The position numbers were made by a program, and so were the translations under genes. 55,117 nucleotides of DNA, taken from the IMG/VR virus record IMGVR_UViG_3300020047_002759; one strand, 5' to 3'. The stretch is from a virus. The notes beneath the pieces were generated by a model. That model ran no database searches. It saw only the letters and a program-made list of their open reading frames with translations, and was not told the DNA's origin. How positions within the stretch are numbered: the stretch's first letter is position 1; every line of letters starts with the position of its first letter. Below are positions 1 through 55,117 of the stretch, one piece after another.

Positions 1-121
1 CCAATTACCAAGCCTGCGGGAACCCTAACGCCAATCACTACCCCTACAGCGACGCCTCCACCGGTTACCAAGCCTACAGACACAGCCCCCAAACCCGTAG
101 TCCCTTCAGGGGGCCTGACTC
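1..121. repeat. Terminal direct overlap; bases 1-121 are identical to 54997-55117 (circular closure or terminal redundancy of the assembly)
   Basis: The same string 'ccaattaccaagcctgcgggaaccctaacgccaatcact...ttcagggggcctgactc' is read at both ends. The reading frame is continuous across the junction. Confidence 0.9.
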
Positions 122-399
122 CCATCCCAGTCACCAAACCTGTAGCTCCTACGGGAACAGTGACGCCTGTGACTAAGCCTGTTACCACTTCAGTTGCCCC
201 AACTGGCGGTTTAACTGCTGTCAAACCAACAACCGCGCCTGTCACAAATCCAGTGATTACAGCGCCTTTGAACAACTTGCCTACAAAGCCAACCTCGACG
301 ACAATTACCCCACCAACTGGTGCGTTGACGCCTGTGCCAAAACCGACTGGTATGCTGACGCCTGTGACCAAACCAACTGGCATTCTCACGCCCGTATAG
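1..399 (+). CDS. 3' end of the wrap-around internal virion protein (continuation of 52342..55117); Pro/Thr-rich repeat tail
   Basis: Frame 1 is open from base 1 (PITKPAGTLTPITTPTATPPPVTKP...) to TAG 397-399 and is in phase with the open frame at the window end. The tracked ORF 160..399 is only its GTG-delimited tail. Confidence 0.8.
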   Translation, partial: PITKPAGTLTPITTPTATPPPVTKPTDTAPKPVVPSGGLTPIPVTKPVAPTGTVTPVTKPVTTSVAPTGGLTAVKPTTAPVTNPVITAPLNNLPTKPTSTTITPPTGALTPVPKPTGMLTPVTKPTGILTPV

Positions 400-408
400 G
401 AAGCAAAA

Positions 409-3381
409 ATGGTAGATATTGCAAAACTACAAAAGAAAAGGAATACGCTTTTTCTTGCCCCCAAACGCAAGTTGACCAGCGTTATAAAGCCTACAACGGT
501 TGACACTACGCCTGTTGCTTCTGCACCCTATGTGCCATCCTCATCAATCAACACGTCCGCTGGATCGGGCACTTCGGTAATTGCACCAACAACCACAACA
601 ACGTCAACAACATCAGCGCCCCCCACAGCGCCAGCGGCACCCAAAACCAACCCAATAACCGATACGCTTAAAAATGCCGCCGTCGTTGGCGGCACCGCTT
701 TGGCGGCCAAAGCAATTATTGATTATTACAATAAGCCTGCCGCGCCTGCAACAAATACAACAACTGCTCCTGTAACCAAGCCGACAACCTCACCAGCCGC
801 ACCAGCCGCACCAGTGGTTAAGCCCCCTACCTCGGTAGTAATACCGCCTGCGTTACAAAAAGAACAAGACGCGCGGGTTGCGGCGGCAAACACCGCAAAG
901 GCGGCGGCAGATCACAACGCGTTGGCTGGCTCGTTTGATCAGGGCACAAAGGTTGGCTTACCTACCAACACAATTCCCAACAACACCCCAGCAAGAGCAA
1001 GCACCATTGATGAGTCAATGTTTGATGATCCTCTTGATCAGGGACAAAAGCTTGGGTTAGAAGAAAACGTTATTCCCAACAACACGCCTGCTGAGGCTGG
1101 CACTATTGATGAGTCAATGTTTGATTTTGAAGATGAGTACGTCCAAGACGACTTAGGCAATATTTACAAAATGATTGACGACAAGCCCGTCTTGATTCGT
1201 TCCGCAGAAGTTGATGAAGACATTTCTGAGGAGGACTATGACCTATTTGGTTACAGCCCTGAAGAAACTGATACAGGCACTGAGCTTGGTTTAGATTACA
1301 ACACCATCCCCAACAACACCCCTGCTGAGGCCAGCACCATTGATGAGTCAATGTTCGATGATCCAACAGGAAGCGCAGAGCCCTCACCAGTGCTTGTGCA
1401 AGATGAAAATGGCAACTTATTTTTGGCTAACGCAGATGGATCCTACACGCCCGCCGACGCCGAAGGTAATGCTGTGGGTGAGCCAACATACATTGGCGGC
1501 AACGAGGAAGGTGGCGGCACAGAATACGCTGACAATAATTACGGCGACACAGCCTTAGACACTGGCGGCGATGTTGGCGGCTATGAGGCTTATGACGATG
1601 CAGGTAACTTGTGGTTTGTTGGTGATGATGGATCGTTCAATTTAATTGAGTCCGCATCCGAAGAGCCCGCGTATGAACAGCCTGCTTACGAGGACAGCAA
1701 TGCTGGTGGCTATGAAGCCCGCGACGCCGACGGAAATCTATGGCACGTTAATGAGGACGGGTCATACGACTTAGTCGAGTCCGCTTATGAAGAACCCGCT
1801 TATGAAGAGCCAGCTTACGAAGACAGCAATGCTGGTGGATATGAAGCCTACGACGACGCAGGTAACTTGTTTTTTGTTGGCGATGACGGCTCATTTACTT
1901 TGCTTGAGTCGGCAAATGAGGAGCCTGATTATGGTTATGACTTTGACCATGACCTTGGCTATTATGAAGAGCCCCCACCGTATATTGAGCCTGATTTAAG
2001 TTATTTAGATGATTTCACATACGAAGAGCCCGACTATGGGTATGACTTTGACTATGACCCCGGCTACTACGAGGAGCCGTTTTATAACGATTACGAATCC
2101 GATTTAAGCTATTTAGATGATTACAAACGAGGTGGCCAAGTGCAACAAATGAAAAAAGGCGGCTTGCCGCATTTCTACACAGGCGGCGGCGCTTATGATT
2201 CTCTAGACGAAGATTATGTGGATGACTATCAAACCAACAGCAATAGTTCAGGGTATTACAACTCAGATGACTATGACGTTAACAATTCTGATTCAAACTA
2301 TTACAACTCAAATGATTATGCTGTTAATAACGACAACTCAGAATATTACACGTCAGTCAACAACGACAACTCGAGCTATTACGATTCATACGACTTAAAA
2401 GATGACGAAGTTCTCATGGAAGATGAAGATGGCCGAAAATTTGCCATTGATTCAAATGGCGATTATCGGTTGGTGCAAGATTCAAAATTCCCAACAAATG
2501 CAGATCCAACAAAACCAACTTATCGAGCAGAAACTGGAGTAGTTAATAACGACACATCCAATTACACAGGCGTTCCAAAGACCTCAAGCGGTAGCGGCGG
2601 TAGCGGCTTCAACTATAAAGACCTTTTCAGCACAGACAACATCAAGGCACTTGCTGGCGCGGGATTGGGTGCCGCTGGTTTGATGACTCTTTACAATTCT
2701 TTTAAGGGTAATGAGTCAACTTACAAACCTGCGGCTTACACGCCACCAGCGATCCCTAAGCGCACAACTGACTTTGGTATGGGCCCAGCAAAAACAGTCA
2801 CGCCAACTATGGGCGGCTTGCAAACAATGACGCCAAGCCAGCAAGAGGAGTTGTATACAAACTTGGGCGTGGCTGGGTACGAGATGGAGCACGAAGACCC
2901 CGTTGAGGATACCGTCGAGGATCAGCCTATGGCAGACGGTGGCTTTGCACAGCCGCAAACAAGTCAATCCAACTCTTCGTATTTCACTTATGGCGTACCA
3001 CAAGACCCATTAGAGGTGCTTGGTGTGAAGCAACCCCAAGAAAAATCGCAAAACGGCGGCTTGCAAATGAGGCGAGGTGGCTTGCCCCACCTGACCGCAG
3101 ATGTGCCTATAGTTCAAGGGCGCAAAGATTACCGCCAAGGCGCGGCAGTCAATGGCAAGGGGGATGGGCAAAGCGACGACATCCCTGCCATGCTGGCTGA
3201 TGGAGAATACGTCATTGACTCTGATGTTGTTGCCGCGCTAGGCAATGGGTCAAACAAAGCTGGCGCTGAAGTGTTAGACAAGTTTCGCGAGGCCATCCGC
3301 ACTCACAAGCGATCAGCGCCAATTGGCAAAATTCCACCAAAGGCTAAATCGCCCTTGGCTTACCTGAAAGAGGCAACATAA
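409..3381 (+). CDS. Hyper-acidic, repeat-rich large virion (internal/ejection-type) protein, function unknown
   Basis: 990-aa ORF with AGGAAG about 6 nt upstream of the ATG. It has a Pro/Thr/Ala-rich N-terminus, 3x 'IPNNTPAEA.TIDESMFD' and 3x 43-aa 'GGYEA.D..GNL..V..DGS..L.ES..EEPAYE'. It also has an Asn/Tyr/Asp tract, 'YKRGGQVQQMKKGGLPH' and 'QNGGLQMRRGGLPH' motifs, and the C-terminus 'SDDIPAMLADGEYVIDSDVVAALG'. Confidence 0.75.
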   Translation: MVDIAKLQKKRNTLFLAPKRKLTSVIKPTTVDTTPVASAPYVPSSSINTSAGSGTSVIAPTTTTTSTTSAPPTAPAAPKTNPITDTLKNAAVVGGTALAAKAIIDYYNKPAAPATNTTTAPVTKPTTSPAAPAAPVVKPPTSVVIPPALQKEQDARVAAANTAKAAADHNALAGSFDQGTKVGLPTNTIPNNTPARASTIDESMFDDPLDQGQKLGLEENVIPNNTPAEAGTIDESMFDFEDEYVQDDLGNIYKMIDDKPVLIRSAEVDEDISEEDYDLFGYSPEETDTGTELGLDYNTIPNNTPAEASTIDESMFDDPTGSAEPSPVLVQDENGNLFLANADGSYTPADAEGNAVGEPTYIGGNEEGGGTEYADNNYGDTALDTGGDVGGYEAYDDAGNLWFVGDDGSFNLIESASEEPAYEQPAYEDSNAGGYEARDADGNLWHVNEDGSYDLVESAYEEPAYEEPAYEDSNAGGYEAYDDAGNLFFVGDDGSFTLLESANEEPDYGYDFDHDLGYYEEPPPYIEPDLSYLDDFTYEEPDYGYDFDYDPGYYEEPFYNDYESDLSYLDDYKRGGQVQQMKKGGLPHFYTGGGAYDSLDEDYVDDYQTNSNSSGYYNSDDYDVNNSDSNYYNSNDYAVNNDNSEYYTSVNNDNSSYYDSYDLKDDEVLMEDEDGRKFAIDSNGDYRLVQDSKFPTNADPTKPTYRAETGVVNNDTSNYTGVPKTSSGSGGSGFNYKDLFSTDNIKALAGAGLGAAGLMTLYNSFKGNESTYKPAAYTPPAIPKRTTDFGMGPAKTVTPTMGGLQTMTPSQQEELYTNLGVAGYEMEHEDPVEDTVEDQPMADGGFAQPQTSQSNSSYFTYGVPQDPLEVLGVKQPQEKSQNGGLQMRRGGLPHLTADVPIVQGRKDYRQGAAVNGKGDGQSDDIPAMLADGEYVIDSDVVAALGNGSNKAGAEVLDKFREAIRTHKRSAPIGKIPPKAKSPLAYLKEAT
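937..1362 (+). repeat. Three dispersed in-frame copies (937-1029, 1036-1125, 1270-1362) of a ~90-nt unit encoding 'D.G..(V/L)GL..N.IPNNTPA.A.TIDESMFD'
   Basis: Nucleotide and peptide repeats are read directly in CDS 409..3381. Confidence 0.8.
1576..1925 (+). repeat. About 2.7 tandem copies of a 129-nt (43-aa) unit starting at 1576, 1705 and 1834, followed by 2x 'EEPDYGYDFD.D.GYYEEP...DLSYLDD' up to about 2120
   Basis: 'GGYEAYDDAGNLWFVGDDGSFNLIESASEEPAYEQPAYEDSNA' recurs with exactly 129-nt spacing. Confidence 0.8.
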
Positions 3382-4358
3382 TGGGCATGTTTCAAGGCGA
3401 TCCCTTACCAAATATAACGACGGTCAAGACGTCGCAAGACACTGCGCCTCAGTACCTGACCGACTACCAGCAAGACGTCATAAACCTCGGAAAAAACGCC
3501 GTTGAACAAGGTGGCGTGGCTGGGCTGTCGCCGTTGACTCAGCAGGCCATCAACATGGCCCCACAGGCCGCATTTGCAGGCGCAAGCAGTGCTGGCACAG
3601 GGCAAGACCTTTTGACCCAAGCTGGGTACACAGGGTCAAATCAGATTGTTGAAAACTACATGAATCCATACACAAAAAATGTGGTGGATGAGATGGGGCG
3701 GCTTTCATACAAAAACTCCCGCGAGAACGTATTCCCTGCGCTGGACGCCGCATCTATTGGATCAGGCAATTTTGGCTCAGGCCGCATGGCCAACGTAACT
3801 GGGCAAACGCTTGCAGACATTCAAGGTGCTTTGACGGGCCAGCAGTATGGTGCACTGAGCAAAGGTTACACAGATGCCATGAGTGCGGCGTCAAACGACC
3901 TCAACCGTTCGGTGCAAGCTGGCTCTGCTCTTAATCAAACAGCCCAAACGCAAAATCAAATTGGCACAACTGGTCTCAAAACCATGACCGAATTAGGTGG
4001 CCTTGCGCAAGCAAACGAGCAGGCTAAGCTAGATTACCCAATGAGTCAGGCAACAAAGTTTTCACAGCTAATGCAGGGCCAATACACGCCCGTAGGGAAG
4101 ACGTCCTCTGACACAAGCCCCGGCTCCGCTGGCCAGTACGGCAACAGCGGTCTACAAGACATGATTGCGCTGTACGCCCTGTACCAAGCAATCAACGATC
4201 CAAAAACCAAGCCATCTGAACTGTCAGGACTTATTAACCCACCCAATAAGGCTGAGGGTGGCTCTATCACTTCAACGGGTTCAGAAGTTCCCGAGGGCGC
4301 TGTTTTTTATGATGAAGACGGCAATTTTTATGACGCCGAAGGCAACCTAATAGGATAA
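3381..4358 (+). CDS. Internal virion protein, function unknown
   Basis: 325-aa ORF whose ATG overlaps the upstream stop (TAATG). It is Gln/Gly/Ala/Ser-rich and contains 'YMNPYTKNVVDEM' and 'GSGNFGSGRMANV'. Its C-terminus 'NKAEGGSITS...VFYDEDGNFYDAEGNLIG' shares the GG and D..GN motifs of neighbouring proteins. Confidence 0.7.
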   Translation: MGMFQGDPLPNITTVKTSQDTAPQYLTDYQQDVINLGKNAVEQGGVAGLSPLTQQAINMAPQAAFAGASSAGTGQDLLTQAGYTGSNQIVENYMNPYTKNVVDEMGRLSYKNSRENVFPALDAASIGSGNFGSGRMANVTGQTLADIQGALTGQQYGALSKGYTDAMSAASNDLNRSVQAGSALNQTAQTQNQIGTTGLKTMTELGGLAQANEQAKLDYPMSQATKFSQLMQGQYTPVGKTSSDTSPGSAGQYGNSGLQDMIALYALYQAINDPKTKPSELSGLINPPNKAEGGSITSTGSEVPEGAVFYDEDGNFYDAEGNLIG

Positions 4359-4362
4359 AAAA

Positions 4363-6153
4363 ATGGCAGTCATACCTGACGAATTTCAAGCTCCTCAAGG
4401 CGGCTTAAGCCAAGCCGCGTCACCCGCTGAAAACCCAACAAGGGTGGCACCAAATGCCACCATTGATGAGGAAGCGCCTGTTGATCCCATAGCAAAAGCA
4501 ATGGAGAAGATGAGCGCAGACAGAGCGGCTCTTGATGCGCAAATTGCAAAGCTGTCTAAATCATTAGAAGCCCGCCAAAACTTACCGTTCAACCCCATGT
4601 ATTTGGACATAGCAAGAGCCGCCGCAAAGCCTGCGTCTACGGGTAGCGCAATTGAAGCTCTTGGAAATATTGGCGGCGCTTATGGTGATGCGTACCTAAA
4701 AGAAAATCAACGTCAAATCGACATTGGCAAGGATCAACTTGATTTGGCAAAGCAACGCCAAGCGTTGAGCCAAGTCGGGCTTGAGCAACAGTTGATGGCT
4801 AACTTTGTCAGAGGCCCACAAGCTAAGCCAATGCCTACTGGCGCTTCCGCTGGCGCTCCTCCCGTTGCGCCCACCCTTGGTGGTGCATCCACCGCACCGC
4901 CTGCGCTTGCGCAATCCCCCGCTCAAGCCGCGCCAGCAAAGCCAGCAGGCGCTGGTGCCGCACCACCCCCTCCTGACGTTATGCAGTCAGGGCGCATGCG
5001 CCGCATCACTGACGCAGACATTGCTATGTATAACGTGGTAGCCCCTACGGTTGGCAAAGCCCTTGCAGATCTGTCCAAGTTACAGCGTGATGCGCAAGTG
5101 GTAAGTACAGAGGGTATTTGGGACACCATCTCAAGTTCATGGGTGGTGAAGTTCCAAGCAAGCATTAAGCGCCCCATACGCGTGCTTGGCGATCAGGAAA
5201 TGACCAAAGACACGTCTGCTCAATACGATCAGATGATGGATAAGCTTGAAAGAAGCGGTGCCTCCGAAGAGCAAAAAGATCAAGCGGTTGCGGAGTTTGC
5301 CGCCGCAAATGGTCTTGGTGGCGTGCGCAAAACTGCTGACGGTCAAATTACAGGTTTCCAAAGCGCGTCACAGAAAAAACTTTCTGAAAAAGAGTCCGAG
5401 CAGGCCATGCTGGACAAGCGCGAGGAAAACAAAGCAAGCCGCGTAAGAGTTTACGACGCTGGAACGCGGGCTCAGGCAACAAAACAGGCCGCTCAAACCA
5501 CTTACAGGTTGGCAACCGACAAAGAGACGATGGGCGCTTTTGGCGTGCTGAACAAGCCCGGCGTCCTGAACGCAATTGCAATTGCCGTTGCCCAATTCAC
5601 AGACAGGGGCTCCTTTGGGGCCGCAGGTTTAGAGCAGGCCGTACGCAATGCAGGAGGCACCGAGAAAGAAATCCAAGCCGCTTCGTATGTTGTTTCGTTA
5701 CAGGGCCAGCTACAACTTATGGCGGCGCAAGACTACCTCAAAGGTCAAGGCGCAGTCTCTGATGCTGAGCGCCGCTTGATTGCAAACCTTGTTGGCTCAT
5801 TGTCAGACACACCCAAATCTGTGGCCATGAAAGCCAAGGTTATTGAGGCGCGTGCCAATTTTGACCAACTCGTTGCAGACGCTTATTACGAGTATGAACA
5901 GAAAAACCCCACAGGTACAGTCCAAGACTTTTATCGCCAAAAAGACGGCCCATTCAAAACATTGTTTAAAGAATACGATGAGCATATGAGCGGCCTGTAC
6001 TCGCATTATTTTGGGACAAGCAAGCCAGCGGCAAAAGCCCCTCCTGCGTCTGCCCCTCCTGCGTCTGCGCCCGCCCCTGCGGCAAAAGCCCCGCCAAGAG
6101 CCCAAGGGCCTCTTGAGAGGCGTCTCAATGAATCTAAGAAAGCGGGTTCATAA
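4363..6153 (+). CDS. Internal virion protein (coiled-coil segments, Ala/Pro-rich linkers), function unknown
   Basis: 596-aa ORF packed tightly between its neighbours. It has an 'APPVAPTLGGASTAPPALAQSPAQAAPAKPAGAGAAPPPP' linker, 'KGQGAVSDAERRLI', and a C-terminal 'AKAPPASAPPASAPAPAAKAPP'. Confidence 0.7.
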   Translation: MAVIPDEFQAPQGGLSQAASPAENPTRVAPNATIDEEAPVDPIAKAMEKMSADRAALDAQIAKLSKSLEARQNLPFNPMYLDIARAAAKPASTGSAIEALGNIGGAYGDAYLKENQRQIDIGKDQLDLAKQRQALSQVGLEQQLMANFVRGPQAKPMPTGASAGAPPVAPTLGGASTAPPALAQSPAQAAPAKPAGAGAAPPPPDVMQSGRMRRITDADIAMYNVVAPTVGKALADLSKLQRDAQVVSTEGIWDTISSSWVVKFQASIKRPIRVLGDQEMTKDTSAQYDQMMDKLERSGASEEQKDQAVAEFAAANGLGGVRKTADGQITGFQSASQKKLSEKESEQAMLDKREENKASRVRVYDAGTRAQATKQAAQTTYRLATDKETMGAFGVLNKPGVLNAIAIAVAQFTDRGSFGAAGLEQAVRNAGGTEKEIQAASYVVSLQGQLQLMAAQDYLKGQGAVSDAERRLIANLVGSLSDTPKSVAMKAKVIEARANFDQLVADAYYEYEQKNPTGTVQDFYRQKDGPFKTLFKEYDEHMSGLYSHYFGTSKPAAKAPPASAPPASAPAPAAKAPPRAQGPLERRLNESKKAGS

Positions 6154-8039
6154 TGGACTTTGCCAAGCTATCGCCCGAACAAAAACAATACGCCTTAGCA
6201 ATTGCTGATAAGGCAAGGGAGATGGGCGTTGACCCTGAATTAGCTCTTGCTGTTGCTTTTCGTGAGAGTTCATTTAACCCCAATGCTCTTGGCCAACCAA
6301 TTAAGGGCGACCCAAACCGTCGAGCAATTGGTTTGATGCAAATAGATCCTGTCAACGCCAAGGGCCTCAAGATGTCAATTGAGGACTTGGCAGACCCTGA
6401 AAAAAATATTGCGGCAGGCATACAAATCCTCAGAGAAAACTTGGACAGGTATAAAGGGAACACACGCGCCGCGTTGGTTGCCTACAACTCAAGTCTTGCA
6501 ACCGCAAAAAAATACTTGGCGTCCAATGAAGACTTTTCGACCTTGCCTGCCGAAACAATCAAGTACCTCGAAGACATTGATGCTATACACAATACAGACG
6601 CGGTGGGCTACGCAAACAAGGGTGACTTGACGCCCGCGCAAGGCGGTATCAAGTTGGCGGGATCAAGCAAGTTTGGTGAGCTACCCCCACCTGAGGAGGC
6701 TGAAGCGCCAATTGAGGACGTCACTCAATCACAGGAGCCGCCACCAAAGTTTGGATTTATTGATGAAAATAATGTAGTGGGGCAGGCAGAGGAGGCGGCA
6801 AAAAACCCGCCCGAGCCAACGATGTATGAAAGTGCCAACAAAACGGCCACCGACATATACAAGGCCGCCAAAGAAAATCCTGAGCTAACTGGGGCTGTTG
6901 CCGCAAGTGGAGCCGCAGGCGTATTGCTTGGCCAGTATGGTAAAGACACGTTGGATAAACAAACTGAGGCTCTTGACAAAGCCAAGCGTGATTTGTTTTT
7001 GGCTGAAAAACAGCGCGAGGTTGGCAACAGAAATTCCTTTCGATTTACAGGCGAGTCCACTCAAGCGTTGGATGAGCTTGATGATCTGTTGGCTCGGCGC
7101 AAGCAAGACGTGGCCTTGCGCGAAGAAGATCTTCGCAAGCTACAAGCCCAATTGGCAGACAAAGCGCCGCCTGACCTCAAGGGTGCCCAAAAGTGGACGA
7201 GCACCATGGGTGGCAATGACGTGCCTTTGGAGCAGAAGATGCAGGCCGAGAACATGCGGTCAAACAATCCAAAGGGTGGCCAAGCGATCATTGATCAAAA
7301 CACAGCCGCCAAGCAGAGGCTTGAAAAGATGGGCTTGGGCAATTTCAGTTTGACCGAGCCCGCCCCGGGTCAACTCGCCGTCCCCGACGACATTGCCAAA
7401 GAGCGCAACGCCAAGCTCCTCGCTGAACAACAGTCCCAAAGCAAAGCCGTTTTGGAGGCCGAGCGTAAAGCAGAGGTTGCCCGTCAGGAAATGGCCGAGA
7501 CCCAACGCGCACGCGAACAAGCCGCCAAAGCCCACGCAAGAAACATGGCGACCTCAAGCAGAACAGCCGCTGAGCTAGGCGGGGATGTTGAGGTGGCTAG
7601 GGCTATGGAAGCTGATGCGGCAAAACGTGCGCCAACAGGGCTAGGTAAGGCGGGCGTGTTTGCTGGCAAGGCGTTTGGCAAGACCATAGGGGCTCTGTCG
7701 GGTGTTGCGCTACCGCTGGCCGCAGATGAGGCGGCCAAGAGATTCAACAGCGGGGATACGGTTGGGGGCGTTCTTTCAGCCGCTGAGGCGGTGTCGGCGG
7801 CGTTGGCTATGTTGCCCCCCGGCACCCCGATCACAGCCGCCCTGAAGGCCGTAGGCATTGGCGGTGGCCTTGCCGTCGCGGTCATTGATTATTTCAGAAG
7901 CAGAGAGAGCAAGCCTGCTAAGCCAGCGCCTAAGCCAGCCAATACACCGCCAAGACCGCCAAGTGGCGGGTTGAGCCAGTACCAAGAAAGAAAGCCCAAC
8001 GGCATCTACAAAGACGCCTATGGGCGGTATCATGGGTGA
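6153..8039 (+). CDS. Internal virion/ejection protein with an N-terminal lytic transglycosylase (SLT, GH23-like) domain and C-terminal hydrophobic segments
   Basis: The N-terminus 'GVDPELALAVAFRESSFNPNALG...AIGLMQIDPVNAKGL...AAGIQILRENLDRY...ALVAYNS' matches the SLT pattern (catalytic E-S, GLMQ, AYN). A charged coiled-coil middle is followed by Gly/Ala/Val-rich hydrophobic stretches near the C-terminus. It is the last gene before a strong terminator. Confidence 0.85.
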   Translation: MDFAKLSPEQKQYALAIADKAREMGVDPELALAVAFRESSFNPNALGQPIKGDPNRRAIGLMQIDPVNAKGLKMSIEDLADPEKNIAAGIQILRENLDRYKGNTRAALVAYNSSLATAKKYLASNEDFSTLPAETIKYLEDIDAIHNTDAVGYANKGDLTPAQGGIKLAGSSKFGELPPPEEAEAPIEDVTQSQEPPPKFGFIDENNVVGQAEEAAKNPPEPTMYESANKTATDIYKAAKENPELTGAVAASGAAGVLLGQYGKDTLDKQTEALDKAKRDLFLAEKQREVGNRNSFRFTGESTQALDELDDLLARRKQDVALREEDLRKLQAQLADKAPPDLKGAQKWTSTMGGNDVPLEQKMQAENMRSNNPKGGQAIIDQNTAAKQRLEKMGLGNFSLTEPAPGQLAVPDDIAKERNAKLLAEQQSQSKAVLEAERKAEVARQEMAETQRAREQAAKAHARNMATSSRTAAELGGDVEVARAMEADAAKRAPTGLGKAGVFAGKAFGKTIGALSGVALPLAADEAAKRFNSGDTVGGVLSAAEAVSAALAMLPPGTPITAALKAVGIGGGLAVAVIDYFRSRESKPAKPAPKPANTPPRPPSGGLSQYQERKPNGIYKDAYGRYHG

Positions 8040-8059
8040 AGCAGTTGCCTGCTCCTTTG

Positions 8060-8083
8060 CCCCACTTCGGTGGGGTTTTTTTT
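8060..8083. terminator. Bidirectional rho-independent terminator between convergent late (+) and early-left (-) operons
   Basis: CCCCAC-TTCG-GTGGGG hairpin (8060-8075) is followed by T8 (8076-8083). The minus-strand gene 8082..8321 ends immediately next to it. Confidence 0.85.
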
Positions 8084-8321
8084 ATCTGTATTTTTTCAAC
8101 TTTTCTTCGGCCCACCCATTTAATTGAGCGCCGACATTCTCATTCAAGCTTGAAACAAACGAAATTGCCTCACGGTACGCCCGCTCAGTCTTTTCGTACT
8201 CCACTGCCTTTTCCAATTTTTCCGCAAACTGGATGTAGTCAATGTCGGTGGCCAACACCGCGCCTACACGCGGGTGACCACTGTGAAAAAATATCTCTCT
8301 GATTTTGCTTTCGGTCAGCAT
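8082..8321 (-). CDS. Hypothetical protein (last gene of the leftward operon)
   Basis: 79-aa ORF whose stop abuts the terminator. Its composition looks like a natural protein. Confidence 0.6.
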   Translation of the reverse strand: MLTESKIREIFFHSGHPRVGAVLATDIDYIQFAEKLEKAVEYEKTERAYREAISFVSSLNENVGAQLNGWAEEKLKKYR

Positions 8322-8327
8322 ACAGCC

Positions 8328-9107
8328 TCACTTGTGTTTGTTTTTCAATTGCCAAAATTGGAGCAGGTGCATGAACATGTCCCACCCGCGCTCTAGATCC
8401 TCTTGTGACCACTCCTTGACCACCACCAAGCCCTTGACACTGCGACTGACAAATACATTGGCACAGCGGGCGTTGTGGAGCCCCAAACCAATTCTGTACG
8501 CCGCTAACTGCATCAGGTGCTCGTCGTATCCCTCGACCTTTGCTGGGTCAAAGAACTCTTTAGTTTTAATATCTATGACAACGCCGCCGTCTGCTGTCGA
8601 GTGCAGGTCACACTTTCCACCAAAACCATGCTCATTGGCAAACGCCTTTTCGGCTATCCAAGACTGAAAACCAAAGGCTTCAGTTATACGGTGGTCAGCA
8701 CCAACAACGTGTTCGACGTGCTGGGTTGCAGATGCGGGCTTACCCTCATAAAAGGATTGGATTGACGTGTGGATGTTTGTGCCTGCATCAGCCGCTGAGC
8801 GCCCCTGCTCCTTGCTGTCCTCGAGGATCCGCGCTATGTAGTCGTCCTCAGGCTCGTTATCACGCTTAGGGAGCGTCAGAGCGGCCAGCAAGACCTGCTT
8901 CTGTAGCCACATGGTCAATGCAGGCTTAGCGGCCACATTGAGCACCGTGGTGACGCTGGGCACCAAGCTGAGCTTGCGGGCATCCCGCAGGGTTGTGTTG
9001 CGTTGGCCACCCTTGACGGCCTCCACGGTGTACATGGGCGCACCCTCGCGGGTGTACCAATGGTTTGACTCGCTTGCGCGTGGTTCTTTTGCTTCAATGG
9101 TCATCAT
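8328..9107 (-). CDS. PD-(D/E)XK-family nuclease (recombination exonuclease-like)
   Basis: 259 aa. 'FGGKCDLHSTADGGVVIDIKTKE' gives the D...(D/E)-x-K core. The N-terminal 'PSVTTVLNV...ALTMWLQKQ' is typical of RecB/Cas4-like phage exonucleases. It shares an operon with the SSB. Confidence 0.7.
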   Translation of the reverse strand: MMTIEAKEPRASESNHWYTREGAPMYTVEAVKGGQRNTTLRDARKLSLVPSVTTVLNVAAKPALTMWLQKQVLLAALTLPKRDNEPEDDYIARILEDSKEQGRSAADAGTNIHTSIQSFYEGKPASATQHVEHVVGADHRITEAFGFQSWIAEKAFANEHGFGGKCDLHSTADGGVVIDIKTKEFFDPAKVEGYDEHLMQLAAYRIGLGLHNARCANVFVSRSVKGLVVVKEWSQEDLERGWDMFMHLLQFWQLKNKHK

Positions 9108-9466
9108 CCAACCCTCATTAATTCAACCGTGCGTGCGCTAAAGTTGGTTGTTTGTGTTGCGTTTCCGTTGCCCCATAAACCGCAGGCCGTAGATGAAATG
9201 GACTTACCCAAGGTGTGCACATCAAAATTGCCGTCAGGAATAATTGCAACTCCACCAACTTCCAAATTCATCAGATAAGGCCGCACGTAATTTGCAAGCG
9301 CCCCATGCTCATACTTGCTTGGCGACCTTTTTCTTTTGATTTCTTCTTGTTTGACCTCAAGGTTGCCAATAAGGTTCCCATCAAAATCAATAATTGCATA
9401 TTTCACTTTTAACGCGTTAAGCAACTTAACTGCTTTTTCCAATGTGGTTTTTTGTATATCGCTCAT
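9104..9466 (-). CDS. Hypothetical protein
   Basis: 120-aa ORF with 4-nt overlaps to both neighbours (translational coupling). Confidence 0.65.
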   Translation of the reverse strand: MSDIQKTTLEKAVKLLNALKVKYAIIDFDGNLIGNLEVKQEEIKRKRSPSKYEHGALANYVRPYLMNLEVGGVAIIPDGNFDVHTLGKSISSTACGLWGNGNATQTTNFSARTVELMRVG

Positions 9467-9921
9467 GTTTCTCCTTTATGTGGTTTTGATTCCTGTGCAT
9501 ATTTTTTTCGGCGTTTGTATTTGGGTTCATGGTTATCCAAATAAAAACAAATATCGCCCTCAAATCGAACGGCTTCACCCCTGTATGTCCAAACCGATTT
9601 GGTTATGCCAATTCCTTTTTCTATAAAGTCAACGCCTTTTTTGGTTAGAGCCCATTCGCCGCCTGCGCGAGTTCCATCTGCTTTGCTGGCTTTATTTACC
9701 AATCCCCAATATCGCAACTTTTGAAAGTTGTCCCATTGGTTTCTTGTCAATCCTAAATTTTTAAGGTTGATTGGCCCGCCAGCAAAAAAATGCAATCGGC
9801 CTAAACCAACTGCAAGAGCTTTGCTGAATGAATGTTTGTACTCAACAATTTTGGCTCCGCAACATTCACAGATACGACGCGGCTTGCGTTTATCTTCGGG
9901 AAAAAGCGCAAGTTGTGTCAT
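9463..9921 (-). CDS. Hypothetical protein with an N-terminal CxxC and a basic tail (possible DNA-binding protein)
   Basis: 152-aa ORF containing 'RRICECCGAKIVEY' and a C-terminal 'KYKRRKKYAQESKPHKG'. No family was recognised. Confidence 0.65.
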   Translation of the reverse strand: MTQLALFPEDKRKPRRICECCGAKIVEYKHSFSKALAVGLGRLHFFAGGPINLKNLGLTRNQWDNFQKLRYWGLVNKASKADGTRAGGEWALTKKGVDFIEKGIGITKSVWTYRGEAVRFEGDICFYLDNHEPKYKRRKKYAQESKPHKGET

Positions 9922-9924
9922 GGC

Positions 9925-10572
9925 TTAAAACGGTATATCGTCAATCATGTCGTCAAAGCCCGAGCCGCCACTAGATGCGGGTGTTGCGTAGCCGCGCTTG
10001 ATGGCCGCCTGCCACTCAGGAGACTTCTCAATCTTGGCCTTGGTGTTCTTACCAAACGTTTCAAACAGAGCCATGTCGGGGTTTGAGATGGAGAACATCG
10101 CAATCTTGTTAAAACCAAGGGGCACGGTGTCTTTCAACACCTTGGGCACAGGATTGATGTTTTTGATGTTGGTGTACTGCTTGCCGTCTTGGCCAGTCTC
10201 TTTGGATATGGCAAGCATTGCCCACACGCCAAGCAACTTCTCAATGTTAAAACCTTGAAGCTCTTCAGGGGTAAATGCACGCCCGCGCCAAGCTTCCAAG
10301 TCAGCACGCAAGGTGGCTTTTTCGCCGAGGCTCAACGTGAAATTCTTGCTGATGGACATTGGCTCACCCTTGTCGGTGACCAATGGTGCACCTGAGTCAT
10401 CCTCGCCATGCACCTCAAACTGAAGCATGACTTTGTGTTGGAACTTGGTGTCACCCTTGTAGGTGACCTCTTGGGTGCCAAGATCCACAATTCGGTAGCA
10501 CCGCGCTAGGTGCATACCTGCGGGTACTGGCGTAAAGCCACCACCACCGCTGTCAGACGCTATAAGACTCAT
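9925..10572 (-). CDS. Phage single-stranded DNA-binding protein (DUF669-like) with a canonical SSB C-terminal tip
   Basis: It ends '...SSGGSGFDDMIDDIPF' (E. coli SSB ends DDDIPF). The start is moved to the second ATG (10572) because AAGGA lies 6 nt upstream of it and abuts the first ATG (10578). Confidence 0.7.
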   Translation of the reverse strand: MSLIASDSGGGGFTPVPAGMHLARCYRIVDLGTQEVTYKGDTKFQHKVMLQFEVHGEDDSGAPLVTDKGEPMSISKNFTLSLGEKATLRADLEAWRGRAFTPEELQGFNIEKLLGVWAMLAISKETGQDGKQYTNIKNINPVPKVLKDTVPLGFNKIAMFSISNPDMALFETFGKNTKAKIEKSPEWQAAIKRGYATPASSGGSGFDDMIDDIPF

Positions 10573-10744
10573 GTTCATTCCTTGTTAAGTTTTCCAAAAA
10601 TTGACTCTTAGGCATGCCGCATTCTGCGCGGATCAAAACCCAATCGTCGGGGGTAGCGGCACCAGCCTCAGCCTTTTGCAAAGCCTCCTCTAACACGCGC
10701 ATTCTGTCTACAAAAAGTTCTATCACTTCACTGTCGTTAGTCAT
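10553..10744 (-). CDS. Hypothetical small acidic protein
   Basis: 63-aa ORF in the operon, overlapping the SSB start by about 20 nt. Confidence 0.5.
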   Translation of the reverse strand: MTNDSEVIELFVDRMRVLEEALQKAEAGAATPDDWVLIRAECGMPKSQFLENLTRNEHESYSV

Positions 10745-10904
10745 AAAAATACATCCAGTTCAATATATCTTCCACAATAAAAACGGCTCCAAGCACACAA
10801 GCGAGGAGTATTGCGCCAAGCGCAAAAGAATCCCAATCAAACGTGCTCTGTTTTTTCAATAACGCTTTTTGCAATCTCTCTGCATCTTCTTGATCTTTGT
10901 CCAT
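10737..10904 (-). CDS. Small membrane protein (first gene of the leftward operon)
   Basis: The ATG at 10904 gives 'MDKDQEDAERLQ...' with one hydrophobic helix, 'FALGAILLACVLGAVFIV'. The tracked TTG start at 10943 would lie inside the promoter element. Confidence 0.5.
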   Translation of the reverse strand: MDKDQEDAERLQKALLKKQSTFDWDSFALGAILLACVLGAVFIVEDILNWMYFYD

Positions 10905-10921
10905 GATTCGCTTTCTTTGAA

Positions 10922-10953
10922 TGTTTAACGCGTTGATACACAAAACGGTTGAC
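10922..10953 (-). promoter_or_regulatory. GTCAAC-N17-CGTT promoter-like element, copy E (leftward early promoter candidate)
   Basis: The minus strand reads GTCAACCGTTTTGTGTATCAACGCGTTAAACA, about 18 nt upstream of the first leftward gene. It has the same architecture as four plus-strand copies. Confidence 0.55.
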
Positions 10954-10975
10954 GCGCTCCAAATTAGTGTAACAT
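10949..10975 (+). promoter_or_regulatory. Weak sigma70-like rightward promoter candidate (TTGACG-N15-TAACAT) overlapping element E
   Basis: TTGACG is at 10949-10954 and TAACAT at 10970-10975. The 15-nt spacer is shorter than optimal, so this is only a candidate. Confidence 0.3.
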
Positions 10976-11000
10976 GGAAGAATATAACAAGGAAATCAAA

Positions 11001-11210
11001 ATGACGCTACAAGAATATTTTAAAGACAAGCCGCGAGGTGCGCAGTCATTGCTTGCAAGGCAACTCGGTATTAGCAAAACGTGGTTGTCACTCATTCTCA
11101 CAGGTAAACGCCAACCATCACCACGCTTAGCTATGGAGATCGAGCGACACACCTTACGCATGGTTAAACGTGTTGATTTGTTGCCTGAACTTTATGGAGC
11201 CGTCAAATGA
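11001..11210 (+). CDS. Cro/CI-type HTH transcriptional regulator (YdaS/Cro-like)
   Basis: 'GAQSLLARQLGISKTWLSLILTGKRQPSPRLAMEIERHT' fits the YdaS/Cro HTH pattern. AAGGA (10989-10993) lies 7 nt upstream of ATG 11001. The tracked ATG 10974 overlaps the -10-like hexamer. Confidence 0.7.
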   Translation: MTLQEYFKDKPRGAQSLLARQLGISKTWLSLILTGKRQPSPRLAMEIERHTLRMVKRVDLLPELYGAVK

Positions 11211-11539
11211 ATTGGTACAAATTCAACATCCCTGAGTTTTACGAAAAGACGGGCAACCTTAGCGTGCACAAGGAGCTTATTTACCGCAAGCTGATTGACC
11301 TGTACTACCTTAACGAAAGCCCCCTGCCAAACAACATGGAGGAACTTGTTGATGCTATGGACATGGGCGACAAGGACGACACGCTAAGCGTGTTGCTAGA
11401 GTTCTTTGTGCTCAGCAAAGAGGATGATTGTTGGCACGACGATGCCATTGACCGCGACTTAATGAACCGCAAGCATCAGGTATCAATCAATCGACAGGTT
11501 GGCCAAAAGGGTGGCCGCCCCAAGTCAACTAAGGCGTAG
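11207..11539 (+). CDS. DUF1376 (YdaU-like) domain protein, short paralogue
   Basis: 'MNWYKFNIPEFYEKTGNLSVHKELIYRKLIDLYYLNESPLPNN' matches the DUF1376 N-terminal pattern. Confidence 0.7.
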   Translation: MNWYKFNIPEFYEKTGNLSVHKELIYRKLIDLYYLNESPLPNNMEELVDAMDMGDKDDTLSVLLEFFVLSKEDDCWHDDAIDRDLMNRKHQVSINRQVGQKGGRPKSTKA

Positions 11540-11555
11540 TGTTAAACGTTATGCT
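11524..11555 (+). promoter_or_regulatory. GTCAAC-N17-CGTT promoter-like element, copy D
   Basis: GTCAACTAAGGCGTAGTGTTAAACGTTATGCT straddles the stop of 11207..11539, upstream of 11608. Confidence 0.5.
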
Positions 11556-11590
11556 ACGATACGACCACAATTTCTTTTTGTACAGATGAC

Positions 11591-11598
11591 CAACAGCG
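11591..11598 (+). promoter_or_regulatory. CAACAGCG 5'-UTR box (copy D), 9 nt before the start codon
   Basis: 'gaCCAACAGCGcgaggttttATG'. Confidence 0.4.
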
Positions 11599-11607
11599 CG
11601 AGGTTTT

Positions 11608-12363
11608 ATGCACTATTACCAATTCAACATCGGTGACTACCAGTCCCACACGGCACACCTTGAGCCGCTCGAGGACTTGACCTACAGGCGCTTGCTTGAT
11701 TGGTACTACCTCCACGAGACCCCTATACCCACCGATTTAACTCAGGTTGCACGGCAAATCAGGATGCGTTCGCATAGCGATTGCATTGCGACGGTATTGC
11801 AGGAGTATTTCGAGTGCACAGATGATGGGTGGGTGCATCACAGGGCGAACAAAGAAATAGCCAAGACTGGCGAGAAGAGCGAAAAGGCCAGCGCAAGTGC
11901 AAAGGCTAGGTGGGATAAGGTCAAAGATGCGAACGCATTGCCAACGCAATCCGATAGCAATGCTACACATAACACAGAACACAAGACACAAGACACAATT
12001 AAAGAAGCTAAAGCTTCTTTGTCGGGAACTACGTTCCCAACCTGCCCGCACAAGCAAATTTTGAAGCTTTGGCAAACCAAGTTACCGCATCTTGTTCAAC
12101 CAAGGGTATGGGAGGGTGCAAGGCAGGCGTCTTTGCGTCAAAGATGGGTGCAGGCATCCAAGCCCTCGGAATTCTCAAAAAAGGGATATAGAACCGTTCC
12201 TGAGGGTTTGACGTGGTGGGCAAGCTTTTTCGATTACATCGCCGAGGACACCAAGCTGGCTAAAGGCTTTGAAACCAACGGGCGAGTATGGGTGCCTGAT
12301 CTTGAGTGGGTGGTCAACGCGACCAATTTTCAAAAAATCATTGATGGGAAGTACAACAAATGA
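11608..12363 (+). CDS. DUF1376-domain replication-initiation/organiser-like protein
   Basis: 'MHYYQFNIGDYQSHTAHLEPLEDLTYRRLLDWYYLHETPIPTD' is followed by a low-complexity linker and a C-terminal domain. Confidence 0.7.
   Translation: MHYYQFNIGDYQSHTAHLEPLEDLTYRRLLDWYYLHETPIPTDLTQVARQIRMRSHSDCIATVLQEYFECTDDGWVHHRANKEIAKTGEKSEKASASAKARWDKVKDANALPTQSDSNATHNTEHKTQDTIKEAKASLSGTTFPTCPHKQILKLWQTKLPHLVQPRVWEGARQASLRQRWVQASKPSEFSKKGYRTVPEGLTWWASFFDYIAEDTKLAKGFETNGRVWVPDLEWVVNATNFQKIIDGKYNK
12001..12020. repeat. Inverted repeat AAAGAAGCT-AA-AGCTTCTTT, preceded by an A/C-rich iteron-like tract (11965-11997)
   Basis: Read directly: 'cacataacacagaacacaagacacaagacacaatt aaagaagctaaagcttcttt'. It lies in the interdomain linker of the DUF1376 gene. 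Confidence 0.6.
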
Positions 12364-12596
12364 GCTTCGAGAAACCAAAAGCAGACAAGTTTGACATGGA
12401 CGCATCAGAGAGCAGATCCTTGATGTGCCAAGTTGCAGGGTGCGGCAAGCCTTGGTCGGTCAACATGGGTTGGCGCAAGTGCTCAGCGCATGCGTGGGGC
12501 AAGGATCCTGACTACGGGTTATCGGCAACCCCAAAGGTGACTTTTAAGCACCCACCAGTCAAGCCTTTCAGCGAAATAGATGACGAGCCGTTTTGA
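12360..12596 (+). CDS. Small Cys/His (zinc-ribbon-like) protein ending in an SSB-tail-like DDEPF
   Basis: 78 aa containing 'CQVAGCGKPWSVNMGWRKCSAH'. The C-terminus is '...KPFSEIDDEPF'. Confidence 0.65.
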   Translation: MSFEKPKADKFDMDASESRSLMCQVAGCGKPWSVNMGWRKCSAHAWGKDPDYGLSATPKVTFKHPPVKPFSEIDDEPF

Positions 12597-12808
12597 TGGA
12601 CAAGTATGAAGCGAACCAAATCCTTGACAAAGCCCGTGAGGGGGAACCTTGCGCCGAGGATTTCATCACCCTCCTCCTCCATGTCACAGGAGACCTTGGA
12701 ACACATGCGCCAATGCGAGGCAAGGGAGTGGATATCGAGGCGTCTGCGCAAGATTGGCGAGGTAGGCTTAGACAACGCACTATCTTGGTGGGCAGGAGTC
12801 AAGCGTGA
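12596..12808 (+). CDS. Hypothetical protein; only the N-terminal ~28 codons look protein-like (possible 5' part of a frame-shifted gene)
   Basis: The ATG overlaps the upstream TGA (TGATG). 'MDKYEANQILDKAREGEPCAEDFITLLLHVTGDL' is followed by an Arg/Gly-rich tail that overlaps the better-looking frame of 12681..12887. Confidence 0.4.
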   Translation: MDKYEANQILDKAREGEPCAEDFITLLLHVTGDLGTHAPMRGKGVDIEASAQDWRGRLRQRTILVGRSQA

Positions 12809-12887
12809 CATTGATAAGCGTCGAGGAGTTGGAGCAAGCGCTGATCTTGTTAAAAGAATGGAGATTGAACGTGCAAAAACAAAATGA
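12681..12887 (+). CDS. Hypothetical conserved-looking phage protein (ATG 12681, or fused to 12596 by a frame change)
   Basis: 'MSQETLEHMRQCEAREWISRRLRKIGEVGLDNALSWWAGVKRDIDKRRGVGASADLVKRMEIERAK'. There is no SD; the upstream sequence is the pyrimidine tract CACCCTCCTCCTCC. Confidence 0.5.
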   Translation: MSQETLEHMRQCEAREWISRRLRKIGEVGLDNALSWWAGVKRDIDKRRGVGASADLVKRMEIERAKTK

Positions 12888-13230
12888 AATTGTCTTGCCT
12901 TGGCCACCAAGTGTGAACCGATATTGGCGCACCTACCAAGGGCGCATGCTGATCAGCCAAGAGGGCCGCGCATACCGTGAGGCTGTCACTGCGTTACTGA
13001 TGGATCGCGGCGTGGCACCCATCAAGGGCAAGTTAGTTGTCGAGATTGAGGCATGGCGTCCTGACAACCGCGTGCGCGACTTGGACAACTTGCTTAAGGC
13101 AACGCTGGACTCGTTAACGCATGCGGGCATTTATAACGACGACAGTCAGATTGTGGACTTGAGAATTTATTGGGCAGTAGAAAAAGGAGGCATGTTAAAA
13201 GTTTGGTTAAAGGAGGTACTGAATGATTGA
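12871..13230 (+). CDS. rusA: RusA-family Holliday junction resolvase
   Basis: 'LPWPPSVNRYWR...GKLVVEIEAWRPDNRVRDLDNLLKATLDSLTHAGIYNDDSQIVDL' is the RusA signature. The start is set to GTG 12871 (GGAG 7 nt upstream), giving a typical length of about 119 aa. Confidence 0.85.
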   Translation: MQKQNEIVLPWPPSVNRYWRTYQGRMLISQEGRAYREAVTALLMDRGVAPIKGKLVVEIEAWRPDNRVRDLDNLLKATLDSLTHAGIYNDDSQIVDLRIYWAVEKGGMLKVWLKEVLND

Positions 13231-13336
13231 TATAGCAATAAACGTTGTGCTGTTAACTGGCGCAATTATTTGGGCTTTGATTTTTGTAGCAGTAGTGGTT
13301 TTTATATTCACAATTATTTTTGGAGCGAAACAATGA
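13223..13336 (+). CDS. 37-aa hydrophobic single-pass membrane peptide (below the ORF-track cutoff)
   Basis: AGGAGG (13211-13216) lies 6 nt upstream of the ATG. The product is MIDIAINVVLLTGAIIWALIFVAVVVFIFTIIFGAKQ. The stop overlaps the next ATG (ATGA). Confidence 0.55.
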   Translation: MIDIAINVVLLTGAIIWALIFVAVVVFIFTIIFGAKQ

Positions 13337-13665
13337 GCGAAGAACACGACCCACATAAGGCAGTTGATTACATTCTGTTGAATGCTAAACACTTTGCCAA
13401 AGCAAAAGCAGAGCGTACTGCGTTGGAATATTACGCCAAGTCTTTGAAATCACGCTTGATGATTGATAGCGGGCACAAGGTAATTTCAGCACAAGAGCGT
13501 GACGCATATGCGCATGATGATTACAAGTCATTTATTGACGGCATTAAAGCCGCAACCGAAATCGAAGAAAAGCTTCGGTGGGATTTGAAGGCCGCTGAGC
13601 TACGCGTTGAGATATGGCGCACTGAGCAGGCAAACGCAAGACAAGAGTTCAGGGTGACGGTATGA
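13333..13665 (+). CDS. Hypothetical coiled-coil protein
   Basis: The start is taken at ATG 13333 (MSEEHDPHKAVDYILLNAKHFAKAKAE...). The tracked upstream extension crosses the membrane-peptide gene. Confidence 0.65.
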   Translation: MSEEHDPHKAVDYILLNAKHFAKAKAERTALEYYAKSLKSRLMIDSGHKVISAQERDAYAHDDYKSFIDGIKAATEIEEKLRWDLKAAELRVEIWRTEQANARQEFRVTV

Positions 13666-13841
13666 ACGAGCTTGATCAATTTATTTTGCACATCGAGCAA
13701 AACATGGCGCAACAGGCAATGGCGCAAGGCGACCAATTTGTTTTGACTGCGTTGAAGTTTGCAAAAGAACTTAGAAGGCGAAGAAATTCATCTTGGCCAG
13801 TTGAAGACGTTGAACCAAAGGAGCGCGACCATGAATCTTAA
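13662..13841 (+). CDS. Hypothetical 59-aa protein (below the ORF-track cutoff)
   Basis: An ATGA overlap joins it to the upstream stop. The product is MNELDQFILHIEQNMAQQAMAQGDQFVLTALKFAKELRRRRNSSWPVEDVEPKERDHES. Confidence 0.45.
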   Translation: MNELDQFILHIEQNMAQQAMAQGDQFVLTALKFAKELRRRRNSSWPVEDVEPKERDHES

Positions 13842-14202
13842 TTACCCCACTGAACCAACTTACGTAGCCTGCGAAGTTGCGCTGGACTTATTGCGGGAAA
13901 TATCCCCCCCAACGGGCTCAGAAGCTTTTTATAGAATTTTTGCGGCGCGGGAGGTACTTGCCTCAGCCATACGCAAAAGCCAAAAAAATCCGACACTTGA
14001 AATTACAACTGGAACTTCAATTCAAGATTTGAATTTGACGGCGCGTTCAGAAAATTGTTTATTGTCAGAAAACATTAAATTTATAGAACAGCTTATTGAA
14101 TACTCTCCACGCAATTTAATTAGGATACAAAATCTTGGAAAAAAAAGCATTAAAGAAATACAAGAAGTATTGTTGTTGCGCAACTTGAAATTAAAAAATT
14201 AG
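13831..14202 (+). CDS. RNA polymerase alpha-subunit C-terminal-domain (alpha-CTD)-like HhH protein
   Basis: 'IQDLNLTARSENCLLSENIKFIEQLIEYSPRNLIRIQNLGKKSIKEIQEVLLLRNLKL' aligns with E. coli RpoA '[58 protein letters not shown]'. The start is ATG 13831, with AAGGAGCG upstream. Confidence 0.75.
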   Translation: MNLNYPTEPTYVACEVALDLLREISPPTGSEAFYRIFAAREVLASAIRKSQKNPTLEITTGTSIQDLNLTARSENCLLSENIKFIEQLIEYSPRNLIRIQNLGKKSIKEIQEVLLLRNLKLKN

Positions 14203-14225
14203 ACATGAACCAAAGGAGCGAGACC

Positions 14226-14654
14226 ATGACTGAAGAGGACGAAGCATTTAACGATATTGAACGTATGTCAAACATAAGGAAAGAGAGCGTCAAGATGACA
14301 ATGTTGAAACCAAAAACAGCGCAAGAGTTTTACAACGAGTATCGGGAAAAAGTTTTTAACGAAGTTAAAGCTGAATATGAAAAAAAACTTGACGAGGCAT
14401 TTAGGGATGCAAAAAAAATAATACTTGGCTTGCGCGACGACGTTGCCAGTTTAGAGTTTAAGGTGTTGATGCTACAGATGGAGGTAACGCGATGCCACAA
14501 AAATGAAGAACTGGAAAACGAAAACAATCTGCAATTTGAAAAATGGACTGAAGAATTTTTTATTGTTCACGGTTTATCAAAATACATTGAGCCTCTCAAT
14601 AATTATTTAATTGAAAAAATTTCAAACAATGGAAAACAAGAGGATGAAGCATGA
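14226..14654 (+). CDS. Hypothetical coiled-coil protein
   Basis: ATG 14226 is preceded by the same 24-nt cassette (TGAACCAAAGGAGCG.GACCATGA) as gene 13831. The region is AT-rich. Confidence 0.6.
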   Translation: MTEEDEAFNDIERMSNIRKESVKMTMLKPKTAQEFYNEYREKVFNEVKAEYEKKLDEAFRDAKKIILGLRDDVASLEFKVLMLQMEVTRCHKNEELENENNLQFEKWTEEFFIVHGLSKYIEPLNNYLIEKISNNGKQEDEA

Positions 14655-14821
14655 TTGAAGAAGACGATGACATTCAGCAGTACGTCCGTCCTTGGGTTAA
14701 TTTTACTAATCAAGAAATGATTGAGGCTTGGCATGGAACTCCAATAGAAGATGAGTGGATTGATAGGGTGTGGGCTTTTGCTGAGGCTTTACAAAAAATT
14801 TTGAAGGAGAAAAACACATGA
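14651..14821 (+). CDS. Hypothetical 56-aa acidic protein (below the ORF-track cutoff)
   Basis: ATGA-type overlaps occur at both ends. The product is MIEEDDDIQQYVRPWVNFTNQEMIEAWHGTPIEDEWIDRVWAFAEALQKILKEKNT. Confidence 0.5.
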   Translation: MIEEDDDIQQYVRPWVNFTNQEMIEAWHGTPIEDEWIDRVWAFAEALQKILKEKNT

Positions 14822-15021
14822 TCAAAGAAAATAATTTTGAAGAGTGGAAAAAAACTTTTACCACCGATGCGCCAAAGCCCGCTTTGGAAGAGAGGCTGGC
14901 GCAGGTTAGAAAAGAATTGATTGAGCTAAGCAAGGCAATGACGCAACGCATGTCAGAGGAGGAGCACATCACCATCCAATTGAAATTGAAAAGCAAGGAG
15001 GAGCAAGATGGGATTTCGTGA
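14818..15021 (+). CDS. Hypothetical small protein
   Basis: 67-aa ORF, translationally coupled to its neighbours. Confidence 0.55.
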   Translation: MIKENNFEEWKKTFTTDAPKPALEERLAQVRKELIELSKAMTQRMSEEEHITIQLKLKSKEEQDGIS

Positions 15022-15229
15022 CTCAACTTTAAAATATTTTAAAGATGTATTGCGGCAACGATTTGTCCGAGAAGTCATTGCAGTTGAACTGCGAGACGCT
15101 CACATGCGTTTGCTTGAGGCAGAAACCGCCTCTGAGCTTGCGCAGGCGCACATTCAATACAACTCGGCACGCATAAAACGTTTGGAACAGCGCCTCCACC
15201 AGCACACGTCGGAGGGCGACTATGTATAG
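15008..15229 (+). CDS. Hypothetical small protein
   Basis: 73-aa helical-looking ORF. Confidence 0.55.
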   Translation: MGFRDSTLKYFKDVLRQRFVREVIAVELRDAHMRLLEAETASELAQAHIQYNSARIKRLEQRLHQHTSEGDYV

Positions 15230-15368
15230 CCTATTTAAATGGGTGTGGCTTCAATCAGGGTACGAGCAAAAGTATTTTGATACCGAAGCCGATGCGATGG
15301 AAACAAAACGAATTTGGGGTGGTGAGGTTTTCCCCCTTTACCGAAAGACAAATGATGCCAAGACCTAA
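15222..15368 (+). CDS. Hypothetical 48-aa protein (below the ORF-track cutoff)
   Basis: GGAGGG (15211-15216) lies 5 nt upstream of ATG 15222. The product is MYSLFKWVWLQSGYEQKYFDTEADAMETKRIWGGEVFPLYRKTNDAKT. Confidence 0.45.
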   Translation: MYSLFKWVWLQSGYEQKYFDTEADAMETKRIWGGEVFPLYRKTNDAKT

Positions 15369-15522
15369 AAGCGAATACACCAAAAGCGGAAAAACAATTG
15401 CGGTACGCGCAACGATGAGCGAATGGATAGAGTGGAAGAAACTTGGCGGTGCCAAATGGTTGAGGCCAATACTGCGACAGAGCATAGCGGCCACGCAACA
15501 GCCCAAGGAGCCCAAGCAATGA
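15352..15522 (+). CDS. Hypothetical small basic protein
   Basis: An internal ATG of tracked ORF 15277..15522 gives MMPRPKSEYTKSGKTIAVRATMSEWIEWKKLGGAKWLRPILRQ.... The upstream part of the tracked ORF overlaps 15222..15368. Confidence 0.4.
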   Translation: MMPRPKSEYTKSGKTIAVRATMSEWIEWKKLGGAKWLRPILRQSIAATQQPKEPKQ

Positions 15523-15827
15523 CAACGGTGGCCGAGAAGAAGCACATGGACAGGGTAGCCGATCTTGGGTGCGCGGTATGCCGCCGCACGGGTTACGAGG
15601 GCACCCCTGCTGAGTTGCATCATCCGAGGGCGGGAACAGGGGCAGGGAGGCGCTCGAGCCACATGGACGTCATACCCCTATGCCCTGAGCACCACCGAGG
15701 CAAGACGGGCCTACATGGCCTTGGAACCAAAGGCTTTGTCAAACACTACGGCTACAGCGAGGCTGATTTGCTGGACGACACCCAAGTTTTGTTAGATTTG
15801 GAGAAAAACAACAGAATTGTAAAATAA
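15519..15827 (+). CDS. Ref-like (RecA-dependent) HNH-family nuclease
   Basis: 'HMDRVADLGCAVCRR...TPAELHHPR...HMDVIPLCPEHHRGKTGLH...FVKHYGYSEADLL' fits the phage P1 Ref-family pattern (CxxC...HH...C..HH). ATG 15519 overlaps the upstream stop. Confidence 0.65.
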   Translation: MTTVAEKKHMDRVADLGCAVCRRTGYEGTPAELHHPRAGTGAGRRSSHMDVIPLCPEHHRGKTGLHGLGTKGFVKHYGYSEADLLDDTQVLLDLEKNNRIVK

Positions 15828-15831
15828 TCAT

Positions 15832-15863
15832 GTCAACCAGCATAAAACGTATTGCGTTGTATG
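15832..15863 (+). promoter_or_regulatory. GTCAAC-N17-CGTT promoter-like element, copy A
   Basis: GTCAACCAGCATAAAACGTATTGCGTTGTATG sits in the 83-nt gap before 15911. Confidence 0.5.
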
Positions 15864-15892
15864 TCTTGTAGTTAAACTACAATCCTCTAAAC

Positions 15893-15900
15893 CAACAGCG
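15893..15900 (+). promoter_or_regulatory. CAACAGCG 5'-UTR box (copy A), 10 nt before the start codon
   Basis: 'aaCCAACAGCGaaagtaaaccATG'. Confidence 0.4.
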
Positions 15901-15910
15901 AAAGTAAACC

Positions 15911-16210
15911 ATGAAAAACGACCTCATCATCAGCACATTAGTTGACACCCTCGGCGACATCGACAAGCGCATCAAAGAACTGCAAGCCCACGAAAAGCAG
16001 ATCAAAGACCAACTCAAGGACATGGCCACCCTGCCTGACGGCAAAAAAACCTACATTGGCCAAGCCTATGTGGCTACCATTTCCTCACGCACCAACTACG
16101 CAATTAACTTTGCTACGCTTGAGGCTGACACAGGCTTGACCGAAAAAGCCCTCAAGGCTTACAAAACCATCCCATCCACCTCGCTGGTGTGTGGCGTTGA
16201 CGCTATCTAA
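15911..16210 (+). CDS. Hypothetical protein
   Basis: 99-aa ORF downstream of promoter-like element A. Confidence 0.65.
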   Translation: MKNDLIISTLVDTLGDIDKRIKELQAHEKQIKDQLKDMATLPDGKKTYIGQAYVATISSRTNYAINFATLEADTGLTEKALKAYKTIPSTSLVCGVDAI

Positions 16211-16221
16211 GGAGAGACAGC

Positions 16222-16377
16222 ATGCGAAAGTTGATTAACACCTACCGACGCCTGCCTACGCCCACAAATCGGCGTAGGTTGCAGGCATTCATTACCAAGT
16301 ACCCTATGTCATGGGTGCTGGCAACAACACCCCAGCGCGATTTCTTGCGCTCCAATGAATTTACTTTTTCACTTTAA
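16222..16377 (+). CDS. Hypothetical 51-aa basic protein (below the ORF-track cutoff)
   Basis: AAGGAGAG (16209-16216) lies upstream of the ATG. The product is MRKLINTYRRLPTPTNRRRLQAFITKYPMSWVLATTPQRDFLRSNEFTFSL. Confidence 0.45.
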   Translation: MRKLINTYRRLPTPTNRRRLQAFITKYPMSWVLATTPQRDFLRSNEFTFSL

Positions 16378-16386
16378 GGATCCACC

Positions 16387-16827
16387 ATGGAACAAAAAGA
16401 ATTTAACCGCCGCGTCAACCAAGATATTCAAACATTTCTCAAACAAGGCGTCGTCGTGATCAGGCCTGAAACAGAGCTTGATCATATGTTGCTGGATAAC
16501 AACGTTATGCTTTGCAAGCATTGCGGCTTTGAACAGCAGATCAAGATGGGCGTAACCTCATTTAACGATCTTGACGAGACGTTTGACAAGTTTCAAAGCG
16601 TACACATGCATTGCGAAAAGCCCGTGGCCGCAAACACGCGCAAGCCCATTACTGAGCTTAATGAAATTGCCAAGCAGGCTTTGACCAACGCCGTGAATGA
16701 CGGCTACCACTCAGGCTTTGACCACGGTTGTGACTACATCTTGCACGAAGCAGAATACTGGGTGCGCGACGACAAGGGCACCTTGGCTGAATTTGTGGTT
16801 TATTTAAAAGATTTTAAAAAAGGTTGA
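16387..16827 (+). CDS. Hypothetical protein (Cys/His-containing)
   Basis: 146-aa ORF containing 'CKHCGF...HMHCEKP'. No family was recognised. Confidence 0.65.
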   Translation: MEQKEFNRRVNQDIQTFLKQGVVVIRPETELDHMLLDNNVMLCKHCGFEQQIKMGVTSFNDLDETFDKFQSVHMHCEKPVAANTRKPITELNEIAKQALTNAVNDGYHSGFDHGCDYILHEAEYWVRDDKGTLAEFVVYLKDFKKG

Positions 16828-16833
16828 AACCTT

Positions 16834-16865
16834 GTCAACCGACTCGGTTTAACATGCGTTATAGT
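16834..16865 (+). promoter_or_regulatory. GTCAAC-N17-CGTT promoter-like element, copy B
   Basis: GTCAACCGACTCGGTTTAACATGCGTTATAGT. The downstream 'ATGGTCTCAGGACAA' is almost identical to copy C. Confidence 0.55.
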
Positions 16866-16898
16866 ATGGTCTCAGGACAAAACAGTTAACTTTTTCAA

Positions 16899-16906
16899 CA
16901 ACAGCG
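16899..16906 (+). promoter_or_regulatory. CAACAGCG 5'-UTR box (copy B), 12 nt before the start codon
   Basis: 'caaCAACAGCGaaggaattcaaaATG'. Confidence 0.4.
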
Positions 16907-16918
16907 AAGGAATTCAAA

Positions 16919-17773
16919 ATGTACCGTTACAGCAAATCTACCCCTTTCCAAGGCCACCGTTCAAACCAGCCTTTGACCAATGACCAAATTGCTTACTACG
17001 CCCCCAGCGTGGTGGCAGATGGTGCCCATGAGTCCCGTGGTGAGCGCTACACGTTCATCCCCACCATTGCAGTGATCGACGGCCTGCGCCGCGAGGGCTT
17101 CCAGCCCTTTGAGGTTCAGCAGACCCGTGTACGCGACATCAGCAAGCGTGAGCACACCAAGCACATGGTTCGCCTGCGCCACGCCGATGCCGCCGCCTCT
17201 GACGGTGAGGTGGGCGAGATCATCCTGCTCAACAGCCACGACGGTAGCTCCAGCTACCAGTTGTTGTCAGGCTTCTTCCGCTTTGTTTGCAACAACGGCC
17301 TGATTGCTGGTGACGTGACCAACGACATCCGCGTGCGCCACAGTGGCAACGTAGTGGATAACGTTATCGAGGGTGCCACACGTATCCTCGACGACCTGCA
17401 AATCGCCCAAGAGCGCTTGGACACGTTCAAGTCCATCGTCCTGTCTCCTGACGAGCAGACCTTGTTTGCTAACGCCGCCTTGTCCCTCCGCTGGGAGCAA
17501 GACCAAGCCCCTGTAACCGCTGACCGCGTGTTGATCCCTAACCGCTGGGATGACCGCAAGAACGACCTTTGGACAACGTTTAACCGCGTGCAAGAGTCCT
17601 TGGTCAAAGGTGGTGTACATGGACGCGCCAAGACTGGCCGCCGCCTCACCACACGCGCTGTGGCTGGCGTCAACGAGAACGTCAGGCTCAACCGTGCTTT
17701 GTGGTCGCTGGCTGACGGCATGGCTAACTTGAAGCAAAACGTCATTGACATTGAGGAGCTTGTTGCCGCATAA
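16919..17773 (+). CDS. DUF932-family protein (phage/plasmid-associated, function unknown)
   Basis: 'EIILLNSHDGSSSYQLLSGFFRFVCNNGL' is the NSHDGSS hallmark of DUF932. The 284-aa length is typical. Confidence 0.75.
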   Translation: MYRYSKSTPFQGHRSNQPLTNDQIAYYAPSVVADGAHESRGERYTFIPTIAVIDGLRREGFQPFEVQQTRVRDISKREHTKHMVRLRHADAAASDGEVGEIILLNSHDGSSSYQLLSGFFRFVCNNGLIAGDVTNDIRVRHSGNVVDNVIEGATRILDDLQIAQERLDTFKSIVLSPDEQTLFANAALSLRWEQDQAPVTADRVLIPNRWDDRKNDLWTTFNRVQESLVKGGVHGRAKTGRRLTTRAVAGVNENVRLNRALWSLADGMANLKQNVIDIEELVAA

Positions 17774-17786
17774 GTCAAGGTCAAAA

Positions 17787-17811
17787 GGTAGGGGGCTTTT
17801 GCCCCCTTACC
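17787..17811 (+). terminator. Hairpin terminator after the DUF932 gene
   Basis: GGTAGGGGGC-TTTT-GCCCCCTTACC forms a GC-rich stem with one bulge. The trailing U-tract is weak (CTACTTATTG). Confidence 0.55.
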
Positions 17812-17852
17812 TACTTATTGCCGAAAATATATTTATTTATTTGTAAACCAGC

Positions 17853-17884
17853 GTCAACCAATTCGGTTTAAAATGCGTTATAGT
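17853..17884 (+). promoter_or_regulatory. GTCAAC-N17-CGTT promoter-like element, copy C
   Basis: GTCAACCAATTCGGTTTAAAATGCGTTATAGT is followed by ATGGTCTCAAGACAA. Confidence 0.55.
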
Positions 17885-17908
17885 ATGGTCTCAAGACAAT
17901 TTAACAAC

Positions 17909-17916
17909 CAACAGCG
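17909..17916 (+). promoter_or_regulatory. CAACAGCG 5'-UTR box (copy C), 13 nt before the start codon
   Basis: 'aaCCAACAGCGaacaaggagcgatATG'. Confidence 0.4.
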
Positions 17917-17929
17917 AACAAGGAGCGAT

Positions 17930-18817
17930 ATGACTACAGCAACAAATTTTCTCAGCGACATGGCTGATGACTTGGGTGCAATTTACGCATCTAAGCCCGT
18001 GGCCGCCGCAACCAGCGAAGTGACTTACTTCGAGCAAGCTTGCCCTAAGTGCAGGGGCACTGGCCGCTTTTCCTTCGGTTACATCAACGTCCAAAGTGGC
18101 GAGTGCTTTGCTTGCAAAGGCAAGGGCAAGCTGTCTTTCAAAACCTCTCCTGCCACCCGTGCCAAGGCAAAGGCTGGCGCACAACGCCGCGTAACCGCCA
18201 AGGCTGATGCCCAAGCCACTAAAGCCGCTGAATGGAAAATTGCTAACCCTGCTGAAACAGCGTGGATGGAGTCCAGCGCAGAGCGCTTTGAGTTTGCCCG
18301 CGCTATGCTTGACGCTCTCACCAAATACGGCTCATTGACTGAAAAGCAGTTTGCTACAGTTCAGCGCCTGACCGTGCAGGACGTCGAGCGCAAAGCCAAC
18401 CGCGTTGTGGAGCAAGCCGCTCGCGCCACGTCAGCCCCTGTCGTGACCGTTGAGGCTATCGAGGTGGCATTCAACACCGCCAAGCAAGCTGGGGTTAAGC
18501 ACCCCAAATTGCGCCTTGATACTTTTGTTTTCAGCCCCGCTGGCGAGGCAAGCGCAAACGCTGGTGCCATCTACATCAAAAACAAAGAAGATGGCGTGTA
18601 CTTGGGCAAGGTTATGAACGGTCGCCTCTTCACATCACGCGACTGCACCACAGAGGCGGCAGAGCGCATTGTGGCGGTCTCCAGCGACCCCAAGCAAGCC
18701 GCCATAGCCTACGGCATGAAATTCGGCGCTTGCGCCATCTGTGGCCGTGCATTGACTGACAGCGACAGCATTGCTCGCGGCATTGGCCCCATCTGCGCAG
18801 AATATTACAACTTTTAA
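17930..18817 (+). CDS. Protein with a DnaJ-type CxxCxGxG zinc finger and a C-terminal DUF6011-like motif
   Basis: It contains 'CPKCRGTGR...CFACKGKGK' and a C-terminal 'CAICGRALTDSDSIARGIGPICAEY'. The start is ATG 17930 (AAGGAGCG upstream). The tracked start 17873 lies inside promoter repeat C. Confidence 0.7.
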   Translation: MTTATNFLSDMADDLGAIYASKPVAAATSEVTYFEQACPKCRGTGRFSFGYINVQSGECFACKGKGKLSFKTSPATRAKAKAGAQRRVTAKADAQATKAAEWKIANPAETAWMESSAERFEFARAMLDALTKYGSLTEKQFATVQRLTVQDVERKANRVVEQAARATSAPVVTVEAIEVAFNTAKQAGVKHPKLRLDTFVFSPAGEASANAGAIYIKNKEDGVYLGKVMNGRLFTSRDCTTEAAERIVAVSSDPKQAAIAYGMKFGACAICGRALTDSDSIARGIGPICAEYYNF

Positions 18818-18827
18818 GGAGATACGT

Positions 18828-19046
18828 ATGACAAACAAAGCAATACCTCACAGCAACATGGGCCAGTTCTTTGATGAGGACGAGGCCGAGTTGATTCGCC
18901 AGTTCAAGGCCATCACCCCTGAACAGCGCTCAGAAGAAGAGCGTTTACGTCAGATTCAACGGGACTGGGAGGCGGCACACACTGCTTTTGAGACTGACGA
19001 GGACAGAGCAGACCCCGAAAAATACCCACAGGAAGAAGACGAGTGA
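18828..19046 (+). CDS. Hypothetical acidic protein
   Basis: ATG 18828 has AAGGAG upstream. The 72-aa product begins MTNKAIPHSNMGQFFDEDEAELIRQF.... Confidence 0.6.
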   Translation: MTNKAIPHSNMGQFFDEDEAELIRQFKAITPEQRSEEERLRQIQRDWEAAHTAFETDEDRADPEKYPQEEDE

Positions 19047-19069
19047 ACCACCGCTAACGTCAAATGTTC

Positions 19070-19099
19070 TTGCATAAGAAGAATAAAAAGTAGTAAAAT
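19070..19099 (+). promoter_or_regulatory. Sigma70-like promoter candidate upstream of the packaging/late genes (TTGCAT-N18-TAAAAT)
   Basis: TTGCAT is at 19070-19075 and TAAAAT at 19094-19099, in the 85-nt gap before terS. Confidence 0.45.
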
Positions 19100-19131
19100 C
19101 AGGCACTGCAACCTACCTCGGAATAGGGATC

Positions 19132-19710
19132 ATGCCTGAAACGTCAGCATCACAGCCAAGGGCCGCTAAGCCACGCAAGGTGGCCGTCTCCGCGCCCGCC
19201 AAAAAAACCCAAACGGTAAAACGCCCAAGAAACGTCAGCACATATGATCCCGATGTAGCAAGGGTGATATGCGAACACCTGAGTGAGGGAATACCGTTAA
19301 GACAGATATGCAGAGAGAACGAAGGCTTCCCAGCTTGGAGGACGGTTTACGATTGGATGGGGCGCGACCCCGAACTGGCCGCATCAATCGCACGCGCACG
19401 CGACATTGGCTATGACGCTATCGCTGAGGAATGCTTGCAGATTGCTGACACCGTGGCTTTTGGTCAGAAGCAGGTGATGACTGATGAGGGCACCGCCACC
19501 ACCATCGAGGACATGCTCGGGCACCGCAAGCTTCAGATTGAGACCCGCCTCAAGCTCTTGGCCAAGTTCCACCCCACCAAGTACGGCGAGAAGATCGGCG
19601 TGCATGGCGTGGCAGGCCAGCCCCCTGTATCCACTGAGGACACTGGCGTCACCCGCCTCTTCGAGTTACTGCGCAACGCTGAGCTAAAGACCCGTGCTGG
19701 ATCTGCTTGA
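19132..19710 (+). CDS. terS: Terminase small subunit
   Basis: The pattern 'VARVICEHLSEGIPLRQICRENEGFPAWRTVYDWM...ASIARARDIGYDAIAEECLQIAD...KLQIETRLKLLAKFHPTKYGEK' is typical of HTH-type TerS. It sits immediately upstream of, and overlaps, TerL. Confidence 0.7.
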   Translation: MPETSASQPRAAKPRKVAVSAPAKKTQTVKRPRNVSTYDPDVARVICEHLSEGIPLRQICRENEGFPAWRTVYDWMGRDPELAASIARARDIGYDAIAEECLQIADTVAFGQKQVMTDEGTATTIEDMLGHRKLQIETRLKLLAKFHPTKYGEKIGVHGVAGQPPVSTEDTGVTRLFELLRNAELKTRAGSA

Positions 19711-21115
19711 CGCTGAGACGGCAACCGCGTTCGCGGGCCTTGGGCCCCTTGACCGCCTAGCCATGATCAAGCACATGGAGTGGGTGAACAAAGCCCACCC
19801 CTATCAGATCCCGCCTGACCTACAACAAGATTGGACAGTATGGCTTCTCCTCGCAGGGCGTGGAGCGGGCAAGAGCCACGCAGGGAGCCACGCCCTGTGG
19901 TGGTGGTGCTGGACGCACCCCAACTCACGCGGGCTCGTCCTAGCCCCCACCAGCAACGACGTCAAGTTCACCTGCTTCGAGGGAGTGTCGGGCCTAATTG
20001 CCAACATCCCTCGGGAGCTTGTGGCCAACTACAACAAGCAGGATCACGTCATTGACCTTGTCAATGGCTCAAGCATCAGGGGCATCAGCGCAGACTCGTA
20101 TGAGCGCCTACGCGGCCCTCAGTTCCACTTCGCATGGTGTGATGAGCTTGCGGCCTTTCAGTACCTGCAAGACGCGTGGGACATGATGATGTTCGGTCTG
20201 CGCCTTGGTGAACAGCCAAGGGTGATAGCCACGACAACGCCCAAGCCCAAGGACTTGATCATTGACCTTGTGGGCCGCGAGGGTGACGACGTGGTGGTAG
20301 ACCGCGCCAGCACCTACGCCAACATGGCCAACCTTGCACCGAGCTTTGCCAACCAGCTAGAGCAGTACAGGGGCACCAAGCTCTATGACCAAGAGGTGAT
20401 GGGCCAACTCGTTGACCTCGAGGATGGCAAGGTGGTCAGCCGCGACATGTTTGAGCTATGGCCAGCGTTCACCGCCGACGGGCACCCTAACCCGTTCCCT
20501 GACTTTGAGTTCATTGTGATGTCGCTGGACTGTGCGTTCAGCGAGAAGACCCACAACGACCCAACAGCCTGCACCGTGTGGGGCGTGTTCAAGCCACTGG
20601 ACGGCCCCATGTCTGTCCTGCTCATCGACGCATGGGCTGAGCACCTGAGCTTCCCTGACCTCAAGCCAAGGGTCATTGACGAGTTCTACACCAGCTACGG
20701 CGAGGGCAAGAAGGCGAAGAAGCCTGACCTGATGATCATCGAGGACAAGGCGGCAGGCATCAGTCTTATACAAGAGTTGGCAAGGGCGGGGTTACCGTGC
20801 AGGGCGTACAACCCGGGTCGCGCCGACAAGATGCAGAGGCTACAGATCTCTGCCGCCGTCATTGCCGCTGGGCGTGTGTGGCTCCCCGAGAGTGAGACCC
20901 GACCCAACATGGTCAAGACGTGGGCCGAGGGCTTCCTGTCTCAGATCTGCTCATTCCCTGACTCCGCGCACGACGACTACGTCGACACCACCACGCAGGT
21001 GCTCCGCATCTTGAAGGACATGGGCTGGCTCGACATCGACCCACCTCCTCTGTATGATGACGACGATTACGCAGACGACTACAAACCTAAGAGGGTGAAC
21101 CCCTATGCGGCATAA
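19694..21115 (+). CDS. terL: Terminase large subunit
   Basis: It has Walker A 'LLLAGRGAGKS' and Walker B-like 'FHFAWCDELAAF', with a C-terminal nuclease-like region ('FIVMSLDCAFS...IIEDKAAG...DDYVDT'). The GTG start at 19694 is uncertain. Confidence 0.85.
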   Translation: MLDLLDAETATAFAGLGPLDRLAMIKHMEWVNKAHPYQIPPDLQQDWTVWLLLAGRGAGKSHAGSHALWWWCWTHPNSRGLVLAPTSNDVKFTCFEGVSGLIANIPRELVANYNKQDHVIDLVNGSSIRGISADSYERLRGPQFHFAWCDELAAFQYLQDAWDMMMFGLRLGEQPRVIATTTPKPKDLIIDLVGREGDDVVVDRASTYANMANLAPSFANQLEQYRGTKLYDQEVMGQLVDLEDGKVVSRDMFELWPAFTADGHPNPFPDFEFIVMSLDCAFSEKTHNDPTACTVWGVFKPLDGPMSVLLIDAWAEHLSFPDLKPRVIDEFYTSYGEGKKAKKPDLMIIEDKAAGISLIQELARAGLPCRAYNPGRADKMQRLQISAAVIAAGRVWLPESETRPNMVKTWAEGFLSQICSFPDSAHDDYVDTTTQVLRILKDMGWLDIDPPPLYDDDDYADDYKPKRVNPYAA

Positions 21116-21117
21116 CC

Positions 21118-24100
21118 ATGGCTGATCCAAGCAAACTAATCCGAGGGGGCAAAGGGGCTAAGGCCGTGATGTCGCTGGCCGATCAGGTCAGAGCCGAGAT
21201 GGCCGCTGAGAAGGCGGCAACGCGTGCCCGAGGCTTTGGTGTCGCTGGCGAGGACTACGCTGACCCTAAGGTCAAGCCCACCATGAAATTCTCTGAGGCG
21301 CTTGGTAACACTGGCTCCGAGGGCAAGACCCTGAACCTTACTGAGGCTGACCGTTCACGTGTGCAAGGTGAAAACATGGGAGGCGTGGGCTTCTCAGGCT
21401 TACAGCTTTATTCAAAACCACATAGGGACGCCAACGTGTCGTGGGGCTTTGGCAGTGAGGAAATAGCTAAGCGCAAGTCTAAGAATGCCGATCCTGAGAA
21501 GAACGTATTCACAACCTACATTGGCTCACCTGACCAGCACAAGTCCAACAGCATCGTGGTCAGGGAGGCGCTCAAGAACGTGCAAGCGGCCAACAGCCAA
21601 AACCTGATTGACCCTGCGCAAATCAATTTGATAAATAAACGCATACGTGAGGCAAGGAGTAAGAGTGGCACGTTGCTGTTCCAGTCTGACTTTGACGTCA
21701 CCGACCCCCAAGCAATGAGCGCGGCAACCACCTTTGACCGCCGCACTGCTATCAGCAATGCATTGATGGGTATAGGGGTGCAGGGCCCCATGAAAAAGTT
21801 GGACTTTAAAAAAGCCAACCCCAACCTCGAATACAAAGACCCAGCGCAGATGGACAGCATATTGAGGCGTGAGACAGAGCCAATGCTGGAGGGCTTGCCT
21901 AACTACAGCGTGGGCCCGCGCCTGTTCACCTTGGACGGTGGCGTGGTCTACCGACCTGACCTCAACTTTGCTTTCCCTCATCAGACGACTGGCACCGACA
22001 TGGGCGTCATGTTTGAGATGCCAACAATCCGAGAAGCCGCACCTGACTTTATCAAGAAGAAGGGCTACAAACCCAAAGACGTAGTAAACGCACGCGCCAT
22101 GTCCATGGGTGCGCCGACTCAGTTTGTCAGTGAAGAATACTTGACCAACCTACAAAAGATTGGCAGGAAGAAGGGCGGCTTAGCCAGCATGGCCAAGGGC
22201 GGTGCGGCGCGTGGCATCAAGAAGCTCAAGGGTATTTACAACGAGGTAGAGACCAGCATGGGCAGGGGCAAGGGCGCTGACTTTGAGCAGACCGCATCGC
22301 CGCTAAACATCATCAAGGAGACTGGCGGTAATTGGTCACCCTCAGGTGAAATGGTTTACAAGTCTAATCTTGACCGTGAGTTAGAAAAACTTGAAAAGGG
22401 TAGATTTAATCCTAAGAGCAACAACATTAAGCTGATGCTTGAAGATGCTGTAAAAGCAGGCGACGCTCGTCAGGTTGAGGTCTTAACTACAAACTTACGC
22501 AGTGCCATTGGAAATGAAGCCGCCAACAAGTGGGTGCAATCCAACCTCAAGAACTACATCACCAAGCAGATGGCGACCAAGGACGACCCTGTTCGCAAGT
22601 TGGCTGAGGAAGGTATAACGGCGTTTCCTAAGAACGTAGATGAGTATGGTGACGTGGAGTTGCGCACTTATGGAAGCGCTAAGGCAAGGCAAAATCGTAA
22701 AGATACTGGTTATGTTCAAGCTGGAGTTTCTCAATCTCCCTTAGCAAAACATTACGAAACAATGACCGATGAGTCAATTTCTCCAAATATAGCCAAAGAA
22801 TATCAACGAATGCAAAATTTGCCGCCTATGCAAAGACCAGCGGGCGTGATTGATTCGCCTTGGTTACTCAAGCTAGACCCTGAGACGCCTATCTTTTCGT
22901 TAAGCCGAGACGCTGACTTTGACAAGTTGGGCTTTGGTCACATGATGGATGTCTTGCGTGAAGACGTTGCCGCTGGTCGCATTCGTCCTGAGAAGCTGAA
23001 TACGATAAGCATAGAGCAGGCGGTGCGTCGCACGCATGAGTATGACGAGACGCTTAAAGCAAATATGCTCAACGCAAGGATTGCAGAGCAAGCGAACGCA
23101 AATGTATTCAAAGAGTATCCTGAAGGGTACAAGTGGGTGCAGTTAGATCAGCCGGGTCAATTCAACCTTGAATCCGACATTATGGGTCACTCTGTGCGTG
23201 GGTATGAGCCACCCAAAGGTCACCCTGACTACACCGACATATCAGGCGACTCAGGACACGACACCTACGGTCAAGGTGGCTATGAGGCTATTAAGTCAGG
23301 CAGGGCTAAGGTTTATTCATTGCGTGACCCTAAAGGTCAATCGCACGTCACGGTTGAGGTTGGGCAAAATGGGTTGAGAGAACAATTTTTTAAGTTGCCA
23401 CAAAAAGAAAAAGAAAGAATAAATTCTACTTATAAGGGATGGGAATCAAAACTAGGACGTGAACCAACTCCTGAAGAGCATGATTCACAACTGTACAAAA
23501 TAATGTCCGAAATGGGTTATGCGCCTACTGAAAAAATTACCCAAATCAAAGGCAAGCAGAATGCCGCTCCCAATGAATCGTATCAACCGTATGTGCAAGA
23601 CTTTGTAAAGAGCGGAAATTGGTCTGACGTTGGCGACCTTGATAATACTGGGCTTGTAAGGATTTATGCTGAAAGTGAATTAGCGCAAACTCTTGGTAAA
23701 AAAGGCTTGCCTGTTCCAAAATATGCCAGTCAAGATGAAGTTTCTGAATTGTTGAAGCAAGCTGAAGTAGGCTCTTACAGAGATGCAAGTAAAGGCAAAA
23801 CTTGGATAAATGACGAGCATCCTGATTACAAAACAGACGCCCCTCCCGCAGAAGGCATGGCAAAGGGTGGATTGGCGTACATGGGCAAAGGCGGTGCCGC
23901 TAAGGGTGCCAAAAAAATAATGAGTCTTGCAGATCAGGTCAGGGCTGAAATGGCGGCAGAAAAGCAGTACGGCCAAATCAGTGGCATGGTGTCCAAGGTG
24001 GGCGAGGAGGGTCGCTCACCCATCATCCCAGTGCCCAACCGCTGGTTTCTGCAACCTGACAAGTTCCCCAACCAACAAAAGTTGATTGAGCGCGTCCTGC

Positions 24101-24660
24101 AACAGACTGGCATGAGGCGCGAGGACTTTCCCTCAGGCGCGTTCATCGACCCACGCACTGGCGATGTGCTTGACTCCCGCATCATGGACGACTTGGGCGT
24201 GGTCATCAACCCAGCAACCAACCGCCCCATGATGTCAGCCAAGGGTCAGTCAGGCCTTGAGGTGCTTGACCCCAAGACTGGCTCATACACCAAGAGCAAC
24301 TTGGTGCGCAAGGGCCTGTTCAAGCCCGAGGGCGGCGACCCAATACTCAACGACATGAGCTTTATTGCAACGATTGAGAAGGGTGACGTTGGTCACAAGT
24401 ACGGCTTGGCCACCGAGTACGCCAGCCCCACAGAATTGTTTAACACAAACACTGGTGCAAACCCAACGCTACGCCCAAGGAGTAGGGGCGACTTGTTTGG
24501 TGTGGGTGACGTGGTTGGCCAAGTCCGCATCGGCAAAAGCAATCCGCATGACGTGTACGAGAAGCTGTTTGTTGCGCCCAAGGGCTCTGATGTGCAAGGC
24601 AAAAAATTGAGCAAAGCCAAGGGTGGCTTAGCCCTGACATTACAAAGAAAGGCGGCTTAG
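21118..24660 (+). CDS. 1180-aa polyprotein-like multi-module virion protein (function unknown; the middle module may be PcfJ-like)
   Basis: Three unrelated modules are separated by 'RKKGGLASMAKGGAARGIKKLKG' (22165-22233) and 'MAKGGLAYMGKGGAAKGAKKI' (23857-23919). The leader 'MSLADQVRAEMAAEK' is present at 21169-21213 and at 23920-23964. The middle module contains 'GYKWVQLD...ESDIMGHSVRGY...KVYSLRDPKGQSHVTVEV...ITQIKGKQNAAP'. Confidence 0.8.
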   Translation: MADPSKLIRGGKGAKAVMSLADQVRAEMAAEKAATRARGFGVAGEDYADPKVKPTMKFSEALGNTGSEGKTLNLTEADRSRVQGENMGGVGFSGLQLYSKPHRDANVSWGFGSEEIAKRKSKNADPEKNVFTTYIGSPDQHKSNSIVVREALKNVQAANSQNLIDPAQINLINKRIREARSKSGTLLFQSDFDVTDPQAMSAATTFDRRTAISNALMGIGVQGPMKKLDFKKANPNLEYKDPAQMDSILRRETEPMLEGLPNYSVGPRLFTLDGGVVYRPDLNFAFPHQTTGTDMGVMFEMPTIREAAPDFIKKKGYKPKDVVNARAMSMGAPTQFVSEEYLTNLQKIGRKKGGLASMAKGGAARGIKKLKGIYNEVETSMGRGKGADFEQTASPLNIIKETGGNWSPSGEMVYKSNLDRELEKLEKGRFNPKSNNIKLMLEDAVKAGDARQVEVLTTNLRSAIGNEAANKWVQSNLKNYITKQMATKDDPVRKLAEEGITAFPKNVDEYGDVELRTYGSAKARQNRKDTGYVQAGVSQSPLAKHYETMTDESISPNIAKEYQRMQNLPPMQRPAGVIDSPWLLKLDPETPIFSLSRDADFDKLGFGHMMDVLREDVAAGRIRPEKLNTISIEQAVRRTHEYDETLKANMLNARIAEQANANVFKEYPEGYKWVQLDQPGQFNLESDIMGHSVRGYEPPKGHPDYTDISGDSGHDTYGQGGYEAIKSGRAKVYSLRDPKGQSHVTVEVGQNGLREQFFKLPQKEKERINSTYKGWESKLGREPTPEEHDSQLYKIMSEMGYAPTEKITQIKGKQNAAPNESYQPYVQDFVKSGNWSDVGDLDNTGLVRIYAESELAQTLGKKGLPVPKYASQDEVSELLKQAEVGSYRDASKGKTWINDEHPDYKTDAPPAEGMAKGGLAYMGKGGAAKGAKKIMSLADQVRAEMAAEKQYGQISGMVSKVGEEGRSPIIPVPNRWFLQPDKFPNQQKLIERVLQQTGMRREDFPSGAFIDPRTGDVLDSRIMDDLGVVINPATNRPMMSAKGQSGLEVLDPKTGSYTKSNLVRKGLFKPEGGDPILNDMSFIATIEKGDVGHKYGLATEYASPTELFNTNTGANPTLRPRSRGDLFGVGDVVGQVRIGKSNPHDVYEKLFVAPKGSDVQGKKLSKAKGGLALTLQRKAA

Positions 24661-24661
24661 T

Positions 24662-26419
24662 GTGAAACACCACGACTTATTGCACTCATGGGGTCACAGC
24701 AAGCTGGCTCGGCATATGGCAAGGGGCGGCATCGCTGAAGAGTTTGACGCAAACGCCCCCGACGAAGGCGATGAAGGCTCAGGCGCTGAGGCTCTTCGCC
24801 AAGAGTTGAATGAGATTACTAATAATTTTCCTAAGCCAACACCCAAGCCGTCAATGAGCATGGGTGGCAACGTGCGACGCTTTGATGGTGGTGGCTTTGT
24901 CGATCCTATGGGTGCCCCCTCCTCCGAGGTGGAGCCTGAGGATGCTGAGTTCATGCGCCGATTGGCCAAGAAGATTGCCCAAGCAACTGGCAAAGAGATC
25001 AAGCAACTTGCTACGCCTCGCGGGGCTAAGGACTTCACAGCCAACAGCATTGCCGCCACCTTGGCAGGGGGTACATCGGACATAGTGAACTTTGGCTTGC
25101 AAGGCGTTGATTATTTGCGAGAGCAAGCCGCAAAACAAAACAAGCGAGGCTACAAACGCGAATCGGTCATGGGTGGCGACATGGTTCCCCCAAAGGTTGA
25201 GCCATACGCAAGCGACAAGCCGTTCATGGGTTCCGATCAATTCCGCGATGCGTTTGAGCGGCAAGGGGTAACTTCAAAGGGAAGCCAAGAACAATTTCCA
25301 ATATTGGGCATGATTCCTGAGACGATTCTTAACCCAGTGGGGCCGCTGTCAGCAATAAAAGCCGCGCCAGCAATTTACAAGGGAGCCAAGACCGTGGTGG
25401 AAGAGGGTTTGCCCCGCGCCGCTGAGATGGGTGCCAACCGCGTGGTAAGCGACGTGCGCCGCCCATTTACGCCAGCAACATTTCCAACTGAGGCGACGGC
25501 CCCTGACCTTGGCCAAGGCACGTCCTATGGATTCAGGCAAGGCCTGAACGATAGGTTGTTGGCAAACCCCAAGCTTGGCACAGGCAAGGTCAAGGCAAGG
25601 GAAGGTCAAGGCACTTATGTAAACACAAAGGGAGAGCTTGAACTCAACCCTTTGCAAGCTATTGATGTGCCAAGGGCTGGCAATATTGGCGAGGGGCCAA
25701 AAGCCAACCAAAAATTGCGTCAACAGATTGCCCAAATGGGTGTTGATTTAAATCAAGAGGCTATGGCTGGCCACCGTTTTTTGCCCATGGCAACAAACAA
25801 CATTAAGGACGCATCAGCCATGTTGATCAAAACCAAAGAAGGGCTGAGCAAAGATCAAATTGCTGACCTTGCAAGGGCGCTTGGCGGCGATATGGTTGTG
25901 AGCCACAACCCCAAGCTAGGCGGTGTTGTAGTGTTCCCGTTTGGCCCTGTTACAAAAGGCAAAATACCAAGCGAGTTTCTTGCGGCACAAAGCGCGGCTA
26001 GCAAAGTGCTTGGCAAAGATGCAAAAATTCAATACGGTAAATCTGACTTTGAAAAAGACAGGCTGTTTAGGGACAAGTCACAATACAAAGACGCAGGCGC
26101 TACCTCAATGTCGGCAGAGCAACAGGCGTTGCGTGGCAAGTTACAGGGCGTGGAAAAGTTTATGTTCCCTGAGAGCGTCTCGGGCATCCCCGGCTCTGTG
26201 AAAGCCGCCCCAATGGGCGGTCTGCAACCTTGGTCTCGTGGTGCCGATTACCCAACTAGCGTGATTGGAATTGGGAACGGAGAAAAAGTAGAGTACCAGC
26301 CAGTAAATTTTTTAACTTCCGCAGAGGGGAAGCGTTATCCAAATTATCGGGAGGCTGAAAAAGAACGCGGACAGATGCTTGATGATTACCATAGAACCTT
26401 TCCCTCCAAAGCGCGTTAA
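24662..26419 (+). CDS. Large virion-associated protein, function unknown
   Basis: 585-aa ORF directly after the 1180-aa gene. The GTG start is uncertain (alternative ATG at 24716, 'MARGGIAEEF'). It contains 'MSMGGNVRRFDGGGFVDPMG'. Confidence 0.7.
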   Translation: MKHHDLLHSWGHSKLARHMARGGIAEEFDANAPDEGDEGSGAEALRQELNEITNNFPKPTPKPSMSMGGNVRRFDGGGFVDPMGAPSSEVEPEDAEFMRRLAKKIAQATGKEIKQLATPRGAKDFTANSIAATLAGGTSDIVNFGLQGVDYLREQAAKQNKRGYKRESVMGGDMVPPKVEPYASDKPFMGSDQFRDAFERQGVTSKGSQEQFPILGMIPETILNPVGPLSAIKAAPAIYKGAKTVVEEGLPRAAEMGANRVVSDVRRPFTPATFPTEATAPDLGQGTSYGFRQGLNDRLLANPKLGTGKVKAREGQGTYVNTKGELELNPLQAIDVPRAGNIGEGPKANQKLRQQIAQMGVDLNQEAMAGHRFLPMATNNIKDASAMLIKTKEGLSKDQIADLARALGGDMVVSHNPKLGGVVVFPFGPVTKGKIPSEFLAAQSAASKVLGKDAKIQYGKSDFEKDRLFRDKSQYKDAGATSMSAEQQALRGKLQGVEKFMFPESVSGIPGSVKAAPMGGLQPWSRGADYPTSVIGIGNGEKVEYQPVNFLTSAEGKRYPNYREAEKERGQMLDDYHRTFPSKAR

Positions 26420-26576
26420 GGTGACGCGCATGATCACGGGCAGAGTCTTCATCAGGGTGTTTGGAAATAAATTGGGGATCCCAAGTCAGATTGCTTATGA
26501 CAAACCAATCAACCCCATTGCGACTAAATGGGCGATAGGTCTGAAAGTAATCAGAGGGTGAAAGTTTTTTATTCAT
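26256..26576 (-). CDS. Possible antisense-oriented hypothetical gene in the pre-portal gap (uncertain)
   Basis: 106-aa ORF. The N-terminal half 'MNKKLSPSDYFQTYRPFSRNGVDWFVISNLTWDPQFISKHPDEDSARDHARHLNALWRE' looks protein-like. It has no SD, and its last ~54 codons overlap the 3' end of 24662..26419. Confidence 0.3.
   Translation of the reverse strand: MNKKLSPSDYFQTYRPFSRNGVDWFVISNLTWDPQFISKHPDEDSARDHARHLNALWRERFYGNHQASVRVLFQPPDNLDNASPLRKLKNLLAGTLLFLRSQFQSR
26430..26561 (+). CDS. Alternative small ORF (43 aa) in the same gap (uncertain)
   Basis: AAGGTGA (26418-26424) lies 5 nt upstream of ATG 26430. The product is MITGRVFIRVFGNKLGIPSQIAYDKPINPIATKWAIGLKVIRG. It is mutually exclusive with the minus-strand ORF. 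Confidence 0.25.
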   Translation: MITGRVFIRVFGNKLGIPSQIAYDKPINPIATKWAIGLKVIRG

Positions 26577-26624
26577 TGAGCAAGCGTCTTATTTCAAGAC
26601 AAAGTGTAACACAGGATTAAACAT

Positions 26625-29099
26625 ATGGCTACCGAAATGCCCATTGAACAAGATTATGGACGCAACATTGATGGCGTACAAGCAACAGATGAGGACATGA
26701 TTGTTGACGTCCCTGATATGGGCGACTCAGATATTGAGGAAACTCCTGATGGTGGCGCAATTGTCACCATGCCTGATGACTTCAAGGGCCCGTCCGACGA
26801 CACTGACTTTTATGAAAACTTGGCTGAGACGGTCAACTTGATAGACCTTAGCAAGCTAACGACGCGCTACATCGACATGCTGGACAAGGACAAACAGGCG
26901 CGAAAGAAGAGGGACAAGCAGTACGAGGACGGGATCAAAAGGACGGGACTAGGGGATGAGGCCCCGGGCGGTGCTAACTTCATGGGCGCAAGCCGCGTTG
27001 TCCACCCCGTCATGGCCGAGGTCTGCGTTGACTTTGCCGCCAGCGCCATCAAAGAGTTGTTCCCACCCGATGGCCCAGTGCGCACCAACATCCTTGGTGA
27101 AGTAACCGATGAGAAGACCGAGGTTGCCGAGCGCAAGCGCGACTATATGAATTGGCAGTTAACCGAGCAGATCCCTGAGTTCAGGGATGAGACAGAGCAA
27201 CTGCTTACCCAGCTACCCCTTGGTGGCTCACAGTACATGAAGCTATGGTTTGATGAGAAGCTTCGCCGCCCCTGCGCTGAGTTCATCCCCATTGACAACA
27301 TCTTGTTGCCCTTTGCCGCCGCAAACTTTTACTCCGCACAACGCGTTTCTGAAATTCAAGACATTAGTGAGTGGGAGTTTGACAACCGCATCAAGGCTGG
27401 CCTGTACCGAGACATCAGCTACATCCGCGCCAGCGCGGAACCTGAGGAGAGCGGCCCACAAAAAGCCACAAACGAGATTGAGGGCCGTGAAAGCGATGAG
27501 AACGATGACGGTTTGCGCCGCGTTTTTCACATCTACACATGGCTTGAGCTTGAGGATGACGGCTTTTCCGAGGGTGAGATGGCTCCCTACATCCTGATGA
27601 TCGACGAGACCGACAACAAAGTGCTTGGTCTGTACCGAAATTGGGAGATGGGCGACAAAACCATGGACAAGTTGGACTGGATTGTCGAGTTCAAGTTCAT
27701 TCCATGGCGTGGCGCATACGCAATTGGCTTGCCGCACCTCATTGGCGGGCTGTCGGCGGCGCTTACAGGCGCTTTGCGGGCGCTGTTGGACACTGCACAC
27801 GTCAACAACTCGCTGACGATGTTGAAGCTCAAGGGTGGGCGCAACAGTGGACAGACGCAACAGCCCGAAATGACGCAGGTCACGGAGATTGAGGCCGCGC
27901 CGGGCATTGACGACATCCGCAAAATCGCCATGCCCATGCCATTCAACCCCCCAAGCCCCGTTTTGTTCGAGCTTTTGGGTTGGTTGGACAACGCCGCCAA
28001 GGGCGTCGTCAGCACCGCCGAGGAAAAGATTGCGGACATGAATGCCAACATGCCCGTGGGCACCACGCAAGCCCTGATTGAGCAAGGAGCCAAGGTATTT
28101 AGCTCCATCCACGCCCGTTTGCATGACTCACAGCGCCGCGTTCTTGGCGTTTTGGGCCGCATCAACCGCTGGTACTTGGATGATCAGAAAAAAGGCGACA
28201 TGGTTGCCGATTTGGCCGTCACCAAGGCTGATTTTGAACGCAACACCGACGTTGTGCCCGTATCTGACCCCCACATCTTCTCCGAAACCCAGCGTATGGC
28301 CCAAAGCCAAGCTGTTTTGGCGCTTATGGAGAAGTATCCCCAAGAGTTCAACTCAAAAGCCGTGCTTGGGCGCATCCTGAAGCAAATGAAGGTGCCAAAT
28401 ATCTCGGAGTTGATGCCAGCGGCGGCAAAACCCGAAGAATTGGATGCCGCCAACGAGAACGCGGCCATGGCATTGGGCAAGCCAGCCTTTGCGTACCCAC
28501 GCCAAGACCAGTTGGCGCACATTCAGACTCACTTGAACTTTGCGGTTGACCCAATCATGGGATCCAACCCAATGATTGCTCAGGTCTACATCCCGCAGGC
28601 CTTGGAGCACATCAAGCAACACATGATGCTGTGGTACACAAACCAAATGACCACCTACGTCACTGGTGGAACAGATATCACGCTTCAAAAGTACGAGAAG
28701 AACAAGCTGGCCAGCACGGTTGACAAGGCTGTGGCGCTTGCGTCTGATCACGTCAAGATTGATACGGCCAAGACCTTTGAAAAGGTTGTACCAATACTTC
28801 AACAGCTTGGCGAAATGATGGCTCAGTTTGCTCCAAAGCCACCAGTGGATCCCGAGTCCCAAGCCGTGTTGCAGGCGTCTATGGCAGAGACCCAGCGCCG
28901 CGCCGCACGCGACGGGGTGGAGATGGAACTCAAGAAGAAGGATCAAGAAATCGACGTGGCTATGAATGTCGAAAAACTCTTGACACAAGAACGCATGAAA
29001 ACCGCAGACCTCAGCGTAGAGGAAGCAAAGCTCAAGCGGGAGCAAGAGCGAACAGTGCTTGACCTAAATCAAGCGACACAACGTAACTTAGGAGAGTAA
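26625..29099 (+). CDS. Portal protein (putative)
   Basis: 824 aa at the head of the head-morphogenesis block. It has a very acidic N-terminus and a long C-terminal charged helix ('...ELKKKDQEIDVAMNVEKLLTQERMKTADLSVEEAKLKREQERTVLDL') reminiscent of P22-type portal barrels. The call rests on size, position and composition. Confidence 0.65.
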   Translation: MATEMPIEQDYGRNIDGVQATDEDMIVDVPDMGDSDIEETPDGGAIVTMPDDFKGPSDDTDFYENLAETVNLIDLSKLTTRYIDMLDKDKQARKKRDKQYEDGIKRTGLGDEAPGGANFMGASRVVHPVMAEVCVDFAASAIKELFPPDGPVRTNILGEVTDEKTEVAERKRDYMNWQLTEQIPEFRDETEQLLTQLPLGGSQYMKLWFDEKLRRPCAEFIPIDNILLPFAAANFYSAQRVSEIQDISEWEFDNRIKAGLYRDISYIRASAEPEESGPQKATNEIEGRESDENDDGLRRVFHIYTWLELEDDGFSEGEMAPYILMIDETDNKVLGLYRNWEMGDKTMDKLDWIVEFKFIPWRGAYAIGLPHLIGGLSAALTGALRALLDTAHVNNSLTMLKLKGGRNSGQTQQPEMTQVTEIEAAPGIDDIRKIAMPMPFNPPSPVLFELLGWLDNAAKGVVSTAEEKIADMNANMPVGTTQALIEQGAKVFSSIHARLHDSQRRVLGVLGRINRWYLDDQKKGDMVADLAVTKADFERNTDVVPVSDPHIFSETQRMAQSQAVLALMEKYPQEFNSKAVLGRILKQMKVPNISELMPAAAKPEELDAANENAAMALGKPAFAYPRQDQLAHIQTHLNFAVDPIMGSNPMIAQVYIPQALEHIKQHMMLWYTNQMTTYVTGGTDITLQKYEKNKLASTVDKAVALASDHVKIDTAKTFEKVVPILQQLGEMMAQFAPKPPVDPESQAVLQASMAETQRRAARDGVEMELKKKDQEIDVAMNVEKLLTQERMKTADLSVEEAKLKREQERTVLDLNQATQRNLGE

Positions 29100-29102
29100 A
29101 AA

Positions 29103-29276
29103 ATGGCATCGTCAAACAAAACCATCCCCGGCACCCCCGAGGGCCCCACACCCCAGCGCTATCGCAACGCAACAGGCGAAGACGTGCTTCAGGGTCAAAC
29201 ATCTACAGCGTCCAACAGTGGAAAAAAGAGTGGTGGCCTGTCTGCCATGAAGTCGTCTAAAGGCAAGAGCAAGTAA
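29103..29276 (+). CDS. 57-aa basic protein with a 'KKSGGLSAMKSSKGKSK' tail (below the ORF-track cutoff)
   Basis: The ATG lies 4 nt after the portal stop. The product is MASSNKTIPGTPEGPTPQRYRNATGEDVLQGQTSTASNSGKKSGGLSAMKSSKGKSK. Its stop overlaps the next ATG. Confidence 0.5.
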   Translation: MASSNKTIPGTPEGPTPQRYRNATGEDVLQGQTSTASNSGKKSGGLSAMKSSKGKSK

Positions 29277-29458
29277 TGCGTTTAATCAATGACCTCATAA
29301 GCGCTGTAAAAGCGCGTCAGACAGAGATCAGGTACTCGTTGGCTGATGGCAACGCCATCAACTTTGAGTCCTATCAACGAATGGTGGGTCAATACTCAGG
29401 ATTGCAGGAGTCGTTAGACATCCTTGATAACTTAATGAAAGAAAAAGACGATGAGTGA
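29276..29458 (+). CDS. Hypothetical small protein
   Basis: 60-aa helical ORF, translationally coupled on both sides. Confidence 0.55.
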   Translation: MRLINDLISAVKARQTEIRYSLADGNAINFESYQRMVGQYSGLQESLDILDNLMKEKDDE

Positions 29459-29885
29459 AAGCACGGTAGCGGGTAATGCCGCTGATTTACGGGAAGCATT
29501 TCCTGTTGTAGACCCCGGAGCGCGTCCACTTGGTGCAAGAGTTTTAGTACAACTGCGCCGTACAAAGAAGACTGTGACTGCAAGCGGGATTGTTTTGGTT
29601 GAAGAAACTAGAGAAACCGAAAAGTGGCAAAACATGGTTGGCAAAGTCATCGAGCTTGGCCCCCTTGCCTTTCGCAAACGCGACAGCATGGAACCATGGG
29701 TAGAGGGCGTTTGGTGCCAAGTTGGCGACTACATCCGCGTCCCCAAATGGGGCGGTGATCGCTGGGAAGTGCCATTACCCAATGCCGCAAGAGACGAAGA
29801 CCCCATCCTGTTTATGGTGCTCAATGACCACGAAGTCATTGCCTCCATTACGGGCGACCCACTTGCAGTGAAGGCCTTTATATGA
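29451..29885 (+). CDS. GroES/Cpn10-like co-chaperonin
   Basis: 'ARPLGARVLVQLRRTKKTVTASGIVLVEETRE...MVGKVIELGP...QVGDYIRVPKWGG...VLNDHEVIASI' follows the GroES pattern (RPLGDRVLV...T.GGI.L...G.V.AVG...V..GD.V...D.DILA.I). Confidence 0.6.
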   Translation: MSESTVAGNAADLREAFPVVDPGARPLGARVLVQLRRTKKTVTASGIVLVEETRETEKWQNMVGKVIELGPLAFRKRDSMEPWVEGVWCQVGDYIRVPKWGGDRWEVPLPNAARDEDPILFMVLNDHEVIASITGDPLAVKAFI

Positions 29886-30865
29886 ACACAGAACCAAAAT
29901 CCCCCGAGCAAGAGGTAATGGTGATTCAAGAGGCGTCAGACGGCGGCGCAGTCGTTGATCTACCCTCAAGCATCCCATCCCCTGATGCTGGCCAAGGCGG
30001 TGACTCAGACGAAGCCGACGCCGCCGCACAACGCGCAGAGATACAGGCCACTGGCTCTGTTGACCCTGACGCGGAAGAGGCCCGCCAAGCCAAGCGCGAC
30101 AAGCGCCGCATGCGCAAGGACTACCACAAGCAAGTGTCTGTGGAAAAGGACATCAAGCTCCAACAGCTTGAGCGCCAAAACCAAAACCTGCTTGAGCGCC
30201 TGTCAGTTGTAGAGCGCAAAACACTTGGATCAGAGTTGGCCCGCCTTGACAAGCGGATTGAGGACGAGCAAAACCGAGTTGTCTTTGCCAAGCAGAAAAT
30301 CAAGGAAGCCGCCGAGACTGGCAACGGTGACTTGATGGTCAGCGCACAGGACATGTTAATTGAGTCAAGCAGGAACCACGAGGCGCTTGCAAACTTGAAG
30401 AAGCGCTCAATCGCACCCCAGCGCCAGCAAACCATTCAAAAACCTGACCCCACGCTTCAGCGGCATGCAAACGCTTGGATGTCCAAAAACTCTTGGTACG
30501 ACCCAACGGGTAAAGATCCTGATTCACGCCGTGCGTTAAACGAAGACCAAATCTTGGCCGAGGAGGGGTACGACCCCAAAACAGCCGAATATTGGGAAGA
30601 GCTTGACAAACGCTTGCACAAGGTAGTTCCGCACCGTTATACTGACGACATGGACGAGGTTCCAGTAAGAACTCAAAGACCAAGAAATGTTGTTACAGGC
30701 TCAGGTCGTGAAAGCACTACTCAGAGTGGCGGTAGAAATACTCTCACTCTTTCACCCGAAAAGGTGAAAGCCATGAAAGAGGCGGGTATGTGGGACAACC
30801 CTGAAAAAAGAGCGCGAATGATCAAACGCTACGCTCAAGAAGCACGCAACAACAACGAAGGTTAA
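29882..30865 (+). CDS. Scaffolding-like protein (putative)
   Basis: 327 aa between portal and capsid genes. It has an acidic N-terminus and long charged helical segments ('KDIKLQQLERQNQNLLERLSVVERKTLGSELARLDKRIEDEQNRVVFAKQKIKEAAE'). Confidence 0.5.
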   Translation: MNTEPKSPEQEVMVIQEASDGGAVVDLPSSIPSPDAGQGGDSDEADAAAQRAEIQATGSVDPDAEEARQAKRDKRRMRKDYHKQVSVEKDIKLQQLERQNQNLLERLSVVERKTLGSELARLDKRIEDEQNRVVFAKQKIKEAAETGNGDLMVSAQDMLIESSRNHEALANLKKRSIAPQRQQTIQKPDPTLQRHANAWMSKNSWYDPTGKDPDSRRALNEDQILAEEGYDPKTAEYWEELDKRLHKVVPHRYTDDMDEVPVRTQRPRNVVTGSGRESTTQSGGRNTLTLSPEKVKAMKEAGMWDNPEKRARMIKRYAQEARNNNEG

Positions 30866-30877
30866 GGAGTTACGAAA

Positions 30878-31417
30878 ATGGATAAACGTCTAAAGAAAAA
30901 TCTATCTGCTGGTGGACGCGAAAATCGCGCGAGTCTTGATCCCGATCGAGAGGCACCTGAGGATAAGTTCGCATCATCCCACGAACGTAAGAAAATGTGG
31001 ACGGATGAGTGGACACAAAGCGCACTGCCCAACGTCCCTGAATTACAGGGATGGCACCTTTGCTGGTTATCAACAACCAACGGGTACGACAGCATTGATA
31101 AGCGTATGCGACTCGGATATACACCAGTGAAAGCTGAAGATATAAACGGGTTTGAAAATTGGCGCGTAAAGGCTGGCGAACATGTAGGTTTCATCGCGTG
31201 CAACGAGATGCTCTTGTTCAAAATTCCTATGGAACAGTATCAAGAAATCATGGCGCACTTTCACCACGATGCTCCTCTTGATGAGGCGAACAAAATTCGC
31301 TTACAGGCCGAGGCGCAACAAGGTCGAGACTCTTCAGGCCGCAGGCTTGGACAGGTTGAAGGCGAGGGTTTGGACAGTATTGACACCCCGATTCCTGCTC
31401 CGCATTTTGCTGGGTAG
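30878..31417 (+). CDS. Head-module protein, function unknown
   Basis: 179-aa ORF containing 'SALPNVPELQGWHLCWLSTTNGYDSIDKRMRLGYTPVKAEDI'. No family was recognised. Confidence 0.65.
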   Translation: MDKRLKKNLSAGGRENRASLDPDREAPEDKFASSHERKKMWTDEWTQSALPNVPELQGWHLCWLSTTNGYDSIDKRMRLGYTPVKAEDINGFENWRVKAGEHVGFIACNEMLLFKIPMEQYQEIMAHFHHDAPLDEANKIRLQAEAQQGRDSSGRRLGQVEGEGLDSIDTPIPAPHFAG

Positions 31418-31445
31418 GTTGTTTAAACAAACAAGGAGCTAGATT

Positions 31446-32027
31446 ATGTCTACAGTAAACGCTCCATTCGGCTTGCGTCCCGCGTTTCATCCCTCAGGTT
31501 TGGATCGCGCACAGGCGTTAGCTAATGGAATTGCCTCAGGTTTGGCCTCAAACATTTTGAAGGGCCAAGCTATCAAGTATTCAACCGCCACTGGTGTAAT
31601 TACTCCCGTAACTGGTACCGAAGCTTTCTCAGGTGCTTTTGCTGGTTGTGAATTCACCGATACCACAGGTCGTCGTCGCGTATCAAACATTTGGCCCACA
31701 GGCACTACATACCAAACAGGTTCATGTATTGCGTATTTCTACAACGACCAAAACATCGTTTATGAAATTCAAGCCAATGGCGTGCTTGCGCAGACTTCAC
31801 TTGGTGACGAAGCCAACTTGACGACTGCCGATTTGGCCGCTGGATCAACCGTAACTGGCTTATCCCAATCCACTTTATCAACTACTTTGGTTGGCACAAC
31901 TGTTCAAGGACAAATGCGCATCGTGGATCTCGCCCCGTTAGTTGACAATGCGTGGGGCGATGCCTTTACCGTTGTTCGTGCGGTTGTTGCAAGATCACAG
32001 TTCTTCGGTTCTGTTGTCGCAATCTAA
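31446..32027 (+). CDS. Capsid-associated protein (possible decoration/cement protein)
   Basis: 193-aa Gly/Thr/Ala-rich beta-type ORF immediately upstream of the capsid gene (lambda D-E-like order). The function is inferred from position only. Confidence 0.4.
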   Translation: MSTVNAPFGLRPAFHPSGLDRAQALANGIASGLASNILKGQAIKYSTATGVITPVTGTEAFSGAFAGCEFTDTTGRRRVSNIWPTGTTYQTGSCIAYFYNDQNIVYEIQANGVLAQTSLGDEANLTTADLAAGSTVTGLSQSTLSTTLVGTTVQGQMRIVDLAPLVDNAWGDAFTVVRAVVARSQFFGSVVAI

Positions 32028-32043
32028 TTAGGGAGATAAAAAA

Positions 32044-32958
32044 ATGGCCGCTCCAATGCGCAGTACGGACTTTAGAAGCATCGTTGAACCAATTCTCAAC
32101 GAGTGCTTCGATGGAGTCTATGATCAACGTACCGACGAATGGTCACGAGTTTTTCGTGAGCAAGAAGGTATTCCCCGCAACTACCACGAAGAACCCGTTC
32201 TTTACGGTTTTGGTGCCGCTCCTCAGTTGCCTGACGGTTCTCCTGTCAGCTACCAACAAGGTGGCGTGCTGTTTCTGAAACGCTATGTGTACAACGTGTA
32301 TGGCCTCGCCTTCGCATTGACCAAAGTGTTGGTGGAAGACGGCGACCACATCCGCATCGGTAACGTGTATGCACGCCACTTGGCGCAATCCCTGATCGAA
32401 ACCAAAGAGACACTGTCTGCGAACGTGCTTAACCGCGCATTCAACTCAGCGTATCAAGGTGGCGACGGTGTTGCTCTGAACAGCGCATCGCATCCCATCG
32501 TGAACGGTACAACCAGCAACTTGTTGACCACCGCCGCAAACTTGTCACAGACATCGCTTGAGCAGATGTTGATTCAAGTGCGTCAGGCGATTGACAACAA
32601 CGGCAAGAAGATTCGTTTGGTGCCCCGCCAATTGGTGGTCGCCCCCGGCAACATCTTCCAAGCCGAAGTGCTGTTGAAATCTGTTCTGCGTACTGGTACA
32701 GCAAACAACGACATCAACCCTGTCAAAGCAATCGGCCTCTTGGACGAAGGCGCGGCAGTGCTGTCACGTTTGACCTCCAGCACCGCATGGTGGGTTCAGA
32801 CCGACGCGCCTGAAGGCATGAAGCTTTTGATGCGCCGTAAGCTGGAAAAAACCATGGAAGGCGACTTCGAGACTGACTCTATGCGCTACAAGGCGACAGA
32901 GCGTTACGACGTTGGCTTCACTGACTGGCGTGCCATGTACGGCACACCCGGCGTCTAA
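32044..32958 (+). CDS. Major capsid protein (HK97-fold type, putative)
   Basis: 304 aa containing 'GGDGVALNSASHPIV...IRLVPRQLVVAPGNIFQAEVLLKS...NNDINPVK...STAWWVQTD...ATERYDVGFTDWRAMYG', which is typical of phage MCPs. It is followed by a strong terminator/attenuator. Confidence 0.7.
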   Translation: MAAPMRSTDFRSIVEPILNECFDGVYDQRTDEWSRVFREQEGIPRNYHEEPVLYGFGAAPQLPDGSPVSYQQGGVLFLKRYVYNVYGLAFALTKVLVEDGDHIRIGNVYARHLAQSLIETKETLSANVLNRAFNSAYQGGDGVALNSASHPIVNGTTSNLLTTAANLSQTSLEQMLIQVRQAIDNNGKKIRLVPRQLVVAPGNIFQAEVLLKSVLRTGTANNDINPVKAIGLLDEGAAVLSRLTSSTAWWVQTDAPEGMKLLMRRKLEKTMEGDFETDSMRYKATERYDVGFTDWRAMYGTPGV

Positions 32959-32974
32959 CAGTAAACGCCAAGCA

Positions 32975-33005
32975 GGGGGGGGTCAAAAGCTCCTCCCTTT
33001 TTTTT
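32975..33005 (+). terminator. Rho-independent terminator/attenuator after the capsid gene
   Basis: GGGGGGGG-TCAAAAG-CTCCTCCC stem (with G-U pairs) is followed by T8. Confidence 0.7.
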
Positions 33006-33039
33006 AATATCTTGTCAAGCTTTTCAAGGAGAAGACAAA

Positions 33040-34017
33040 ATGCCACAATTTTCAGACGACCTATTTCTCGGTACTGCGCAGACGTTCATGGGCGTTACTC
33101 GCCAACAAAACGTAGCGACATTTACCGCATCGCAAGCAACAACCGTATTGACAGTTACCGCTGTTCTCAATGGCGTGCCACTTCAAGTTGGTATGTTCAT
33201 TAACGGTACTAGCGTCACCGCTGGAACTTTCATCACCTCTTTTGGCACAGGCCTTGGCGGCATTGGTACTTACAACGTCAACAACTCAGCTACTGCCACC
33301 ACAACAACCATGGTTGGTGGTCTTGAAGACTACTTGCCTGATCCATCGCAAATGGATTTGGGTGTTGGCCCCCTTGGCCGTGTTTACATTTGGGACACCG
33401 TTCCTGTTGTATTGAACTCGGCAAACATTGTTGCTTCTTCTGCACCTGCGGCGGCTGGTAACTTGACGTTATTGGCAACAAGTTTGTTAGGTGGCCGATA
33501 CATCGTTCGCCAAGACGGCGTTCCTGCTATTCAGCTAGACGTGCCACGCGCACTGACAATAAATACCTCTACCACTGCCCGCGCAATTACGGTCACAGGG
33601 TATGACATTTACGGTCAGGCAATGAGCGAAGTTATTACGGTGTCTGTTGCCGCAACTCCCGTGACTGGTAAAAAAGCATTTTTTCAAATCATCAGCGCTT
33701 CAATTTCGGGCTCAGCTACAGCCGTAACCGTGGGCACAAGCGATGTTTTAGGCTGTCCTATCCGCGTAACTGACTTTGGCTACATCCAGCACATTGGGTA
33801 CAACAACACGTTGGCTGATGCGGCAGGTACCTTTGTTAACGCTGACCAAGCCACCGCTACGACCACAACTGGTGATGTGCGCGGTACTTACACGCCTGCG
33901 TCCGCAACTGACGGTATCAAGCGTTTGGTTATGTCAATAGCTGTTCCTGCTATTGCCTGCGGCCCCAACGCTACCCGCTTGGGTGCGCTTGGTGTAAACC
34001 AAAACTTATCTGTCTAA
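33040..34017 (+). CDS. Virion structural protein, function unknown
   Basis: 325-aa Thr/Gly/Val/Ala-rich ORF with AAGGAG upstream. Confidence 0.7.
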   Translation: MPQFSDDLFLGTAQTFMGVTRQQNVATFTASQATTVLTVTAVLNGVPLQVGMFINGTSVTAGTFITSFGTGLGGIGTYNVNNSATATTTTMVGGLEDYLPDPSQMDLGVGPLGRVYIWDTVPVVLNSANIVASSAPAAAGNLTLLATSLLGGRYIVRQDGVPAIQLDVPRALTINTSTTARAITVTGYDIYGQAMSEVITVSVAATPVTGKKAFFQIISASISGSATAVTVGTSDVLGCPIRVTDFGYIQHIGYNNTLADAAGTFVNADQATATTTTGDVRGTYTPASATDGIKRLVMSIAVPAIACGPNATRLGALGVNQNLSV

Positions 34018-34029
34018 GGGGAGGCTGAA

Positions 34030-35973
34030 ATGGCTCAATTTAAACCAATGGTCAAGATGACCACCAACGAGCCTTCAGTTATGCTGAAGCTCAAAAAGGG
34101 TGGCAAGGTAGCAAAAGCTGACGCGGCTGAATCCAAGTTTAAGAAGATGGCTGGTGGCGGCGCAATGTCAATGTTGGGAATGACTCCAGCGTTTGTTGGC
34201 CGCCCTGCGGTTAATGCGCTTGTCAAGAGCCCCGGCAAGCCCTCAATGTCTGCACGCAAAAAGGCAATGGCGGCCAAGAAGCCCGCCAAGAAGCCTCGTA
34301 TGCCCAAAGAAATGTCAATGATGCCTCCCATGATGCCCCCCATGAAAAAGGGTGGCTCTGCCGACAAGTCTCAAGACAAAGCCATGGTCAAAAAGGCTTT
34401 CAAACAGCACGACATGCAAGAGCACAAAGGCGGCAAAGGCACCAAGCTGTCCCTTAAAAAGGGCGGTCAAACCTACGCTGACGGCGGTTCAGTAAGCCAC
34501 AGTCCTATGTCTACCCCTGCAAATGCAAAGCCACCTACCGCTAATCGTGGTGTTGGTGAGTATGTGCAGACAGCCATGCGCACGGCAAAGAACAACCCCA
34601 AAGGTTACGCCTATGGCGGTTCTGTCAAAACAGTTGTGATGTCGACTGACAAGAAAAGGGGCAACAACGGTTTTGCAACTGGTGGTGTTGCCATGAGTAA
34701 CGCTGGTGGCTACAAAAAAGGCGGCAAACCCAAAAAAATGGCGATGGGTGGTATTGGTCAACGACCCCTAACAGCGGAAGAACTGAATCGGAAAGATCCG
34801 AATCCCGGAGCTATACGTACTAATCCATTAATGGAAAAAGTGAAGTTACAGATAGCGGGTCTTAATGACCCCGACCGTGGTGGCGGCAATAGACCTAGAC
34901 CTCGCCTTCCACTTATTAATACCGACCCTGATGGCGGCAATAGACCTAAACCTCGCACCACCAAACCTCTACTTATTAATGATGATAATGACCCCGATCG
35001 TCGTGGCGGCAATAGACCTAGACCACAGACAATTGACCTGTCTTCCATGCACAATGACCCCGATCGTCGTGGCGGCAATAAACCCCGCACACCACTGCCA
35101 CAAGCTATTGATATGCCAAAGCCTAATATGCCAAACCGTACACCACGGCCACAGGCTATTGATATGCCAAGGCCCAATATGCCCATGAAAAAAGGCGGCA
35201 AGGCCATGATGATGGGCGGTTACGCAACTGGTGGCGTTCCTATGTCCAATGCTGGAGGCTACAAAAAGGGGGGCAAAACCTCAAAAAAAGCTTACGCGAC
35301 GGGGGGAACTGTTAACACAGGCAAGCCCGTCGCGATGCAAGAGGGCAACAAGCCTATTCCAGCACCCAAGCGCCAGCAAAACTTCAGCGGCACCTACAAA
35401 AATGGCGGTGAAGTAGAAAAGATGGCTATGGGTGGACGAATGGGTCAAAAGCCTGCCCAAACAATTCGCACTGCGCCCATCGGTAGCTCACAAGCTACAA
35501 GGGATTTCTTTGCCAGCAAGGGCAAGCGCCCTAGCTACAAAGATGGCGGCAAGGTGCCCAAGATGCTTGGTGGCGGCATATTGACCCGAGCGGTAGCGGC
35601 GGGTAAAAACCCTGCTCGTGCGCCAACGGGTGGCGGCGTTATTGCTAGAGCCACGCAAGCAATGCAAAAAATGCCCAAGCAATCCCCTTCAACAGGAAAC
35701 GGCATTATTGCTAGAGCCATGCAAACCATGGGCCCTAGCAACCGAACTATGAGTCCTAAAGTAATTGCTGAGACGCAAATGCTATTGGAAAGGCAAGCCG
35801 CCGACAGGAAACGACGCGGATTAAAAGATGGCGGCGGCGTAGAAAACAAAAGCTTGGTGAAAATTAACAAAGCCCAAAATGCTCCTGCGGTAAAAGCAAG
35901 CAAGGCTGACACTAATTTAAAGTATCCTGAGACCATGAACAGTCCTCAAAAGACGCCAAAACTGAAGTGTTAA
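34030..35973 (+). CDS. Hyper-basic Lys/Arg/Pro/Gly/Met-rich repeat protein (putative internal core / DNA-associated protein)
   Basis: 647 aa with more than 20 GG dipeptides in the contexts 'LKKGGK', 'MKKGGS', 'YKKGGKPKKMAMGG', 'YKNGGEVEKMAMGG' and 'YKDGGKVPKMLGGG'. It also carries tandem 'DPDR(R)GGN(R/K)PRP' repeats. Confidence 0.75.
   Translation: MAQFKPMVKMTTNEPSVMLKLKKGGKVAKADAAESKFKKMAGGGAMSMLGMTPAFVGRPAVNALVKSPGKPSMSARKKAMAAKKPAKKPRMPKEMSMMPPMMPPMKKGGSADKSQDKAMVKKAFKQHDMQEHKGGKGTKLSLKKGGQTYADGGSVSHSPMSTPANAKPPTANRGVGEYVQTAMRTAKNNPKGYAYGGSVKTVVMSTDKKRGNNGFATGGVAMSNAGGYKKGGKPKKMAMGGIGQRPLTAEELNRKDPNPGAIRTNPLMEKVKLQIAGLNDPDRGGGNRPRPRLPLINTDPDGGNRPKPRTTKPLLINDDNDPDRRGGNRPRPQTIDLSSMHNDPDRRGGNKPRTPLPQAIDMPKPNMPNRTPRPQAIDMPRPNMPMKKGGKAMMMGGYATGGVPMSNAGGYKKGGKTSKKAYATGGTVNTGKPVAMQEGNKPIPAPKRQQNFSGTYKNGGEVEKMAMGGRMGQKPAQTIRTAPIGSSQATRDFFASKGKRPSYKDGGKVPKMLGGGILTRAVAAGKNPARAPTGGGVIARATQAMQKMPKQSPSTGNGIIARAMQTMGPSNRTMSPKVIAETQMLLERQAADRKRRGLKDGGGVENKSLVKINKAQNAPAVKASKADTNLKYPETMNSPQKTPKLKC
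34864..35190 (+). repeat. Imperfect in-frame tandem repeats: 4x 'N(D/T)DPD(RR)GGN(R/K)P(R/K)P...' then 2x 'PQAIDMP(K/R)PNMP'
   Basis: 'aatgaccccgatcgtcgtggcggcaatagacctagacc' and its variants recur, and 'caagctattgatatgccaaagcctaatatgcc' occurs twice. Confidence 0.8.
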
Positions 35974-35978
35974 AACCT

Positions 35979-36004
35979 GCAAGGGCTTCGGCCCTTGCTT
36001 TTTT
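35979..36004 (+). terminator. Rho-independent terminator/attenuator
   Basis: GCAAGGGC-TTCG-GCCCTTGC is followed by T6. Confidence 0.8.
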
Positions 36005-36015
36005 AGAGGTGAATT

Positions 36016-38649
36016 ATGTCTGTACAAGTTGCTCAACCGTATCCCGATACCCGTGGAAATATCCAAGGCGACGTTGAAAACGCCGCTCGTTCACACGCAT
36101 ATGATGGCGTTGACAAGCTACGCATATCAGCACCCCAATCTTTAATTGATACCGACTTTGAATATGGCGTACAGCCAACAAAGTGGGAAACAATCCAAAT
36201 GCAAAACAATCGGCAGAGCATGTACTATGACGCTCAGGTGCCAGTTCCAATTGTTGCGGCAACAGGTATTACATCCGATAACGCATCACCACGCTCATTG
36301 ATTACTGTCTTTACAACCGCAACAAACTTAGCGGTTGCTCAGCCAATATACATTCAAGATGCTTTGAATGTTTTACTCAACGGTTGGTATTACATAGAAT
36401 CATTTTCAAGTGGCGTAAGCTTTACGTACCGCGCCGCAGGGCAAGTGGCAACTGGCACAAACTATTTCAACCCAGCAAACACCTATGCGTATGCAGGTCA
36501 GTTTTACAGCAACGGTGGTTTTAAATTAGCCGCATCGGCTTTTACTTTTTCAGGCACAACCATTACCGTTACAACCGTTGACCCACATGGCATGAGCGCG
36601 AATAGCCAAATTTATGTTACTGGCTTAACTGGCGGCACGCCTGCTCCAAATGGCGCGTTTGTCCTCACCACTGCGCCGACAAACAACACGTTTTCATACA
36701 CGGCAATCACAGCGCCAACGGTGGCAATTGTCAATACCGTTGGAAACACAAACATATTTGCTCGTCCCGCTGGCAATGTGATACCACGCCCATTTGATGG
36801 TGGTGTTTCATTTACCGCTGGTGCAAACGTGCCAAACGCGCAAATCATTCGTCAAACACGCCGATACTTCCGCTACCAGTCAGGCAAGGCAATCCAGTTT
36901 TCAACTGGATCATCCATGGCCCCAGTGGTGCAAGTTAGCACCATGACGTCAAGCGGAACCCTCATTACAACCGCAACTGTACAGGCTCACAATCTTGCTG
37001 TTGGCACAATTATTAAAGTGGCCAATGCGGTTCAGGCTGAATACAACGGCACTTTTACAATTCTCACAACGCCCACAATAAACACGATGACATATCGTGC
37101 TACTACAACCCCATCAGCGGCAACAGCAACCACCCTGACAGAATTTCGATTAAATCCTTTTCAATGGTATGGAAGCGTAAACCGCGTTGGCATTTTTGAT
37201 TTGCAAAATGGTTTGTTCTTTGAATATGATGGAAGAACGCTATTTTGTGTGCGTAGGTCAAGCACAACCCAGTTGCAGGGCACTGTTCAAGTAACCCAAG
37301 GCAGTGGCTTAGTCACGGGACTGGGAACCGCATTTGCAACTCAACTCAACACGCGAGACTATATTGTCATTCGCGGTCAATCGTACCGTGTTTTAAATAT
37401 TGCAAGCGATACACAGTTGTATATCTCACCTGAATACCGTGGAGCAACCTACGTAGGATCTACTGTTGGTGGCTTTGTTGTTTCAAGAACAATTGATACA
37501 AGGGTTCCTCAGTCAGGGTGGTGGGATCCATGCAATGGAACTGGTCAATCAGGCTACAACCTTGACATAACCCGCATGCAGATGTGGTACCTTGATTTTT
37601 CTTGGTACGGTGCTGGCGTTGCTAGGTTTGGCTTTAGAGCCACTGGTGGCGCAATTACTTACGTCTATGGTTACGTTCACAACAACACAGAGTATCAAGC
37701 CTACATGCGGTCAGGAAACTTGCCTGCCCACTATGAGGTTGATGGCTTGTTGCCTGACACGCAAATCACCGCAACCTATGACAACACTCAAATTGTTGGG
37801 TCAAGCTTGTCTGTTTTAAGCACTGCGGGCTTCCCCCCAAGCGGAAGCATTCGCGTTCAACAAGCTGGTAACGGCGGCTCAGCGGAAGTTATGACATATT
37901 CGCTTTTAACGCCTACAACATTTGTGATCAGCGGAAGAGCGCAAACAGGCGCTTCACTGACCAACCAAAGCTTTACCTTTAGCTCAACGGCAATTTGTTC
38001 AGTTGAATACGTCTCCCCTGATACCGCTGTTGCGTTGAGCCATTGGGGCTCTTCGGTGATCATGGATGGAAGATTCGATGATGATAAATCACTGATTTTT
38101 AACTTTGGTTCTTTTGCAACCATTTCCATCCCCGGTGGCGCAACCGTGCCTATTCTTGCTTTACGCATAGCCCCATCGGTTGACAGCGGTCAAACTGGAA
38201 CATTTGGCAACAAGGAAATTGTGAACCACATGCAATTACAGCCCGTTTCTCTTGGTTTAATTACCAGCGGGCCGTTTTTGATTCAATTGACATTGAACGC
38301 CTTTACAACTAACTTTTCAGGCTCATTTGTTTCTCCCACAATTGGTTCGCAAGTCTCATCTTCGCTGGCTCAAGTTGCTTTGAACACACTCAACACCGCA
38401 ACGATTACGGGTGGAGAATCAGCCGCCGCCGCGTACACCAACACCAACGGTGAAACATCGCTTGATTTGTCACAGGTGCGCGATTTAGGTAACTCAATAT
38501 TGGGCGGTGGTTTGGTGAACACTGTTCCAAACTCGCGTGCAAACGTGTTTCCTGACGGCCCTGATATTTTGTACATTGCGGCCACAAACACCACTGCTGG
38601 CGCGTTGAACTTGCTGGCGCGTTTGTCTTGGAAAGAGTCACAAGCTTAA
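36016..38649 (+). CDS. Large virion structural protein (tail hub/nozzle or receptor-binding candidate), function unknown
   Basis: 877 aa with AGAGGTG upstream. Small beta-domain motifs recur ('IYVTGLTGGTPAPNGAFVLTTAPTNNTFSYTAI', 'IIKVANAVQAEYNGTFTILTTPTINTMTYRATT'), and there is a jelly-roll-like core ('VGIFDLQNGLFFEYDGRTLFCV...WYLDFSWYGAGVARFGF'). Confidence 0.75.
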   Translation: MSVQVAQPYPDTRGNIQGDVENAARSHAYDGVDKLRISAPQSLIDTDFEYGVQPTKWETIQMQNNRQSMYYDAQVPVPIVAATGITSDNASPRSLITVFTTATNLAVAQPIYIQDALNVLLNGWYYIESFSSGVSFTYRAAGQVATGTNYFNPANTYAYAGQFYSNGGFKLAASAFTFSGTTITVTTVDPHGMSANSQIYVTGLTGGTPAPNGAFVLTTAPTNNTFSYTAITAPTVAIVNTVGNTNIFARPAGNVIPRPFDGGVSFTAGANVPNAQIIRQTRRYFRYQSGKAIQFSTGSSMAPVVQVSTMTSSGTLITTATVQAHNLAVGTIIKVANAVQAEYNGTFTILTTPTINTMTYRATTTPSAATATTLTEFRLNPFQWYGSVNRVGIFDLQNGLFFEYDGRTLFCVRRSSTTQLQGTVQVTQGSGLVTGLGTAFATQLNTRDYIVIRGQSYRVLNIASDTQLYISPEYRGATYVGSTVGGFVVSRTIDTRVPQSGWWDPCNGTGQSGYNLDITRMQMWYLDFSWYGAGVARFGFRATGGAITYVYGYVHNNTEYQAYMRSGNLPAHYEVDGLLPDTQITATYDNTQIVGSSLSVLSTAGFPPSGSIRVQQAGNGGSAEVMTYSLLTPTTFVISGRAQTGASLTNQSFTFSSTAICSVEYVSPDTAVALSHWGSSVIMDGRFDDDKSLIFNFGSFATISIPGGATVPILALRIAPSVDSGQTGTFGNKEIVNHMQLQPVSLGLITSGPFLIQLTLNAFTTNFSGSFVSPTIGSQVSSSLAQVALNTLNTATITGGESAAAAYTNTNGETSLDLSQVRDLGNSILGGGLVNTVPNSRANVFPDGPDILYIAATNTTAGALNLLARLSWKESQA

Positions 38650-38658
38650 GGAAAAATC

Positions 38659-39054
38659 ATGGCCAAAAGGGGACTTTATGCAAACATTAATGCAAAACGC
38701 GAAAGAATTGCTGATGGATCAGGCGAGAAAATGCGCAAAGTTGGTAGCAAAGGTGCTCCAACTCGCAAAGACTTTGTTGAGTCAGCTAAGACAGCCAAAA
38801 TGAAAGAAGGCGGCCCAAGCCTTGCTGTTGGTCGAGGTGAGAAACTTTCAACCAAGCAAGGTGCGGGGCTTACCCAAAAAGGGCGCGACAAATACAATCG
38901 TGAAACTGGATCCAATCTGAAGGCCCCACAACCCAAGGGTGGCTCAAGAAAAGATTCTTTTTGCGCACGCATGAGTGGTGTTGTTGAGCACGCAAAAGGC
39001 GACGCGCCACGCGCTAAAGCATCGTTAAAGCGCTGGAACTGTCCTAACTGGTAA
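38659..39054 (+). CDS. Small basic virion protein
   Basis: 131 aa containing 'GLYANINAKRERIADGSGEKMRKVGSKGAPT' and 'KMKEGGPSLAVG'. The C-terminus is 'KRWNCPNW'. Confidence 0.65.
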   Translation: MAKRGLYANINAKRERIADGSGEKMRKVGSKGAPTRKDFVESAKTAKMKEGGPSLAVGRGEKLSTKQGAGLTQKGRDKYNRETGSNLKAPQPKGGSRKDSFCARMSGVVEHAKGDAPRAKASLKRWNCPNW

Positions 39055-39064
39055 AGGAAAAATC

Positions 39065-39442
39065 ATGAGTACACCAAAACCAAATGCCACGCCCGAAGAT
39101 ATGGCCGAACTTTACAAACTTAATGAAAAGTTGTATGGAAGCAAGACAAAGCCATTGCCACAAACGCCAATAAAGCCATCGCCGCCTCGTACAACGCTAC
39201 CTAAGACAATAAAGCCATCGCCACCTTATCCATCGCCACCTTATCCATCGCCGCCTAGGCCATCGCCGCCTAGGCCACCTCGGTCAACGCCAATCCCACC
39301 GAAATTAAATCCACCACCACCAAGGCAACGGGGCGGTGAGCCATTAAGACCACCTCAGGTTGGAATGAAAAAAGGCGGGAGCATTAACTTGGCTAATTGC
39401 AAAATAACCACTGCAAAGAAAAATTCCAACTCACGGTTTTAA
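39065..39442 (+). CDS. Small proline-rich virion protein with a C-terminal MKKGG motif
   Basis: 125 aa containing 'KPSPPYPSPPYPSPPRPSPPRPPRSTPIPPKLNPPPP' followed by 'VGMKKGGSINL'. Confidence 0.6.
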   Translation: MSTPKPNATPEDMAELYKLNEKLYGSKTKPLPQTPIKPSPPRTTLPKTIKPSPPYPSPPYPSPPRPSPPRPPRSTPIPPKLNPPPPRQRGGEPLRPPQVGMKKGGSINLANCKITTAKKNSNSRF

Positions 39443-39445
39443 AAC

Positions 39446-40519
39446 ATGGCTTACTCAGGAACTGTTGGAACCACCGTAATCGACGTACAGACCCTGATTG
39501 ACCATGGGGCGCGTCGGTGCGGCAAATTGGCTGAGGAACTGACCTCTGAGCAGGTTCAGTCTGCCCGAGAGTCCCTGTACTTTTTCCTGAGCCACCTGAT
39601 AAACCGAGGCATCCAGTATTGGTGCATCAGCAAGGTGGTTATTGGGCTCAAGGCAAACGAGTACATCTACAGCCTGCCGCTTGGCGCTGTGGACGCCCTG
39701 AACGTGCTGTACAGGACTATGACTAGGCCAACTGGCACCTATAGCTCCTCGGCTGGCGGCATTGCCGCAAACGCCTTTGATGAGGACATAGAGACTTTCT
39801 GTTTGCAAACATCAGCGGCGGGCAACATTGCAATTGATTACGGTCTCAGCGACCCCTACTACATTGGCTCAATTGGCTTCATGCCATACGTGGCGGGCGG
39901 GGGATCACAGACGATAAATTACGTTTTTGAAAGCTCATTGGATGGAATAACGTGGACTACGCTGTACACGGGAACCTCGGTTGTGGTGACAGATAAGCAG
40001 TGGGTGTGGCAGGACATTGACCCGGGAGCCTCTGTCTCCTACTACCGCATGCGTGCCACTGGAGCCACCATTTTGGCCTTGCGAGAGCTTTACTTTGGCA
40101 CAAGCTCCCTCGAAGTTCAAATGTCTCGCCTCAACCGCGACGACTACACCAACCTGCCAAACAAGAATTTCACCGCCAATCAGCCCTTTCAGTTTTGGTT
40201 TGATCGCACCATTCCGCTCCCACAAATGCACGTATGGCCTGTTCCAAGTACCAACTTTGTGCAGGCAACGGTATGGTATTCGCGTCAAATCATGGACGTT
40301 GGCCAGCTTTATGGCGAGGTGGAAATACCCCAACGGTGGTATGAGGCAGTCCTGATGAATTTGTCGCACCGCATGTCCATGGAAATGCCAAACGTCGACA
40401 TGGCGCGTACCCAGTACCTCGAGACCCAAGCCGCTCGATATCAGCTTGAAGCGGAGCAAGAAGAGAGGGATAATTCACCCATATATTGGGCTCCCAACAT
40501 TTCGGTCTACACAAGGTAA
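39446..40519 (+). CDS. Adaptor/tail-hub-like structural protein with an inserted discoidin (F5/8 type C, galactose-binding-like) domain
   Basis: The ends resemble podoviral adaptor proteins ('SRLNRDDYTNLPNKNFTANQPFQFWFDR...MHVWPVP...IPQRWYEAVLMNLSHRM'). The centre, 'NAFDEDIETFCLQ...NIAIDYG...YVFESSLDGITWTTLY...YYRMRATG...LRELYFG', looks like a discoidin domain. Confidence 0.5.
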   Translation: MAYSGTVGTTVIDVQTLIDHGARRCGKLAEELTSEQVQSARESLYFFLSHLINRGIQYWCISKVVIGLKANEYIYSLPLGAVDALNVLYRTMTRPTGTYSSSAGGIAANAFDEDIETFCLQTSAAGNIAIDYGLSDPYYIGSIGFMPYVAGGGSQTINYVFESSLDGITWTTLYTGTSVVVTDKQWVWQDIDPGASVSYYRMRATGATILALRELYFGTSSLEVQMSRLNRDDYTNLPNKNFTANQPFQFWFDRTIPLPQMHVWPVPSTNFVQATVWYSRQIMDVGQLYGEVEIPQRWYEAVLMNLSHRMSMEMPNVDMARTQYLETQAARYQLEAEQEERDNSPIYWAPNISVYTR

Positions 40520-40522
40520 CGC

Positions 40523-40798
40523 ATGCCAGTCTTCCTAAACACCGAAGGGCTTACAACGCTTGCAATCGCTGTTTGCGATAGATGCAAGATGAAGCGTGCT
40601 TTGGTGCAGTTGCAGAGCGACCCAAACTTCCCCGGGCTCCGCGTCTGCGACCAAGGTTGTCAAGACGAGCTAGACCCCTACCGCCAAGCCGCCCGACAAA
40701 CCGAGCGCATCAATCTTCGTTTTCCGCGACCTGATAGCACATTGACCCAAGTCGATAATCAGTCTCCCGATTACGAGGGCAAATACGGCCCCACCTAA
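40523..40798 (+). CDS. Small Cys-rich (zinc-ribbon-like) tail-module protein
   Basis: 91 aa containing 'CDRCKMK...PGLRVCDQGCQDELDP'. Confidence 0.6.
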   Translation: MPVFLNTEGLTTLAIAVCDRCKMKRALVQLQSDPNFPGLRVCDQGCQDELDPYRQAARQTERINLRFPRPDSTLTQVDNQSPDYEGKYGPT

Positions 40799-40807
40799 AG
40801 GAAAAAC

Positions 40808-42871
40808 ATGGCACAGGTAGGCTACACGCCCATAAAACTATACTCAAGCGGCACGGCCTTGGCACAGCCCTTAGCGGCAAACTTGTCCCTTGGCGAACTT
40901 GCGCTTAACTACACAGACGGCAAGATTTATTACAAAGACGGCACAGGCGCTGTTTTGGCAATTTCAGGTGGTGTGACCACAATTACGTTTGGCACGACTG
41001 GCTTGACGCCAAGCACAGCAACTGGTGGCGCGGTGACTGTTGCGGGGACTTTGGTTGCGGCAAATGGTGGAACAAGTTTTAGTACGTATGCCGCTGGCGA
41101 TTTAGTTTACGCCTCAGCCGTAAACACGCTTGCAAAGCTTACCGCAGGCACCAATGGCTTTGTATTGACGTTGGCGGGTGGCTTACCCACTTGGGCGGCG
41201 TCAACAGGCGGCGTAACGTCGTTTAGCGCAGGCACCACAGGGCTTACACCAAACACGCCAAGCACAGGCGCAATAGTGCTTGCAGGCACCTTAGCGGTAG
41301 CAAATGGCGGTACTGGAACTGCTACTCCCGCTATTGTTGCAGGCACAAATATCACAGTAACTGGCACTTGGCCAAATCAAACTATCAATGCCAGTGGTGG
41401 TGGTGGTGGCGATGTATTTGGCCCAGCCTCAGCTACTGACACTGCAATTGCTTTGTTTGACACTACAACAGGCAAGTTGCTTAAAAACAGCCTTGTAACT
41501 GTGTCTGCAACAGGTGCAATTGTCGCGCCGCAAGTTGGAAGCACTATTCCTTTTTACTTTGCCAACCAAGCGGCTTTTCCATCTGCGGCCACCTACCACG
41601 GGGCCTTGGCGCACAGTCATTCAGATGGGGCAATGTACTTTGCTCACAGCAGTGCGTGGATTAGATTACTTGATGCAAGCACAACTGTTACCGTAGCACA
41701 GGGTGGCACAGGGCTGGCTACATACACAATTGGCGACACACTCTATGCAAGCGCGGCAACAACCTTAACGCAACTTGCCATCGGTACTGCGTATCAAATC
41801 AGCGCAGTAAATTCGGGTGGAACAGCACCATCGTGGCAAGGGCTGTCCTCGCTGATTGACAACGGATTGACGGCGGCAACGCAAGGTCAGATTTTGTATC
41901 GCAATGCGTCAACTTGGGTGGCGTTGGCCCCCGGGACAAACGGTCAAGTGCTCACCACTGGCGGTGCCGCCGCCAACCCCGCTTGGGCTACCGCCGCCGC
42001 AGGGCTGACTGGATTTACCGCCTCACAAGACATTATTGCACCAAATGCAACAATTTACGCCAACGCCCTGACCGCAACAGCGGCTGTGGCTTCGGCAGAC
42101 ATTGCCTTGGTGCCAAAAGGCGTGGGTGCATTCCTGCTTGCAATTCCTGACGCAACAGTCACAGGAGGCAACAAGCGCGGAAATTACGCAATTGATTTTC
42201 AATTGGTTCGCGCCTCTGCCGCGCAGGTCGCAAGCTCCAACAACGCTGGAATACTTGGCGGTCAAAACAATACTGCAAATGCCACATATGCGGTTGTCAT
42301 TGGTGGTGACACAAACACCGCATCAGGCTCTTATGCGCTTGTTCATGGAACAAACAGCACCGCAAACGCAGTCCAATCTATGGCGGTTGGCGCTTGGGCA
42401 ACCTCTCGTGCCGTGGTTGGGTATAGAGCATTTGCACCCAATGCGCCCATTGCAAGCGCCCTTGGTAACACCCAAATGGGCTTTGTTACGGTTGGTGTTC
42501 AAACAACTGATGCAACCGCAACAATTTTGCGATCCAACACATCTGTAGCCGCCTCAACAAACCAATACTATGTTCCATTGAATGGAATCTCTACTTTTAC
42601 CATATTGATTTCTTGCGGCATTACGGGCGCATCAAACGCTAAGGCTTGGGAATTTAAAGGAGCCGCCAAGAAAGGCGCAACCGAAAACACAAACGTACTT
42701 GTTGGGACATTGACCAAAAATGTATTGGCCGCAGACGCGGGAGCCTCAACTTGGGATGTGGCGGTCACTGCAAACACAACAACTGGCGCTATAACAATCA
42801 CGGCAACTGGCCAAGCAGGAACGACTATTCGTTGGAGCGCAACCGTAATTGCAACTGAGGTATCCTACTAA
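40808..42871 (+). CDS. Tail fibre protein
   Basis: The N-terminus 'YTPIKLYSSGTALAQPLAANLSLGELALNYTDGKIYYKDGTG' and the repeated 'GTL.VANGGTG...G.L.YAS....L..L..GTNG.VLT..GG.P.W' units are classic phage fibre motifs. Confidence 0.75.
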   Translation: MAQVGYTPIKLYSSGTALAQPLAANLSLGELALNYTDGKIYYKDGTGAVLAISGGVTTITFGTTGLTPSTATGGAVTVAGTLVAANGGTSFSTYAAGDLVYASAVNTLAKLTAGTNGFVLTLAGGLPTWAASTGGVTSFSAGTTGLTPNTPSTGAIVLAGTLAVANGGTGTATPAIVAGTNITVTGTWPNQTINASGGGGGDVFGPASATDTAIALFDTTTGKLLKNSLVTVSATGAIVAPQVGSTIPFYFANQAAFPSAATYHGALAHSHSDGAMYFAHSSAWIRLLDASTTVTVAQGGTGLATYTIGDTLYASAATTLTQLAIGTAYQISAVNSGGTAPSWQGLSSLIDNGLTAATQGQILYRNASTWVALAPGTNGQVLTTGGAAANPAWATAAAGLTGFTASQDIIAPNATIYANALTATAAVASADIALVPKGVGAFLLAIPDATVTGGNKRGNYAIDFQLVRASAAQVASSNNAGILGGQNNTANATYAVVIGGDTNTASGSYALVHGTNSTANAVQSMAVGAWATSRAVVGYRAFAPNAPIASALGNTQMGFVTVGVQTTDATATILRSNTSVAASTNQYYVPLNGISTFTILISCGITGASNAKAWEFKGAAKKGATENTNVLVGTLTKNVLAADAGASTWDVAVTANTTTGAITITATGQAGTTIRWSATVIATEVSY

Positions 42872-43437
42872 TGGCTATTAACTTTGACAACTCAAATGCT
42901 GGCGTCATCACGCTGAAGCCGGGCGTCTCGGGCACGCTCACGCTTGTCTTGCCAATTGCGGACGGTAGTGCTAATCAGTTTTTGAAGACTGATGGCGCAG
43001 GCACTCTAAGCTTTGGCGCTGGCTCAATTGGCGCAAATGCAGTGGTGACTGGTTTGATTGAAACCACCACAATTACTGCAACCCCGCTTACGGCCACGGC
43101 TACATACGATGTAATTACGCAGACTGTTTTGTACGTAACAGGCAACGCCACAAACAACTGGACACTGAACGTTAGAGGTAATGGCGTAACCACCTTTAAC
43201 AGTCTGATGGCAATTAACCAAACAATTACCTTGGCTGTAATGGTAACCAACGGCGCAACGCCATTTTTTCAATCAGCAACTCAGATTGATGGAGTTGCGC
43301 AAACGCCAAAATGGCTAAATGCCGTTGCACCGTCCGCTGGTAACGCAAACTCAATTGATGTTTACACGTTGACAATTACAAAAACTTCGATAACGCCAAC
43401 CTACAACATTGTTGCGTCACAAACTAGGTATGCATAA
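42871..43437 (+). CDS. Tail-fibre-associated protein (short fibre/adaptor-like)
   Basis: 188 aa containing 'LVLPIADGSANQFLKTDGAGTLSFG', a fibre-type N-terminal motif. It has an ATGA-type overlap with the upstream fibre gene. Confidence 0.6.
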   Translation: MAINFDNSNAGVITLKPGVSGTLTLVLPIADGSANQFLKTDGAGTLSFGAGSIGANAVVTGLIETTTITATPLTATATYDVITQTVLYVTGNATNNWTLNVRGNGVTTFNSLMAINQTITLAVMVTNGATPFFQSATQIDGVAQTPKWLNAVAPSAGNANSIDVYTLTITKTSITPTYNIVASQTRYA

Positions 43438-43439
43438 CC

Positions 43440-45530
43440 ATGCCAATACTTCAATCTAAGGGAGCGGTAAGCGCACAAGGGTACGGGCAGACAACGCCAA
43501 GACCACTTACGTTTACAGGCACGCCTGCGGAAAATAACCGCGCTCATGGCGTGATTCGGATGACGGGAAACGCATCAATTACGTTAAATTTTCCCAACCT
43601 GACTCTTACCACCGCTGGCTACGCAATGTGGGTGTACAAACTAGCTACGATTACGGGCGGCGTCTCGACCTCAATTACAGGCGGTGGTGGATACAACATA
43701 GTAACTTCACTTGTGGGTGTTGGTAGCTACATCAACGGGGTGGGGACTACTACTGTAAACGCAAACAGCCTCACCGCTAACACAAACACATCAATTACGC
43801 TGGGAACCTTTTTTTCGGGCACAACCGTTGGCACCGACACCGTCTTGATTTATTTTTTGTTTCAAAACAGCCAAGCCTTTTCTTGTGTTCAATACACAGG
43901 AAATAATACCGCAAGAACCATCAGCTTTGTCGCGGCATCAAATACTCTTAATCCTCGATTAGTTTTTGTTGCAAATACCACTGCGGGAACTCTCGTGATG
44001 GGTCAGCCGAATAGTTCAACTTCAAATGCGTGGGGGTTTTTTTCTGGTGGTCAAACTCCAACTGCTATAGCAGGTAGGTGGCAAGCGCAATTTGGCGGTG
44101 GCCTTTTATATCTTGGAGCGGCGGGGTCAGCGGGTTCGCAAAATATTACTGGCAACATATACAACGCATTTTGTTGGGATGGTAATAGCTCATCAACTGT
44201 GTTTGGTAGCAATAATCAGCAGATACTTGCGGGTGGATCCCAAACCACCAGTTGGCCAACCTTAGGCAATAAAAACAATAGAGACGCCGTAACCGTAGGT
44301 AATCAAGCTCAAATGACCCAAGCAATTTGGCTTGTTGTTAACTCAAACACCGCCACAGCTTGTAGTTGGACAAATGGGCATACCACTTCCTTTACGGGCG
44401 GCATGGTGCCGGGCTCCATCACCTACGGATTTATGGTTCCCGCCAGTGGAACTATTCCAACCATTCAATTTTCAAATTTTGGAACCGCAGGCGCTGGTGG
44501 AATTGCTGGGCGCAATGACTCTAGTAGCACTGGAAGCCATGCTTGGTTTGTGTGGTTTTTTGAACCCTCTGACTTTAATATAGACATACCAAATGCTAGG
44601 CCTTTTTACGCAGGGGCTAAATCTGCATTGATTGCCTCAGGCGTTACAACGTCTACATATAACATAGGAAACACAAACAACTACCCTTTTTATTACACAT
44701 TTGTTTTGGTTGTTTCGGGCGTTGGAACAAACGCTGTTGCCGCAAGGCTGTATACAAGGAATCAACAATTTATTCGATGCTCAGACGCTAATTTGCCAAG
44801 CCCATACTATGGCATGAACGCCACCGCTGGAGGCACGCAAGCTTCATCGGGATATGACGGTAGAAACTTTGAGTTTGCTGGGTTGGTTAGCACCCAATCG
44901 CACGCTATTTTGTATGGTGTTCAATTTCCAAGAATTCACTGCACGCCCATGTGGTCAGGAACTGGAACTGTTAGAACTTTCTATCACCAGCTAGGAGACA
45001 TACCCACTTACATGTGGGTAAGAAACACAGACATTTCAAATACCAGCACAATCTTGTTTCACAATGCCCTTGGTGTAGATAAATATATAGATATTTCAGG
45101 GGCCAATGCCGCAGTAACAGACACAACGGTTTGGAACAACACAGCTTTAACGGCCACCACAATTACATGTGGAACAAGTGCCTTAGTAAATACCTCTAAC
45201 GCTGGTTATCATGCTTTTGCGTGGTGCAGTAGGGCGGGGTTTGTGAACGTCGGGTATTACCCCGGGGCGTCGGCCTCGCAAGAAATTCTAATTGGATTTC
45301 AGCCATCCACCGTCATCATCACCGATGGGTCAGGTACTGATGGAACTGTTATGTTTACGGCCAGCATGGGCATGACAGGAGGTAGCAACTACCGCATGCG
45401 CTTGTCAGGCGCGGCAAACAACGCAACCTTGGGTGACGTATGCCTTGGAACCACCTTGGGATTCACCATGGCCTCAACCACCATTCTGAATACCGCAGGA
45501 CGCAACTACTATTTCATTGCCTTTTTATAA
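43440..45530 (+). CDS. Tail fibre / receptor-binding-like protein, function unknown
   Basis: 696-aa Thr/Gly/Asn/Ser-rich ORF that is visibly AT-richer than its flanks. It has two similar segments ('FSCVQYTGNNTARTISFV...' and 'HCTPMWSGTGTVRTFYHQLG...YHAFAWCSRAGFVNVGYYPG'). Confidence 0.65.
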   Translation: MPILQSKGAVSAQGYGQTTPRPLTFTGTPAENNRAHGVIRMTGNASITLNFPNLTLTTAGYAMWVYKLATITGGVSTSITGGGGYNIVTSLVGVGSYINGVGTTTVNANSLTANTNTSITLGTFFSGTTVGTDTVLIYFLFQNSQAFSCVQYTGNNTARTISFVAASNTLNPRLVFVANTTAGTLVMGQPNSSTSNAWGFFSGGQTPTAIAGRWQAQFGGGLLYLGAAGSAGSQNITGNIYNAFCWDGNSSSTVFGSNNQQILAGGSQTTSWPTLGNKNNRDAVTVGNQAQMTQAIWLVVNSNTATACSWTNGHTTSFTGGMVPGSITYGFMVPASGTIPTIQFSNFGTAGAGGIAGRNDSSSTGSHAWFVWFFEPSDFNIDIPNARPFYAGAKSALIASGVTTSTYNIGNTNNYPFYYTFVLVVSGVGTNAVAARLYTRNQQFIRCSDANLPSPYYGMNATAGGTQASSGYDGRNFEFAGLVSTQSHAILYGVQFPRIHCTPMWSGTGTVRTFYHQLGDIPTYMWVRNTDISNTSTILFHNALGVDKYIDISGANAAVTDTTVWNNTALTATTITCGTSALVNTSNAGYHAFAWCSRAGFVNVGYYPGASASQEILIGFQPSTVIITDGSGTDGTVMFTASMGMTGGSNYRMRLSGAANNATLGDVCLGTTLGFTMASTTILNTAGRNYYFIAFL

Positions 45531-45570
45531 AAGGTTAAACTTAAAACCCGTTTAACTTTAAGGAACAAAA

Positions 45571-45750
45571 ATGGTAGAAAAAGTTTGGTTCACACTTGAA
45601 ACAGCAAATCAAATTGTTGGGTACTTGGGCACAAAGCCCTACCAAGAAGTTTTCCAATTGATGGCACAGATCCAAAAAGCGGTTGATGTCCAGCAAGAAG
45701 AAAAAAGAGCAGGCTCAGCACCTGAGGTTCAACCACCCACCGAGGAGTAA
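45571..45750 (+). CDS. Hypothetical 59-aa protein (below the ORF-track cutoff)
   Basis: AAGGA (45560-45564) lies upstream of the ATG. The product is MVEKVWFTLETANQIVGYLGTKPYQEVFQLMAQIQKAVDVQQEEKRAGSAPEVQPPTEE. Confidence 0.5.
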   Translation: MVEKVWFTLETANQIVGYLGTKPYQEVFQLMAQIQKAVDVQQEEKRAGSAPEVQPPTEE

Positions 45751-45753
45751 AAA

Positions 45754-45927
45754 ATGATTGAAGAAGAAAACACACAATCTGAAGAAGAAAATGTTCTTGA
45801 GGCACAAGCTCAACCACAAGCTCAAGCAGAGCCTACAGTGGCCGTTGACGACCCATACGCCTCACAGGCTCACATAGCTGACGAAAACCGCATTTGGCCG
45901 CCTCCCTTTGTGAAGAAGCATGGATAA
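45754..45927 (+). CDS. Hypothetical 57-aa acidic protein (below the ORF-track cutoff)
   Basis: The product is MIEEENTQSEEENVLEAQAQPQAQAEPTVAVDDPYASQAHIADENRIWPPPFVKKHG. It overlaps the next ATG. Confidence 0.45.
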   Translation: MIEEENTQSEEENVLEAQAQPQAQAEPTVAVDDPYASQAHIADENRIWPPPFVKKHG

Positions 45928-46126
45928 CACCACCACTGCCACAGAAATCAAATTGGCCGTGCACGAAGCCGTCTGCACAGAGCGATACCACAGTATTGAA
46001 AGCTCTTTGCGGAACGGCGATAAGCGTATGACCAAGATTGAGTACCTGCTGTACGCGGTGATTATCTGCGTGCTGTTTGGCCCGGGCGTGGCTGGCGAGT
46101 TCATCAAAAAGTTCTTGGGGCTATGA
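45920..46126 (+). CDS. Small membrane protein with a C-terminal TM helix (lysis-cassette member; holin/antiholin-like candidate)
   Basis: 68 aa with the hydrophobic segment 'IEYLLYAVIICVLFGPGVAG'. Confidence 0.5.
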   Translation: MDNTTTATEIKLAVHEAVCTERYHSIESSLRNGDKRMTKIEYLLYAVIICVLFGPGVAGEFIKKFLGL

Positions 46127-46793
46127 AATCGACCCGCTCACCATCTTGCTGGCCGCTCGAGCCTGTGTTACTGCAATCCAGCAAGGTACTGCTTTGTACA
46201 AGCAAGCGAAAACCGCTTTCATGGAGGTCAAGTCCATTGTTGAAGAAACTGCTGGTGTTGCCCGACAGGCCAAAGGTTTTTGGGCCAAGCTCTTCGGAAC
46301 CAAAGAAGAGCCTGTGGCGCAAGCGACGCGAAAAAAGGAAAAATATGTAGCCGTCGACGAGACAAAAGTGCTCTCGGATATTGTGAGTCAATTGAGCACT
46401 TTCTTTCGTTTGCAGGAACAATTGGCTGAGACAATTCGCATTGAAGAGGAGCGATCAAAAAACGTCTATGACCCTGATGCAAATTTGATGGAAGCCGCCC
46501 TCCACAGAATCATGGCCCAAGACCAAATGGCCCTTTTGGAGCGAGAAATAAGAGAGGCGATGGTATACGGTGCCCCAGCCGAGATGGGGGCTCTGTACAG
46601 CCGCACGTTTGCAACACGGGACATCATCAAGGCAGAGCAGGACAAAGCAAGAAAGAAACGGGATGAACAATCATGGCAACGCAAGGAAGAGGAGCGCCTT
46701 TCAAACGAAAGGCAGGCGTACCTACTAGCGACTTTGCTTTTCCTCCTCTACCTGTGGCTACTCCTAACCCTCCTAAGCAGGACTGGGAGCTAG
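46077..46793 (+). CDS. Coiled-coil protein with a C-terminal TM anchor (lysis-cassette member, function unknown); start uncertain
   Basis: The 238-aa track ORF begins at a TTG without an SD and overlaps the upstream gene by 50 nt. The C-terminus is 'AYLLATLLFLLYLWLLLTLLS'. Confidence 0.5.
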   Translation: MARAWLASSSKSSWGYEIDPLTILLAARACVTAIQQGTALYKQAKTAFMEVKSIVEETAGVARQAKGFWAKLFGTKEEPVAQATRKKEKYVAVDETKVLSDIVSQLSTFFRLQEQLAETIRIEEERSKNVYDPDANLMEAALHRIMAQDQMALLEREIREAMVYGAPAEMGALYSRTFATRDIIKAEQDKARKKRDEQSWQRKEEERLSNERQAYLLATLLFLLYLWLLLTLLSRTGS

Positions 46794-46795
46794 TG

Positions 46796-46978
46796 ATGGG
46801 GTGGCTGGCGGCGTTAATTTTGGCGGTGTTCGCGCTCCCTCTGCTTGGCATGCTGTATATGGACGTGTTGCAAACCAAAAAAGAAGCTCAAGCCCAAATT
46901 CAAAAAATGGAAAAACTCAGGCAAAAAATCGAAAAGGAAAGAAAAAATGATTCCAATAGTCGCAACCCTACTGAGTAG
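46796..46978 (+). CDS. Small N-terminal-TM plus charged-helix protein (i-spanin-like or lysis regulator candidate)
   Basis: GGGAG lies 6 nt upstream of ATG 46796. The product is MGWLAALILAVFALPLLGMLYMDVLQTKKEAQAQIQKMEKLRQKIEKERKND.... Confidence 0.45.
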   Translation: MGWLAALILAVFALPLLGMLYMDVLQTKKEAQAQIQKMEKLRQKIEKERKNDSNSRNPTE

Positions 46979-47459
46979 CCTTGCAACAAATGGCCTGACG
47001 CTACTGTCCAGCGCAATCCAAGCCAAGGGCAAGGAGGTGGTCGAAAAGACTTTGGGTGTAAAGATACCTGACGATCCGACACCCGAAGATGTCAGCAATT
47101 TGCGCCAACTTCAGTTTGAGCATGAAGAGCGCCTGCTTGAGCTTGGTATTGAAAAGGCCAAGATGGAATTGGCTGAACTTGAGTTGCTGGCCAAGGCCGC
47201 TCAAAACGACGCTGACAACATCACAGATCGTTGGCAAGCCGATATGACATCTGACTCTTGGTTGTCAAAAAATATACGCCCCATGAGCTTAATTGCCATC
47301 TTTGTGGGCTATTTCATTTTTGCCATGATGTCTGCTTACGGCCACAACGCAAATGAGTCCTACGTCACGTTGCTGGGCAACTGGGGAATGTTAATCATGG
47401 GCGCTTACTTTGGTGGGCGCACGGTTGAAAAACTTGCAGATATGAGGAGCAAAAAATGA
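46947..47459 (+). CDS. Holin candidate (three hydrophobic segments; GTA-type 3-TM holin-like)
   Basis: ATG 46947 has AAGGAAAG upstream. The hydrophobic segments are 'IPIVATLLSSLATNGLTLLSSAI', 'IRPMSLIAIFVGYFIFAMMSAY' and 'YVTLLGNWGMLIMGAYFGG'. Its stop overlaps the endolysin ATG (ATGA). Confidence 0.55.
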   Translation: MIPIVATLLSSLATNGLTLLSSAIQAKGKEVVEKTLGVKIPDDPTPEDVSNLRQLQFEHEERLLELGIEKAKMELAELELLAKAAQNDADNITDRWQADMTSDSWLSKNIRPMSLIAIFVGYFIFAMMSAYGHNANESYVTLLGNWGMLIMGAYFGGRTVEKLADMRSKK

Positions 47460-47797
47460 GCTTAAGCACCGAACAAGCCGCATTCTTGCTGGACTTTTGC
47501 AAACTGGTTCAATATGCCACAGAGCAGGGCTTTGTTGTGACCGCTGGGGAAGTTGCCCGCACCCCCGAACAGCAAGCCATTTACTTCAAAACAGGCCGCT
47601 CAAAGACCATGAATTCCATTCACCTGAAACGGTGCGCTGGAGACTTGAACTTCTTCAGGGATGGGAAGATAATATGGGACAAGAGCATCCTCGCGCCGCT
47701 GGGTGCTTATTGGGAAACTTTGAACCCCAAAAATCGCTGGGGAGGCAATTTCAAATCGCTTGTCGATTGTCCCCATTTTGAGCGTAATGTTGGTTAA
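47456..47797 (+). CDS. Endolysin, peptidase M15 family (VanY / L-alanyl-D-glutamate peptidase-like)
   Basis: 'TPEQQAIYFKTGRSKTMNSIHLKRCAGDLNFF...NRWGGNFKSLVDCPHFE' gives the H..D...H zinc-ligand pattern of M15 peptidases. GAGGAG lies 6 nt upstream. Confidence 0.85.
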   Translation: MSLSTEQAAFLLDFCKLVQYATEQGFVVTAGEVARTPEQQAIYFKTGRSKTMNSIHLKRCAGDLNFFRDGKIIWDKSILAPLGAYWETLNPKNRWGGNFKSLVDCPHFERNVG

Positions 47798-47811
47798 AAA
47801 GGAGCCTCAGG

Positions 47812-48447
47812 ATGGCAACCGCCGTAGCCCAAACATATGACAACCTAGTCACTAGCGTTGAGGCGTATCTAGAGCGCACTGACGCCGTCACTATTGCCTA
47901 CATCCCCACCTTTATCATGCTGGCTGAGCAGGTGCTTGCCGCTGACATGAAGTTTTTGGGGAACATAAACGTAGGTACATTTTCGCTAGTTACATCTCAA
48001 TCAATTGTTCCAAAACCTGCGCGTTGGCACAAAACGGTGTCAATGACGATGATTGTCAATGGTGAGCGCACCCCCTTGTTTTTGCGCAAGTACGAGTATT
48101 TGCGGGGGTATTGGCCAAGCACCACAACTACTGATCAGCCAAAGTTTTACGGTGACTACGATTACACCCATTGGCTGATAGCCCCCACACCTGACGCCGC
48201 TTACAGCGTTGAGACCGTGTACTACGAGCGCGTTCAGCCCTTGGACACAAACAACCAAACCAACTGGTTCACACAATATGCGCCGCAAGCCATGCTGTAT
48301 GGAACTCTTTTGCAAGCAATGCCTTTCCTCAAGAACGACGAGCGTTTACAAATGTGGCAAGCACAGTACACGCAAATCATCAGCACCTTGAAGGAAGAAG
48401 ATAAGCGACGGCTTGCTGACCGTCAAGCCATAGCGATTGACTCATAA
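47812..48447 (+). CDS. Head-tail adaptor/connector-like structural protein
   Basis: 211 aa containing 'LVTSVEAYLERTD...IPTFIMLAEQVL...YLRGYWPS...DQPKFYGDYDYTHWLIAPTPDAAY...YYERVQPL...PQAMLYGTLLQAMPFL', a pattern seen in phage adaptor proteins. Confidence 0.5.
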   Translation: MATAVAQTYDNLVTSVEAYLERTDAVTIAYIPTFIMLAEQVLAADMKFLGNINVGTFSLVTSQSIVPKPARWHKTVSMTMIVNGERTPLFLRKYEYLRGYWPSTTTTDQPKFYGDYDYTHWLIAPTPDAAYSVETVYYERVQPLDTNNQTNWFTQYAPQAMLYGTLLQAMPFLKNDERLQMWQAQYTQIISTLKEEDKRRLADRQAIAIDS

Positions 48448-49685
48448 TGACCTCATACATAAGCCCATTTACAGGCGACGTTATTGTCCCAACTGACGTC
48501 AGCTATGTTTCGTACACGCTGGCCTCTACCCTGCAACTTGTTTGGCCAGCGAATGGTTCAGACAGCAATGATGTTTGTGCGCGGATCATGGACATTCAGG
48601 CGGCAAGTTCGGTTCCGCAATTGAAGTTCCCACCTGCTGATCAAGCGTCGGTTGGCACTGATGCCTTGATACGAAATGTTGGTGCTTTCACGATAACGGT
48701 GACCGATTACAACGGCAACACAATTGCAACGGTGACGGCAGGAACTGCCCGATACATTTACCTGACAAACAATTCCACCTCCAGTGGTATTTGGGGCATC
48801 TTTACCTTTGGTACTGGCACCTCCTCCGCTGATGCCGCTACGCTTGCGGGCTATGGCTTGTTGGCCAGTGGTTTGACTCTGAACCAAAGCCACCCCGTAA
48901 CCACCCTTACCGCCAACTACACCTTTCAGGCATCAGACCGCGCTCAAGCGCTGGCTTGGCCAACCTCGGGTGGCGCAACCAATGCCTACCTGCCCTTGGC
49001 GTCCACCCTCAGCAACAACTGGTTTACGTTACTGAAAAACAATGGCACGGGCACATTGCTGTTAAACACTACAAGCAGTGAGTTGTTGGATGGGACTGCG
49101 TCGGCGAAGACTTTTCAGCCCGGCGACTCGGCGTTCATCATCTGCACTGGCACCTCCTACATCACCATAGGCTACGGCGTAAGCACAGAATTTTCCTTTA
49201 CCGCGCTCACCAAGGTGGTCACCACTGGCACATACACCCTAACGGCGTCAGAGGCCTCCAACACCATCCAAAAATACACTGGCGCTCTTACAGCTAACGT
49301 TACGGTTTATTTTCCACCTGTGGTCAACCTGTACATCATCAGCAACCAAACCACTGGCGCTTTTACGTTAACGATTGGAACCACAATTGGAACCACTGTC
49401 ACGGTGCCAACAAACACTCAGGCAACTGTAATTTGTGATGGCACCAACTTCTTAAACGCCAACACGACCACTGTGAGCAGTACAGTCATTGCAATGGTCG
49501 ATGGAACGGTGACAAACCCTGCGGTGTACTTTGCTTCAGAGCCAACTACTGGTATTTATCGACCTGCGGCGGGCCAGTTTGGTATTGCCATTCTAGGTGT
49601 GTTAGTGTCAAACACAAGGGCGACTGGCCTTGAAATTACGGGGACAGGAACCTTTTCGGGTGGTGTGTCAGGGGGCGCTTTTTAA
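48447..49685 (+). CDS. Tail structural / fibre-like protein
   Basis: 412 aa beginning 'MTSYISPFTGDVIVPTDVSYVSYTLASTLQLVWPANG'. The C-terminus, 'TNPAVYFASEPTTGIYRPAAGQFGIAILG', is a fibre-type motif. Confidence 0.65.
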   Translation: MTSYISPFTGDVIVPTDVSYVSYTLASTLQLVWPANGSDSNDVCARIMDIQAASSVPQLKFPPADQASVGTDALIRNVGAFTITVTDYNGNTIATVTAGTARYIYLTNNSTSSGIWGIFTFGTGTSSADAATLAGYGLLASGLTLNQSHPVTTLTANYTFQASDRAQALAWPTSGGATNAYLPLASTLSNNWFTLLKNNGTGTLLLNTTSSELLDGTASAKTFQPGDSAFIICTGTSYITIGYGVSTEFSFTALTKVVTTGTYTLTASEASNTIQKYTGALTANVTVYFPPVVNLYIISNQTTGAFTLTIGTTIGTTVTVPTNTQATVICDGTNFLNANTTTVSSTVIAMVDGTVTNPAVYFASEPTTGIYRPAAGQFGIAILGVLVSNTRATGLEITGTGTFSGGVSGGAF

Positions 49686-51682
49686 TGACCGATAAGGTTT
49701 TAGCCCTCGACACGAAGCCGGGCATCCAGCGCGATGGAACCATGGTCGATGCAGAATGCTACACAGACGGCGAATGGGTGCGCTTTCAGCGCGGGCGTCC
49801 TCGAAAAATGGCGGGTTACGTTCAGATCACCAACGACTGGGCGGGCCCCTCAAGGGGTCTTTTTATTGACCCACGCAACGGCTTTAACGTCATTTACAAC
49901 GGCTACTCGGATGGCGTACAAACCCTAACGGTTGACCAAAACGGAATTGGCGCGGGTATTGTGGACTTTACGTTGTCCGACTTTACGGCAAACTCAAACA
50001 ACTTGTGGCAGTTTGATGCGGTGTTTGATGCGTCAGGGACTGGGGTGGCGAACCTGATTGCGCACCCGGGGCAGAACCTCACCGCAATCGACAGCACCAC
50101 CAACACCCCCGTTTTGTTTGGCCCAGTGACAGGAACAACTTTGTCTCAAGTTGGTGTTTTTACGCTGTCAGCCACCACCGTTAACACATCCACCACCATA
50201 ACCGTTGCCTCTACGTTGCTAATTGGTGCTGGGCAAACCATTACAGGCACAAACATTCCTGCCAGCACAACGGTGGTATCGGTCACAAACGCAACCACAT
50301 TTGTCATATCAAACGCGGCAACGGGCTCAGGAACCGTAACCATCACGATCAACAACAACGTGTCGGTTTCAGGCGGCGCAGTCATGCTGTTTCCATACCT
50401 ATTTACGTATGGAAATTTTGGTTTAATACGCAACTCAGGCGCAGGAAGTTTGTACGATTTTGTATCAGCAACGTCAAACTCAACCAACGTGACGTCCACA
50501 AAAGTTGTCAAAGGACTACCTGTTCGCGGCGGCTCCAACGCGCCATCAGGCTTGTTTTGGTCTCTTGATTCGCTGATCCGAGTAAGTTTTACGCCAACCA
50601 CAATTACAACTGGCGTAACCTCAAGCACCTTTTTTTGGCGCTACGACATCATTTCAAGCCAAACCTCAATCATGTCTTCGCAGGGTGTGATTGAGTATGA
50701 CGGCATCTATTACTGGTGCGGAATTGACCGATTCTTGCTGTACGGTGGTACGGTTCAAGAGATCCCAAACACCTTTAATCAAAACTACTTTTTTGATAAC
50801 GTAAATTACAACCAGCGCCAAAAGGTGTTTGCCATGAAGGTGCCTCGCTATGGCGAAATTTGGTGGTACTACCCAAAGGGTCAGGCCACCGAATGCACCG
50901 ATGCGGTGATTTACAACGTGCGAGAAAAGTGCTGGTATGACGCTGGCGAAGCACTTGGCTCCCAACGCTGTTCGGGCTACTTCTCGCAAGTTTTTCACTA
51001 CCCAGTGCTGGCTGGCTATAAAACTAACGCCAGCGGCGGCGTTAATGCGGTCACCCTTACCAACGGCGGCTCCTTGTACACCAATGGTACTTACCAGTTT
51101 TACGCTCTTACTGGTGGCACTGGTACAGGTGCAACAGCCACAATCACCGTTGCTGGCGGCATTGTCACAACGGTTGTAATAAATAACCGAGGACAAAATT
51201 ACACAATAGGCGACGTGCTGTCCTCTGTTCTACCCGTGGGATCAGGCTTCTTGTTGACGGTTGGAACGCTGATGACCTTTAATTCGCTATGGCAACATGA
51301 AATTGGCGTGGACTTGGTGGCTGGAACGAGCGTTGACGCCATCCTGAGCATGTTTGAGACCAATGACGTTGGTTGGGTCAGCGGAGGCCCGTCAGAGCCA
51401 TCCTTGCAGGGCGTAAACCGTTGGTTGCGTCTTGAGCGTGTAGAGCCTGACTTTGTTCAGACTGGGCAAATGGAGCTATACATTACTGGGCGACCCTATG
51501 CGCAATCGGCTGACAAAATATCCGACGCGTTTGTGTTTACACCAACCACTGGAAAAATTGACATGAAAGAACAACGACGCGAGATGCGATTGCGTTTTGT
51601 ATCAAACATTGCTGGTGGTGATTACCAACTCGGCAAGGTGCTGTTGAGTGGCGCTATAGGAGACGTTCGTGGCTACGAGTAA
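49685..51682 (+). CDS. Large tail protein (tubular/nozzle-like candidate)
   Basis: 665 aa beginning 'LDTKPGIQRDGTMVDAECYTDGEWVRFQRGRPRKMAGY'. It has an inserted 'LTGGTGTGATATITVAGGIVTTVVINNRGQNYTIGDVL' mini-domain. Confidence 0.65.
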   Translation: MTDKVLALDTKPGIQRDGTMVDAECYTDGEWVRFQRGRPRKMAGYVQITNDWAGPSRGLFIDPRNGFNVIYNGYSDGVQTLTVDQNGIGAGIVDFTLSDFTANSNNLWQFDAVFDASGTGVANLIAHPGQNLTAIDSTTNTPVLFGPVTGTTLSQVGVFTLSATTVNTSTTITVASTLLIGAGQTITGTNIPASTTVVSVTNATTFVISNAATGSGTVTITINNNVSVSGGAVMLFPYLFTYGNFGLIRNSGAGSLYDFVSATSNSTNVTSTKVVKGLPVRGGSNAPSGLFWSLDSLIRVSFTPTTITTGVTSSTFFWRYDIISSQTSIMSSQGVIEYDGIYYWCGIDRFLLYGGTVQEIPNTFNQNYFFDNVNYNQRQKVFAMKVPRYGEIWWYYPKGQATECTDAVIYNVREKCWYDAGEALGSQRCSGYFSQVFHYPVLAGYKTNASGGVNAVTLTNGGSLYTNGTYQFYALTGGTGTGATATITVAGGIVTTVVINNRGQNYTIGDVLSSVLPVGSGFLLTVGTLMTFNSLWQHEIGVDLVAGTSVDAILSMFETNDVGWVSGGPSEPSLQGVNRWLRLERVEPDFVQTGQMELYITGRPYAQSADKISDAFVFTPTTGKIDMKEQRREMRLRFVSNIAGGDYQLGKVLLSGAIGDVRGYE

Positions 51683-51929
51683 TCCAGTTGGACTGGTTTA
51701 CGACCCAAGGTACCACACGTTCAACTCGTGGGCCTCGCTGATGTGCGAACTGTACGCCGCCCAACAACTCTCGATACCTACAGATTCAACAGACTGGCAC
51801 CAGTGGGGCAATGGTCTTTTGGCAATTGATGTATTCACCAACGAGGCTGTTCCAACCACCGACAACTATGACAACTGGGAGGAGTGGGCAACGGCATTGA
51901 TGGGGGCGGTTAATCCGAGGCCACAATGA
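51669..51929 (+). CDS. Hypothetical small Trp-rich protein
   Basis: 86-aa ORF with a GTG start overlapping the upstream gene by 14 nt. Confidence 0.5.
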   Translation: MATSNPVGLVYDPRYHTFNSWASLMCELYAAQQLSIPTDSTDWHQWGNGLLAIDVFTNEAVPTTDNYDNWEEWATALMGAVNPRPQ

Positions 51930-52339
51930 AAGAAGCAACATTACAAGAGATTATTAAAGGCGCTCCCATCACCAAAAATTTTGGTGAGCATTGGGAAATT
52001 GTCTACATGAACATTGCAAATCTTGTTGAAAAAACAAAAGAACACAGAGTTCTTCGCCATGGTAATTCTTTGTTGTTTTACATAATTGAAGAACCCAAAG
52101 TTGCCACAGGCGTTGTGTTCAGCATTGACCCCCCGCGCACGCAGGCAGAGGCTTTTGTTGAGTTTGCCAAGGGTATGGCTTTTGGTGGTTTTGAAACATT
52201 GAATACCACCACAGACCTTTTGTTGGCTATAAATCTTCTTGACAAAGCTGGATTTGACATAGACGTTTCAAACGTTGTTAAAAACAGCAAAATTAAAAAC
52301 TTGCGAGAAATAAAAATTTACTTGCAAGGGGGCAGTTAA
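51926..52339 (+). CDS. Hypothetical protein in an AT-rich island (moron-like)
   Basis: 137-aa ORF that is visibly AT-richer than both flanks. No family was recognised. Confidence 0.6.
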   Translation: MKEATLQEIIKGAPITKNFGEHWEIVYMNIANLVEKTKEHRVLRHGNSLLFYIIEEPKVATGVVFSIDPPRTQAEAFVEFAKGMAFGGFETLNTTTDLLLAINLLDKAGFDIDVSNVVKNSKIKNLREIKIYLQGGS

Positions 52340-52341
52340 TC

Positions 52342-55117
52342 ATGGGAATAAATTGGGGTGAACTTGGTGATGCAACTGGATTTGGTGGAAGCGGCAATAC
52401 AAGCATAGCTGATAAAATTGGTAACGCCTTAAACACATCGGTTGGTGGGGATAGTTCTGTTGGCAAAGCGGCAACCAAGGTTGCGCAACAAACGGTAAAG
52501 GTTGCAAAGGCTACTACTGCGGCTACGTTGGCGCAGGCAAAAGCTTTTGTAAAAAATCCGTTTCCCACGCTATTAACAATGGGGTTGTCAACTGTTATGC
52601 CATACGCATACGCCTCTGCAATCACAAACGTGCTTAATGGGGGTGACTGGAAAAAAGCCGTCATTCAAATGGGCATGAACTATTTTGCAACTGGTAGCGG
52701 CACTGGCCCCGGCCCATCAACTATGGTAAAAGTTTTAACAAGCTCATCAACTGCCGCGCTAAGCACAAAACTTTTGGGGGGCACAAACGAAGAAGTAAGA
52801 AACGCGGCAGTGGGCGGCGCTGTAAATACTTACATGTCTGATTTGTTGTACAAGCCAACAAGCCAAGGCGGGTATGGATTAAACCCTAGGGATGTCAGTA
52901 CAAAAATGATGACCAACTCAGTTTCTGCGGCAACAAACGCAATTTTGCGGGGTCAAAATGTTGGCGATGCAATTGTAAATTCAGCTCTTGTAACTGGTGG
53001 CGCTCATTACGTCCAACTAGCCTACGAAAAAGTAACAAAAAATTCAGAGACTCTTCAACAGATGCAAGCTACATATGACAGTGCCAAGGCAAAAGTCATG
53101 TCAATATTTACCAAGCCTTTAGAGGATAAACAAAAACAAGTAGACGCTGAAGTTGCATCTGCTAGGATTCAAATTGATAGAGCTAGAAAAACTGAAACAT
53201 ACGCAAAACAGGTCAATAATGATTATGCTAATGGAAAGGCTAATGGGCCTTACGGTCAATACACTGCTGACCAAGCAGAGGACGCGGCAAAATATGCTGT
53301 AGAAAGTAACGATGCCGCACAACGTGCTATTGATAGAGTTAGACAGGCAAATAACGAACTTTTGATGATGGCAAATAGCAGTGGCTACACCGCCGCATCA
53401 CAAGAGTACCAACTTGCGCTGAACCAACTGACTAACGCAGACAACAATATGGGTGCGTCTCAAAAAGAGTTTCTTGATTCTTACAAGAAATATGAGGACA
53501 CAGTCGCCGCCACAAAATCTTTTCTTGACATCGACATTGCAGAAGATGCCGCAAAGATGATCAATGATGAGATAAAAGAAGCCGCAAGAGTAGCAAAAGA
53601 AGCTGAAGATAATGTTGCGGAAAATTCTAGAAAAACGCAAGAAGCGGAAGTTGCATATCAAAAACAACAAGCGGTTTTAAGAGAACAAGAGGCGCAGGTT
53701 AAGGCCGCTCAGGCATACAAAGCCAACCAAGAAGCCGCAGAACAAAAGAAAATTGCCGACGCAAAAGCCGTAGTGGACGCACGGGAGAAAAAAGAATACG
53801 ACGACTTTTGGGCGGCTGACAAAAAGCTTAAAGATGAAATCAGAGAGAAGGCTGAAATACAAGCTAAAGAAGAAAAAAAATATCAAGACGTTATGGCCGC
53901 TGACCAAAGGGCTAGGGATGAGTACGCCAAAGAAAAATCTGAAAGACAAGCTAAAGAAGAAGCCGCCGCCAATTCCTTAGCTGAAGCAAACGCAAAAGCC
54001 AAGCAAGAAGCAGACGAGAAGGCGGCTCAAGACAAACAAATTGCTGATGCAAAAGCTGTCGAGGATGCCAAGGTTGCAGAAGTTGAAAAGGAACAACTGG
54101 CCGATAAAGCGGTGGTGGACAAAACAACGTTTGACACATACATCAAAACTCAAGGTGATGCCGCAAGGTTGGCCGAGGAGGCTGAGGCTAAGGATCAACG
54201 TGAACGTGATTTGCAAAACCTTGATGCCGCTCATGCGCGTGAAGTGGCGGTTGCAATGCGTAAGGCAGAAGCCGAAGCCAATGCCAAAATACTAGCAGAT
54301 CATGATGCGCAAGTAAAGGCCGCATCAGAGACACCAAAACCACCAACCCCAACCCCTGAGCCAAAACAAACACAAATTGGTGATTACATTACGAAGACTG
54401 GTACTTCGGCGGCGGCTACAGGAATTGCTCTAGCTATTGCTGAAGAAAAACGCCAAAAGCAACTTGCGGAACAAAAAGCCATACAAGACGCCAAAAAAGC
54501 AGAGGCAATAGCACAAGCCGAGGCAAAAAAAGCCGCTTATATTGCCGCGCAGAAAAAAACCTATGATGACAATAAAGCCGCCTTTGAGGCCAAAAAGAAA
54601 GCCGAAGCAGATGCAAAAGCCGATGCTCAAGCAAAAGCTATAGCCGCCTACAACGAAAAAGTCAGACTGCAAAAAGAAGCTGAGGCCAAGGCCATAATCA
54701 GTGGGACGAAAGCTCCAGTCAACACTGGAACAGCCCCAACGGGAACTTTAAAACCAGTTACCACCACTCCCACTGTAACTGCCACCCCAACGGGAACATT
54801 AAAGCCAGTTACCGCCGCCCCCATAGTAACCACCGCCCCGACGGGAACATTAAAGCCAGTTACCACCACTCCCACTGTAACCACCGCCCCCACGGGAACA
54901 TTAAAGCCAGTTACCACCATCCCAACGGGAACCCCTAAACCAGTCACTACTCCTACAACCACGGCACCAATTACCAAGCCTGCGGGAACCCTAACGCCAA
55001 TTACCAAGCCTGCGGGAACCCTAACGCCAATCACTACCCCTACAGCGACGCCTCCACCGGTTACCAAGCCTACAGACACAGCCCCCAAACCCGTAGTCCC
55101 TTCAGGGGGCCTGACTC
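52342..55117 (+). CDS. 5' part (925 codons) of the wrap-around 1017-aa internal virion protein; it continues at base 122 and ends at 399
   Basis: The ATG at 52342 lies 3 nt after the upstream stop, and the frame stays open to the window end (which is why it is absent from the ORF track). The N-terminus is Gly/Ser/Thr-rich with a hydrophobic segment. A long Ala/Lys/Glu/Gln tract follows ('KKAEAIAQAEAKKAAYIAAQKK...AKKKAEADAKADAQAKAIAAY'), then 'PTGTLKPVTTTPTVT' repeats. Confidence 0.8.
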   Translation, partial: MGINWGELGDATGFGGSGNTSIADKIGNALNTSVGGDSSVGKAATKVAQQTVKVAKATTAATLAQAKAFVKNPFPTLLTMGLSTVMPYAYASAITNVLNGGDWKKAVIQMGMNYFATGSGTGPGPSTMVKVLTSSSTAALSTKLLGGTNEEVRNAAVGGAVNTYMSDLLYKPTSQGGYGLNPRDVSTKMMTNSVSAATNAILRGQNVGDAIVNSALVTGGAHYVQLAYEKVTKNSETLQQMQATYDSAKAKVMSIFTKPLEDKQKQVDAEVASARIQIDRARKTETYAKQVNNDYANGKANGPYGQYTADQAEDAAKYAVESNDAAQRAIDRVRQANNELLMMANSSGYTAASQEYQLALNQLTNADNNMGASQKEFLDSYKKYEDTVAATKSFLDIDIAEDAAKMINDEIKEAARVAKEAEDNVAENSRKTQEAEVAYQKQQAVLREQEAQVKAAQAYKANQEAAEQKKIADAKAVVDAREKKEYDDFWAADKKLKDEIREKAEIQAKEEKKYQDVMAADQRARDEYAKEKSERQAKEEAAANSLAEANAKAKQEADEKAAQDKQIADAKAVEDAKVAEVEKEQLADKAVVDKTTFDTYIKTQGDAARLAEEAEAKDQRERDLQNLDAAHAREVAVAMRKAEAEANAKILADHDAQVKAASETPKPPTPTPEPKQTQIGDYITKTGTSAAATGIALAIAEEKRQKQLAEQKAIQDAKKAEAIAQAEAKKAAYIAAQKKTYDDNKAAFEAKKKAEADAKADAQAKAIAAYNEKVRLQKEAEAKAIISGTKAPVNTGTAPTGTLKPVTTTPTVTATPTGTLKPVTAAPIVTTAPTGTLKPVTTTPTVTTAPTGTLKPVTTIPTGTPKPVTTPTTTAPITKPAGTLTPITKPAGTLTPITTPTATPPPVTKPTDTAPKPVVPSGGLT
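54736..54921 (+). repeat. About 3.6 tandem copies of a 51-nt (17-aa) unit encoding 'PTGTLKPVTTTPTVT(A/T)(T/A)'
   Basis: Units start at 54736, 54787, 54838 and 54889 (the last is partial) and are in frame. Confidence 0.85.
54967..55026 (+). repeat. Two exact tandem copies of a 30-nt unit (CCAATTACCAAGCCTGCGGGAACCCTAACG; 'PITKPAGTLT')
   Basis: The copies lie at 54967-54996 and 54997-55026. The second copy is where the terminal overlap begins. Confidence 0.9.
54997..55117. repeat. Terminal direct overlap; identical to bases 1-121
   Basis: See the feature at 1-121. Confidence 0.9.

Follow-up and report, generated by a model that had tools for sequence, protein, structure and literature searches.

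A hydrophobic-x-x-Gly-Gly signature recurs in cargo proteins of an uncultured freshwater podovirus and may act as a joint in proteins that leave the particle through the tail

A short peptide signature, consisting of a hydrophobic residue, two further residues and Gly-Gly, is genuinely repeated, far more often than by chance, in the proteins of an uncultured freshwater podovirus of ~55 kb, the source of the window (here the whole 55,117-nucleotide stretch of DNA that was analysed). Its main carriers are a polyvalent effector, a Lys/Gly/Met-rich protein, a tape-measure-like ejection protein and small two-module or basic proteins, and hundreds of related phages keep it. The sites probably represent the flexible ends and junctions of particle-borne proteins that are expelled into the host. 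The reading preferred here, at a probability of roughly 0.4, is that the motif serves as a hinge or docking element in proteins that pass out through the tail.

Enrichment, register and codon usage

Motif counts over 66 ORFs taken as genes were compared with those from 2000 per-protein shuffles. The pattern [LMYF].[KRDNE]GG was observed 24 times, clearly above the shuffled expectation of 5.1±2.2 (maximum 15, z 8.6), and [MY].[KR]GG 12 times versus 0.8 (z 12.6). With a second null, in which residues were shuffled inside 20-residue blocks so as to preserve local composition, the counts were 16 versus 1.5 for the protein encoded at 34030-35973 (P<0.0003), 6 versus 1.3 for 409-3381 (P 0.002) and 4 versus 1.1 for 21118-24660 (P 0.02). 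Enrichment by family was limited to cargo families and the motif confined to virion or cargo proteins, in agreement with its original assignment to late (virion-module) proteins; every peptide listed at that time is present at its position, including the eight sites in 34030-35973 and a loose EKGGM match in RusA.

The register is specific, the hydrophobic residue lying exactly three residues ahead of GG: M, Y or F was found 39 times at offset -3 and 13-16 times at each of offsets -4, -2 and -1, the corresponding figures in the family of the 34030-35973 protein being 373 at offset -3 and 34-67 at the others. The original placing of this residue at '-4' has to be amended, since with a cut after GG its position is P5. 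With Phi standing for M, Y, F or L, the core form can be written Phi-[A/K]-x-G-G-x-[V/A/L], and the usual doubled form at junctions is GG-x-Phi-H-M-x-x-GG. The stretch that follows tends to be basic and amphipathic (hydrophobic moment 0.275 versus 0.240, net charge +0.54 versus +0.09), a tendency that is small though statistically real.

The Gly codons of the GG sites are synonymous mixtures of GGC and GGT, with no GGAGG among them, and from this synonymous variation it follows that the motif is selected at the protein level. The original prediction of a recognition-like signature, as opposed to low complexity, is borne out by the fixed register, the synonymous codons and the retention of the 409-3381 sites in orthologues of 34-57% identity. 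A signal in the DNA itself, with 'KKGG...M' as the in-frame shadow of an internal Shine-Dalgarno sequence and start, or of a site for packaging or recombination, has next to no probability. AAR-AAR-GGN-GGN could indeed spell AAGGAGG 7-9 nt ahead of a conserved ATG, at which Met is 88% conserved, but this reading is refuted by the GGC/GGT codons of nearly all copies, by the frequency of Shine-Dalgarno-like cores (8% of linker GGs versus 6% of other GGs) and by nucleotide variation under a constant peptide.

The polyvalent cargo locus

The hypervariable polyvalent effector locus at 21118-26419 sits between terminase and portal, with the following features.

21118..24660, + strand: polyvalent cargo protein part 1 (1180 aa), modules A, B and C with motif-bearing linkers between them
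21136..21150, + strand: LIRGG, N-terminal leader copy (sequence)
22165..22203, + strand: doubled motif RKKGGLASMAKGG at the A-B module junction (BLAST HSP ends, pLDDT)
23857..23895, + strand: doubled motif MAKGGLAYMGKGG at the B-C module junction (BLAST HSP ends, pLDDT)
24613..24630, + strand: KAKGGL, C-terminal half-junction (homologue comparison)
24662..26419, + strand: polyvalent cargo protein part 2 (module D), with three leader motifs
24716-24730, + strand: MARGG, module D leader motif
24854-24868, + strand: MSMGG, module D leader motif
24881-24895, + strand: FDGGG, module D leader motif

The two ORFs are pieces of a single cargo locus and not independent proteins; in other loci, module D is found in a single ORF fused to other modules. 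The 'NKAEGGS' of 3381-4358 is not a motif instance because it lacks an in-register hydrophobic residue and its homologues (61-83% identical) are without M/Y/F/L-x-x-GG.

In part 1, module A spans residues ~49-349, the PcfJ-like module B ~398-903 and module C ~985-1165. Part 1 has 235 homologues, many with PF14284 PcfJ, PF18760 ART-PolyVal or PF02195 ParB, and a BFVD fold search matched PcfJ-like phage proteins (E 1e-36). The AF2 model contains two confident modules (49-349 and 398-903) and low-pLDDT linkers (1-48, 350-397 and 904-984); the motifs lie inside linkers with pLDDT below 50, which on this modelling are probably disordered. At the A-B junction, where pLDDT is 28-42, BLAST HSPs from 119 homologues tend to end at residues 340-360, and at the B-C junction, with pLDDT below 50 over 904-984, the HSP ends cluster at residues 910-960. 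The LIRGG leader is followed by a helix, MSLADQVRAEMAAEK (21175-21228), that is repeated downstream of the B-C junction, an internal duplication (residues 10-32 and 925-949) read directly from the sequence. Homologues P0002, P0014 and P0007 run on past the KAKGGL equivalent as 'KLSKA[KHQ]GGLAHMGKGG...' and another module, and module D orthologues retain 'KH-M-[KA]-x-GG' ~20 residues from the N terminus.

Motif sites coincide with the ends of homology blocks and Pfam domain borders. Among the 73 related loci in which terminase and portal are both present, none of the modules occurs throughout (A is found in 36, D in 37, and 11 have none of the window's modules), although the motif is kept in 70 of them. 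The motif is located, then, at module boundaries in low-confidence linkers, and is retained while modules are swapped.

The motif could instead be a neutral linker or scar, that is, the relic ends of once separate cargo genes (C-terminal 'PhiKKGG' and N-terminal 'MAxGG') that were fused, have no recognition function and persist because linkers travel with modules in recombination. The halves of the doubled motif each vary together with the module they belong to; module A ends '...YLTxLQKxGYKKGG' and modules begin 'MAKGGAAKGAKKVMSLADQ', while a stand-alone homologue of 38659-39054 begins 'MANGG...' and the fused version reads '...KMAKGGGLYENI'. The polyvalent locus is a hotspot of module shuffling. 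This explanation is nevertheless improbable, given that the residues are kept despite synonymous codon change and diverged surroundings (the orthologues of 34-57% identity), that the same register occurs in unrelated carriers (the 34030 family, the ejection protein and tape-measure proteins), and that Met, Tyr and His are not conserved by ordinary flexible linkers, Met being kept at 88% even in fused, internal positions.

Lys/Gly/Met-rich and small carrier proteins

Four further carriers are encoded downstream.

34030..35973, + strand: Lys/Gly/Met-rich repeat protein (647 aa), 16 [MYF]xxGG copies plus Leu variants
29223..29249, + strand: KKSGGLSAM of protein 29103-29276 (57 aa), in its basic C-terminal tail (relatives)
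38800..38814, + strand: MKEGG in 38659-39054, junction between the 'GLYxNIxAKRxRI' and DUF6321 modules
39365..39379, + strand: single MKKGG copy, close to the C-terminal end of 39065-39442, a Pro-rich protein of 125 aa

The 34030-35973 protein is very basic and has a conserved N terminus (MxxFKPMVKMxTxEP...LKLKKGG) and >5300 homologues, none of which is annotated or has a Pfam domain; 322 motifs versus 22 expected were counted in its family (38 relatives). The KKSGGLSAM site reads KKNGGLSTM or KKSMGGLAAL in five relatives. In 38659-39054, whose family has 20 motifs versus 3 expected, the N-terminal module is followed by Pfam DUF6321 over residues 69-126; the two modules match as separate pieces in loci L003 and L041, and in L005 an in-frame stop a few residues past the GG precedes a new ORF. 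The copy in 39065-39442 has a P of 0.01 within that protein, which had no homologue in the loci retrieved.

The composition of 34030-35973 (12.8% Lys, 12.7% Gly, four copies of 'DPDRGGNRPRP') and the excess positive charge of post-motif segments would suit a DNA-binding repeat, with Lys/Gly-rich segments neutralising packaged DNA in the manner of histone tails (GKGGAKR-like), and all carriers would adjoin DNA inside the capsid or the lumen of the tail. This is judged distinctly improbable: Lys is dispensable, phage DSL-LC04 having FAMGG, MADGG and FAEGG amid acidic sequence, many polyvalent linkers have D or E at the variable position, and the invariant is the hydrophobic residue with GG, not charge.

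The mobile loops of GroES and Hsp10 read 'KSAGGIVL' and 'TKGGIML', which 'KKGGLAS', 'AKGGLAY' and 'ARGGIAE' resemble, and a Cpn10-like gene (29451-29885) lies within the head module. A role in recruiting host GroEL to fold large cargo by mimicry of this loop (K-x-GG-hydrophobic-hydrophobic), jointly with the phage Cpn10-like protein, is far-fetched all the same, as the gene is equally present in relatives without motif expansion (Caulobacter RW, HTVC023P), residues after GG in the 34030 family are mostly K, S or T, and the motif occurs in tape-measure proteins of phages without a known GroES gene.

The ejection protein and tape-measure proteins

The ejection protein carries a triple motif copy and a segment homologous to tape-measure proteins (TMPs).

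409..3381, + strand: tape-measure-like ejection protein (990 aa), PHROG tape-measure matches over the C-terminal part
2122-2190, + strand: motif cluster YKRGG..MKKGGLPHFYTGGG (YKRGG at 2122, MKKGG at 2149)
2929-2943, + strand: MADGG
3049-3084, + strand: QNGGLQMRRGGL
3154..3219, + strand: conserved segment GKGDGQSDDIPAMLADGEYV, tape-measure-segment homologue (profile search)

The GKGDGQSDDIPAMLADGEYV segment lies immediately 3' of the last GG motifs, and its profile matched the TMPs of mycobacteriophage Douge (8zdo, E 4e-17, two copies) and JBD30 (8rk3, E 6e-7). The JBD30 segment is a predicted anchoring 'hook' (PMC11445458); this link goes back to AF2-based speculation in the literature rather than to an experimentally determined structure of the segment, and counts against docking to that extent. 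PhiAxGG stands directly before a conserved GPGTGxSDxIPAxLSxGE[YF]V in the TMPs of Douge, JBD30, EvePickles, DSL-LC04 and Caulobacter phage RW, and a siphovirus tape-measure protein (PHROG E 3e-96) has an exact doubled 'GGIAHMAKGG' followed by a basic stretch. The motif core is thus common to tape-measure proteins of unrelated phages.

Since siphovirus TMPs never enter the capsid, neither a head-maturation site nor a purely capsid-loading tag is a general explanation. A head-protease role thus fails to extend to all carriers; the proposed encapsidation or portal-docking tag loses its purely capsid-loading form, and docking survives in modified form. T7 internal proteins showed no motif enrichment, so that the motif is not a general podovirus rule, an observation that, with the small downstream bias, weighs against docking.

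Processing site or joint

Cutting at or near GG by a novel phage or host protease that is unrecognisable by sequence, with release of the polyvalent modules and chopping of the basic 34030 protein into small peptides, is the main rival to the docking or hinge reading, and carries some weight while being unlikely. Practically all module junctions have the motif, placed in flexible linkers, and it also stands ~20 residues from certain N termini, as in a propeptide; the N-terminal side of GG is better conserved than the residues after it, and natural gene fission occurs at junctions. Additionally, polyvalent proteins were predicted to be processed (Iyer et al. 2017, PMC5512222), and the lambda and T5 tape-measure proteins undergo cleavage, in T5 reportedly with a contribution from the host (PMC10038345).

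Against cleavage, Pfam, PHROGs, PDB profile and fold searches turned up no protease, as the original failure to recognise a head protease had suggested. In the 49 window ORFs scanned, which take in all those above about 110 aa (a further 17 ORFs are of 51-110 aa), there was no clan-CE, C39 or other peptidase domain in late or early proteins except the M15 endolysin. The candidates then named fared no better, 30878-31417 and 24662-26419 having no Pfam or PDB profile match and no PDB entry being matched significantly by the AF2 model of 21118-24660 (best E 0.5); nor did 31446-32027, 29882-30865 or modules A and D give a protease-like match. About half of the junctions in the 38659 family have Pro directly after GG, at P1', one of two tandem copies 8 residues apart would be superfluous for cleavage, and the occurrence in tail-lumen TMPs means that a capsid-resident protease is not the common enzyme.

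For the joint and docking role we infer a short linear motif that would mark leaders, inter-module junctions and tails of particle-stored, tail-expelled proteins. Each unit may form a GG-turn flanked by short hydrophobic strands that would attach to a shared partner within the portal-adaptor-nozzle conduit or to sister chains, such that independently folding cargo modules would be kept as beads on a string, to be held, unfolded and threaded in order; the motif would then not be a head-protease cleavage site. In favour of docking are the enrichment in fixed register, limited by family to cargo, the outcome of the protease search with the Pro after GG, and tandem, multivalent copies, as in 409-3381 and the DSL-LC04 PcfJ-like protein, which has three in its first 60 residues. 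On the other side, AF2 gives motif segments as low-confidence coil, a single tag per chain would seem sufficient, and a multi-domain protein with a motif at all of its junctions shows the classic polyprotein cleavage signature.

Among known systems, the processing reading has its likeness in adenovirus core proteins and T4 internal peptides. The comparison first drawn with adenain, pS273R, Ulp and C39 sites is one residue off register: in those sites the hydrophobic residue is at P4, two before GG, as in the adenain/LXGG, PLpro and DUB register, whereas in the phage motif it is three before GG, at P5, which argues against cleavage of that type.

Genome organisation and relatives

The gene map of the window was assembled from Pfam and PHROGs assignments across a set of 66 ORFs, and the features to which the analysis refers are as follows.

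Features of the window
409-8039: ejection/internal proteins, the last with an SLT domain; the gene order wraps round the window ends
19694-21115: large terminase
21118-24660 and 24662-26419: large unannotated ORFs (polyvalent cargo protein, parts 1 and 2)
26625-29099: portal
29451-29885: Cpn10-like protein
29882-30865: scaffold-like coiled-coil protein
30878-31417 and 31446-32027: two conserved proteins without functional assignment
32044-32958: HK97/Mu gpT-type capsid protein, 304 aa
33040-34017: fibre-like protein
34030-35973: Lys/Gly/Met-rich protein
38659-39054: DUF6321 protein
39446-40519 (weak match) and 47812-48447 (strong, E 1e-24): SU10-type adaptor-like proteins
40808-45530: fibres
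45571-47797: lysis genes, including an M15 endolysin
47456-47797: M15_4 endolysin domain
48447-51682: nozzle candidates

No near DNA match to the window was found among 50,697 phage records. Relatives of the portal are present in more than 590 IMG/VR contigs, and the protein shares 60% identity with that of the uncultured spring-water phage MW202545, 47% with those of Caulobacter phages RW, KcrB, RLK and GB2A, and 29-35% with those of roseophages CRP-901 and CRP-902, pelagiphages HTVC023P and HTVC027P, and phage DSL-LC04. Relatives in GTDB genomes are confined to contigs of metagenome-assembled genomes (MAGs), mostly in bins of freshwater Betaproteobacteria, and several of these contigs, at ∼55-57 kb, have the size of a whole phage genome. 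No prophage was recovered from them, and no isolate or proteome of the clade was found. A series of them (L133-L159) carry near-identical capsid genes in bins ascribed to Burkholderiaceae, Akkermansia, Nitrospira, Opitutae and Chthonomonas, indicating that phage contigs have been mis-binned into MAGs of very different phyla. The betaproteobacterial majority among the bins hints at the host.

Several other features of the map were recorded. The Cpn10/GroES-like gene lies inside the head module, a position conserved in Caulobacter phage RW, DSL-LC04, MW202545 and HTVC023P. The product of 39446-40519 has an F5/8 type C (discoidin) domain besides its weak adaptor match, and the 147-aa early protein encoded at 13759-14202 has the C-terminal domain of a bacterial RNA polymerase alpha subunit (Pfam RNA_pol_A_CTD, E 8e-19), by which it may modulate transcription in the host or serve as a decoy. 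The right end of the window (54733-55031) contains tandem repeats with units of 51, 33 and 30 nt, on the minus strand within ORF 54648-55088.

Enrichment and register of the motif

Every peptide listed in the original prediction, which had proposed that a Gly-Gly motif recurring in late proteins marks maturation cleavage sites or serves as an encapsidation or portal-docking tag, was found in its place in the window. The associated pattern, [LMYF]x[KRDNE]GG, occurs 24 times in the 66 ORFs against 5.1 ± 2.2 in composition-keeping shuffles of each protein (maximum of 15 in 2000), and for the stricter [MY]x[KR]GG the count is 12, with 0.8 expected. A local control, in which residues were shuffled only inside 20-residue blocks, thereby keeping local Gly/Lys richness, left the enrichment in place in 34030-35973 (16 observed versus 1.5), in the tape-measure-like ejection protein 409-3381 (6 versus 1.3) and in 21118-24660 (4 versus 1.1). 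The enrichment is also specific to register, with Met, Tyr or Phe standing three residues before Gly-Gly 39 times in the window, compared with 13-16 times at neighbouring offsets, and 373 times compared with 34-67 in 38 homologues of 34030-35973. Offset -2 shows no enrichment (16 in the window, 38 in the 34030 family). The local shuffles and offset controls together rule out a compositional artefact. Motif frequency at protein termini is no higher than expected from uniform placement.

Two details of the original prediction required correction. The hydrophobic residue that it placed at -4 would occupy P5 if cleavage followed Gly-Gly, and the peptide NKAEGGS in 3381-4358 is not an instance of the motif, since it has no hydrophobic residue in register and the homologues examined have no M/Y/F/L-x-x-GG site at all.

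A reading at the level of DNA, as an internal Shine-Dalgarno sequence with ATG or as a nucleotide repeat, was also considered. The Gly-Gly codons of the motif are mixtures of GGC, GGT, GGA and GGG in which GGAGG is rare, and Shine-Dalgarno-like cores are present at 8% of linker Gly-Gly pairs versus 6% of others, which excludes both internal ribosome-binding sites and a nucleotide repeat. Selection on the motif acts at the level of the protein.

Junctions of the polyvalent protein

The 21118-24660 protein has no Pfam match at E ≤ 0.01. Many of its 235 homologues, however, have ART-PolyVal, PcfJ or ParB domains, and ART-PolyVal, PcfJ, ParB_N, LPD23 and GDSL lipase domains are combined among them in differing orders; the homologue P0002, to which it is 60% identical over 99% of its length, has PcfJ at residues 604-729. 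When the window protein is compared with 119 homologues by BLAST, the alignment ends cluster in two places, residues 340-360 and 910-960, which correspond to its two doubled motifs. Pfam scans of seven homologues place each domain in an interval bounded by motif sites, with none extending across one. An AlphaFold2 model built from 58 sequences has confident modules at residues 49-349 and 398-903, whereas the low-confidence segments (1-48, 350-397 and 904-984) hold the motifs, each with a helix after it. The low confidence is indirect evidence that the motif-bearing linkers are probably disordered.

The 143 unique doubled junctions have the consensus [K/M/Y]-A-[K/H/R/Q]-G-G-[L/A/E]-[V/A/I]-H-M-[A/Q/G]-[K/G]-G-G, with Met in 88% and His in 55%, and can be described as two 8-residue units of the form Φ-A-x-G-G-x-Φ-x, where Φ is hydrophobic. 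Each half goes with its own module: module A ends in '...YLTxLQKxGYKKGG', while several modules begin 'MAKGG-AAKGAKKVMSLADQVRAEM', the latter element also opening the 21118-24660 protein itself. The motif occupies junctions, leaders and tails. Over the 18 residues that follow it, basic and amphipathic character exceeds that of randomly chosen segments from these proteins by a small but significant margin; that the motif serves to contact DNA is nonetheless regarded as very unlikely.

The modules of the AlphaFold2 model, together with the differing architectures of the homologues, place at least two independent modules in one polypeptide, and with its virion and late-gene setting the 21118-26419 product fits the polyvalent-protein class. 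The gene stands between the large terminase and the portal both in the window and in its relatives, even one as remote as DSL-LC04. The setting is consistent with packaging and injection, which are presumed for the product and for homologues at the same position. Part 1 stops at 24660 and part 2 starts with GTG at 24662 in another frame, and the corresponding modules form a single ORF in other loci; the split could reflect natural fission, a frameshift or an assembly error.

Conservation across related loci

ORFs were called in 80 related loci and motif counts compared with shuffles. Enrichment is restricted to the polyvalent proteins (263 versus 43 expected), the 34030 family (322 versus 22) and the 38659 family, the homologues of the DUF6321 protein (20 versus 3). 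Terminase, portal, Cpn10 and other structural proteins of these loci show none, the exception being one fixed YQQGG within the fold of the capsid protein, and the scaffold-like protein has a single 'MAxGG' site in part of the clade. In the 73 loci with both terminase and portal genes, the cargo between them totals ∼400-2300 residues and no module is universal: module A is present in 36, module D in 37, and none of the window's modules in 11. At least one [MYF]xxGG is kept in 70 of the 73. The motif is more conserved than the cargo modules themselves, being retained despite module exchange. That it is a fusion scar or neutral linker is considered improbable. Conservation in orthologues from related phages, on which the original prediction also depended, extends to 409-3381, with all three clusters kept in orthologues only 34-57% identical.

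Members of the 38659 family have the motif at the join of two modules. In one relative, L005, an in-frame stop falls a few residues past Gly-Gly and a new ORF follows, and the two modules are also matched as distinct pieces in L003 and L041. The window protein itself consists of an N-terminal 50-residue module, 'GLYxNIxAKRxRIxxGSGExMRKxGSxGAPT' (phrog_16028), and the DUF6321 module; the two occur fused, split or, in L006, inserted into a 34030 homologue, and so behave as mobile mini-modules. The 34030 family has more than 5300 homologues. The window member, at 647 aa, is longer than the thousands of relatives of about 390 aa, owing to an extra part (an insert at about 34800-35190) in which the unit 'DPDR(R)GGNRPRP' recurs four times and a tandem repeat of 51 nt, at 35085-35183, encodes Pro-rich 'PRPQAIDMP.PNMP'. 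Repeats are also present in 409-3381, where a 129-nt tandem repeat spans 1571-1933 (2.8 copies, 'EDSNAGGYEA.D..GNLW.V..DGS') and residues ∼180-320 comprise three 'NTIPNNTPAEA.TIDESMFD' units in a very acidic, Tyr-rich region.

Expansion of the motif tracks the presence of cargo genes. MW202545 and two MAG-borne genomes with portals 59-60% identical to that of the window have both, whereas Caulobacter phage RW and a related MAG contig (portal 46-47%) lack the polyvalent gene and a 34030 homologue, and RW has only two copies, both in its ejection-protein homologue (MARGG and a C-terminal YMDGG). In DSL-LC04 (portal 32%) a PcfJ-like protein at the same position has three 'SLS..FAxGGxV' units in its first 60 residues; the context is acidic, indicating that Lys is not essential. 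The idea that the motif is general to podoviruses was rejected, since HTVC023P has none of the clusters, RW has only its two copies, and the internal proteins of T7 are not enriched. Individual T7 proteins (L162/L163) do end in similar peptides, the internal virion protein gp13 in '...ITKGG' and gp6.7 in '...SAFGGKK', the core proteins being otherwise without enrichment. Searches of cultured phages by tblastn with short peptides lacked the sensitivity to be informative, and a match in phage Atu_ph07 was attributed to chance.

A core shared with tape-measure proteins

Towards its C terminus, 409-3381 (GKGDGQSDDIPAMLADGEYV...) has homology to a segment found in the tape-measure proteins of siphoviruses. 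In a comparison with PDB sequences, a profile of four sequences matched Douge gp16 (E 4e-17, two copies) and JBD30 gp46 (E 6e-7); residues 905-973 are also covered by PHROG tape-measure families. The segment, GPGTGxSDxIPAxLSxGE[FY]V, lies at residues 916-937 with MRRGG upstream, and in each of the approximately six tape-measure or ejection proteins inspected the motif core directly precedes it: YANGG and YAGGG in Douge, FASGG in JBD30, VKKGG in EvePickles, FANGG..LAKGG in DSL-LC04 and MARGG in Caulobacter phage RW. The JBD30 study predicts a 'hook' for this region, with anchoring in the tail tip or channel once the protein has been expelled, as a proposal based on AlphaFold2 (PMC11445458), and as far as the papers state the segment is unresolved in deposited structures.

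A DNA pattern for GG-x-x-H-M-A-K-G-G gave 41 exact matches in IMG/VR. One is in L002, a locus of the same clade, and 37 of the 40 newly fetched loci adjoin homologues of window genes. In two of the remaining three (L092 and L123) the match falls inside a protein that is securely identified as a siphovirus tape measure (PHROG E 3e-96; Pfam PhageMin_Tail) and that also carries 'FQVGGAMIDPAGPGTG' and a C-terminal 'FAKGGVMAAEVGEKGREIVVAP'. An M23 Gly-Gly endopeptidase suspected in the L092 protein was rejected, as Pfam gives PhageMin_Tail only. An exhaustive search of 1.84 billion representatives with the doubled-junction profile returned only 181 clusters at E ≤ 1e-3, nearly all of them proteins of about 1000-2500 residues with 2-6 matched stretches, and among the matches listed and not already fetched 125 of 133 representatives share modules with the polyvalent proteins of the clade. 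These data indicate that the ΦAxGG core is old and common to tape-measure proteins, and that the doubled junction is a hallmark of the freshwater cargo family. Two matches from the representative library, both outside the polyvalent family, were noted: P0479 has five tandem 'HMQKGGTP' units, and P0416 is a 2128-aa protein of degenerate 'RLELIQYADGGPLNMPRR' repeats that resembles a translated DNA repeat.

Search for a processing protease

Of the 66 ORFs, 49 were scanned with Pfam and PHROGs, among them all those longer than ∼110 aa, the other 17 being small at 51-110 aa. No peptidase domain was found in the scanned set except that of the M15_4 endolysin (47456-47797). Between portal and capsid protein lie genes for the Cpn10-like and scaffold-like proteins and for two unassigned proteins that gave no protease match, with no prohead protease of the HK97 gp4 or T4 gp21 type. 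Profiles built from the families of 29882, 30878 and 31446 and of modules A and D matched nothing among PDB sequences, and Foldseek comparison of the 21118 model with the PDB gave no significant match (best E 0.5), while in BFVD only PcfJ-like phage proteins matched. The proteins in which the original prediction had proposed to look for a cysteine-protease fold, namely 30878-31417, 24662-26419 (module D) and 21118-24660, yielded no protease match.

The 30878-31417 product, a highly conserved 179-aa protein of the head module ('GWHLCWLSTT..YDSIDKR..IACNEM..HFHHDAP'), was considered further. Its AlphaFold2 model is unusable (pLDDT 47), and 25 family members have no Pfam match even at E ≤ 10. Cys108 is conserved in three motif-bearing lineages and is Val or Ile in three lineages without motif expansion, a pattern that carries little weight because it amounts to effectively one substitution on one branch. 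A resemblance to clan CE noticed by eye ('WHLCW...YDS...C') was rejected on account of wrong spacing, the lack of Gln and Cys-Gly features and a Cys that is not conserved beyond the clade.

C39 double-glycine leaders, which are single N-terminal peptides of 15-30 residues ending in Gly-Gly, with a hydrophobic residue at -4 and an adjacent C39 peptidase or ABC exporter, do not fit, given that the motifs are mostly internal and repeated and that the Pfam and PHROG scans revealed neither a C39 peptidase nor an ABC transporter gene. Sites of the adenain or LXGG type do not agree with the register, Met, Tyr or Phe being at -3 and not -2, and no clan CE or papain-like cysteine protease was found in the Pfam and PHROG scans of the late and early proteins.

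Processing by a host protease or one of unrecognised type constitutes the main rival explanation. A motif at every junction is the normal appearance of polyprotein sites, processing of polyvalent proteins has already been predicted (PMC5512222), and cleavage is known for tape-measure proteins (PMC10038345). Against this are the failure to find an enzyme, the P5 register of the hydrophobic residue, the presence of Pro after Gly-Gly in many 38659 junctions, and tandem copies only 8 residues apart. On balance processing is considered possible but doubtful.

A proposed joint or docking element of expelled cargo

Since tape-measure proteins sit in the tail, residence in the capsid is not what the carriers have in common. 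They appear instead to share a character as long, partly disordered chains that would be stored in the virion and pass out along the tail channel during infection. This shared trait favours the reading of the motif as a joint or docking element of expelled cargo, to which a probability of roughly 40% is assigned. The unit would form a Gly-Gly turn between short hydrophobic strands, often in multivalent arrays, and we infer that such units bind a shared partner in the conduit, or sister chains, so that independently folding modules could be stored and threaded as beads on a string. Mimicry of a co-chaperonin loop by the motif is scarcely credible by comparison.

A bolder reading, likewise considered possible but doubtful, is that the ΦAxGG joint with its usual basic stretch is a portable sequence code by which any protein module would qualify to be stored in the virion and delivered along the tail to the host or, in a variant, is cut by a new Gly-Gly-directed protease. 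A portable delivery signal would account for the free swapping of effector modules across the clade while the junction is kept. Were either version true, loading and release of phage cargo would be predictable from sequence and open to engineering.

The selection, storage and delivery of cargo in tailed phages are poorly understood beyond T4, P1, P22 and T7, and phage protein cargo includes anti-defence effectors, ADP-ribosyltransferases and nucleases. The motif offers a simple, sequence-searchable mark of cargo leaders and junctions in a very abundant group of uncultured freshwater phages, and a concrete, testable handle on the predicted processing of polyvalent proteins. Should it prove to be a signal for docking or delivery, or a site of processing, it would predict injected proteins in metagenomes, delimit effector modules of unknown function, and help in the design of phages that deliver chosen proteins.

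Comparison with known systems

The KGG repeat (PF10685), a stress-induced bacterial acidophilic repeat, shares with the motif the 'KGG' tripeptide in Gly/Lys-rich, probably disordered proteins. In the window motif, however, Lys is dispensable and the hydrophobic residue at -3 is defining, and neither 34030-35973 nor the other carriers match PF10685 or any other Pfam family at E ≤ 0.01.

In T4, a single N-terminal capsid targeting peptide is removed by the prohead protease gp21 (LxE), and internal proteins together with the ADP-ribosyltransferase Alt are injected. The likeness resides in a short peptide common to otherwise unrelated packaged or injected proteins, ADP-ribosyltransferase cargo included. 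The window motif differs in being internal, terminal and repeated, in a genome with no prohead protease and a 304-aa capsid protein that lacks a delta domain.

Adenain recognises (M/I/L)XGG|X, and LXGG sites are cut by PLpro and deubiquitinases, with the hydrophobic residue at P4. As with these sites, the motif places a hydrophobic residue before Gly-Gly in several internal, DNA-proximal virion proteins; unlike them, the residue is at P5, copies occur in tandem at 8-residue spacing, and the tape-measure proteins of the tail are included.

No description of the motif was found in the literature, string searches for related tape-measure motifs gave nothing relevant, and titles and abstracts on HTVC023P disclosed no work on virion proteomics. 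From sequence comparison, it would represent a junction and leader motif of phage cargo and ejection proteins with no prior description found. The closest class is that of the polyvalent proteins of phages and conjugative elements (PMC5512222), which the 21118-26419 product resembles in being large, adjacent to virion genes, composed of shuffled modules and presumably injected. Their processing was ascribed to zincin-like or assemblin-like peptidase domains (Iyer et al. 2017, PMC5512222), in a main text where neither 'glycine' nor 'linker' occurs. No such domain was detected by Pfam in the window ORFs and seven homologues, or in the precomputed Pfam assignments of 120 homologues among the matches listed, and here the constant feature is a conserved junction motif instead of a peptidase domain.

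The tape-measure proteins Douge gp16 and JBD30 gp46 share with the window ΦAxGG-x-Φ-x immediately before the homologous segment in every example. Tape-measure proteins have one to three copies at fixed places, whereas the clade of the window's phage has dozens, together with the doubled junction.

What the first reader, a model, noticed from the sequence alone, without database searches (positions are those of the whole stretch)
21118..24660. 1180-aa polyprotein-like ORF inserted between TerL and portal, with a duplicated 15-aa leader recoded synonymously
TerL is normally followed closely by the portal gene. Here 5.3 kb (this ORF plus 24662..26419) intervenes.
The ORF reads as three unrelated modules joined by near-identical linkers: 'RKKGGLASMAKGGAARGIKKLKG' and 'MAKGGLAYMGKGGAAKGAKKI'. 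It ends with 'KAKGGLALTLQRKAA'.
The N-terminal peptide 'GGKGAKAVMSLADQVRAEMAAEK' reappears at residue ~925 as 'GGAAKGAKKIMSLADQVRAEMAAEK'. The 15 residues MSLADQVRAEMAAEK are identical, but 9 of the 15 codons differ: atgtcgctggccgatcaggtcagagccgagatggccgctgagaag versus atgagtcttgcagatcaggtcagggctgaaatggcggcagaaaag. That pattern indicates selection on the peptide rather than a recent DNA duplication.
This is what would be expected if modules 1 and 3 each carry the same targeting/propeptide sequence and the protein is processed at the GG linkers. T4 internal proteins similarly carry a cleavable capsid-targeting sequence.
The middle module is visibly AT-richer (for example 23380-23830). It contains 'GYKWVQLD..ESDIMGHSVRGY..KVYSLRDPKGQSHVTVEV..ITQIKGKQNAAP', which resembles the PcfJ-like domain seen in injected 'polyvalent proteins' of phages and conjugative elements.
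Basis: partly seen in the sequence, partly recalled or inferred. Interest (0 to 1): 0.75.

Follow-up and report, generated by a model that had tools for sequence, protein, structure and literature searches.

The report
Shuffled multi-cargo phage protein with junction motif
This is a real, large phage gene built like beads on a string: independent cargo modules, probably delivered into the host with the DNA, joined by a strongly conserved short junction peptide at which related phages swap, delete and split modules. Whether the protein is cut at these junctions is still untested.

Summary
ORF 21118..24660 (1180 aa) lies between TerL and the portal. It has three modules, near-identical Gly-Gly linkers, and an exact 15-aa repeat that differs in 9 of 15 codons.

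It belongs to a large, uncultured family of phage polyvalent (multi-effector) proteins:
- M2 is PcfJ-like. Orthologues also carry ART-PolyVal, ParB or LPD23 modules.
- M1, M3 and the downstream ORF 24662..26419 (M4) match no known family.

- **Junction motif.** Every module boundary carries the core GG-x-[VAI]-H-M-x-x-GG. It occurs 127 times in 81 of 178 homologues, against 0.6 expected.
- **Shuffling at junctions.** Modules occur in permuted orders, and DNA identity breakpoints fall on the junctions. In this window M2 is a swapped, low-GC allele. A 1351-nt deletion removed two modules (X14 and ART) and produced the odd "LTLQRKAA*" tail.
- **M4 split.** M4 is the C-terminal module of the same protein in other phages. 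Here it has been split off in the middle of a junction.

Cleavage at the linkers and a T4-like targeting role remain unsupported. No protease was found, and the leader occurs in no other protein of this phage. Purifying selection on the peptide is clear.

Verdict: a new variant of a known kind, of moderate interest.

The parts
19694..21115 (+). Large terminase (context, left border of the locus)
   Evidence: Pfam Terminase_6N 5e-22 and Terminase_6C. PHROG terminase large subunit.
21118..24660 (+). Polyvalent protein gene, part 1 (1180 aa: M1 - junction - M2 - junction - M3 - half-junction - scar)
   Evidence: ORF. 235 homologues found. A 99 % identical 1180-aa protein, P0001, is seen on other contigs.
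21145..21213 (+). N-terminal tag: GGKGAKAV plus leader copy 1 (MSLADQVRAEMAAEK, 21169-21213)
   Evidence: DNA identity to L001 (90 %) ends at 21220. Predicted helix aa 20-37.
21214..22161 (+). Module M1 (aa 33-348), unknown family; widespread among the homologues and found at any position
   Evidence: No Pfam, PHROG or NCBIfam hit. Only aa ~140-250 are confidently folded.
22162..22272 (+). Junction 1 (aa 349-385; core KKGGLASMAKGG at 22174-22203; then ARGIKKLKGIYNEVETSM)
   Evidence: It forms an island of 88.6 % DNA identity to L001 (22174-22313) between unrelated flanks.
22273..23853 (+). Module M2 (aa 386-912), PcfJ-like, low-GC3 swapped allele; signature MGHSVRGYE...SLRDPKGQSHVTVE at 23182-23358
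   Evidence: pLDDT 60-90 over aa 397-884.
23854..23964 (+). Junction 2 (aa 913-949; core AKGGLAYMGKGG at 23866-23895; basic stretch; leader copy 2 at 23920-23964)
   Evidence: High identity to L001 and L005 starts at 23880, inside the core.
23965..24612 (+). Module M3 (aa 950-1165), unknown enzyme-like family; 92-96 % identical in the closest relatives
   Evidence: 96 cluster representatives, at any position or stand-alone. Invariant R, D, N, E, H, H residues.
24613..24633 (+). First half of junction 3 (KAKGGLA), left edge of the deletion
   Evidence: Identity to L001 and L005 ends at 24632.
24633..24665 (+). Deletion scar. In another frame this reads (S)PDITKKGGLV*, the ancestral end of the gene, with TGA overlapping the next start. 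In the ORF's frame it reads LTLQRKAA*. The same DNA also carries the Shine-Dalgarno sequence for the next gene.
   Evidence: 1351 nt of L001, 13342-14692, are missing; Shine-Dalgarno dG -7.1.
24662..26419 (+). Polyvalent protein gene, part 2 (585 aa, module M4), split off in mid-junction. Conserved N-terminal peptide at 24662-24712, second half-junction HMARGG at 24713-24730, M4n ~24779-25411, M4c ~25412-26416.
   Evidence: Fused as the C-terminal module in P0075, P0101, P0071, P0097 and others. Stand-alone homologues have the conserved N-terminus MKHyDLLxSWGHxKLxKHMAKGG. The C-terminal domain aa 270-500 folds confidently.
26625..29099 (+). Portal (context, right border of the locus)
   Evidence: phrog_1216. 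tblastn to portals of Caulobacter, Roseobacter and Pelagibacter podophages.

Best explanation
ORF 21118..24660 and ORF 24662..26419 together form the polyvalent (multi-effector) protein locus of an uncultured podovirus-like phage (inferred from its ejection and internal virion genes). It occupies an accessory slot between TerL and the portal.

**Architecture.** The product is a string of independently folding cargo modules: M1 (unknown), M2 (PcfJ-like), M3 (unknown, enzyme-like) and M4 (a separate gene here). Each cargo carries an N-terminal tag (H-M-x-K-G-G, a basic stretch, then a short amphipathic helix such as MSLADQVRAEMAAEK) and a C-terminal tag (K-x-G-G-L-[V/A]). When two cargos are fused, the tags meet to form the junction GG-x-[VAI]-H-M-x-x-GG.

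**Shown here**
- The junction is conserved at every module boundary across a large family.
- Modules occur in permuted orders, and M2, M3 and M4 also occur as separate genes.
- Exchange, deletion and gene fission all happen at the junctions.
- In this window, M2 is a replaced allele of lower GC.
- A 1351-nt frame-shifting deletion removed the X14 and ART-PolyVal modules and left a scar.
- M4 was split off by a short stop/restart insert inside a junction.
- The junction and leader peptides are under purifying selection as peptides.

**Inferred**
- The protein is packaged in the capsid and ejected with the DNA to act early against host functions or defences. This rests on its position in the head module and on precedent for this class.
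- The tags are a per-cargo docking or packaging element and flexible spacer. Their conservation also makes them the crossover points for cassette shuffling between co-infecting relatives.
- I treat covalent cleavage at the junctions as possible but not required.
For: - **Module permutation and mosaicism**: for example, against P0002 the identities are M1 87 %, M2 29-33 %, M3 93 %.
- **Junction motif:** 127 observed against 0.6 expected; logo and instances.
- **DNA breakpoints** at 21220, 22174-22313, 23880 and 24632|24633. Amino-acid change-points cluster at aa 15-33, 349-403, 929-934 and 1173.
- **Low GC3 of M2**.
- **Deletion scar and split junction**.
- **M4** is fused in other phages and stand-alone in the window's clade, with a conserved HMAKGG.
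- **M3** is stand-alone in another phage's head module.
- **Peptide selection:** pS 0.7-1.0 with the peptide conserved, and orthologous copies share codons.
- **Fold:** AlphaFold2 shows no fold across the borders.
- **Class assignment:** PcfJ and ART-PolyVal in orthologues, and BFVD PcfJ-like proteins at E 2e-25.
- **Conserved synteny:** TerS-TerL-polyvalent-(M4)-portal.
- **Accessory nature:** the gene is absent from Caulobacter phage RW.
- **Precedent for packaging:** Iyer et al. 2017 (PMC5512222). phi24B gp47, a 2811-aa polyvalent protein, was detected in virions by mass spectrometry (bioRxiv 10.64898/2026.04.10.717836).
- **Junction-like motifs at true protein ends:** ...QGGLTAMAR* directly before the portal gene, and ...KKGGLV*. 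This argues that the motif is more than a passive hinge.
Against: - No experimental or proteomic data exist for this phage group, so packaging and injection rest on gene position and analogy.
- The window protein itself has no Pfam hit.
- M1 and M3 are poorly modelled (pLDDT < 50), so hidden activities, including a peptidase, cannot be excluded.
- The docking partner of the tags is unknown.
- The conserved KKGGLV* end overlaps the ribosome-binding site of the next gene, so part of its conservation may act at the DNA level.
- Breakpoints were mapped at DNA level on only three related contigs.
Confidence: 0.65

Rival explanations
1. True polyprotein. A phage or host protease cuts within each GG-x-[VAI]-H-M-x-x-GG junction and releases the modules. 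Each module then uses its leader helix as a capsid-targeting or propeptide signal, as in the T4 internal proteins.
For: - A conserved motif sits at every boundary, flanked by flexible glycines.
- Natural gene ends mimic cut products: 18 proteins end at ...GGL[V/A], and stand-alone M4 keeps HMAKGG behind a 17-aa N-terminal extension.
- Recurrent crossovers, the deletion and the gene fission all fall between GGL[V/A] and HM.
- Modules work both fused and separate.
- Some polyvalent proteins are known to be processed, for example P1 DdrB and DarA (Iyer 2017).
Against: - No protease was recognised in the head module or among the modules by Pfam, PHROGs or NCBIfam.
- The same portal-to-MCP gene set is present in Caulobacter phage RW, which lacks the polyvalent gene.
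- The leader and junction profile hits no other ORF of the phage.
- No single module is universal in the family, so none can be the family's autoprotease.
- The motif also occurs at true C-termini, where nothing needs releasing.
Confidence: 0.2
2. The junctions are internal translation start sites. The K-G-G codons (AAR-GGN-GGN) act as Shine-Dalgarno sequences and the conserved Met is a start codon, so nested N-terminally truncated products are made.
For: - Junction and leader ATGs have Shine-Dalgarno-like upstream sequence (mean dG -6.7 kcal/mol), against -2.35 +/- 2.25 for 241 other internal ATGs. This is comparable to real starts.
- Met is strongly conserved at the core position (118 of 154).
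- Some database gene calls start at MAKGG.
Against: - There is no bias towards GGA (GGAGG). The first Gly is GGC in 7 of 8 cases, matching background usage.
- The preceding residue varies among K, Q and H.
- The GG after the Met is equally conserved, which a start site would not require.
- In the split M4 gene the upstream KGG is lost but HM-x-x-GG is kept, 17 codons inside the protein.
- Internal starts would give co-terminal products, not separate modules.
Confidence: 0.05
3. The protein is a structural ejection or conduit protein (tape-measure-like or T7 gp15/16-like), not a carrier of effectors. On this view the Gly-Gly motifs are hinges shared with other internal virion proteins.
For: - Looser versions of the motif (K-x-GG-x4-M-x-x-GG, KKGG, YAxGG) recur in ORF 34030..35973 and ORF 409..3381 of this phage, and in the equivalents of ORF 34030..35973 in relatives.
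- The phi24B authors propose a conduit role for their polyvalent protein.
Against: - The locus is accessory and highly variable in content and length. It is absent in Caulobacter phage RW and ranges from about 800 to over 2000 aa elsewhere.
- Its modules include enzymes typical of conflict systems: ART-PolyVal, ParB-like and GDSL lipase.
- The phage already has dedicated ejection proteins at 3381..8039.
Confidence: 0.08
4. Artefact: a mis-assembled or decaying fusion of three genes (a pseudogene).
For: The tail is a frame-shift scar, and one effector module has been lost.
Against: - The same 1180-aa ORF is seen on independent contigs (P0001: 8 member sequences, 2 contigs).
- At least ten orthologues have the collinear architecture M1-M2-M3-ART.
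- M3 is 92-96 % conserved.
- The reading frame is intact over 3.5 kb.
Confidence: 0.02

Closest known systems
Polyvalent proteins of phages and conjugative elements (Iyer, Burroughs, Anand, de Souza, Aravind 2017, J Bacteriol; PMC5512222)
   Same: Both are large multi-domain proteins encoded next to the terminase and portal genes. The family carries ART-PolyVal, LPD23 and ParB-like modules, and shows extensive domain shuffling. Packaging in the capsid and delivery into the host are predicted.
   Different: The window copy has none of the named signature domains left; ART was deleted. Three of its four modules are unannotated. The family uses a uniform junction peptide (GG-x-[VAI]-H-M-x-x-GG plus a leader helix) at every boundary, a feature that paper does not describe (0 occurrences of 'linker' or 'glycine'). 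No MuF or peptidase module is present.
phi24B gp47 (2811-aa polyvalent protein found in virions by mass spectrometry; bioRxiv 10.64898/2026.04.10.717836)
   Same: It is a podovirus protein of the polyvalent class. It is abundant in particles but absent from the ordered density, so it is thought to be an encapsidated ejection protein.
   Different: It has different domains (LPD1/5/38 and a MuF-C metallopeptidase) and shows no detected sequence relation. No junction motif is reported for it.
MuF polymorphic toxins / SPP1 gp7 (Jamet et al. 2017, BMC Biol; PMC5576092)
   Same: These are head-module proteins carrying variable toxin or effector domains, with cassette-like variability.
   Different: MuF genes lie immediately downstream of the portal and have a MuF anchor domain. 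Here the gene is upstream of the portal, has no MuF domain, and carries several cargos in variable order instead of one C-terminal toxin.
Demarcating motifs of polymorphic toxins (CdiA VENN, Rhs PxxxxDPxGL) - from my own knowledge, not checked here
   Same: These are short conserved peptides at the border of variable cassettes. They provide homology for cassette exchange and, in Rhs, mark a self-cleavage site.
   Different: They differ in sequence, in the secretion systems involved, and in having a single border per protein. Here the motif is repeated at every boundary, and cleavage is unproven.
T4 internal proteins with capsid-targeting sequence; P1 Dar proteins
   Same: Both are cargo proteins packed into heads through N-terminal signals. 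They have anti-restriction roles, and some are proteolytically processed.
   Different: The T4 capsid-targeting sequence is shared by several proteins and removed by the gp21 protease at LxE. Here no protease is found, the leader is confined to this gene family, and it occurs internally as well as at the N-terminus.
PcfJ-like proteins (Pfam PF14284)
   Same: M2 is homologous to annotated phage PcfJ-like proteins. It shares the motifs SLRDxKGxxHxTxE and QIKGKxN.
   Different: The window's allele replaces GHCVGxYC with GHSVRGYE plus a 25-aa insert (24 of 52 family members do the same). It falls below Pfam detection. The function of PcfJ itself is unknown.

Membership tests
Polyvalent proteins (Iyer et al. 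2017) | Two or more distinct, independently occurring domains in one polypeptide of a phage or conjugative element | tested here: met
   Three modules occur separately and in other orders elsewhere. AlphaFold2 shows no fold across the borders.
Polyvalent proteins (Iyer et al. 2017) | Presence of signature domains of the class (ART-PolyVal, LPDs, ParB-like, MuF, peptidases and others) | tested here: inconclusive
   The window protein has no Pfam hit. Orthologues do: ART-PolyVal in 20 of 29, LPD23 and ParB_N in P0047 and P0007. The window lost ART through a 1351-nt deletion.
Polyvalent proteins (Iyer et al. 2017) | Encoded among the portal-terminase packaging genes (phage subset) | tested here: met
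   The gene lies directly between TerL and the portal here and in L001, L002, L004 and DSL-LC04.
Polyvalent proteins (Iyer et al. 2017) | Packaged in the virion and delivered to the host | not testable with these tools
   Only precedent is available.
PcfJ-like (PF14284) | Match to the Pfam model above the gathering score | tested here: not met
   The window's M2 has no hit even at E <= 10. Orthologue P0002 scores 26.7 bits against a cut-off of 25. 23 of 29 orthologues match at E <= 0.01.
PcfJ-like (PF14284) | Homology to proteins annotated as PcfJ-like, and shared core motifs | tested here: met
   tblastn to DSL-LC04 PcfJ-like protein, E 1e-16. Foldseek against BFVD PcfJ-like proteins, E 2e-25. 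Motifs SLRDPKGQSHVTVE and QIKGKQN are present; the Cys pair is replaced.
MuF / SPP1 gp7 polymorphic toxins | MuF domain (PF04233/PF06152) at the N-terminus | tested here: not met
   No Pfam hit in the window proteins or in 29 orthologues.
MuF / SPP1 gp7 polymorphic toxins | Gene immediately downstream of the portal | tested here: not met
   The gene is upstream of the portal. The definition is taken from PMC5576092.
T4-type capsid-targeting sequence cargo | The same N-terminal signal is shared by several packaged proteins of the phage | tested here: not met
   The leader and junction HMM and a regular-expression search hit only this ORF across the six-frame translation of the window.
T4-type capsid-targeting sequence cargo | A prohead protease that removes the signal | tested here: not met
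   No protease family was detected among the head-module ORFs by PHROGs, NCBIfam or precomputed Pfam. Unannotated 179-aa and 193-aa ORFs remain.
Proteolytically processed viral polyprotein | A conserved site motif at each domain boundary | tested here: met
   GG-x-[VAI]-H-M-x-x-GG is present at the boundaries, 127 observed against 0.6 expected.
Proteolytically processed viral polyprotein | A cognate protease and demonstrated cleavage products | not testable with these tools
   No protease was identified in silico. Cleavage needs mass spectrometry or western blots.

The most novel reading that the evidence does not exclude
The junction with its leader is a universal cargo handle. On this reading, any protein flanked by H-M-x-K-GG/leader on one side and K-x-GG-L-[V/A] on the other is recognised by one partner (a protease, the portal or the scaffold). 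It is then loaded into the capsid, released as a separate effector and injected.

That would make this locus a genuine polyprotein of injected effectors in a tailed dsDNA phage. Its processing and packaging signal would also be the recombination joint that lets phages trade effectors like cassettes.
Probability: 0.2. Interest if true: 0.8.

Novelty: new variant of a known kind. Interest (0 to 1): 0.55.

Why it matters
Polyvalent proteins are thought to be a main way phages deliver ready-made counter-defence enzymes, yet how they are assembled, packaged and diversified is largely unknown. This family offers an unusually clean case with three features:
- a fixed junction grammar;
- cargo modules that are demonstrably exchanged, deleted and split at that junction;
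- four large cargo families, three of them without any annotation.

If the junction proves to be a packaging or processing signal, it would give a testable rule for which proteins are injected. It could also become a handle for loading foreign cargo into phage capsids. Even if it is only a connector, it documents intragenic modular recombination at conserved linker sequences inside a single ORF.

Tried and rejected
- **megablast of 19000-30000 against GenBank phages:** no match.
- **Pfam, PHROGs, NCBIfam and PADLOC on the ORF, its separate modules and ORF585:** nothing significant.
- **Profile searches against PDB sequences with A1, A2 and A3:** no hits.
- **Foldseek against PDB:**
  - The ORF1180 model gave nothing significant; the best hit was E 0.14 to ESCO1, a GNAT acetyltransferase.
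  - The ORF585 C-domain gave only a weak match to phage SAM lyase 6zm9 (E 0.011, TM 0.44). I treat it as a lead only.
- **Regex splitting with single-linkage clustering of modules:** this chained almost everything into one family. I replaced it with mapping of reference modules.
- **The search for related loci in bacterial genomes:** the A1 alignment was too divergent, and A2 found no relatives. No prophage or host clue resulted.
- **Internal translation start hypothesis:** Shine-Dalgarno-like sequences are present, but without codon bias and inconsistent with the split gene.
- **Programmed frameshift joining ORF1180 to ORF585:** rejected. The frame offset differs between the window (+1) and L001 (-1). 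The stop overlaps the next start in relatives, and the N-terminal extension of M4 is conserved as a peptide.
- **M3 as a prohead protease:** a stand-alone copy sits near an MCP gene, but there is no supporting homology and M3 is not universal in the family.
- **P0024, an apparent polyvalent-portal fusion:** its portal part is unrelated to this phage's portal and the contig is only 2.2 kb, so I set it aside as a possible chimera.

Full report
**1. Observation**

The ORF is real. 21118..24660 (+) encodes 1180 aa and starts 3 nt after the TerL stop. Upstream lie an Sf6-type small terminase and a T4-type large terminase. The portal is at 26625..29099.

The peptide MSLADQVRAEMAAEK occurs at aa 18-32 and aa 935-949. 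It is identical in protein but differs in 9 of 15 codons and 11 of 45 nt. The quoted linkers are at aa 349-385, 913-949 and 1166-1172.

GC3 is 0.65 in module 1, 0.435 in module 2 and 0.67 in module 3. Patches in module 2 fall as low as 0.17.

**2. What family it belongs to**

The whole ORF, and each module alone, hits nothing in Pfam, PHROGs, NCBIfam or PADLOC. The large protein database nevertheless holds 235 relatives. Their recognisable parts are:
- PcfJ (PF14284) and ART-PolyVal (PF18760), found in 23 and 20 of 29 collinear orthologues;
- ParB_N, LPD23 and GDSL lipase.

These are hallmarks of the polyvalent proteins of Iyer et al. 2017 (PMC5512222).

The evidence on M2 is as follows:
- It matches the annotated PcfJ-like protein of the metagenome-assembled phage DSL-LC04 (E 1e-16).
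- The AlphaFold2 model matches predicted structures of viral PcfJ-like proteins (Foldseek/BFVD, E 2e-25).
- The window's M2 is a consistent variant allele, not a decayed copy. It has GHSVRGYE plus a 25-aa insert in place of GHCVGxYC, as do 24 of 52 family members.

M1, M3 and the downstream ORF have no annotated or solved relatives.

**3. The locus is larger than the finding**

The 585-aa ORF 24662..26419 (M4) is the fused C-terminal module of the polyvalent protein in many phages, for example P0075 aa 1054-1593 and P0101 aa 1084-1599. Its N-terminal half alone ends many others. In the window's own clade it is a separate gene.

Relatives' upstream genes end ...TPEITEKKGGLV*, with the TGA overlapping the GTG start of M4. 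M4 begins MKHyDLLxSWGHxKLxKHMAKGG. KKGGLV followed by HMAKGG makes a perfect junction. The split therefore looks like a ~17-codon stop/restart insert in the middle of a junction, with both halves still conserved.

**4. The junction**

Aligning all boundaries shows a general core of GG-x-[VAI]-H-M-x-x-GG. It is usually preceded by A-[K/H/R] and followed by a basic stretch. In the window's subfamily a helix follows, either MSLADQVRAEMAAEK or, before M2, IYNEVETSM.

- The strict core occurs 127 times in 81 of 178 proteins, against 0.62 expected from shuffles.
- Up to five junctions occur in one protein.
- Junction-like sequences also sit at true protein ends...QGGLTAMAR* just before the portal gene, and ...KKGGLV*.
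- The second half is retained inside stand-alone M4.

The motif is therefore more than a passive hinge.

**5. Shuffling happens at the junctions**

Reference-module mapping shows modules in many orders: M1-M2-M3-ART, ParB-M3-M2-M4n, ART-M2-M1, X14-M3-?-M1-?-M4c and others.

Identity to the window is mosaic. Against P0002 it is M1 87 %, M2 29-33 % and M3 93 %. Against P0014 it is M1 28 % and M3 95 %. The window's M2 is closest (65-90 %) to copies in differently built proteins.

DNA identity to related contigs switches on and off at these positions:

| Window position | What it corresponds to |
|---|---|
| 21220 | just after leader 1 |
| 22174-22313 | junction 1, an 88.6 % island between unrelated flanks |
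| 22303 | start of homology to the M2 donor type |
| 23880 | inside the core of junction 2 |
| 24632\|24633 | first half of junction 3 |

Amino-acid change-points in 28 orthologues cluster at the same places.

Relative to L001, the window lacks 1351 nt, which carried the X14 and ART-PolyVal modules. Because 1351 is not a multiple of 3, the last codons are read out of frame. In another frame this stretch still reads SPDITKKGGLV*, the ancestral gene end, while the ORF's own frame reads LTLQRKAA*. The low GC3 of M2 fits acquisition from a lower-GC relative.

**6. The leader repeat**

- Paralogous leader copies within one gene are saturated at synonymous sites (pS 0.7-1.0), yet almost identical as peptides.
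- Orthologous copies at the same junction in different phages share codon choices.
- Each leader therefore travels with its downstream module and is kept by purifying selection on the peptide.
- Stand-alone M3 homologues of 233-247 aa have no GG junction. They keep a similar N-terminal helix (...L[A/G]DAVRR...) before the conserved VPVPNRWF.
- One such gene lies two genes upstream of a major head protein in an unrelated phage-like contig.

**7. Structure**

For ORF1180 (29-sequence alignment, mean pLDDT 53.9), AlphaFold2 folds M2 (aa 397-884) and part of M1 (aa 140-250) with confidence. Both junction regions (aa 314-396 and 885-971) are below pLDDT 50, with short helices at the leaders. No fold spans a border.

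M3 and the N-terminal part of M1 are poorly modelled. For M3 this is probably because the alignment is shallow (its copies are 92-96 % identical), though intrinsic disorder is not excluded; for M1 I did not establish the cause.

ORF585 has a confident alpha/beta C-terminal domain (aa 270-500). It shows only a weak resemblance to phage SAM lyase (E 0.011), which I regard as a lead and not a finding.

**8. Mechanism**

*Shown:* modular architecture, a conserved junction, exchange, deletion and fission at junctions, and peptide-level selection.

*Inferred:* capsid packaging and injection. The grounds are:
- The gene sits in the packaging module in every relative examined.
- It is accessory there, being absent from Caulobacter phage RW.
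- The class is predicted to be packaged, and phi24B gp47 has now been observed in virions by mass spectrometry.

*Not shown:* cleavage.
- No protease is recognisable.
- The portal-to-MCP gene set is the same in a relative without the locus.
- No module is universal.
- The leader and junction profile is found in no other ORF of the phage.

I rate processing at about 0.2.

I also tested an internal-start rival. Junction ATGs do have Shine-Dalgarno-like upstream sequence. However, there is no GGA bias and the preceding codon varies. The split M4 gene keeps HM-x-x-GG without the upstream KGG.

**9. Comparison and novelty**

The object is a member of the polyvalent-protein class in architecture and context, and M2 is PcfJ-like by homology.
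- It is not a MuF toxin: it has no MuF domain and lies on the wrong side of the portal.
- It does not meet the tests for a T4-type capsid-targeting system.

To my knowledge the following are new:
- the uniform junction grammar, which the class-defining paper does not mention;
- direct evidence that the junctions are the joints for cassette exchange, deletion and gene fission;
- three sizeable unannotated cargo families.

I classify it as a new variant of a known kind, with interest of about 0.55.

Noticed in passing
window 34030..35973 (+): This 647-aa low-complexity ORF, two genes downstream of the MCP, has no family hit. It is packed with KKGG, YA[T/Y]GG and Y-K-x-GG-x4-M-x-x-GG repeats, plus DPDRRGGNRPRP repeats. 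Its equivalent in L002 keeps KKGGxVKKMxxGG. This is a looser cousin of the junction motif in another probable virion protein.
   Followed up: partly
window 409..3381 (+): This 990-aa ORF has acidic tandem repeats (NAGGYEAxDxxGNLxxVxxDGSxxLxES) and two junction-like motifs (YKRGGQVQQMKKGGLPHF and QNGGLQMRRGGLPHL). Its C-terminal motif DDIPAMLADGEYVIDSDVVAALGNG hits tape-measure PHROGs weakly. It precedes the ejection and internal virion protein genes at 3381..8039.
   Followed up: partly
window 29451..29885 (+): A GroES/Cpn10-like gene (phrog_3188) lies shortly after the portal. It is conserved at the same place in L002, L004, DSL-LC04, Caulobacter phage RW and MW202545.
   Followed up: partly
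window 25412..26416 (+) (C-terminal domain of ORF585): The confident alpha/beta domain shows a weak Foldseek resemblance to phage SAM lyase (6zm9, E 0.011, TM 0.44 over 111 columns). SAM lyase is an anti-restriction enzyme. The match is too weak to call.
   Followed up: partly
window 23365..23560 (aa ~750-812 of the ORF): This is a sub-mosaic inside M2. A helical insert has the lowest GC3 (0.17-0.35) and is unrelated even to the otherwise closest M2 alleles (P0013, P0011, P0036).
   Followed up: partly
L008 (Caulobacter phage RW, MK929790) 2445..5247: The large terminase is annotated in two pieces separated by a SAM-dependent methyltransferase gene. A tRNA-Val occupies the TerL-portal gap where this window has the polyvalent locus.
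   Followed up: no
P0024 (649 aa, 2.2-kb contig): This looks like an in-frame fusion of M3, truncated M2 and an SU10-type portal N-terminus (Pfam SU10_portal, 1.6e-44). The portal part is unrelated to this window's portal. It may be a real portal fusion of the kind Iyer et al. describe, or an assembly chimera.
   Followed up: partly
P0205, P0210, P0229 etc.; P0253, P0255, P0256: Other conserved C-terminal tails occur in the family. One clade has K-x-GG-[I/V]-THAHHL[D/E]IEERPL*. Stand-alone M3 proteins have LLRY[G/S]LLAP.... These suggest alternative terminal signals.
   Followed up: no
window 16919..18817 (+): A DUF932-family protein (phrog_12094, 9e-97) and a 314-aa ORF with a CxxC...CxxC zinc-ribbon-like N-terminus lie just upstream of the terminase genes. 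In relatives, genes with Pfam DUF932 (L001) or DUF6011 (L002, L004) lie upstream of the terminase genes.
   Followed up: no

Follow-up and report, generated by a model that had tools for sequence, protein, structure and literature searches.

A conserved, very basic GG-module protein encoded in the head module of environmental phages: a candidate internal head protein

Tailed phages are generally thought to neutralise their packaged DNA by small ions, and abundant basic internal proteins are, to our knowledge, known in only a few of them, such as T4. In encapsulins, short cargo-loading peptides composed of Gly, hydrophobic residues and Lys dock cargo on the luminal face of an HK97-fold shell. 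The adenovirus proteins pVII and pX (mu) are basic, associated with DNA and located inside a dsDNA capsid, and several core proteins of that virus carry GG processing motifs; protamine-type condensers contain about half Arg or more. The internal proteins of T4 are basic, are present at about 300 copies each and have variable bodies with a short conserved N-terminal capsid-targeting sequence (CTS), and IPI, IPII and IPIII enter the head before the DNA and leave with it (PMC9026906). They are folded proteins of 8-20 kDa whose CTS is cut by gp21 at L/I-x-E, and T4 itself is a myovirus with a core scaffold. The basic arms (arginine-rich motifs) of ssRNA and ssDNA virus capsid proteins are disordered and positively charged, lie at the inner surface and neutralise the genome (PMC7096446). 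Polyvalent proteins of phages and conjugative elements, which have two or more effector domains each, are encoded next to portal or terminase genes and are predicted to be packaged and injected, and their proteolytic processing has been proposed; glycine or linker motifs have no occurrence in the text describing them (PMC5512222).

The window analysed here is the whole 55,117-nt stretch of the IMG/VR virus record IMGVR_UViG_3300020047_002759. Its head module encodes a 647-aa protein, called BASIC below, together with the following features.

29451-29885, phage GroES-like gene with its own mobile loop, TASGIVL
32044..32958, + strand, major capsid protein (MCP), HK97-type, Phage_capsid_4 / Mu gpT-like (Pfam and PHROG matches)
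32104-32106, + strand, codon of MCP Cys21; on the Pfam capsid model this residue maps to the N-terminal arm region
32974..33006, + strand, terminator-like hairpin (hairpin part 32974-32998) and T-run after the major capsid gene
33040..34017, + strand, variable 325-aa gene (p325) 5′ of BASIC, with a 12-nt gap to it; both genes lie between the two terminator-like hairpins
34016..34024, + strand, strong Shine-Dalgarno sequence AAGGGGAGG, read from the sequence, overlapping the p325 stop codon; the ATG follows 5 nt on
34030..35973, + strand, BASIC, a polycationic, predicted disordered GG-module protein of 647 aa (ORF list, composition, family, AlphaFold2)
35979..36004, + strand, intrinsic-terminator-like hairpin and T-run directly 3′ of BASIC; 35979-35998 is GCAAGGGC-TTCG-GCCCTTGC, followed by TTTTTT

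A preliminary description of this DNA had given the reading frame with exact coordinates, and its characterization of the product as hyper-basic is borne out by a pI of 10.69 and a net charge (K+R-D-E) of +82. The composition is dominated by K (12.8%), G (12.7%), P (10.0%), A (9.9%), M (7.4%) and R (6.0%). Both hairpins that it had placed around the gene were found as well (32974-32998 plus T-run; 35979-35998 plus TTTTTT). It had also named a rapidly evolving linker of a larger structural protein as what would speak against its proposal. This is excluded, because BASIC has its own Shine-Dalgarno sequence and start, and an SD-like site precedes the BASIC homologue in 84 of 85 related loci; a comparable hairpin with T-run follows it in 42 of the 85. 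BASIC is thus a gene in its own right, and a genuine conserved late gene. About 90 loci share a fixed order of portal, GroES-like, scaffold-like (327 aa), p179, p193, MCP, (p325), BASIC, DUF6321 and adaptor genes. p325, a beta-rich, variable protein with weak tail-fibre-like matches, is present in most related loci, not all, and would be co-transcribed with BASIC in the window. Terminators after the MCP gene and after BASIC bracket the gene, as is typical of head genes expressed in abundance.

At least 2847 relatives of BASIC, falling into 713 clusters at 50% identity, were found, with 582 IMG/VR stretches represented. They are 360-650 residues (40-69 kDa) long and carry +33 to +82 net charges per molecule. 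That BASIC belongs to such a large and conserved family, with sequence blocks that are fixed, lay outside the preliminary description. The segments of BASIC that matter for the comparison are as follows.

34030..34104, + strand, residues 1-25, MAQFKPMVKMTTNEPSVMLKLKKGG, near-invariant N-terminal module (120-sequence alignment)
34363..34467, + strand, residues 112-146, DKSQDKAMVKKAFKQHDMQEHKGGKGTKLSLKKGG, conserved helix block ending LKKGG (invariant columns; predicted helix 113-131)
34668..34738, + strand, first copy of the module (F/Y)ATGGV.MSNAGGYKKGGK, a 71-nt direct repeat 79% identical to 35217-35287
34777..35184, + strand, residues 250-385, window-specific Pro/Arg-rich insertion with 4x DPDRRGGNRPRP and 2x PQAIDMPKPNMP (DNA repeats; alignment)
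35217..35287, + strand, second copy of the module, ATGGV.MSNAGGYKKGGK, direct repeat of 34668-34738
35755..35910, + strand, residues 576-627, C-terminal helix-GGG-helix, the sole confidently predicted structure (AlphaFold2)
35968..35970, + strand, codon of Cys647, the last residue; Cys is last in 104/120 family members and 56/63 loci

Across 120 family sequences, conservation reaches 90% or more at 21 of the 25 N-terminal positions, whereas the mean column identity is 21%. The helix block contains the invariant residues H127, D128, Q130 and H132 (H-D-x-Q-x-H), and further invariant columns include G24/G25, G401/402, G409/410, G414/415 and G459/460; the linkers between the conserved GG modules vary freely. 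The family can be defined by the blocks MGQFKPMVKM.TTEPSV.LKLKKGG, KKAFKQHD.QEHKGGKGT.L.LKKGG and TGGV...NAGGYK.GG...KKAYATGG...SGTYK.GG and by a position after the MCP gene, and the window's BASIC has all of these blocks as well as the synteny. BASIC had no match in Pfam, PHROGs or NCBIfam, and tblastn of 50,697 phage records with the full-length protein gave none either, missing even a true homologue in MW202545.1, because the low-complexity filter masks the protein. A search with the N-terminal 40-mer recovered MW202545.1 as the sole record. That entry, the only GenBank record with a BASIC homologue, is an uncultured genome, and no cultured phage among the 50,697 records carries one. Profile searches of PDB sequences with BASIC, p179, p193 and the MCP returned no usable match, and a literature search on the GG motif, DUF6321 and basic internal proteins of podoviruses found nothing relevant. 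The family is conserved yet outside Pfam, PHROGs and NCBIfam and hidden by the BLAST filter; it is large, unnamed, known from metagenomes only and never described. Most MAG bins that hold homologues belong to Burkholderiales/Betaproteobacteria, and the lineage probably consists of uncultured podovirus-like phages of freshwater Betaproteobacteria.

The protein appears to have no globular body, as the preliminary description had proposed. AlphaFold2 with 120 sequences gave a mean pLDDT of 51, with 391 of 647 residues below 50 and no strands, and the charge-hydropathy plot agrees, the mean hydropathy of 0.404 lying below the Uversky boundary of 0.459. BASIC is predicted to be intrinsically disordered apart from a few helices, the best of which are the C-terminal pair H576-595 and H607-627 (mean pLDDT 91 for blocks 581-590 and 611-620). 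These helices are not conserved throughout the family, which has two C-terminal types.

What recurs along the chain is glycine pairs behind a hydrophobic residue. There are 27 Gly-runs (32 overlapping GG), in keeping with the more than 20 GG-containing motifs noticed earlier, and all the strings then quoted (LKKGG, YKKGGKPKKMAMGG, YATGG, YKDGGKVPKMLGGG and MSMMPPMMPPMKKGG) are present. The motif [YFLM]-x-x-G-G occurs 19 times, against about 1.4±1.2 in full shuffles (at most 5 in 1000) and 5.2±2.0 (at most 12) in shuffles with all G positions fixed, so that composition is far from explaining the count. BASIC is not random low complexity either, since it belongs to a large family with shared conserved blocks, of which TGGV...NAGGY.KGG is the best conserved repeated module. 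Four DPDR(R)GGN(R/K)PRP units, once described as tandem, are real, being diverged 49-nt DNA copies (34864-35101, 73-78% identity); they are not strictly tandem (spacing 51-72 nt). The two PQAIDMP(K/R)PNMP units form a tandem of 48-51 nt (35085-35183, 89-90% identity). A point that had escaped attention is that this P/R-rich repeat block is an insertion specific to the window: residues 250-385 are missing from all 18 other aligned family members, and in P0204, another member, this site is taken by a P/R-rich repeat of unrelated sequence. Mimicry of a GroES mobile loop by the GG motif, suggested by a hydrophobic residue behind GG and by the GroES-like gene at 29451-29885, was considered and rejected, as the motif lacks the hydrophobic tripeptide and the phage has the loop TASGIVL of its own. 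The Pfam KGG repeat (stress-induced bacterial acidophilic repeat) gave no match at E<=5 with segments of BASIC and two relatives.

The motif is found in other proteins of the same genome.

409..3381, + strand, acidic 990-aa ejection-module protein with YKRGGQVQQMKKGGLPHF (2122-2190) and MRRGGLPH (3067-3090) (composition, motif scan)
21118..26419, + strand, polyvalent-type protein split into 1180 + 585 aa, with paired phi-x-K-G-G motifs (motif scan; homologues)
30878..31417, + strand, 179-aa head-module protein p179, whose N-terminal RLKKNLSAGGR (30890-30919) carries the GG motif

The acidic protein (pI 4.1, net charge -112), which adjoins an SLT-domain internal virion protein, had been named as a counterpart of BASIC with the same motif, and it does contain 7 [YFLM]xxGG against 1.4 expected. 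Its K/R-GG pairs are kept in a 60%-identical homologue. The string SNAGGY, common to BASIC and the acidic protein, is not retained there; that identity is probably chance. The polyvalent-type protein, in which the motif had been overlooked, adjoins the portal gene and is assigned to the polyvalent class because its homologues carry ART-PolyVal, PcfJ and ParB_N domains. Its paired motifs lie between the modules and are kept in homologues down to 35% identity, and the split of the window's gene falls exactly at one pair (KAKGGLA.../...MARGGIA). In these two proteins, which literature or annotation assigns to the capsid interior, the motif often stands in pairs at a distance of 7-9 residues. Some polyvalent homologues start with MAKIKPLARAADTNPSVVMSL, in which 8 of 21 residues are identical to BASIC. 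This resemblance is anecdotal, and an HMM of the BASIC N-terminus found no other protein at E<10, so that a shared N-terminal targeting signal is not demonstrated.

The N-terminal motif of p179 is present in all BASIC-bearing loci and missing from Caulobacter phage RW and from sister-clade loci. In phage RW the head genes are the same (MCP 75% identical), but BASIC is absent, as is any gene between terminase and portal; it has a single GG motif in 16.8 kb, and none in the p179 N-terminus. In the sister clade, basic mini GG proteins of 130-250 aa with 5-9 phi-x-x-GG motifs and often a terminal Cys are encoded 1-2 kb downstream of an 81-88%-identical MCP gene. They contain the block (A)QDKAM.KKA.KQHD.QEHKGGKGT.LKLKKGG or AVHKHEKAMHKGEPLTKLAKGG and, judged by this sequence likeness, are true relatives of BASIC, from which they differ in being much shorter, in having their own N-termini (MGCKYVKEFDFG..., MTVGKVKDFNFSS...) and, in some, in a fused DUF6496, which BASIC lacks.

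The single Cys of BASIC is its final residue. Of 55 loci with BASIC, 54 have MCP Cys21, and of 43 loci without BASIC none has it, an association that is largely one clade against another and may therefore reflect one historical event. The lone BASIC-bearing locus without Cys21 has lost both Cys residues, and in five loci Cys21 is present with a BASIC that has no terminal Cys. On the strength of this co-occurrence, a disulfide between MCP Cys21 and the terminal Cys can be put forward as a hypothesis; it is weakened by the sister clade, in which minis ending in Cys occur with MCPs that lack Cys21.

The composition had been likened at first to adenovirus pVII/mu, protamine-like peptides and T4 internal proteins. 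In this comparison the general kind stands and the kinship does not: BASIC is a stand-alone, very basic, apparently unstructured head-module protein for which a core or internal role fits best, and it has no sequence relationship to any of the three. With IPI, IPII and IPIII it has in common a basic character, a place in the head module, a strongly varying, dispensable-looking body and a short conserved N-terminus; neither Pfam, PHROGs nor NCBIfam indicates any similarity between them. The BASIC family proteins are larger than those of T4 (40-69 against 8-20 kDa), predicted disordered instead of folded, and have about 20 internal motif repeats where T4 internal proteins have none; BASIC has no sites like those cut by gp21 and no such protease was found. 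Compared with adenovirus cores, the hydrophobic residue of [YFLM]-x-x-G-G lies one position further from the glycines, the protein is Lys-rich and not Arg-rich, there is no homology, and no adenain-like gene was found. An Arg content of 6.0%, with 12.8% Lys, is far from that of protamine-type condensers. The polyvalent class requires several effector domains, which the neighbour at 21118-26419 has by way of its homologues and which BASIC, having no domain match, does not; the phi-x-K-G-G motif is common to both. Encapsulin peptides may serve by analogy as a working model for the GG modules, with a differing consensus and one peptide against about 20. The basic arms of small viruses are an Arg-rich part of the capsid protein itself, whereas BASIC would act in trans, as a separate Lys-rich protein of a tailed dsDNA phage. 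We file BASIC with the internal head proteins as a kind, homology to any known family being absent.

Our preferred reading, to which we give a probability of roughly 0.4, is that BASIC is a capsid-internal polycation and that its GG modules are shared recruitment or processing motifs. What points to the interior is disorder, charge, gene neighbours and motif sharing. The protein would be produced in quantity from the small transcription unit behind the capsid gene, and would be loaded into the procapsid through the N-terminal module, the many GG modules or both. It would then remain beside the packaged DNA as a lining of counter-ions unable to diffuse away, possibly tethered by its terminal Cys, and would finally exit through the portal with the DNA, which is possible for an unfolded chain. 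The GG module itself may be a short linear motif used throughout the lineage to mark proteins for the capsid interior, namely the polyvalent effector, the acidic ejection protein and p179. Against a role as a DNA core stands the Lys/Gly/Met/Pro composition, as opposed to the Arg-rich classical condensers, and if the capsid is T=7, room for a 55-kb genome and several large internal proteins would be limited.

GG is the P2-P1 pair of several viral cysteine proteases, and the preliminary description had held that BASIC would fragment into short basic peptides if its GG motifs were cleaved. The motifs are there; an enzyme was not found and the adenain consensus does not fit, so the statement stays conditional. 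A maturation substrate of this sort would be cut by a GG-directed protease of phage or host, much as T4 gp21 or the adenovirus protease acts on core proteins. BASIC would yield 28 peptides with lengths of 5-67 residues, and the same enzyme would divide the polyvalent and acidic proteins into domains. The recurrence of one short motif in several head or ejection proteins, one of which has it many times over, is what marks the T4 maturation protease system (PMC9026906), and the motif pairs between polyvalent modules, including the one at the gene split, would suit the processing suggested for that class (PMC5512222). p179 offers a conceivable enzyme, with a nearly invariant Cys108, which is Val in phage RW where GG proteins are absent, and an invariant His60; it has only about 90 structured residues and no detectable PDB relative, and its AlphaFold2 model (47 database relatives) is unusable at pLDDT 45. 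No protease beyond the lysis enzymes was seen among the large ORFs and the head, tail, ejection and lysis genes of the window, searched against at least one of Pfam, PHROGs and NCBIfam in a scan that left out about 35 short or early-region ORFs, and HHsearch-style annotation of bases 1-50000 of the related complete genome MW202545.1 (57457) gave none. In particular, no protein scanned matched a clan CE cysteine peptidase family, and a gp21-like prohead protease is lacking from the scanned window ORFs and from the same part of MW202545.1; the conserved N-terminus of BASIC ends in KKGG, not LxE. The adenain consensus, (M/L/I)XGG-X / (M/L/I)XGX-G, occurs at 4 type-1 and 3 type-2 sites, near chance (1.4±1.2 expected), and in the dominant motif the hydrophobic residue lies at P5 instead of the P4 of known GG-specific proteases, which puts one more position between it and GG. 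A double-glycine leader of the bacteriocin type, about 15-30 residues long with hydrophobic residues at -4, -7 and -12, fails similarly: GG falls at residue 25 and E-L occupies -8/-7, but the nearest hydrophobic residue stands at -5 instead of -4, and no C39 peptidase or ABC exporter gene was found in the genome. Peptides of 5-10 residues, moreover, would leak out and be unable to condense DNA. For want of a recognised protease gene, cleavage into peptides lacks support, and we regard the polyprotein as unlikely.

The C-terminal helix-turn-helix of BASIC (pLDDT up to 91) recalls the end by which P22 scaffolding protein binds coat. BASIC, multivalent, disordered and encoded in the head module, could on this ground be a transient assembly factor, either a second scaffold or a charge chaperone that neutralises, for example, the -112 acidic ejection protein with its same GG motif and the acidic portal for co-assembly and is expelled or degraded before or during packaging. 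As a scaffolding protein proper it was rejected, its gene lying 3′ of the MCP and its chain being mostly non-helical, with a coiled-coil-like 327-aa candidate in the scaffold position directly 5′ of the capsid genes. Scaffold and ejection roles appear to be taken already, because this candidate and an SLT-domain ejection set exist separately. With the C-terminal helices confined to part of the family and no protease as a means of removal, a transient factor is unlikely as well. That BASIC coats or condenses phage or host DNA or RNA in the cell, by phase separation, nucleoid compaction or protection of replicating DNA, as a late protein outside the virion, would suit its high charge and its Tyr/Lys/Gly-rich 'sticker-spacer' composition; the strict position between capsid and adaptor genes in about 90 loci, the sharing of the motif with packaged-type proteins, and a conserved N-terminus and terminal Cys that are unexpected in a generic DNA coat make this distinctly unlikely. 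Genes just behind the MCP gene often encode decoration proteins, so that BASIC might instead form, with the beta-rich p325 of the same hairpin-bracketed unit, an external cement or adhesion coat that stabilises the capsid or sticks to anionic cell surfaces, for which its Lys/Gly/Tyr composition resembles that of adhesive proteins. An unfolded chain of 360-650 residues on the outside would be open to environmental proteases, the motif is that of proteins expected inside, and MCP Cys21 belongs to the N-arm, a region that points inward in procapsids of the HK97 type and, judging from known structures, would do so here; an external coat is very unlikely.

The capsid-internal reading can be carried further, into a speculation that we think improbable: hydrophobic-x-x-G-G would be an address code, which the capsid interior, or an unrecognised maturation enzyme such as p179, would read so as to send a set of proteins, among them the polyvalent anti-host effector and the acidic ejection protein, into the head. 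BASIC would be its carrier with about 20 modules, lining the inner wall, disulfide-tethered from Cys647 to MCP Cys21, and acting in trans as polycationic counter-ion. If true, a tailed phage would here have its counterpart to the basic arms of small viruses or to adenovirus core proteins, possibly as an adaptation that neutralises packaged DNA in fresh water of low ionic strength.

Whatever its role, BASIC is a conserved head-module gene of its clade, found on hundreds of environmental phage contigs, with a predicted disordered product of +33 to +82 charges. If it is packaged, it would add a new kind to the phage core proteins, would provide a simple motif rule predicting which proteins are carried into the cell and a possible means of loading capsids with foreign cargo, and would make a link between packaged-DNA electrostatics and habitat testable.

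The open reading frame at 34030-35973 (+), which encodes BASIC, the 647-aa polycationic GG-module protein, is present as the preliminary description had it, and its hyper-basic character is borne out by a pI of 10.69 and a net charge of +82 (K 12.8%, G 12.7%, P 10.0%, A 9.9%, M 7.4%). Its one Cys is the final residue. There are 27 Gly-runs, and 19 of them have the form [YFLM]-x-x-G-G, against 1.4±1.1 in shuffles of the protein and 5.2±2.0 (maximum 12 in 1000 shuffles) with every Gly position fixed. A strong SD, AAGGGGAGG, lies 5 nt 5′ of the ATG, overlapping the stop of the gene before it; the two hairpins said to flank the unit lie at 32974-32998 and 35979-35998, both terminator-like and followed by a T-run. 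The Met/Pro run, the four DPDR(R)GGN(R/K)PRP units and the two PQAIDMP(K/R)PNMP units quoted earlier are each found in BASIC, and the block then noticed is a P/R-rich insertion:

34777-35184 (+), P/R-rich repeat block, BASIC residues 250-385, an insertion not in 18 other aligned members of the family
34864-35101 (+), DPDR units, four diverged 49-nt DNA copies
35085-35183 (+), PQAIDMP units, a 48-51-nt tandem

The insertion is flanked by two 71-nt copies, 79% identical, of an ATGGV.MSNAGGYKKGG module. In one other family member this site is occupied by an unrelated P/R-rich repeat, and further members have long His-rich linkers; linkers thus vary freely and modules do not.

Judged by sequence, BASIC is a conserved family, and a compositional accident is excluded. 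At least 2847 relatives came up in a word-seeded search, all of them unnamed and lacking any Pfam domain. When 1.84 billion representatives were searched exhaustively with a profile, 713 clusters (50% identity) passed E ≤ 1e-3, of which 408 also passed E ≤ 1e-10, and at least 582 IMG/VR stretches encode homologues. In BLAST, low-complexity filtering causes the family to be missed. Among GenBank phage records, a homologue occurs only in the uncultured MW202545.1, which comes from a freshwater spring. A typical member has 360-460 aa (median 422), pI 10.0-10.7, a net charge of +33 to +81 and a median of 20 Gly-runs; the 120 relatives that the first search listed span 355-647 aa, the window's BASIC being the longest, and longer members occur in the profile search (e.g., P0221, 752 aa). 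The alignment consists of fixed blocks with indel-rich linkers between them. The N-terminus, MGQFKPMVKM.TTEPSV.LKLKKGG, is near-invariant, 21 of 25 positions being at least 90% conserved at a mean column identity of 21%. Other fixed blocks are TPA.VGRPAVNAPV..PGKPSM..RRKAM and DKAM.KKAFKQHD.QEHKGGKGT.L.LKKGG, the latter with invariant H127, D128, Q130 and H132, and there are repeated modules of the type TGGV...NAGGYK.GG...KKAYATGG...SGTYK.GG. Residues before Gly-Gly are Y/M/L/F at -3 (64%), K/A at -2 (70%) and K/T/A/N at -1 (71%), and 104 of 120 members end in Cys.

Structure prediction agrees with the earlier remark that BASIC has no ordinary globular stretch: the AlphaFold2 model (120 sequences) contains no beta strands and averages a pLDDT of 51, 391 of its 647 residues scoring under 50, and mean hydropathy (0.404) is under the disorder boundary at its charge (0.459). 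Short helices are predicted at 73-80, 113-131 (the H-D-x-Q-x-H block), 488-495 and 558-565, together with a C-terminal helix-GGG-helix (576-627, pLDDT up to 91). The family profile matched no PDB sequence.

Because the window's ends, 1-121 and 54997-55117, are identical over exactly 121 nt, it represents a complete genome of 54,996 bp, assembled as a circle. Across the junction runs an open frame (>1000 codons, from ~52.3 kb to nt 399), just upstream of the gene for the acidic 990-aa protein; its product has a K/E/A-rich part of coiled-coil-like composition and then repeats of the PTGTLKPVT type. Gene content suggests a podovirus-like phage: TerS/TerL, portal, an SU10-like adaptor, an SLT-domain internal virion protein and other ejection-type proteins are encoded, and tape measure, tube and sheath genes were not found. 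In the lysis region, the holin-annotated 204-aa protein (46845-47459) has an unusual Cys/Lys-rich N-terminus (MACCIWTCCKPKKKLKPKFKKWK), and neither this ORF nor 46077-46793 matched a spanin in PHROGs. MAG bins holding BASIC homologues are mostly Burkholderiales/Betaproteobacteria, which hints at such a host.

Gene order is fixed in ~90 related loci: portal, GroES-like, a scaffold-like 327-aa coiled-coil protein upstream of the capsid genes, the head proteins p179 and p193, major capsid protein (MCP), in most loci the variable 325-aa p325, BASIC, a variable region, DUF6321 and adaptor. An SD precedes the BASIC homologue in 84 of 85 loci, and a strong hairpin with a T-run follows it in 42; BASIC therefore lies in a short terminator-bounded unit directly after the capsid gene, as would be expected of an abundant head component. 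Every related locus, Caulobacter phage RW included, keeps the GroES-like gene (29451-29885; weak Cpn10 matches, mobile-loop-like TASGIVL) between portal and scaffold. A fibre-like structural protein of 877 aa, encoded at 36016-38649, resembles virion structural proteins from T4-like cyanophages (S-PM2, Syn1, S-RIM44 and others), with 37-39% identity along ~95% of its sequence. Its gene occurs in just 3-4 of ~90 loci and thus has the look of a host-recognition gene gained by horizontal transfer and inserted after BASIC. Nearly all related loci have DUF6321 genes between BASIC and adaptor; here, 38659-39054 encodes a basic 131-aa protein of this kind, and ~100-150 nt of it have 73-79% DNA identity to Pelagibacter (HTVC168P, HTVC109P) and Synechococcus (S-B28, 7B11-B) podophages.

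Caulobacter phage RW, the cultured relative (MCP 75% identical), lacks both BASIC and any gene separating terminase from portal. The motif is missing from its p179 and occurs once in 16.8 kb. In a metagenomic sister clade, with an MCP 81-88% identical to that of RW, basic 130-250-aa 'mini' relatives with 5-9 motifs each are encoded downstream of MCP (loci L126-L205, e.g., L145 from 4854, L177 from 5087 and L202 from 5122). These share with BASIC the KKAFKQHD.QEHKGGKGT.LKLKKGG or AVHKHEKAMHKGEPLTKLAKGG block; some are fused N- or C-terminally to DUF6496, and several end in Cys. The L202 protein consists of MAKGGM repeats almost throughout.

The acidic counterpart does carry the same motif, as had been claimed, and so do other proteins of the window:

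409-3381, acidic 990-aa protein, 7 [YFLM]xxGG observed vs 1.4 expected (YKRGGQVQQMKKGGLPHF, MRRGGLPH)
21118-24660, 1180-aa protein, 5 observed vs 1.8 expected (RKKGGLASMAKGG, MAKGGLAYMGKGG, KAKGGLA)
24662-26419, 585-aa protein, 3 observed vs 1.2 expected (MARGGI)

A single motif is found in each of two small basic proteins, 38659-39054 and 39065-39442, the latter of 125 aa, extremely Pro-rich (SPPYPSPPYPSPPRPSPPRPP) and ending in VGMKKGGSINL. The acidic protein's three motif sites are retained in a homologue with 60% identity, and homologues of the 1180-aa protein (35-72% identity) retain paired motifs at equivalent places and the C-terminal KKGGL. Longer homologues of the latter contain ART-PolyVal, PcfJ and ParB_N domains, and it is therefore a 'polyvalent protein', a class whose genes lie beside portal/terminase and for which packaging and injection are predicted (PMC5512222). 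Homologues form one chain of 1250-2440 aa; in the window the protein is cut into two ORFs (21118-24660 and 24662-26419) exactly at a motif pair, and this copy has no Pfam match. Its N-terminal segment SLADQVRAEMAAEK recurs at ~residue 935. The acidic protein has a net charge of -112, three copies each of IPNNTPA.A.TIDESMFD and GGYEAYDDAGNLW, two hydrophobic TM-like segments and a C-terminal GDGQSDDIPAMLADGEYV segment matching tape-measure-annotated PHROGs. In p179 (30878-31417), an N-terminal RLKK.L.AGGR is conserved in every BASIC-bearing locus.

Cutting BASIC at every Gly-run would give 28 fragments of 5-67 residues, and such fragmentation into short basic peptides had been proposed. It found no support: no peptidase was matched in Pfam, PHROGs or NCBIfam among the large ORFs and the head, tail, ejection and lysis genes, a scan outside which ~35 short or early-region ORFs lie, and the deposited MW202545.1 annotation lists no protease in bases 1-50000. 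The adenovirus consensus matches just 4 + 3 sites, and the motif's hydrophobic residue is at P5, whereas known GG-specific proteases prefer one at P4. That BASIC is a GG-cleaved maturation substrate is unlikely, and it stays a live though unsupported rival because one motif across many head proteins recalls the T4 maturation system (PMC9026906). The candidate hidden protease p179 gave a poor AlphaFold2 model (pLDDT 45) and no family or PDB match. It is 75-97% identical among 120 database relatives, with His60, Cys62, Cys108, His129 and His130 invariant; across related loci Cys62 is 92% and Cys108 98% conserved, the latter being Val in RW. p179 may contain a Zn site or be an enzyme of a kind not recognised so far.

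We favour, at a probability of about 0.4, a capsid-internal polycation. BASIC would be loaded into the procapsid via its conserved N-terminus and/or ~20 GG modules, the module being a mark of interior-bound proteins, and kept with DNA as a fixed counter-ion. The genome has 109,992 phosphate charges, of which, at assumed copy numbers, 100 BASIC copies would neutralise ~7% and one per MCP of a T=7 shell ~31%. BASIC may be tethered by its terminal Cys. In MCP (32044-32958, +), Cys21 accompanies BASIC in 54 of 55 loci and is present in 0 of 43 loci lacking BASIC, and in the sole exception, L009 (MCP Ser21), BASIC lacks the terminal Cys. This agrees with a disulfide linking BASIC to the N-arm of MCP, if weakly, because the Cys21 split is mostly one clade vs another, five loci pair Cys21 with a non-Cys BASIC end, and Cys-ending minis coexist with MCPs without Cys21. 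Being already unfolded, BASIC could also exit through the portal. A transient assembly or charge chaperone is as doubtful as GG cleavage, a non-virion nucleic-acid binder slightly more so, and an external cement or adhesion coat quite improbable.

The DNA-condensing or core-protein resemblance first suggested would hold for the proposed way of working, which is closest to T4 internal proteins and more loosely like adenovirus core proteins and the basic arms of small viruses. It does not extend to membership of any of these families, which failed on homology, motif, protease and composition; as far as sequence comparison goes, BASIC belongs only to its newly defined family and the sister-clade minis. 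Its kind would be packaged basic head proteins, and because we infer every functional step past the sequence facts, BASIC is of real but unproven interest.
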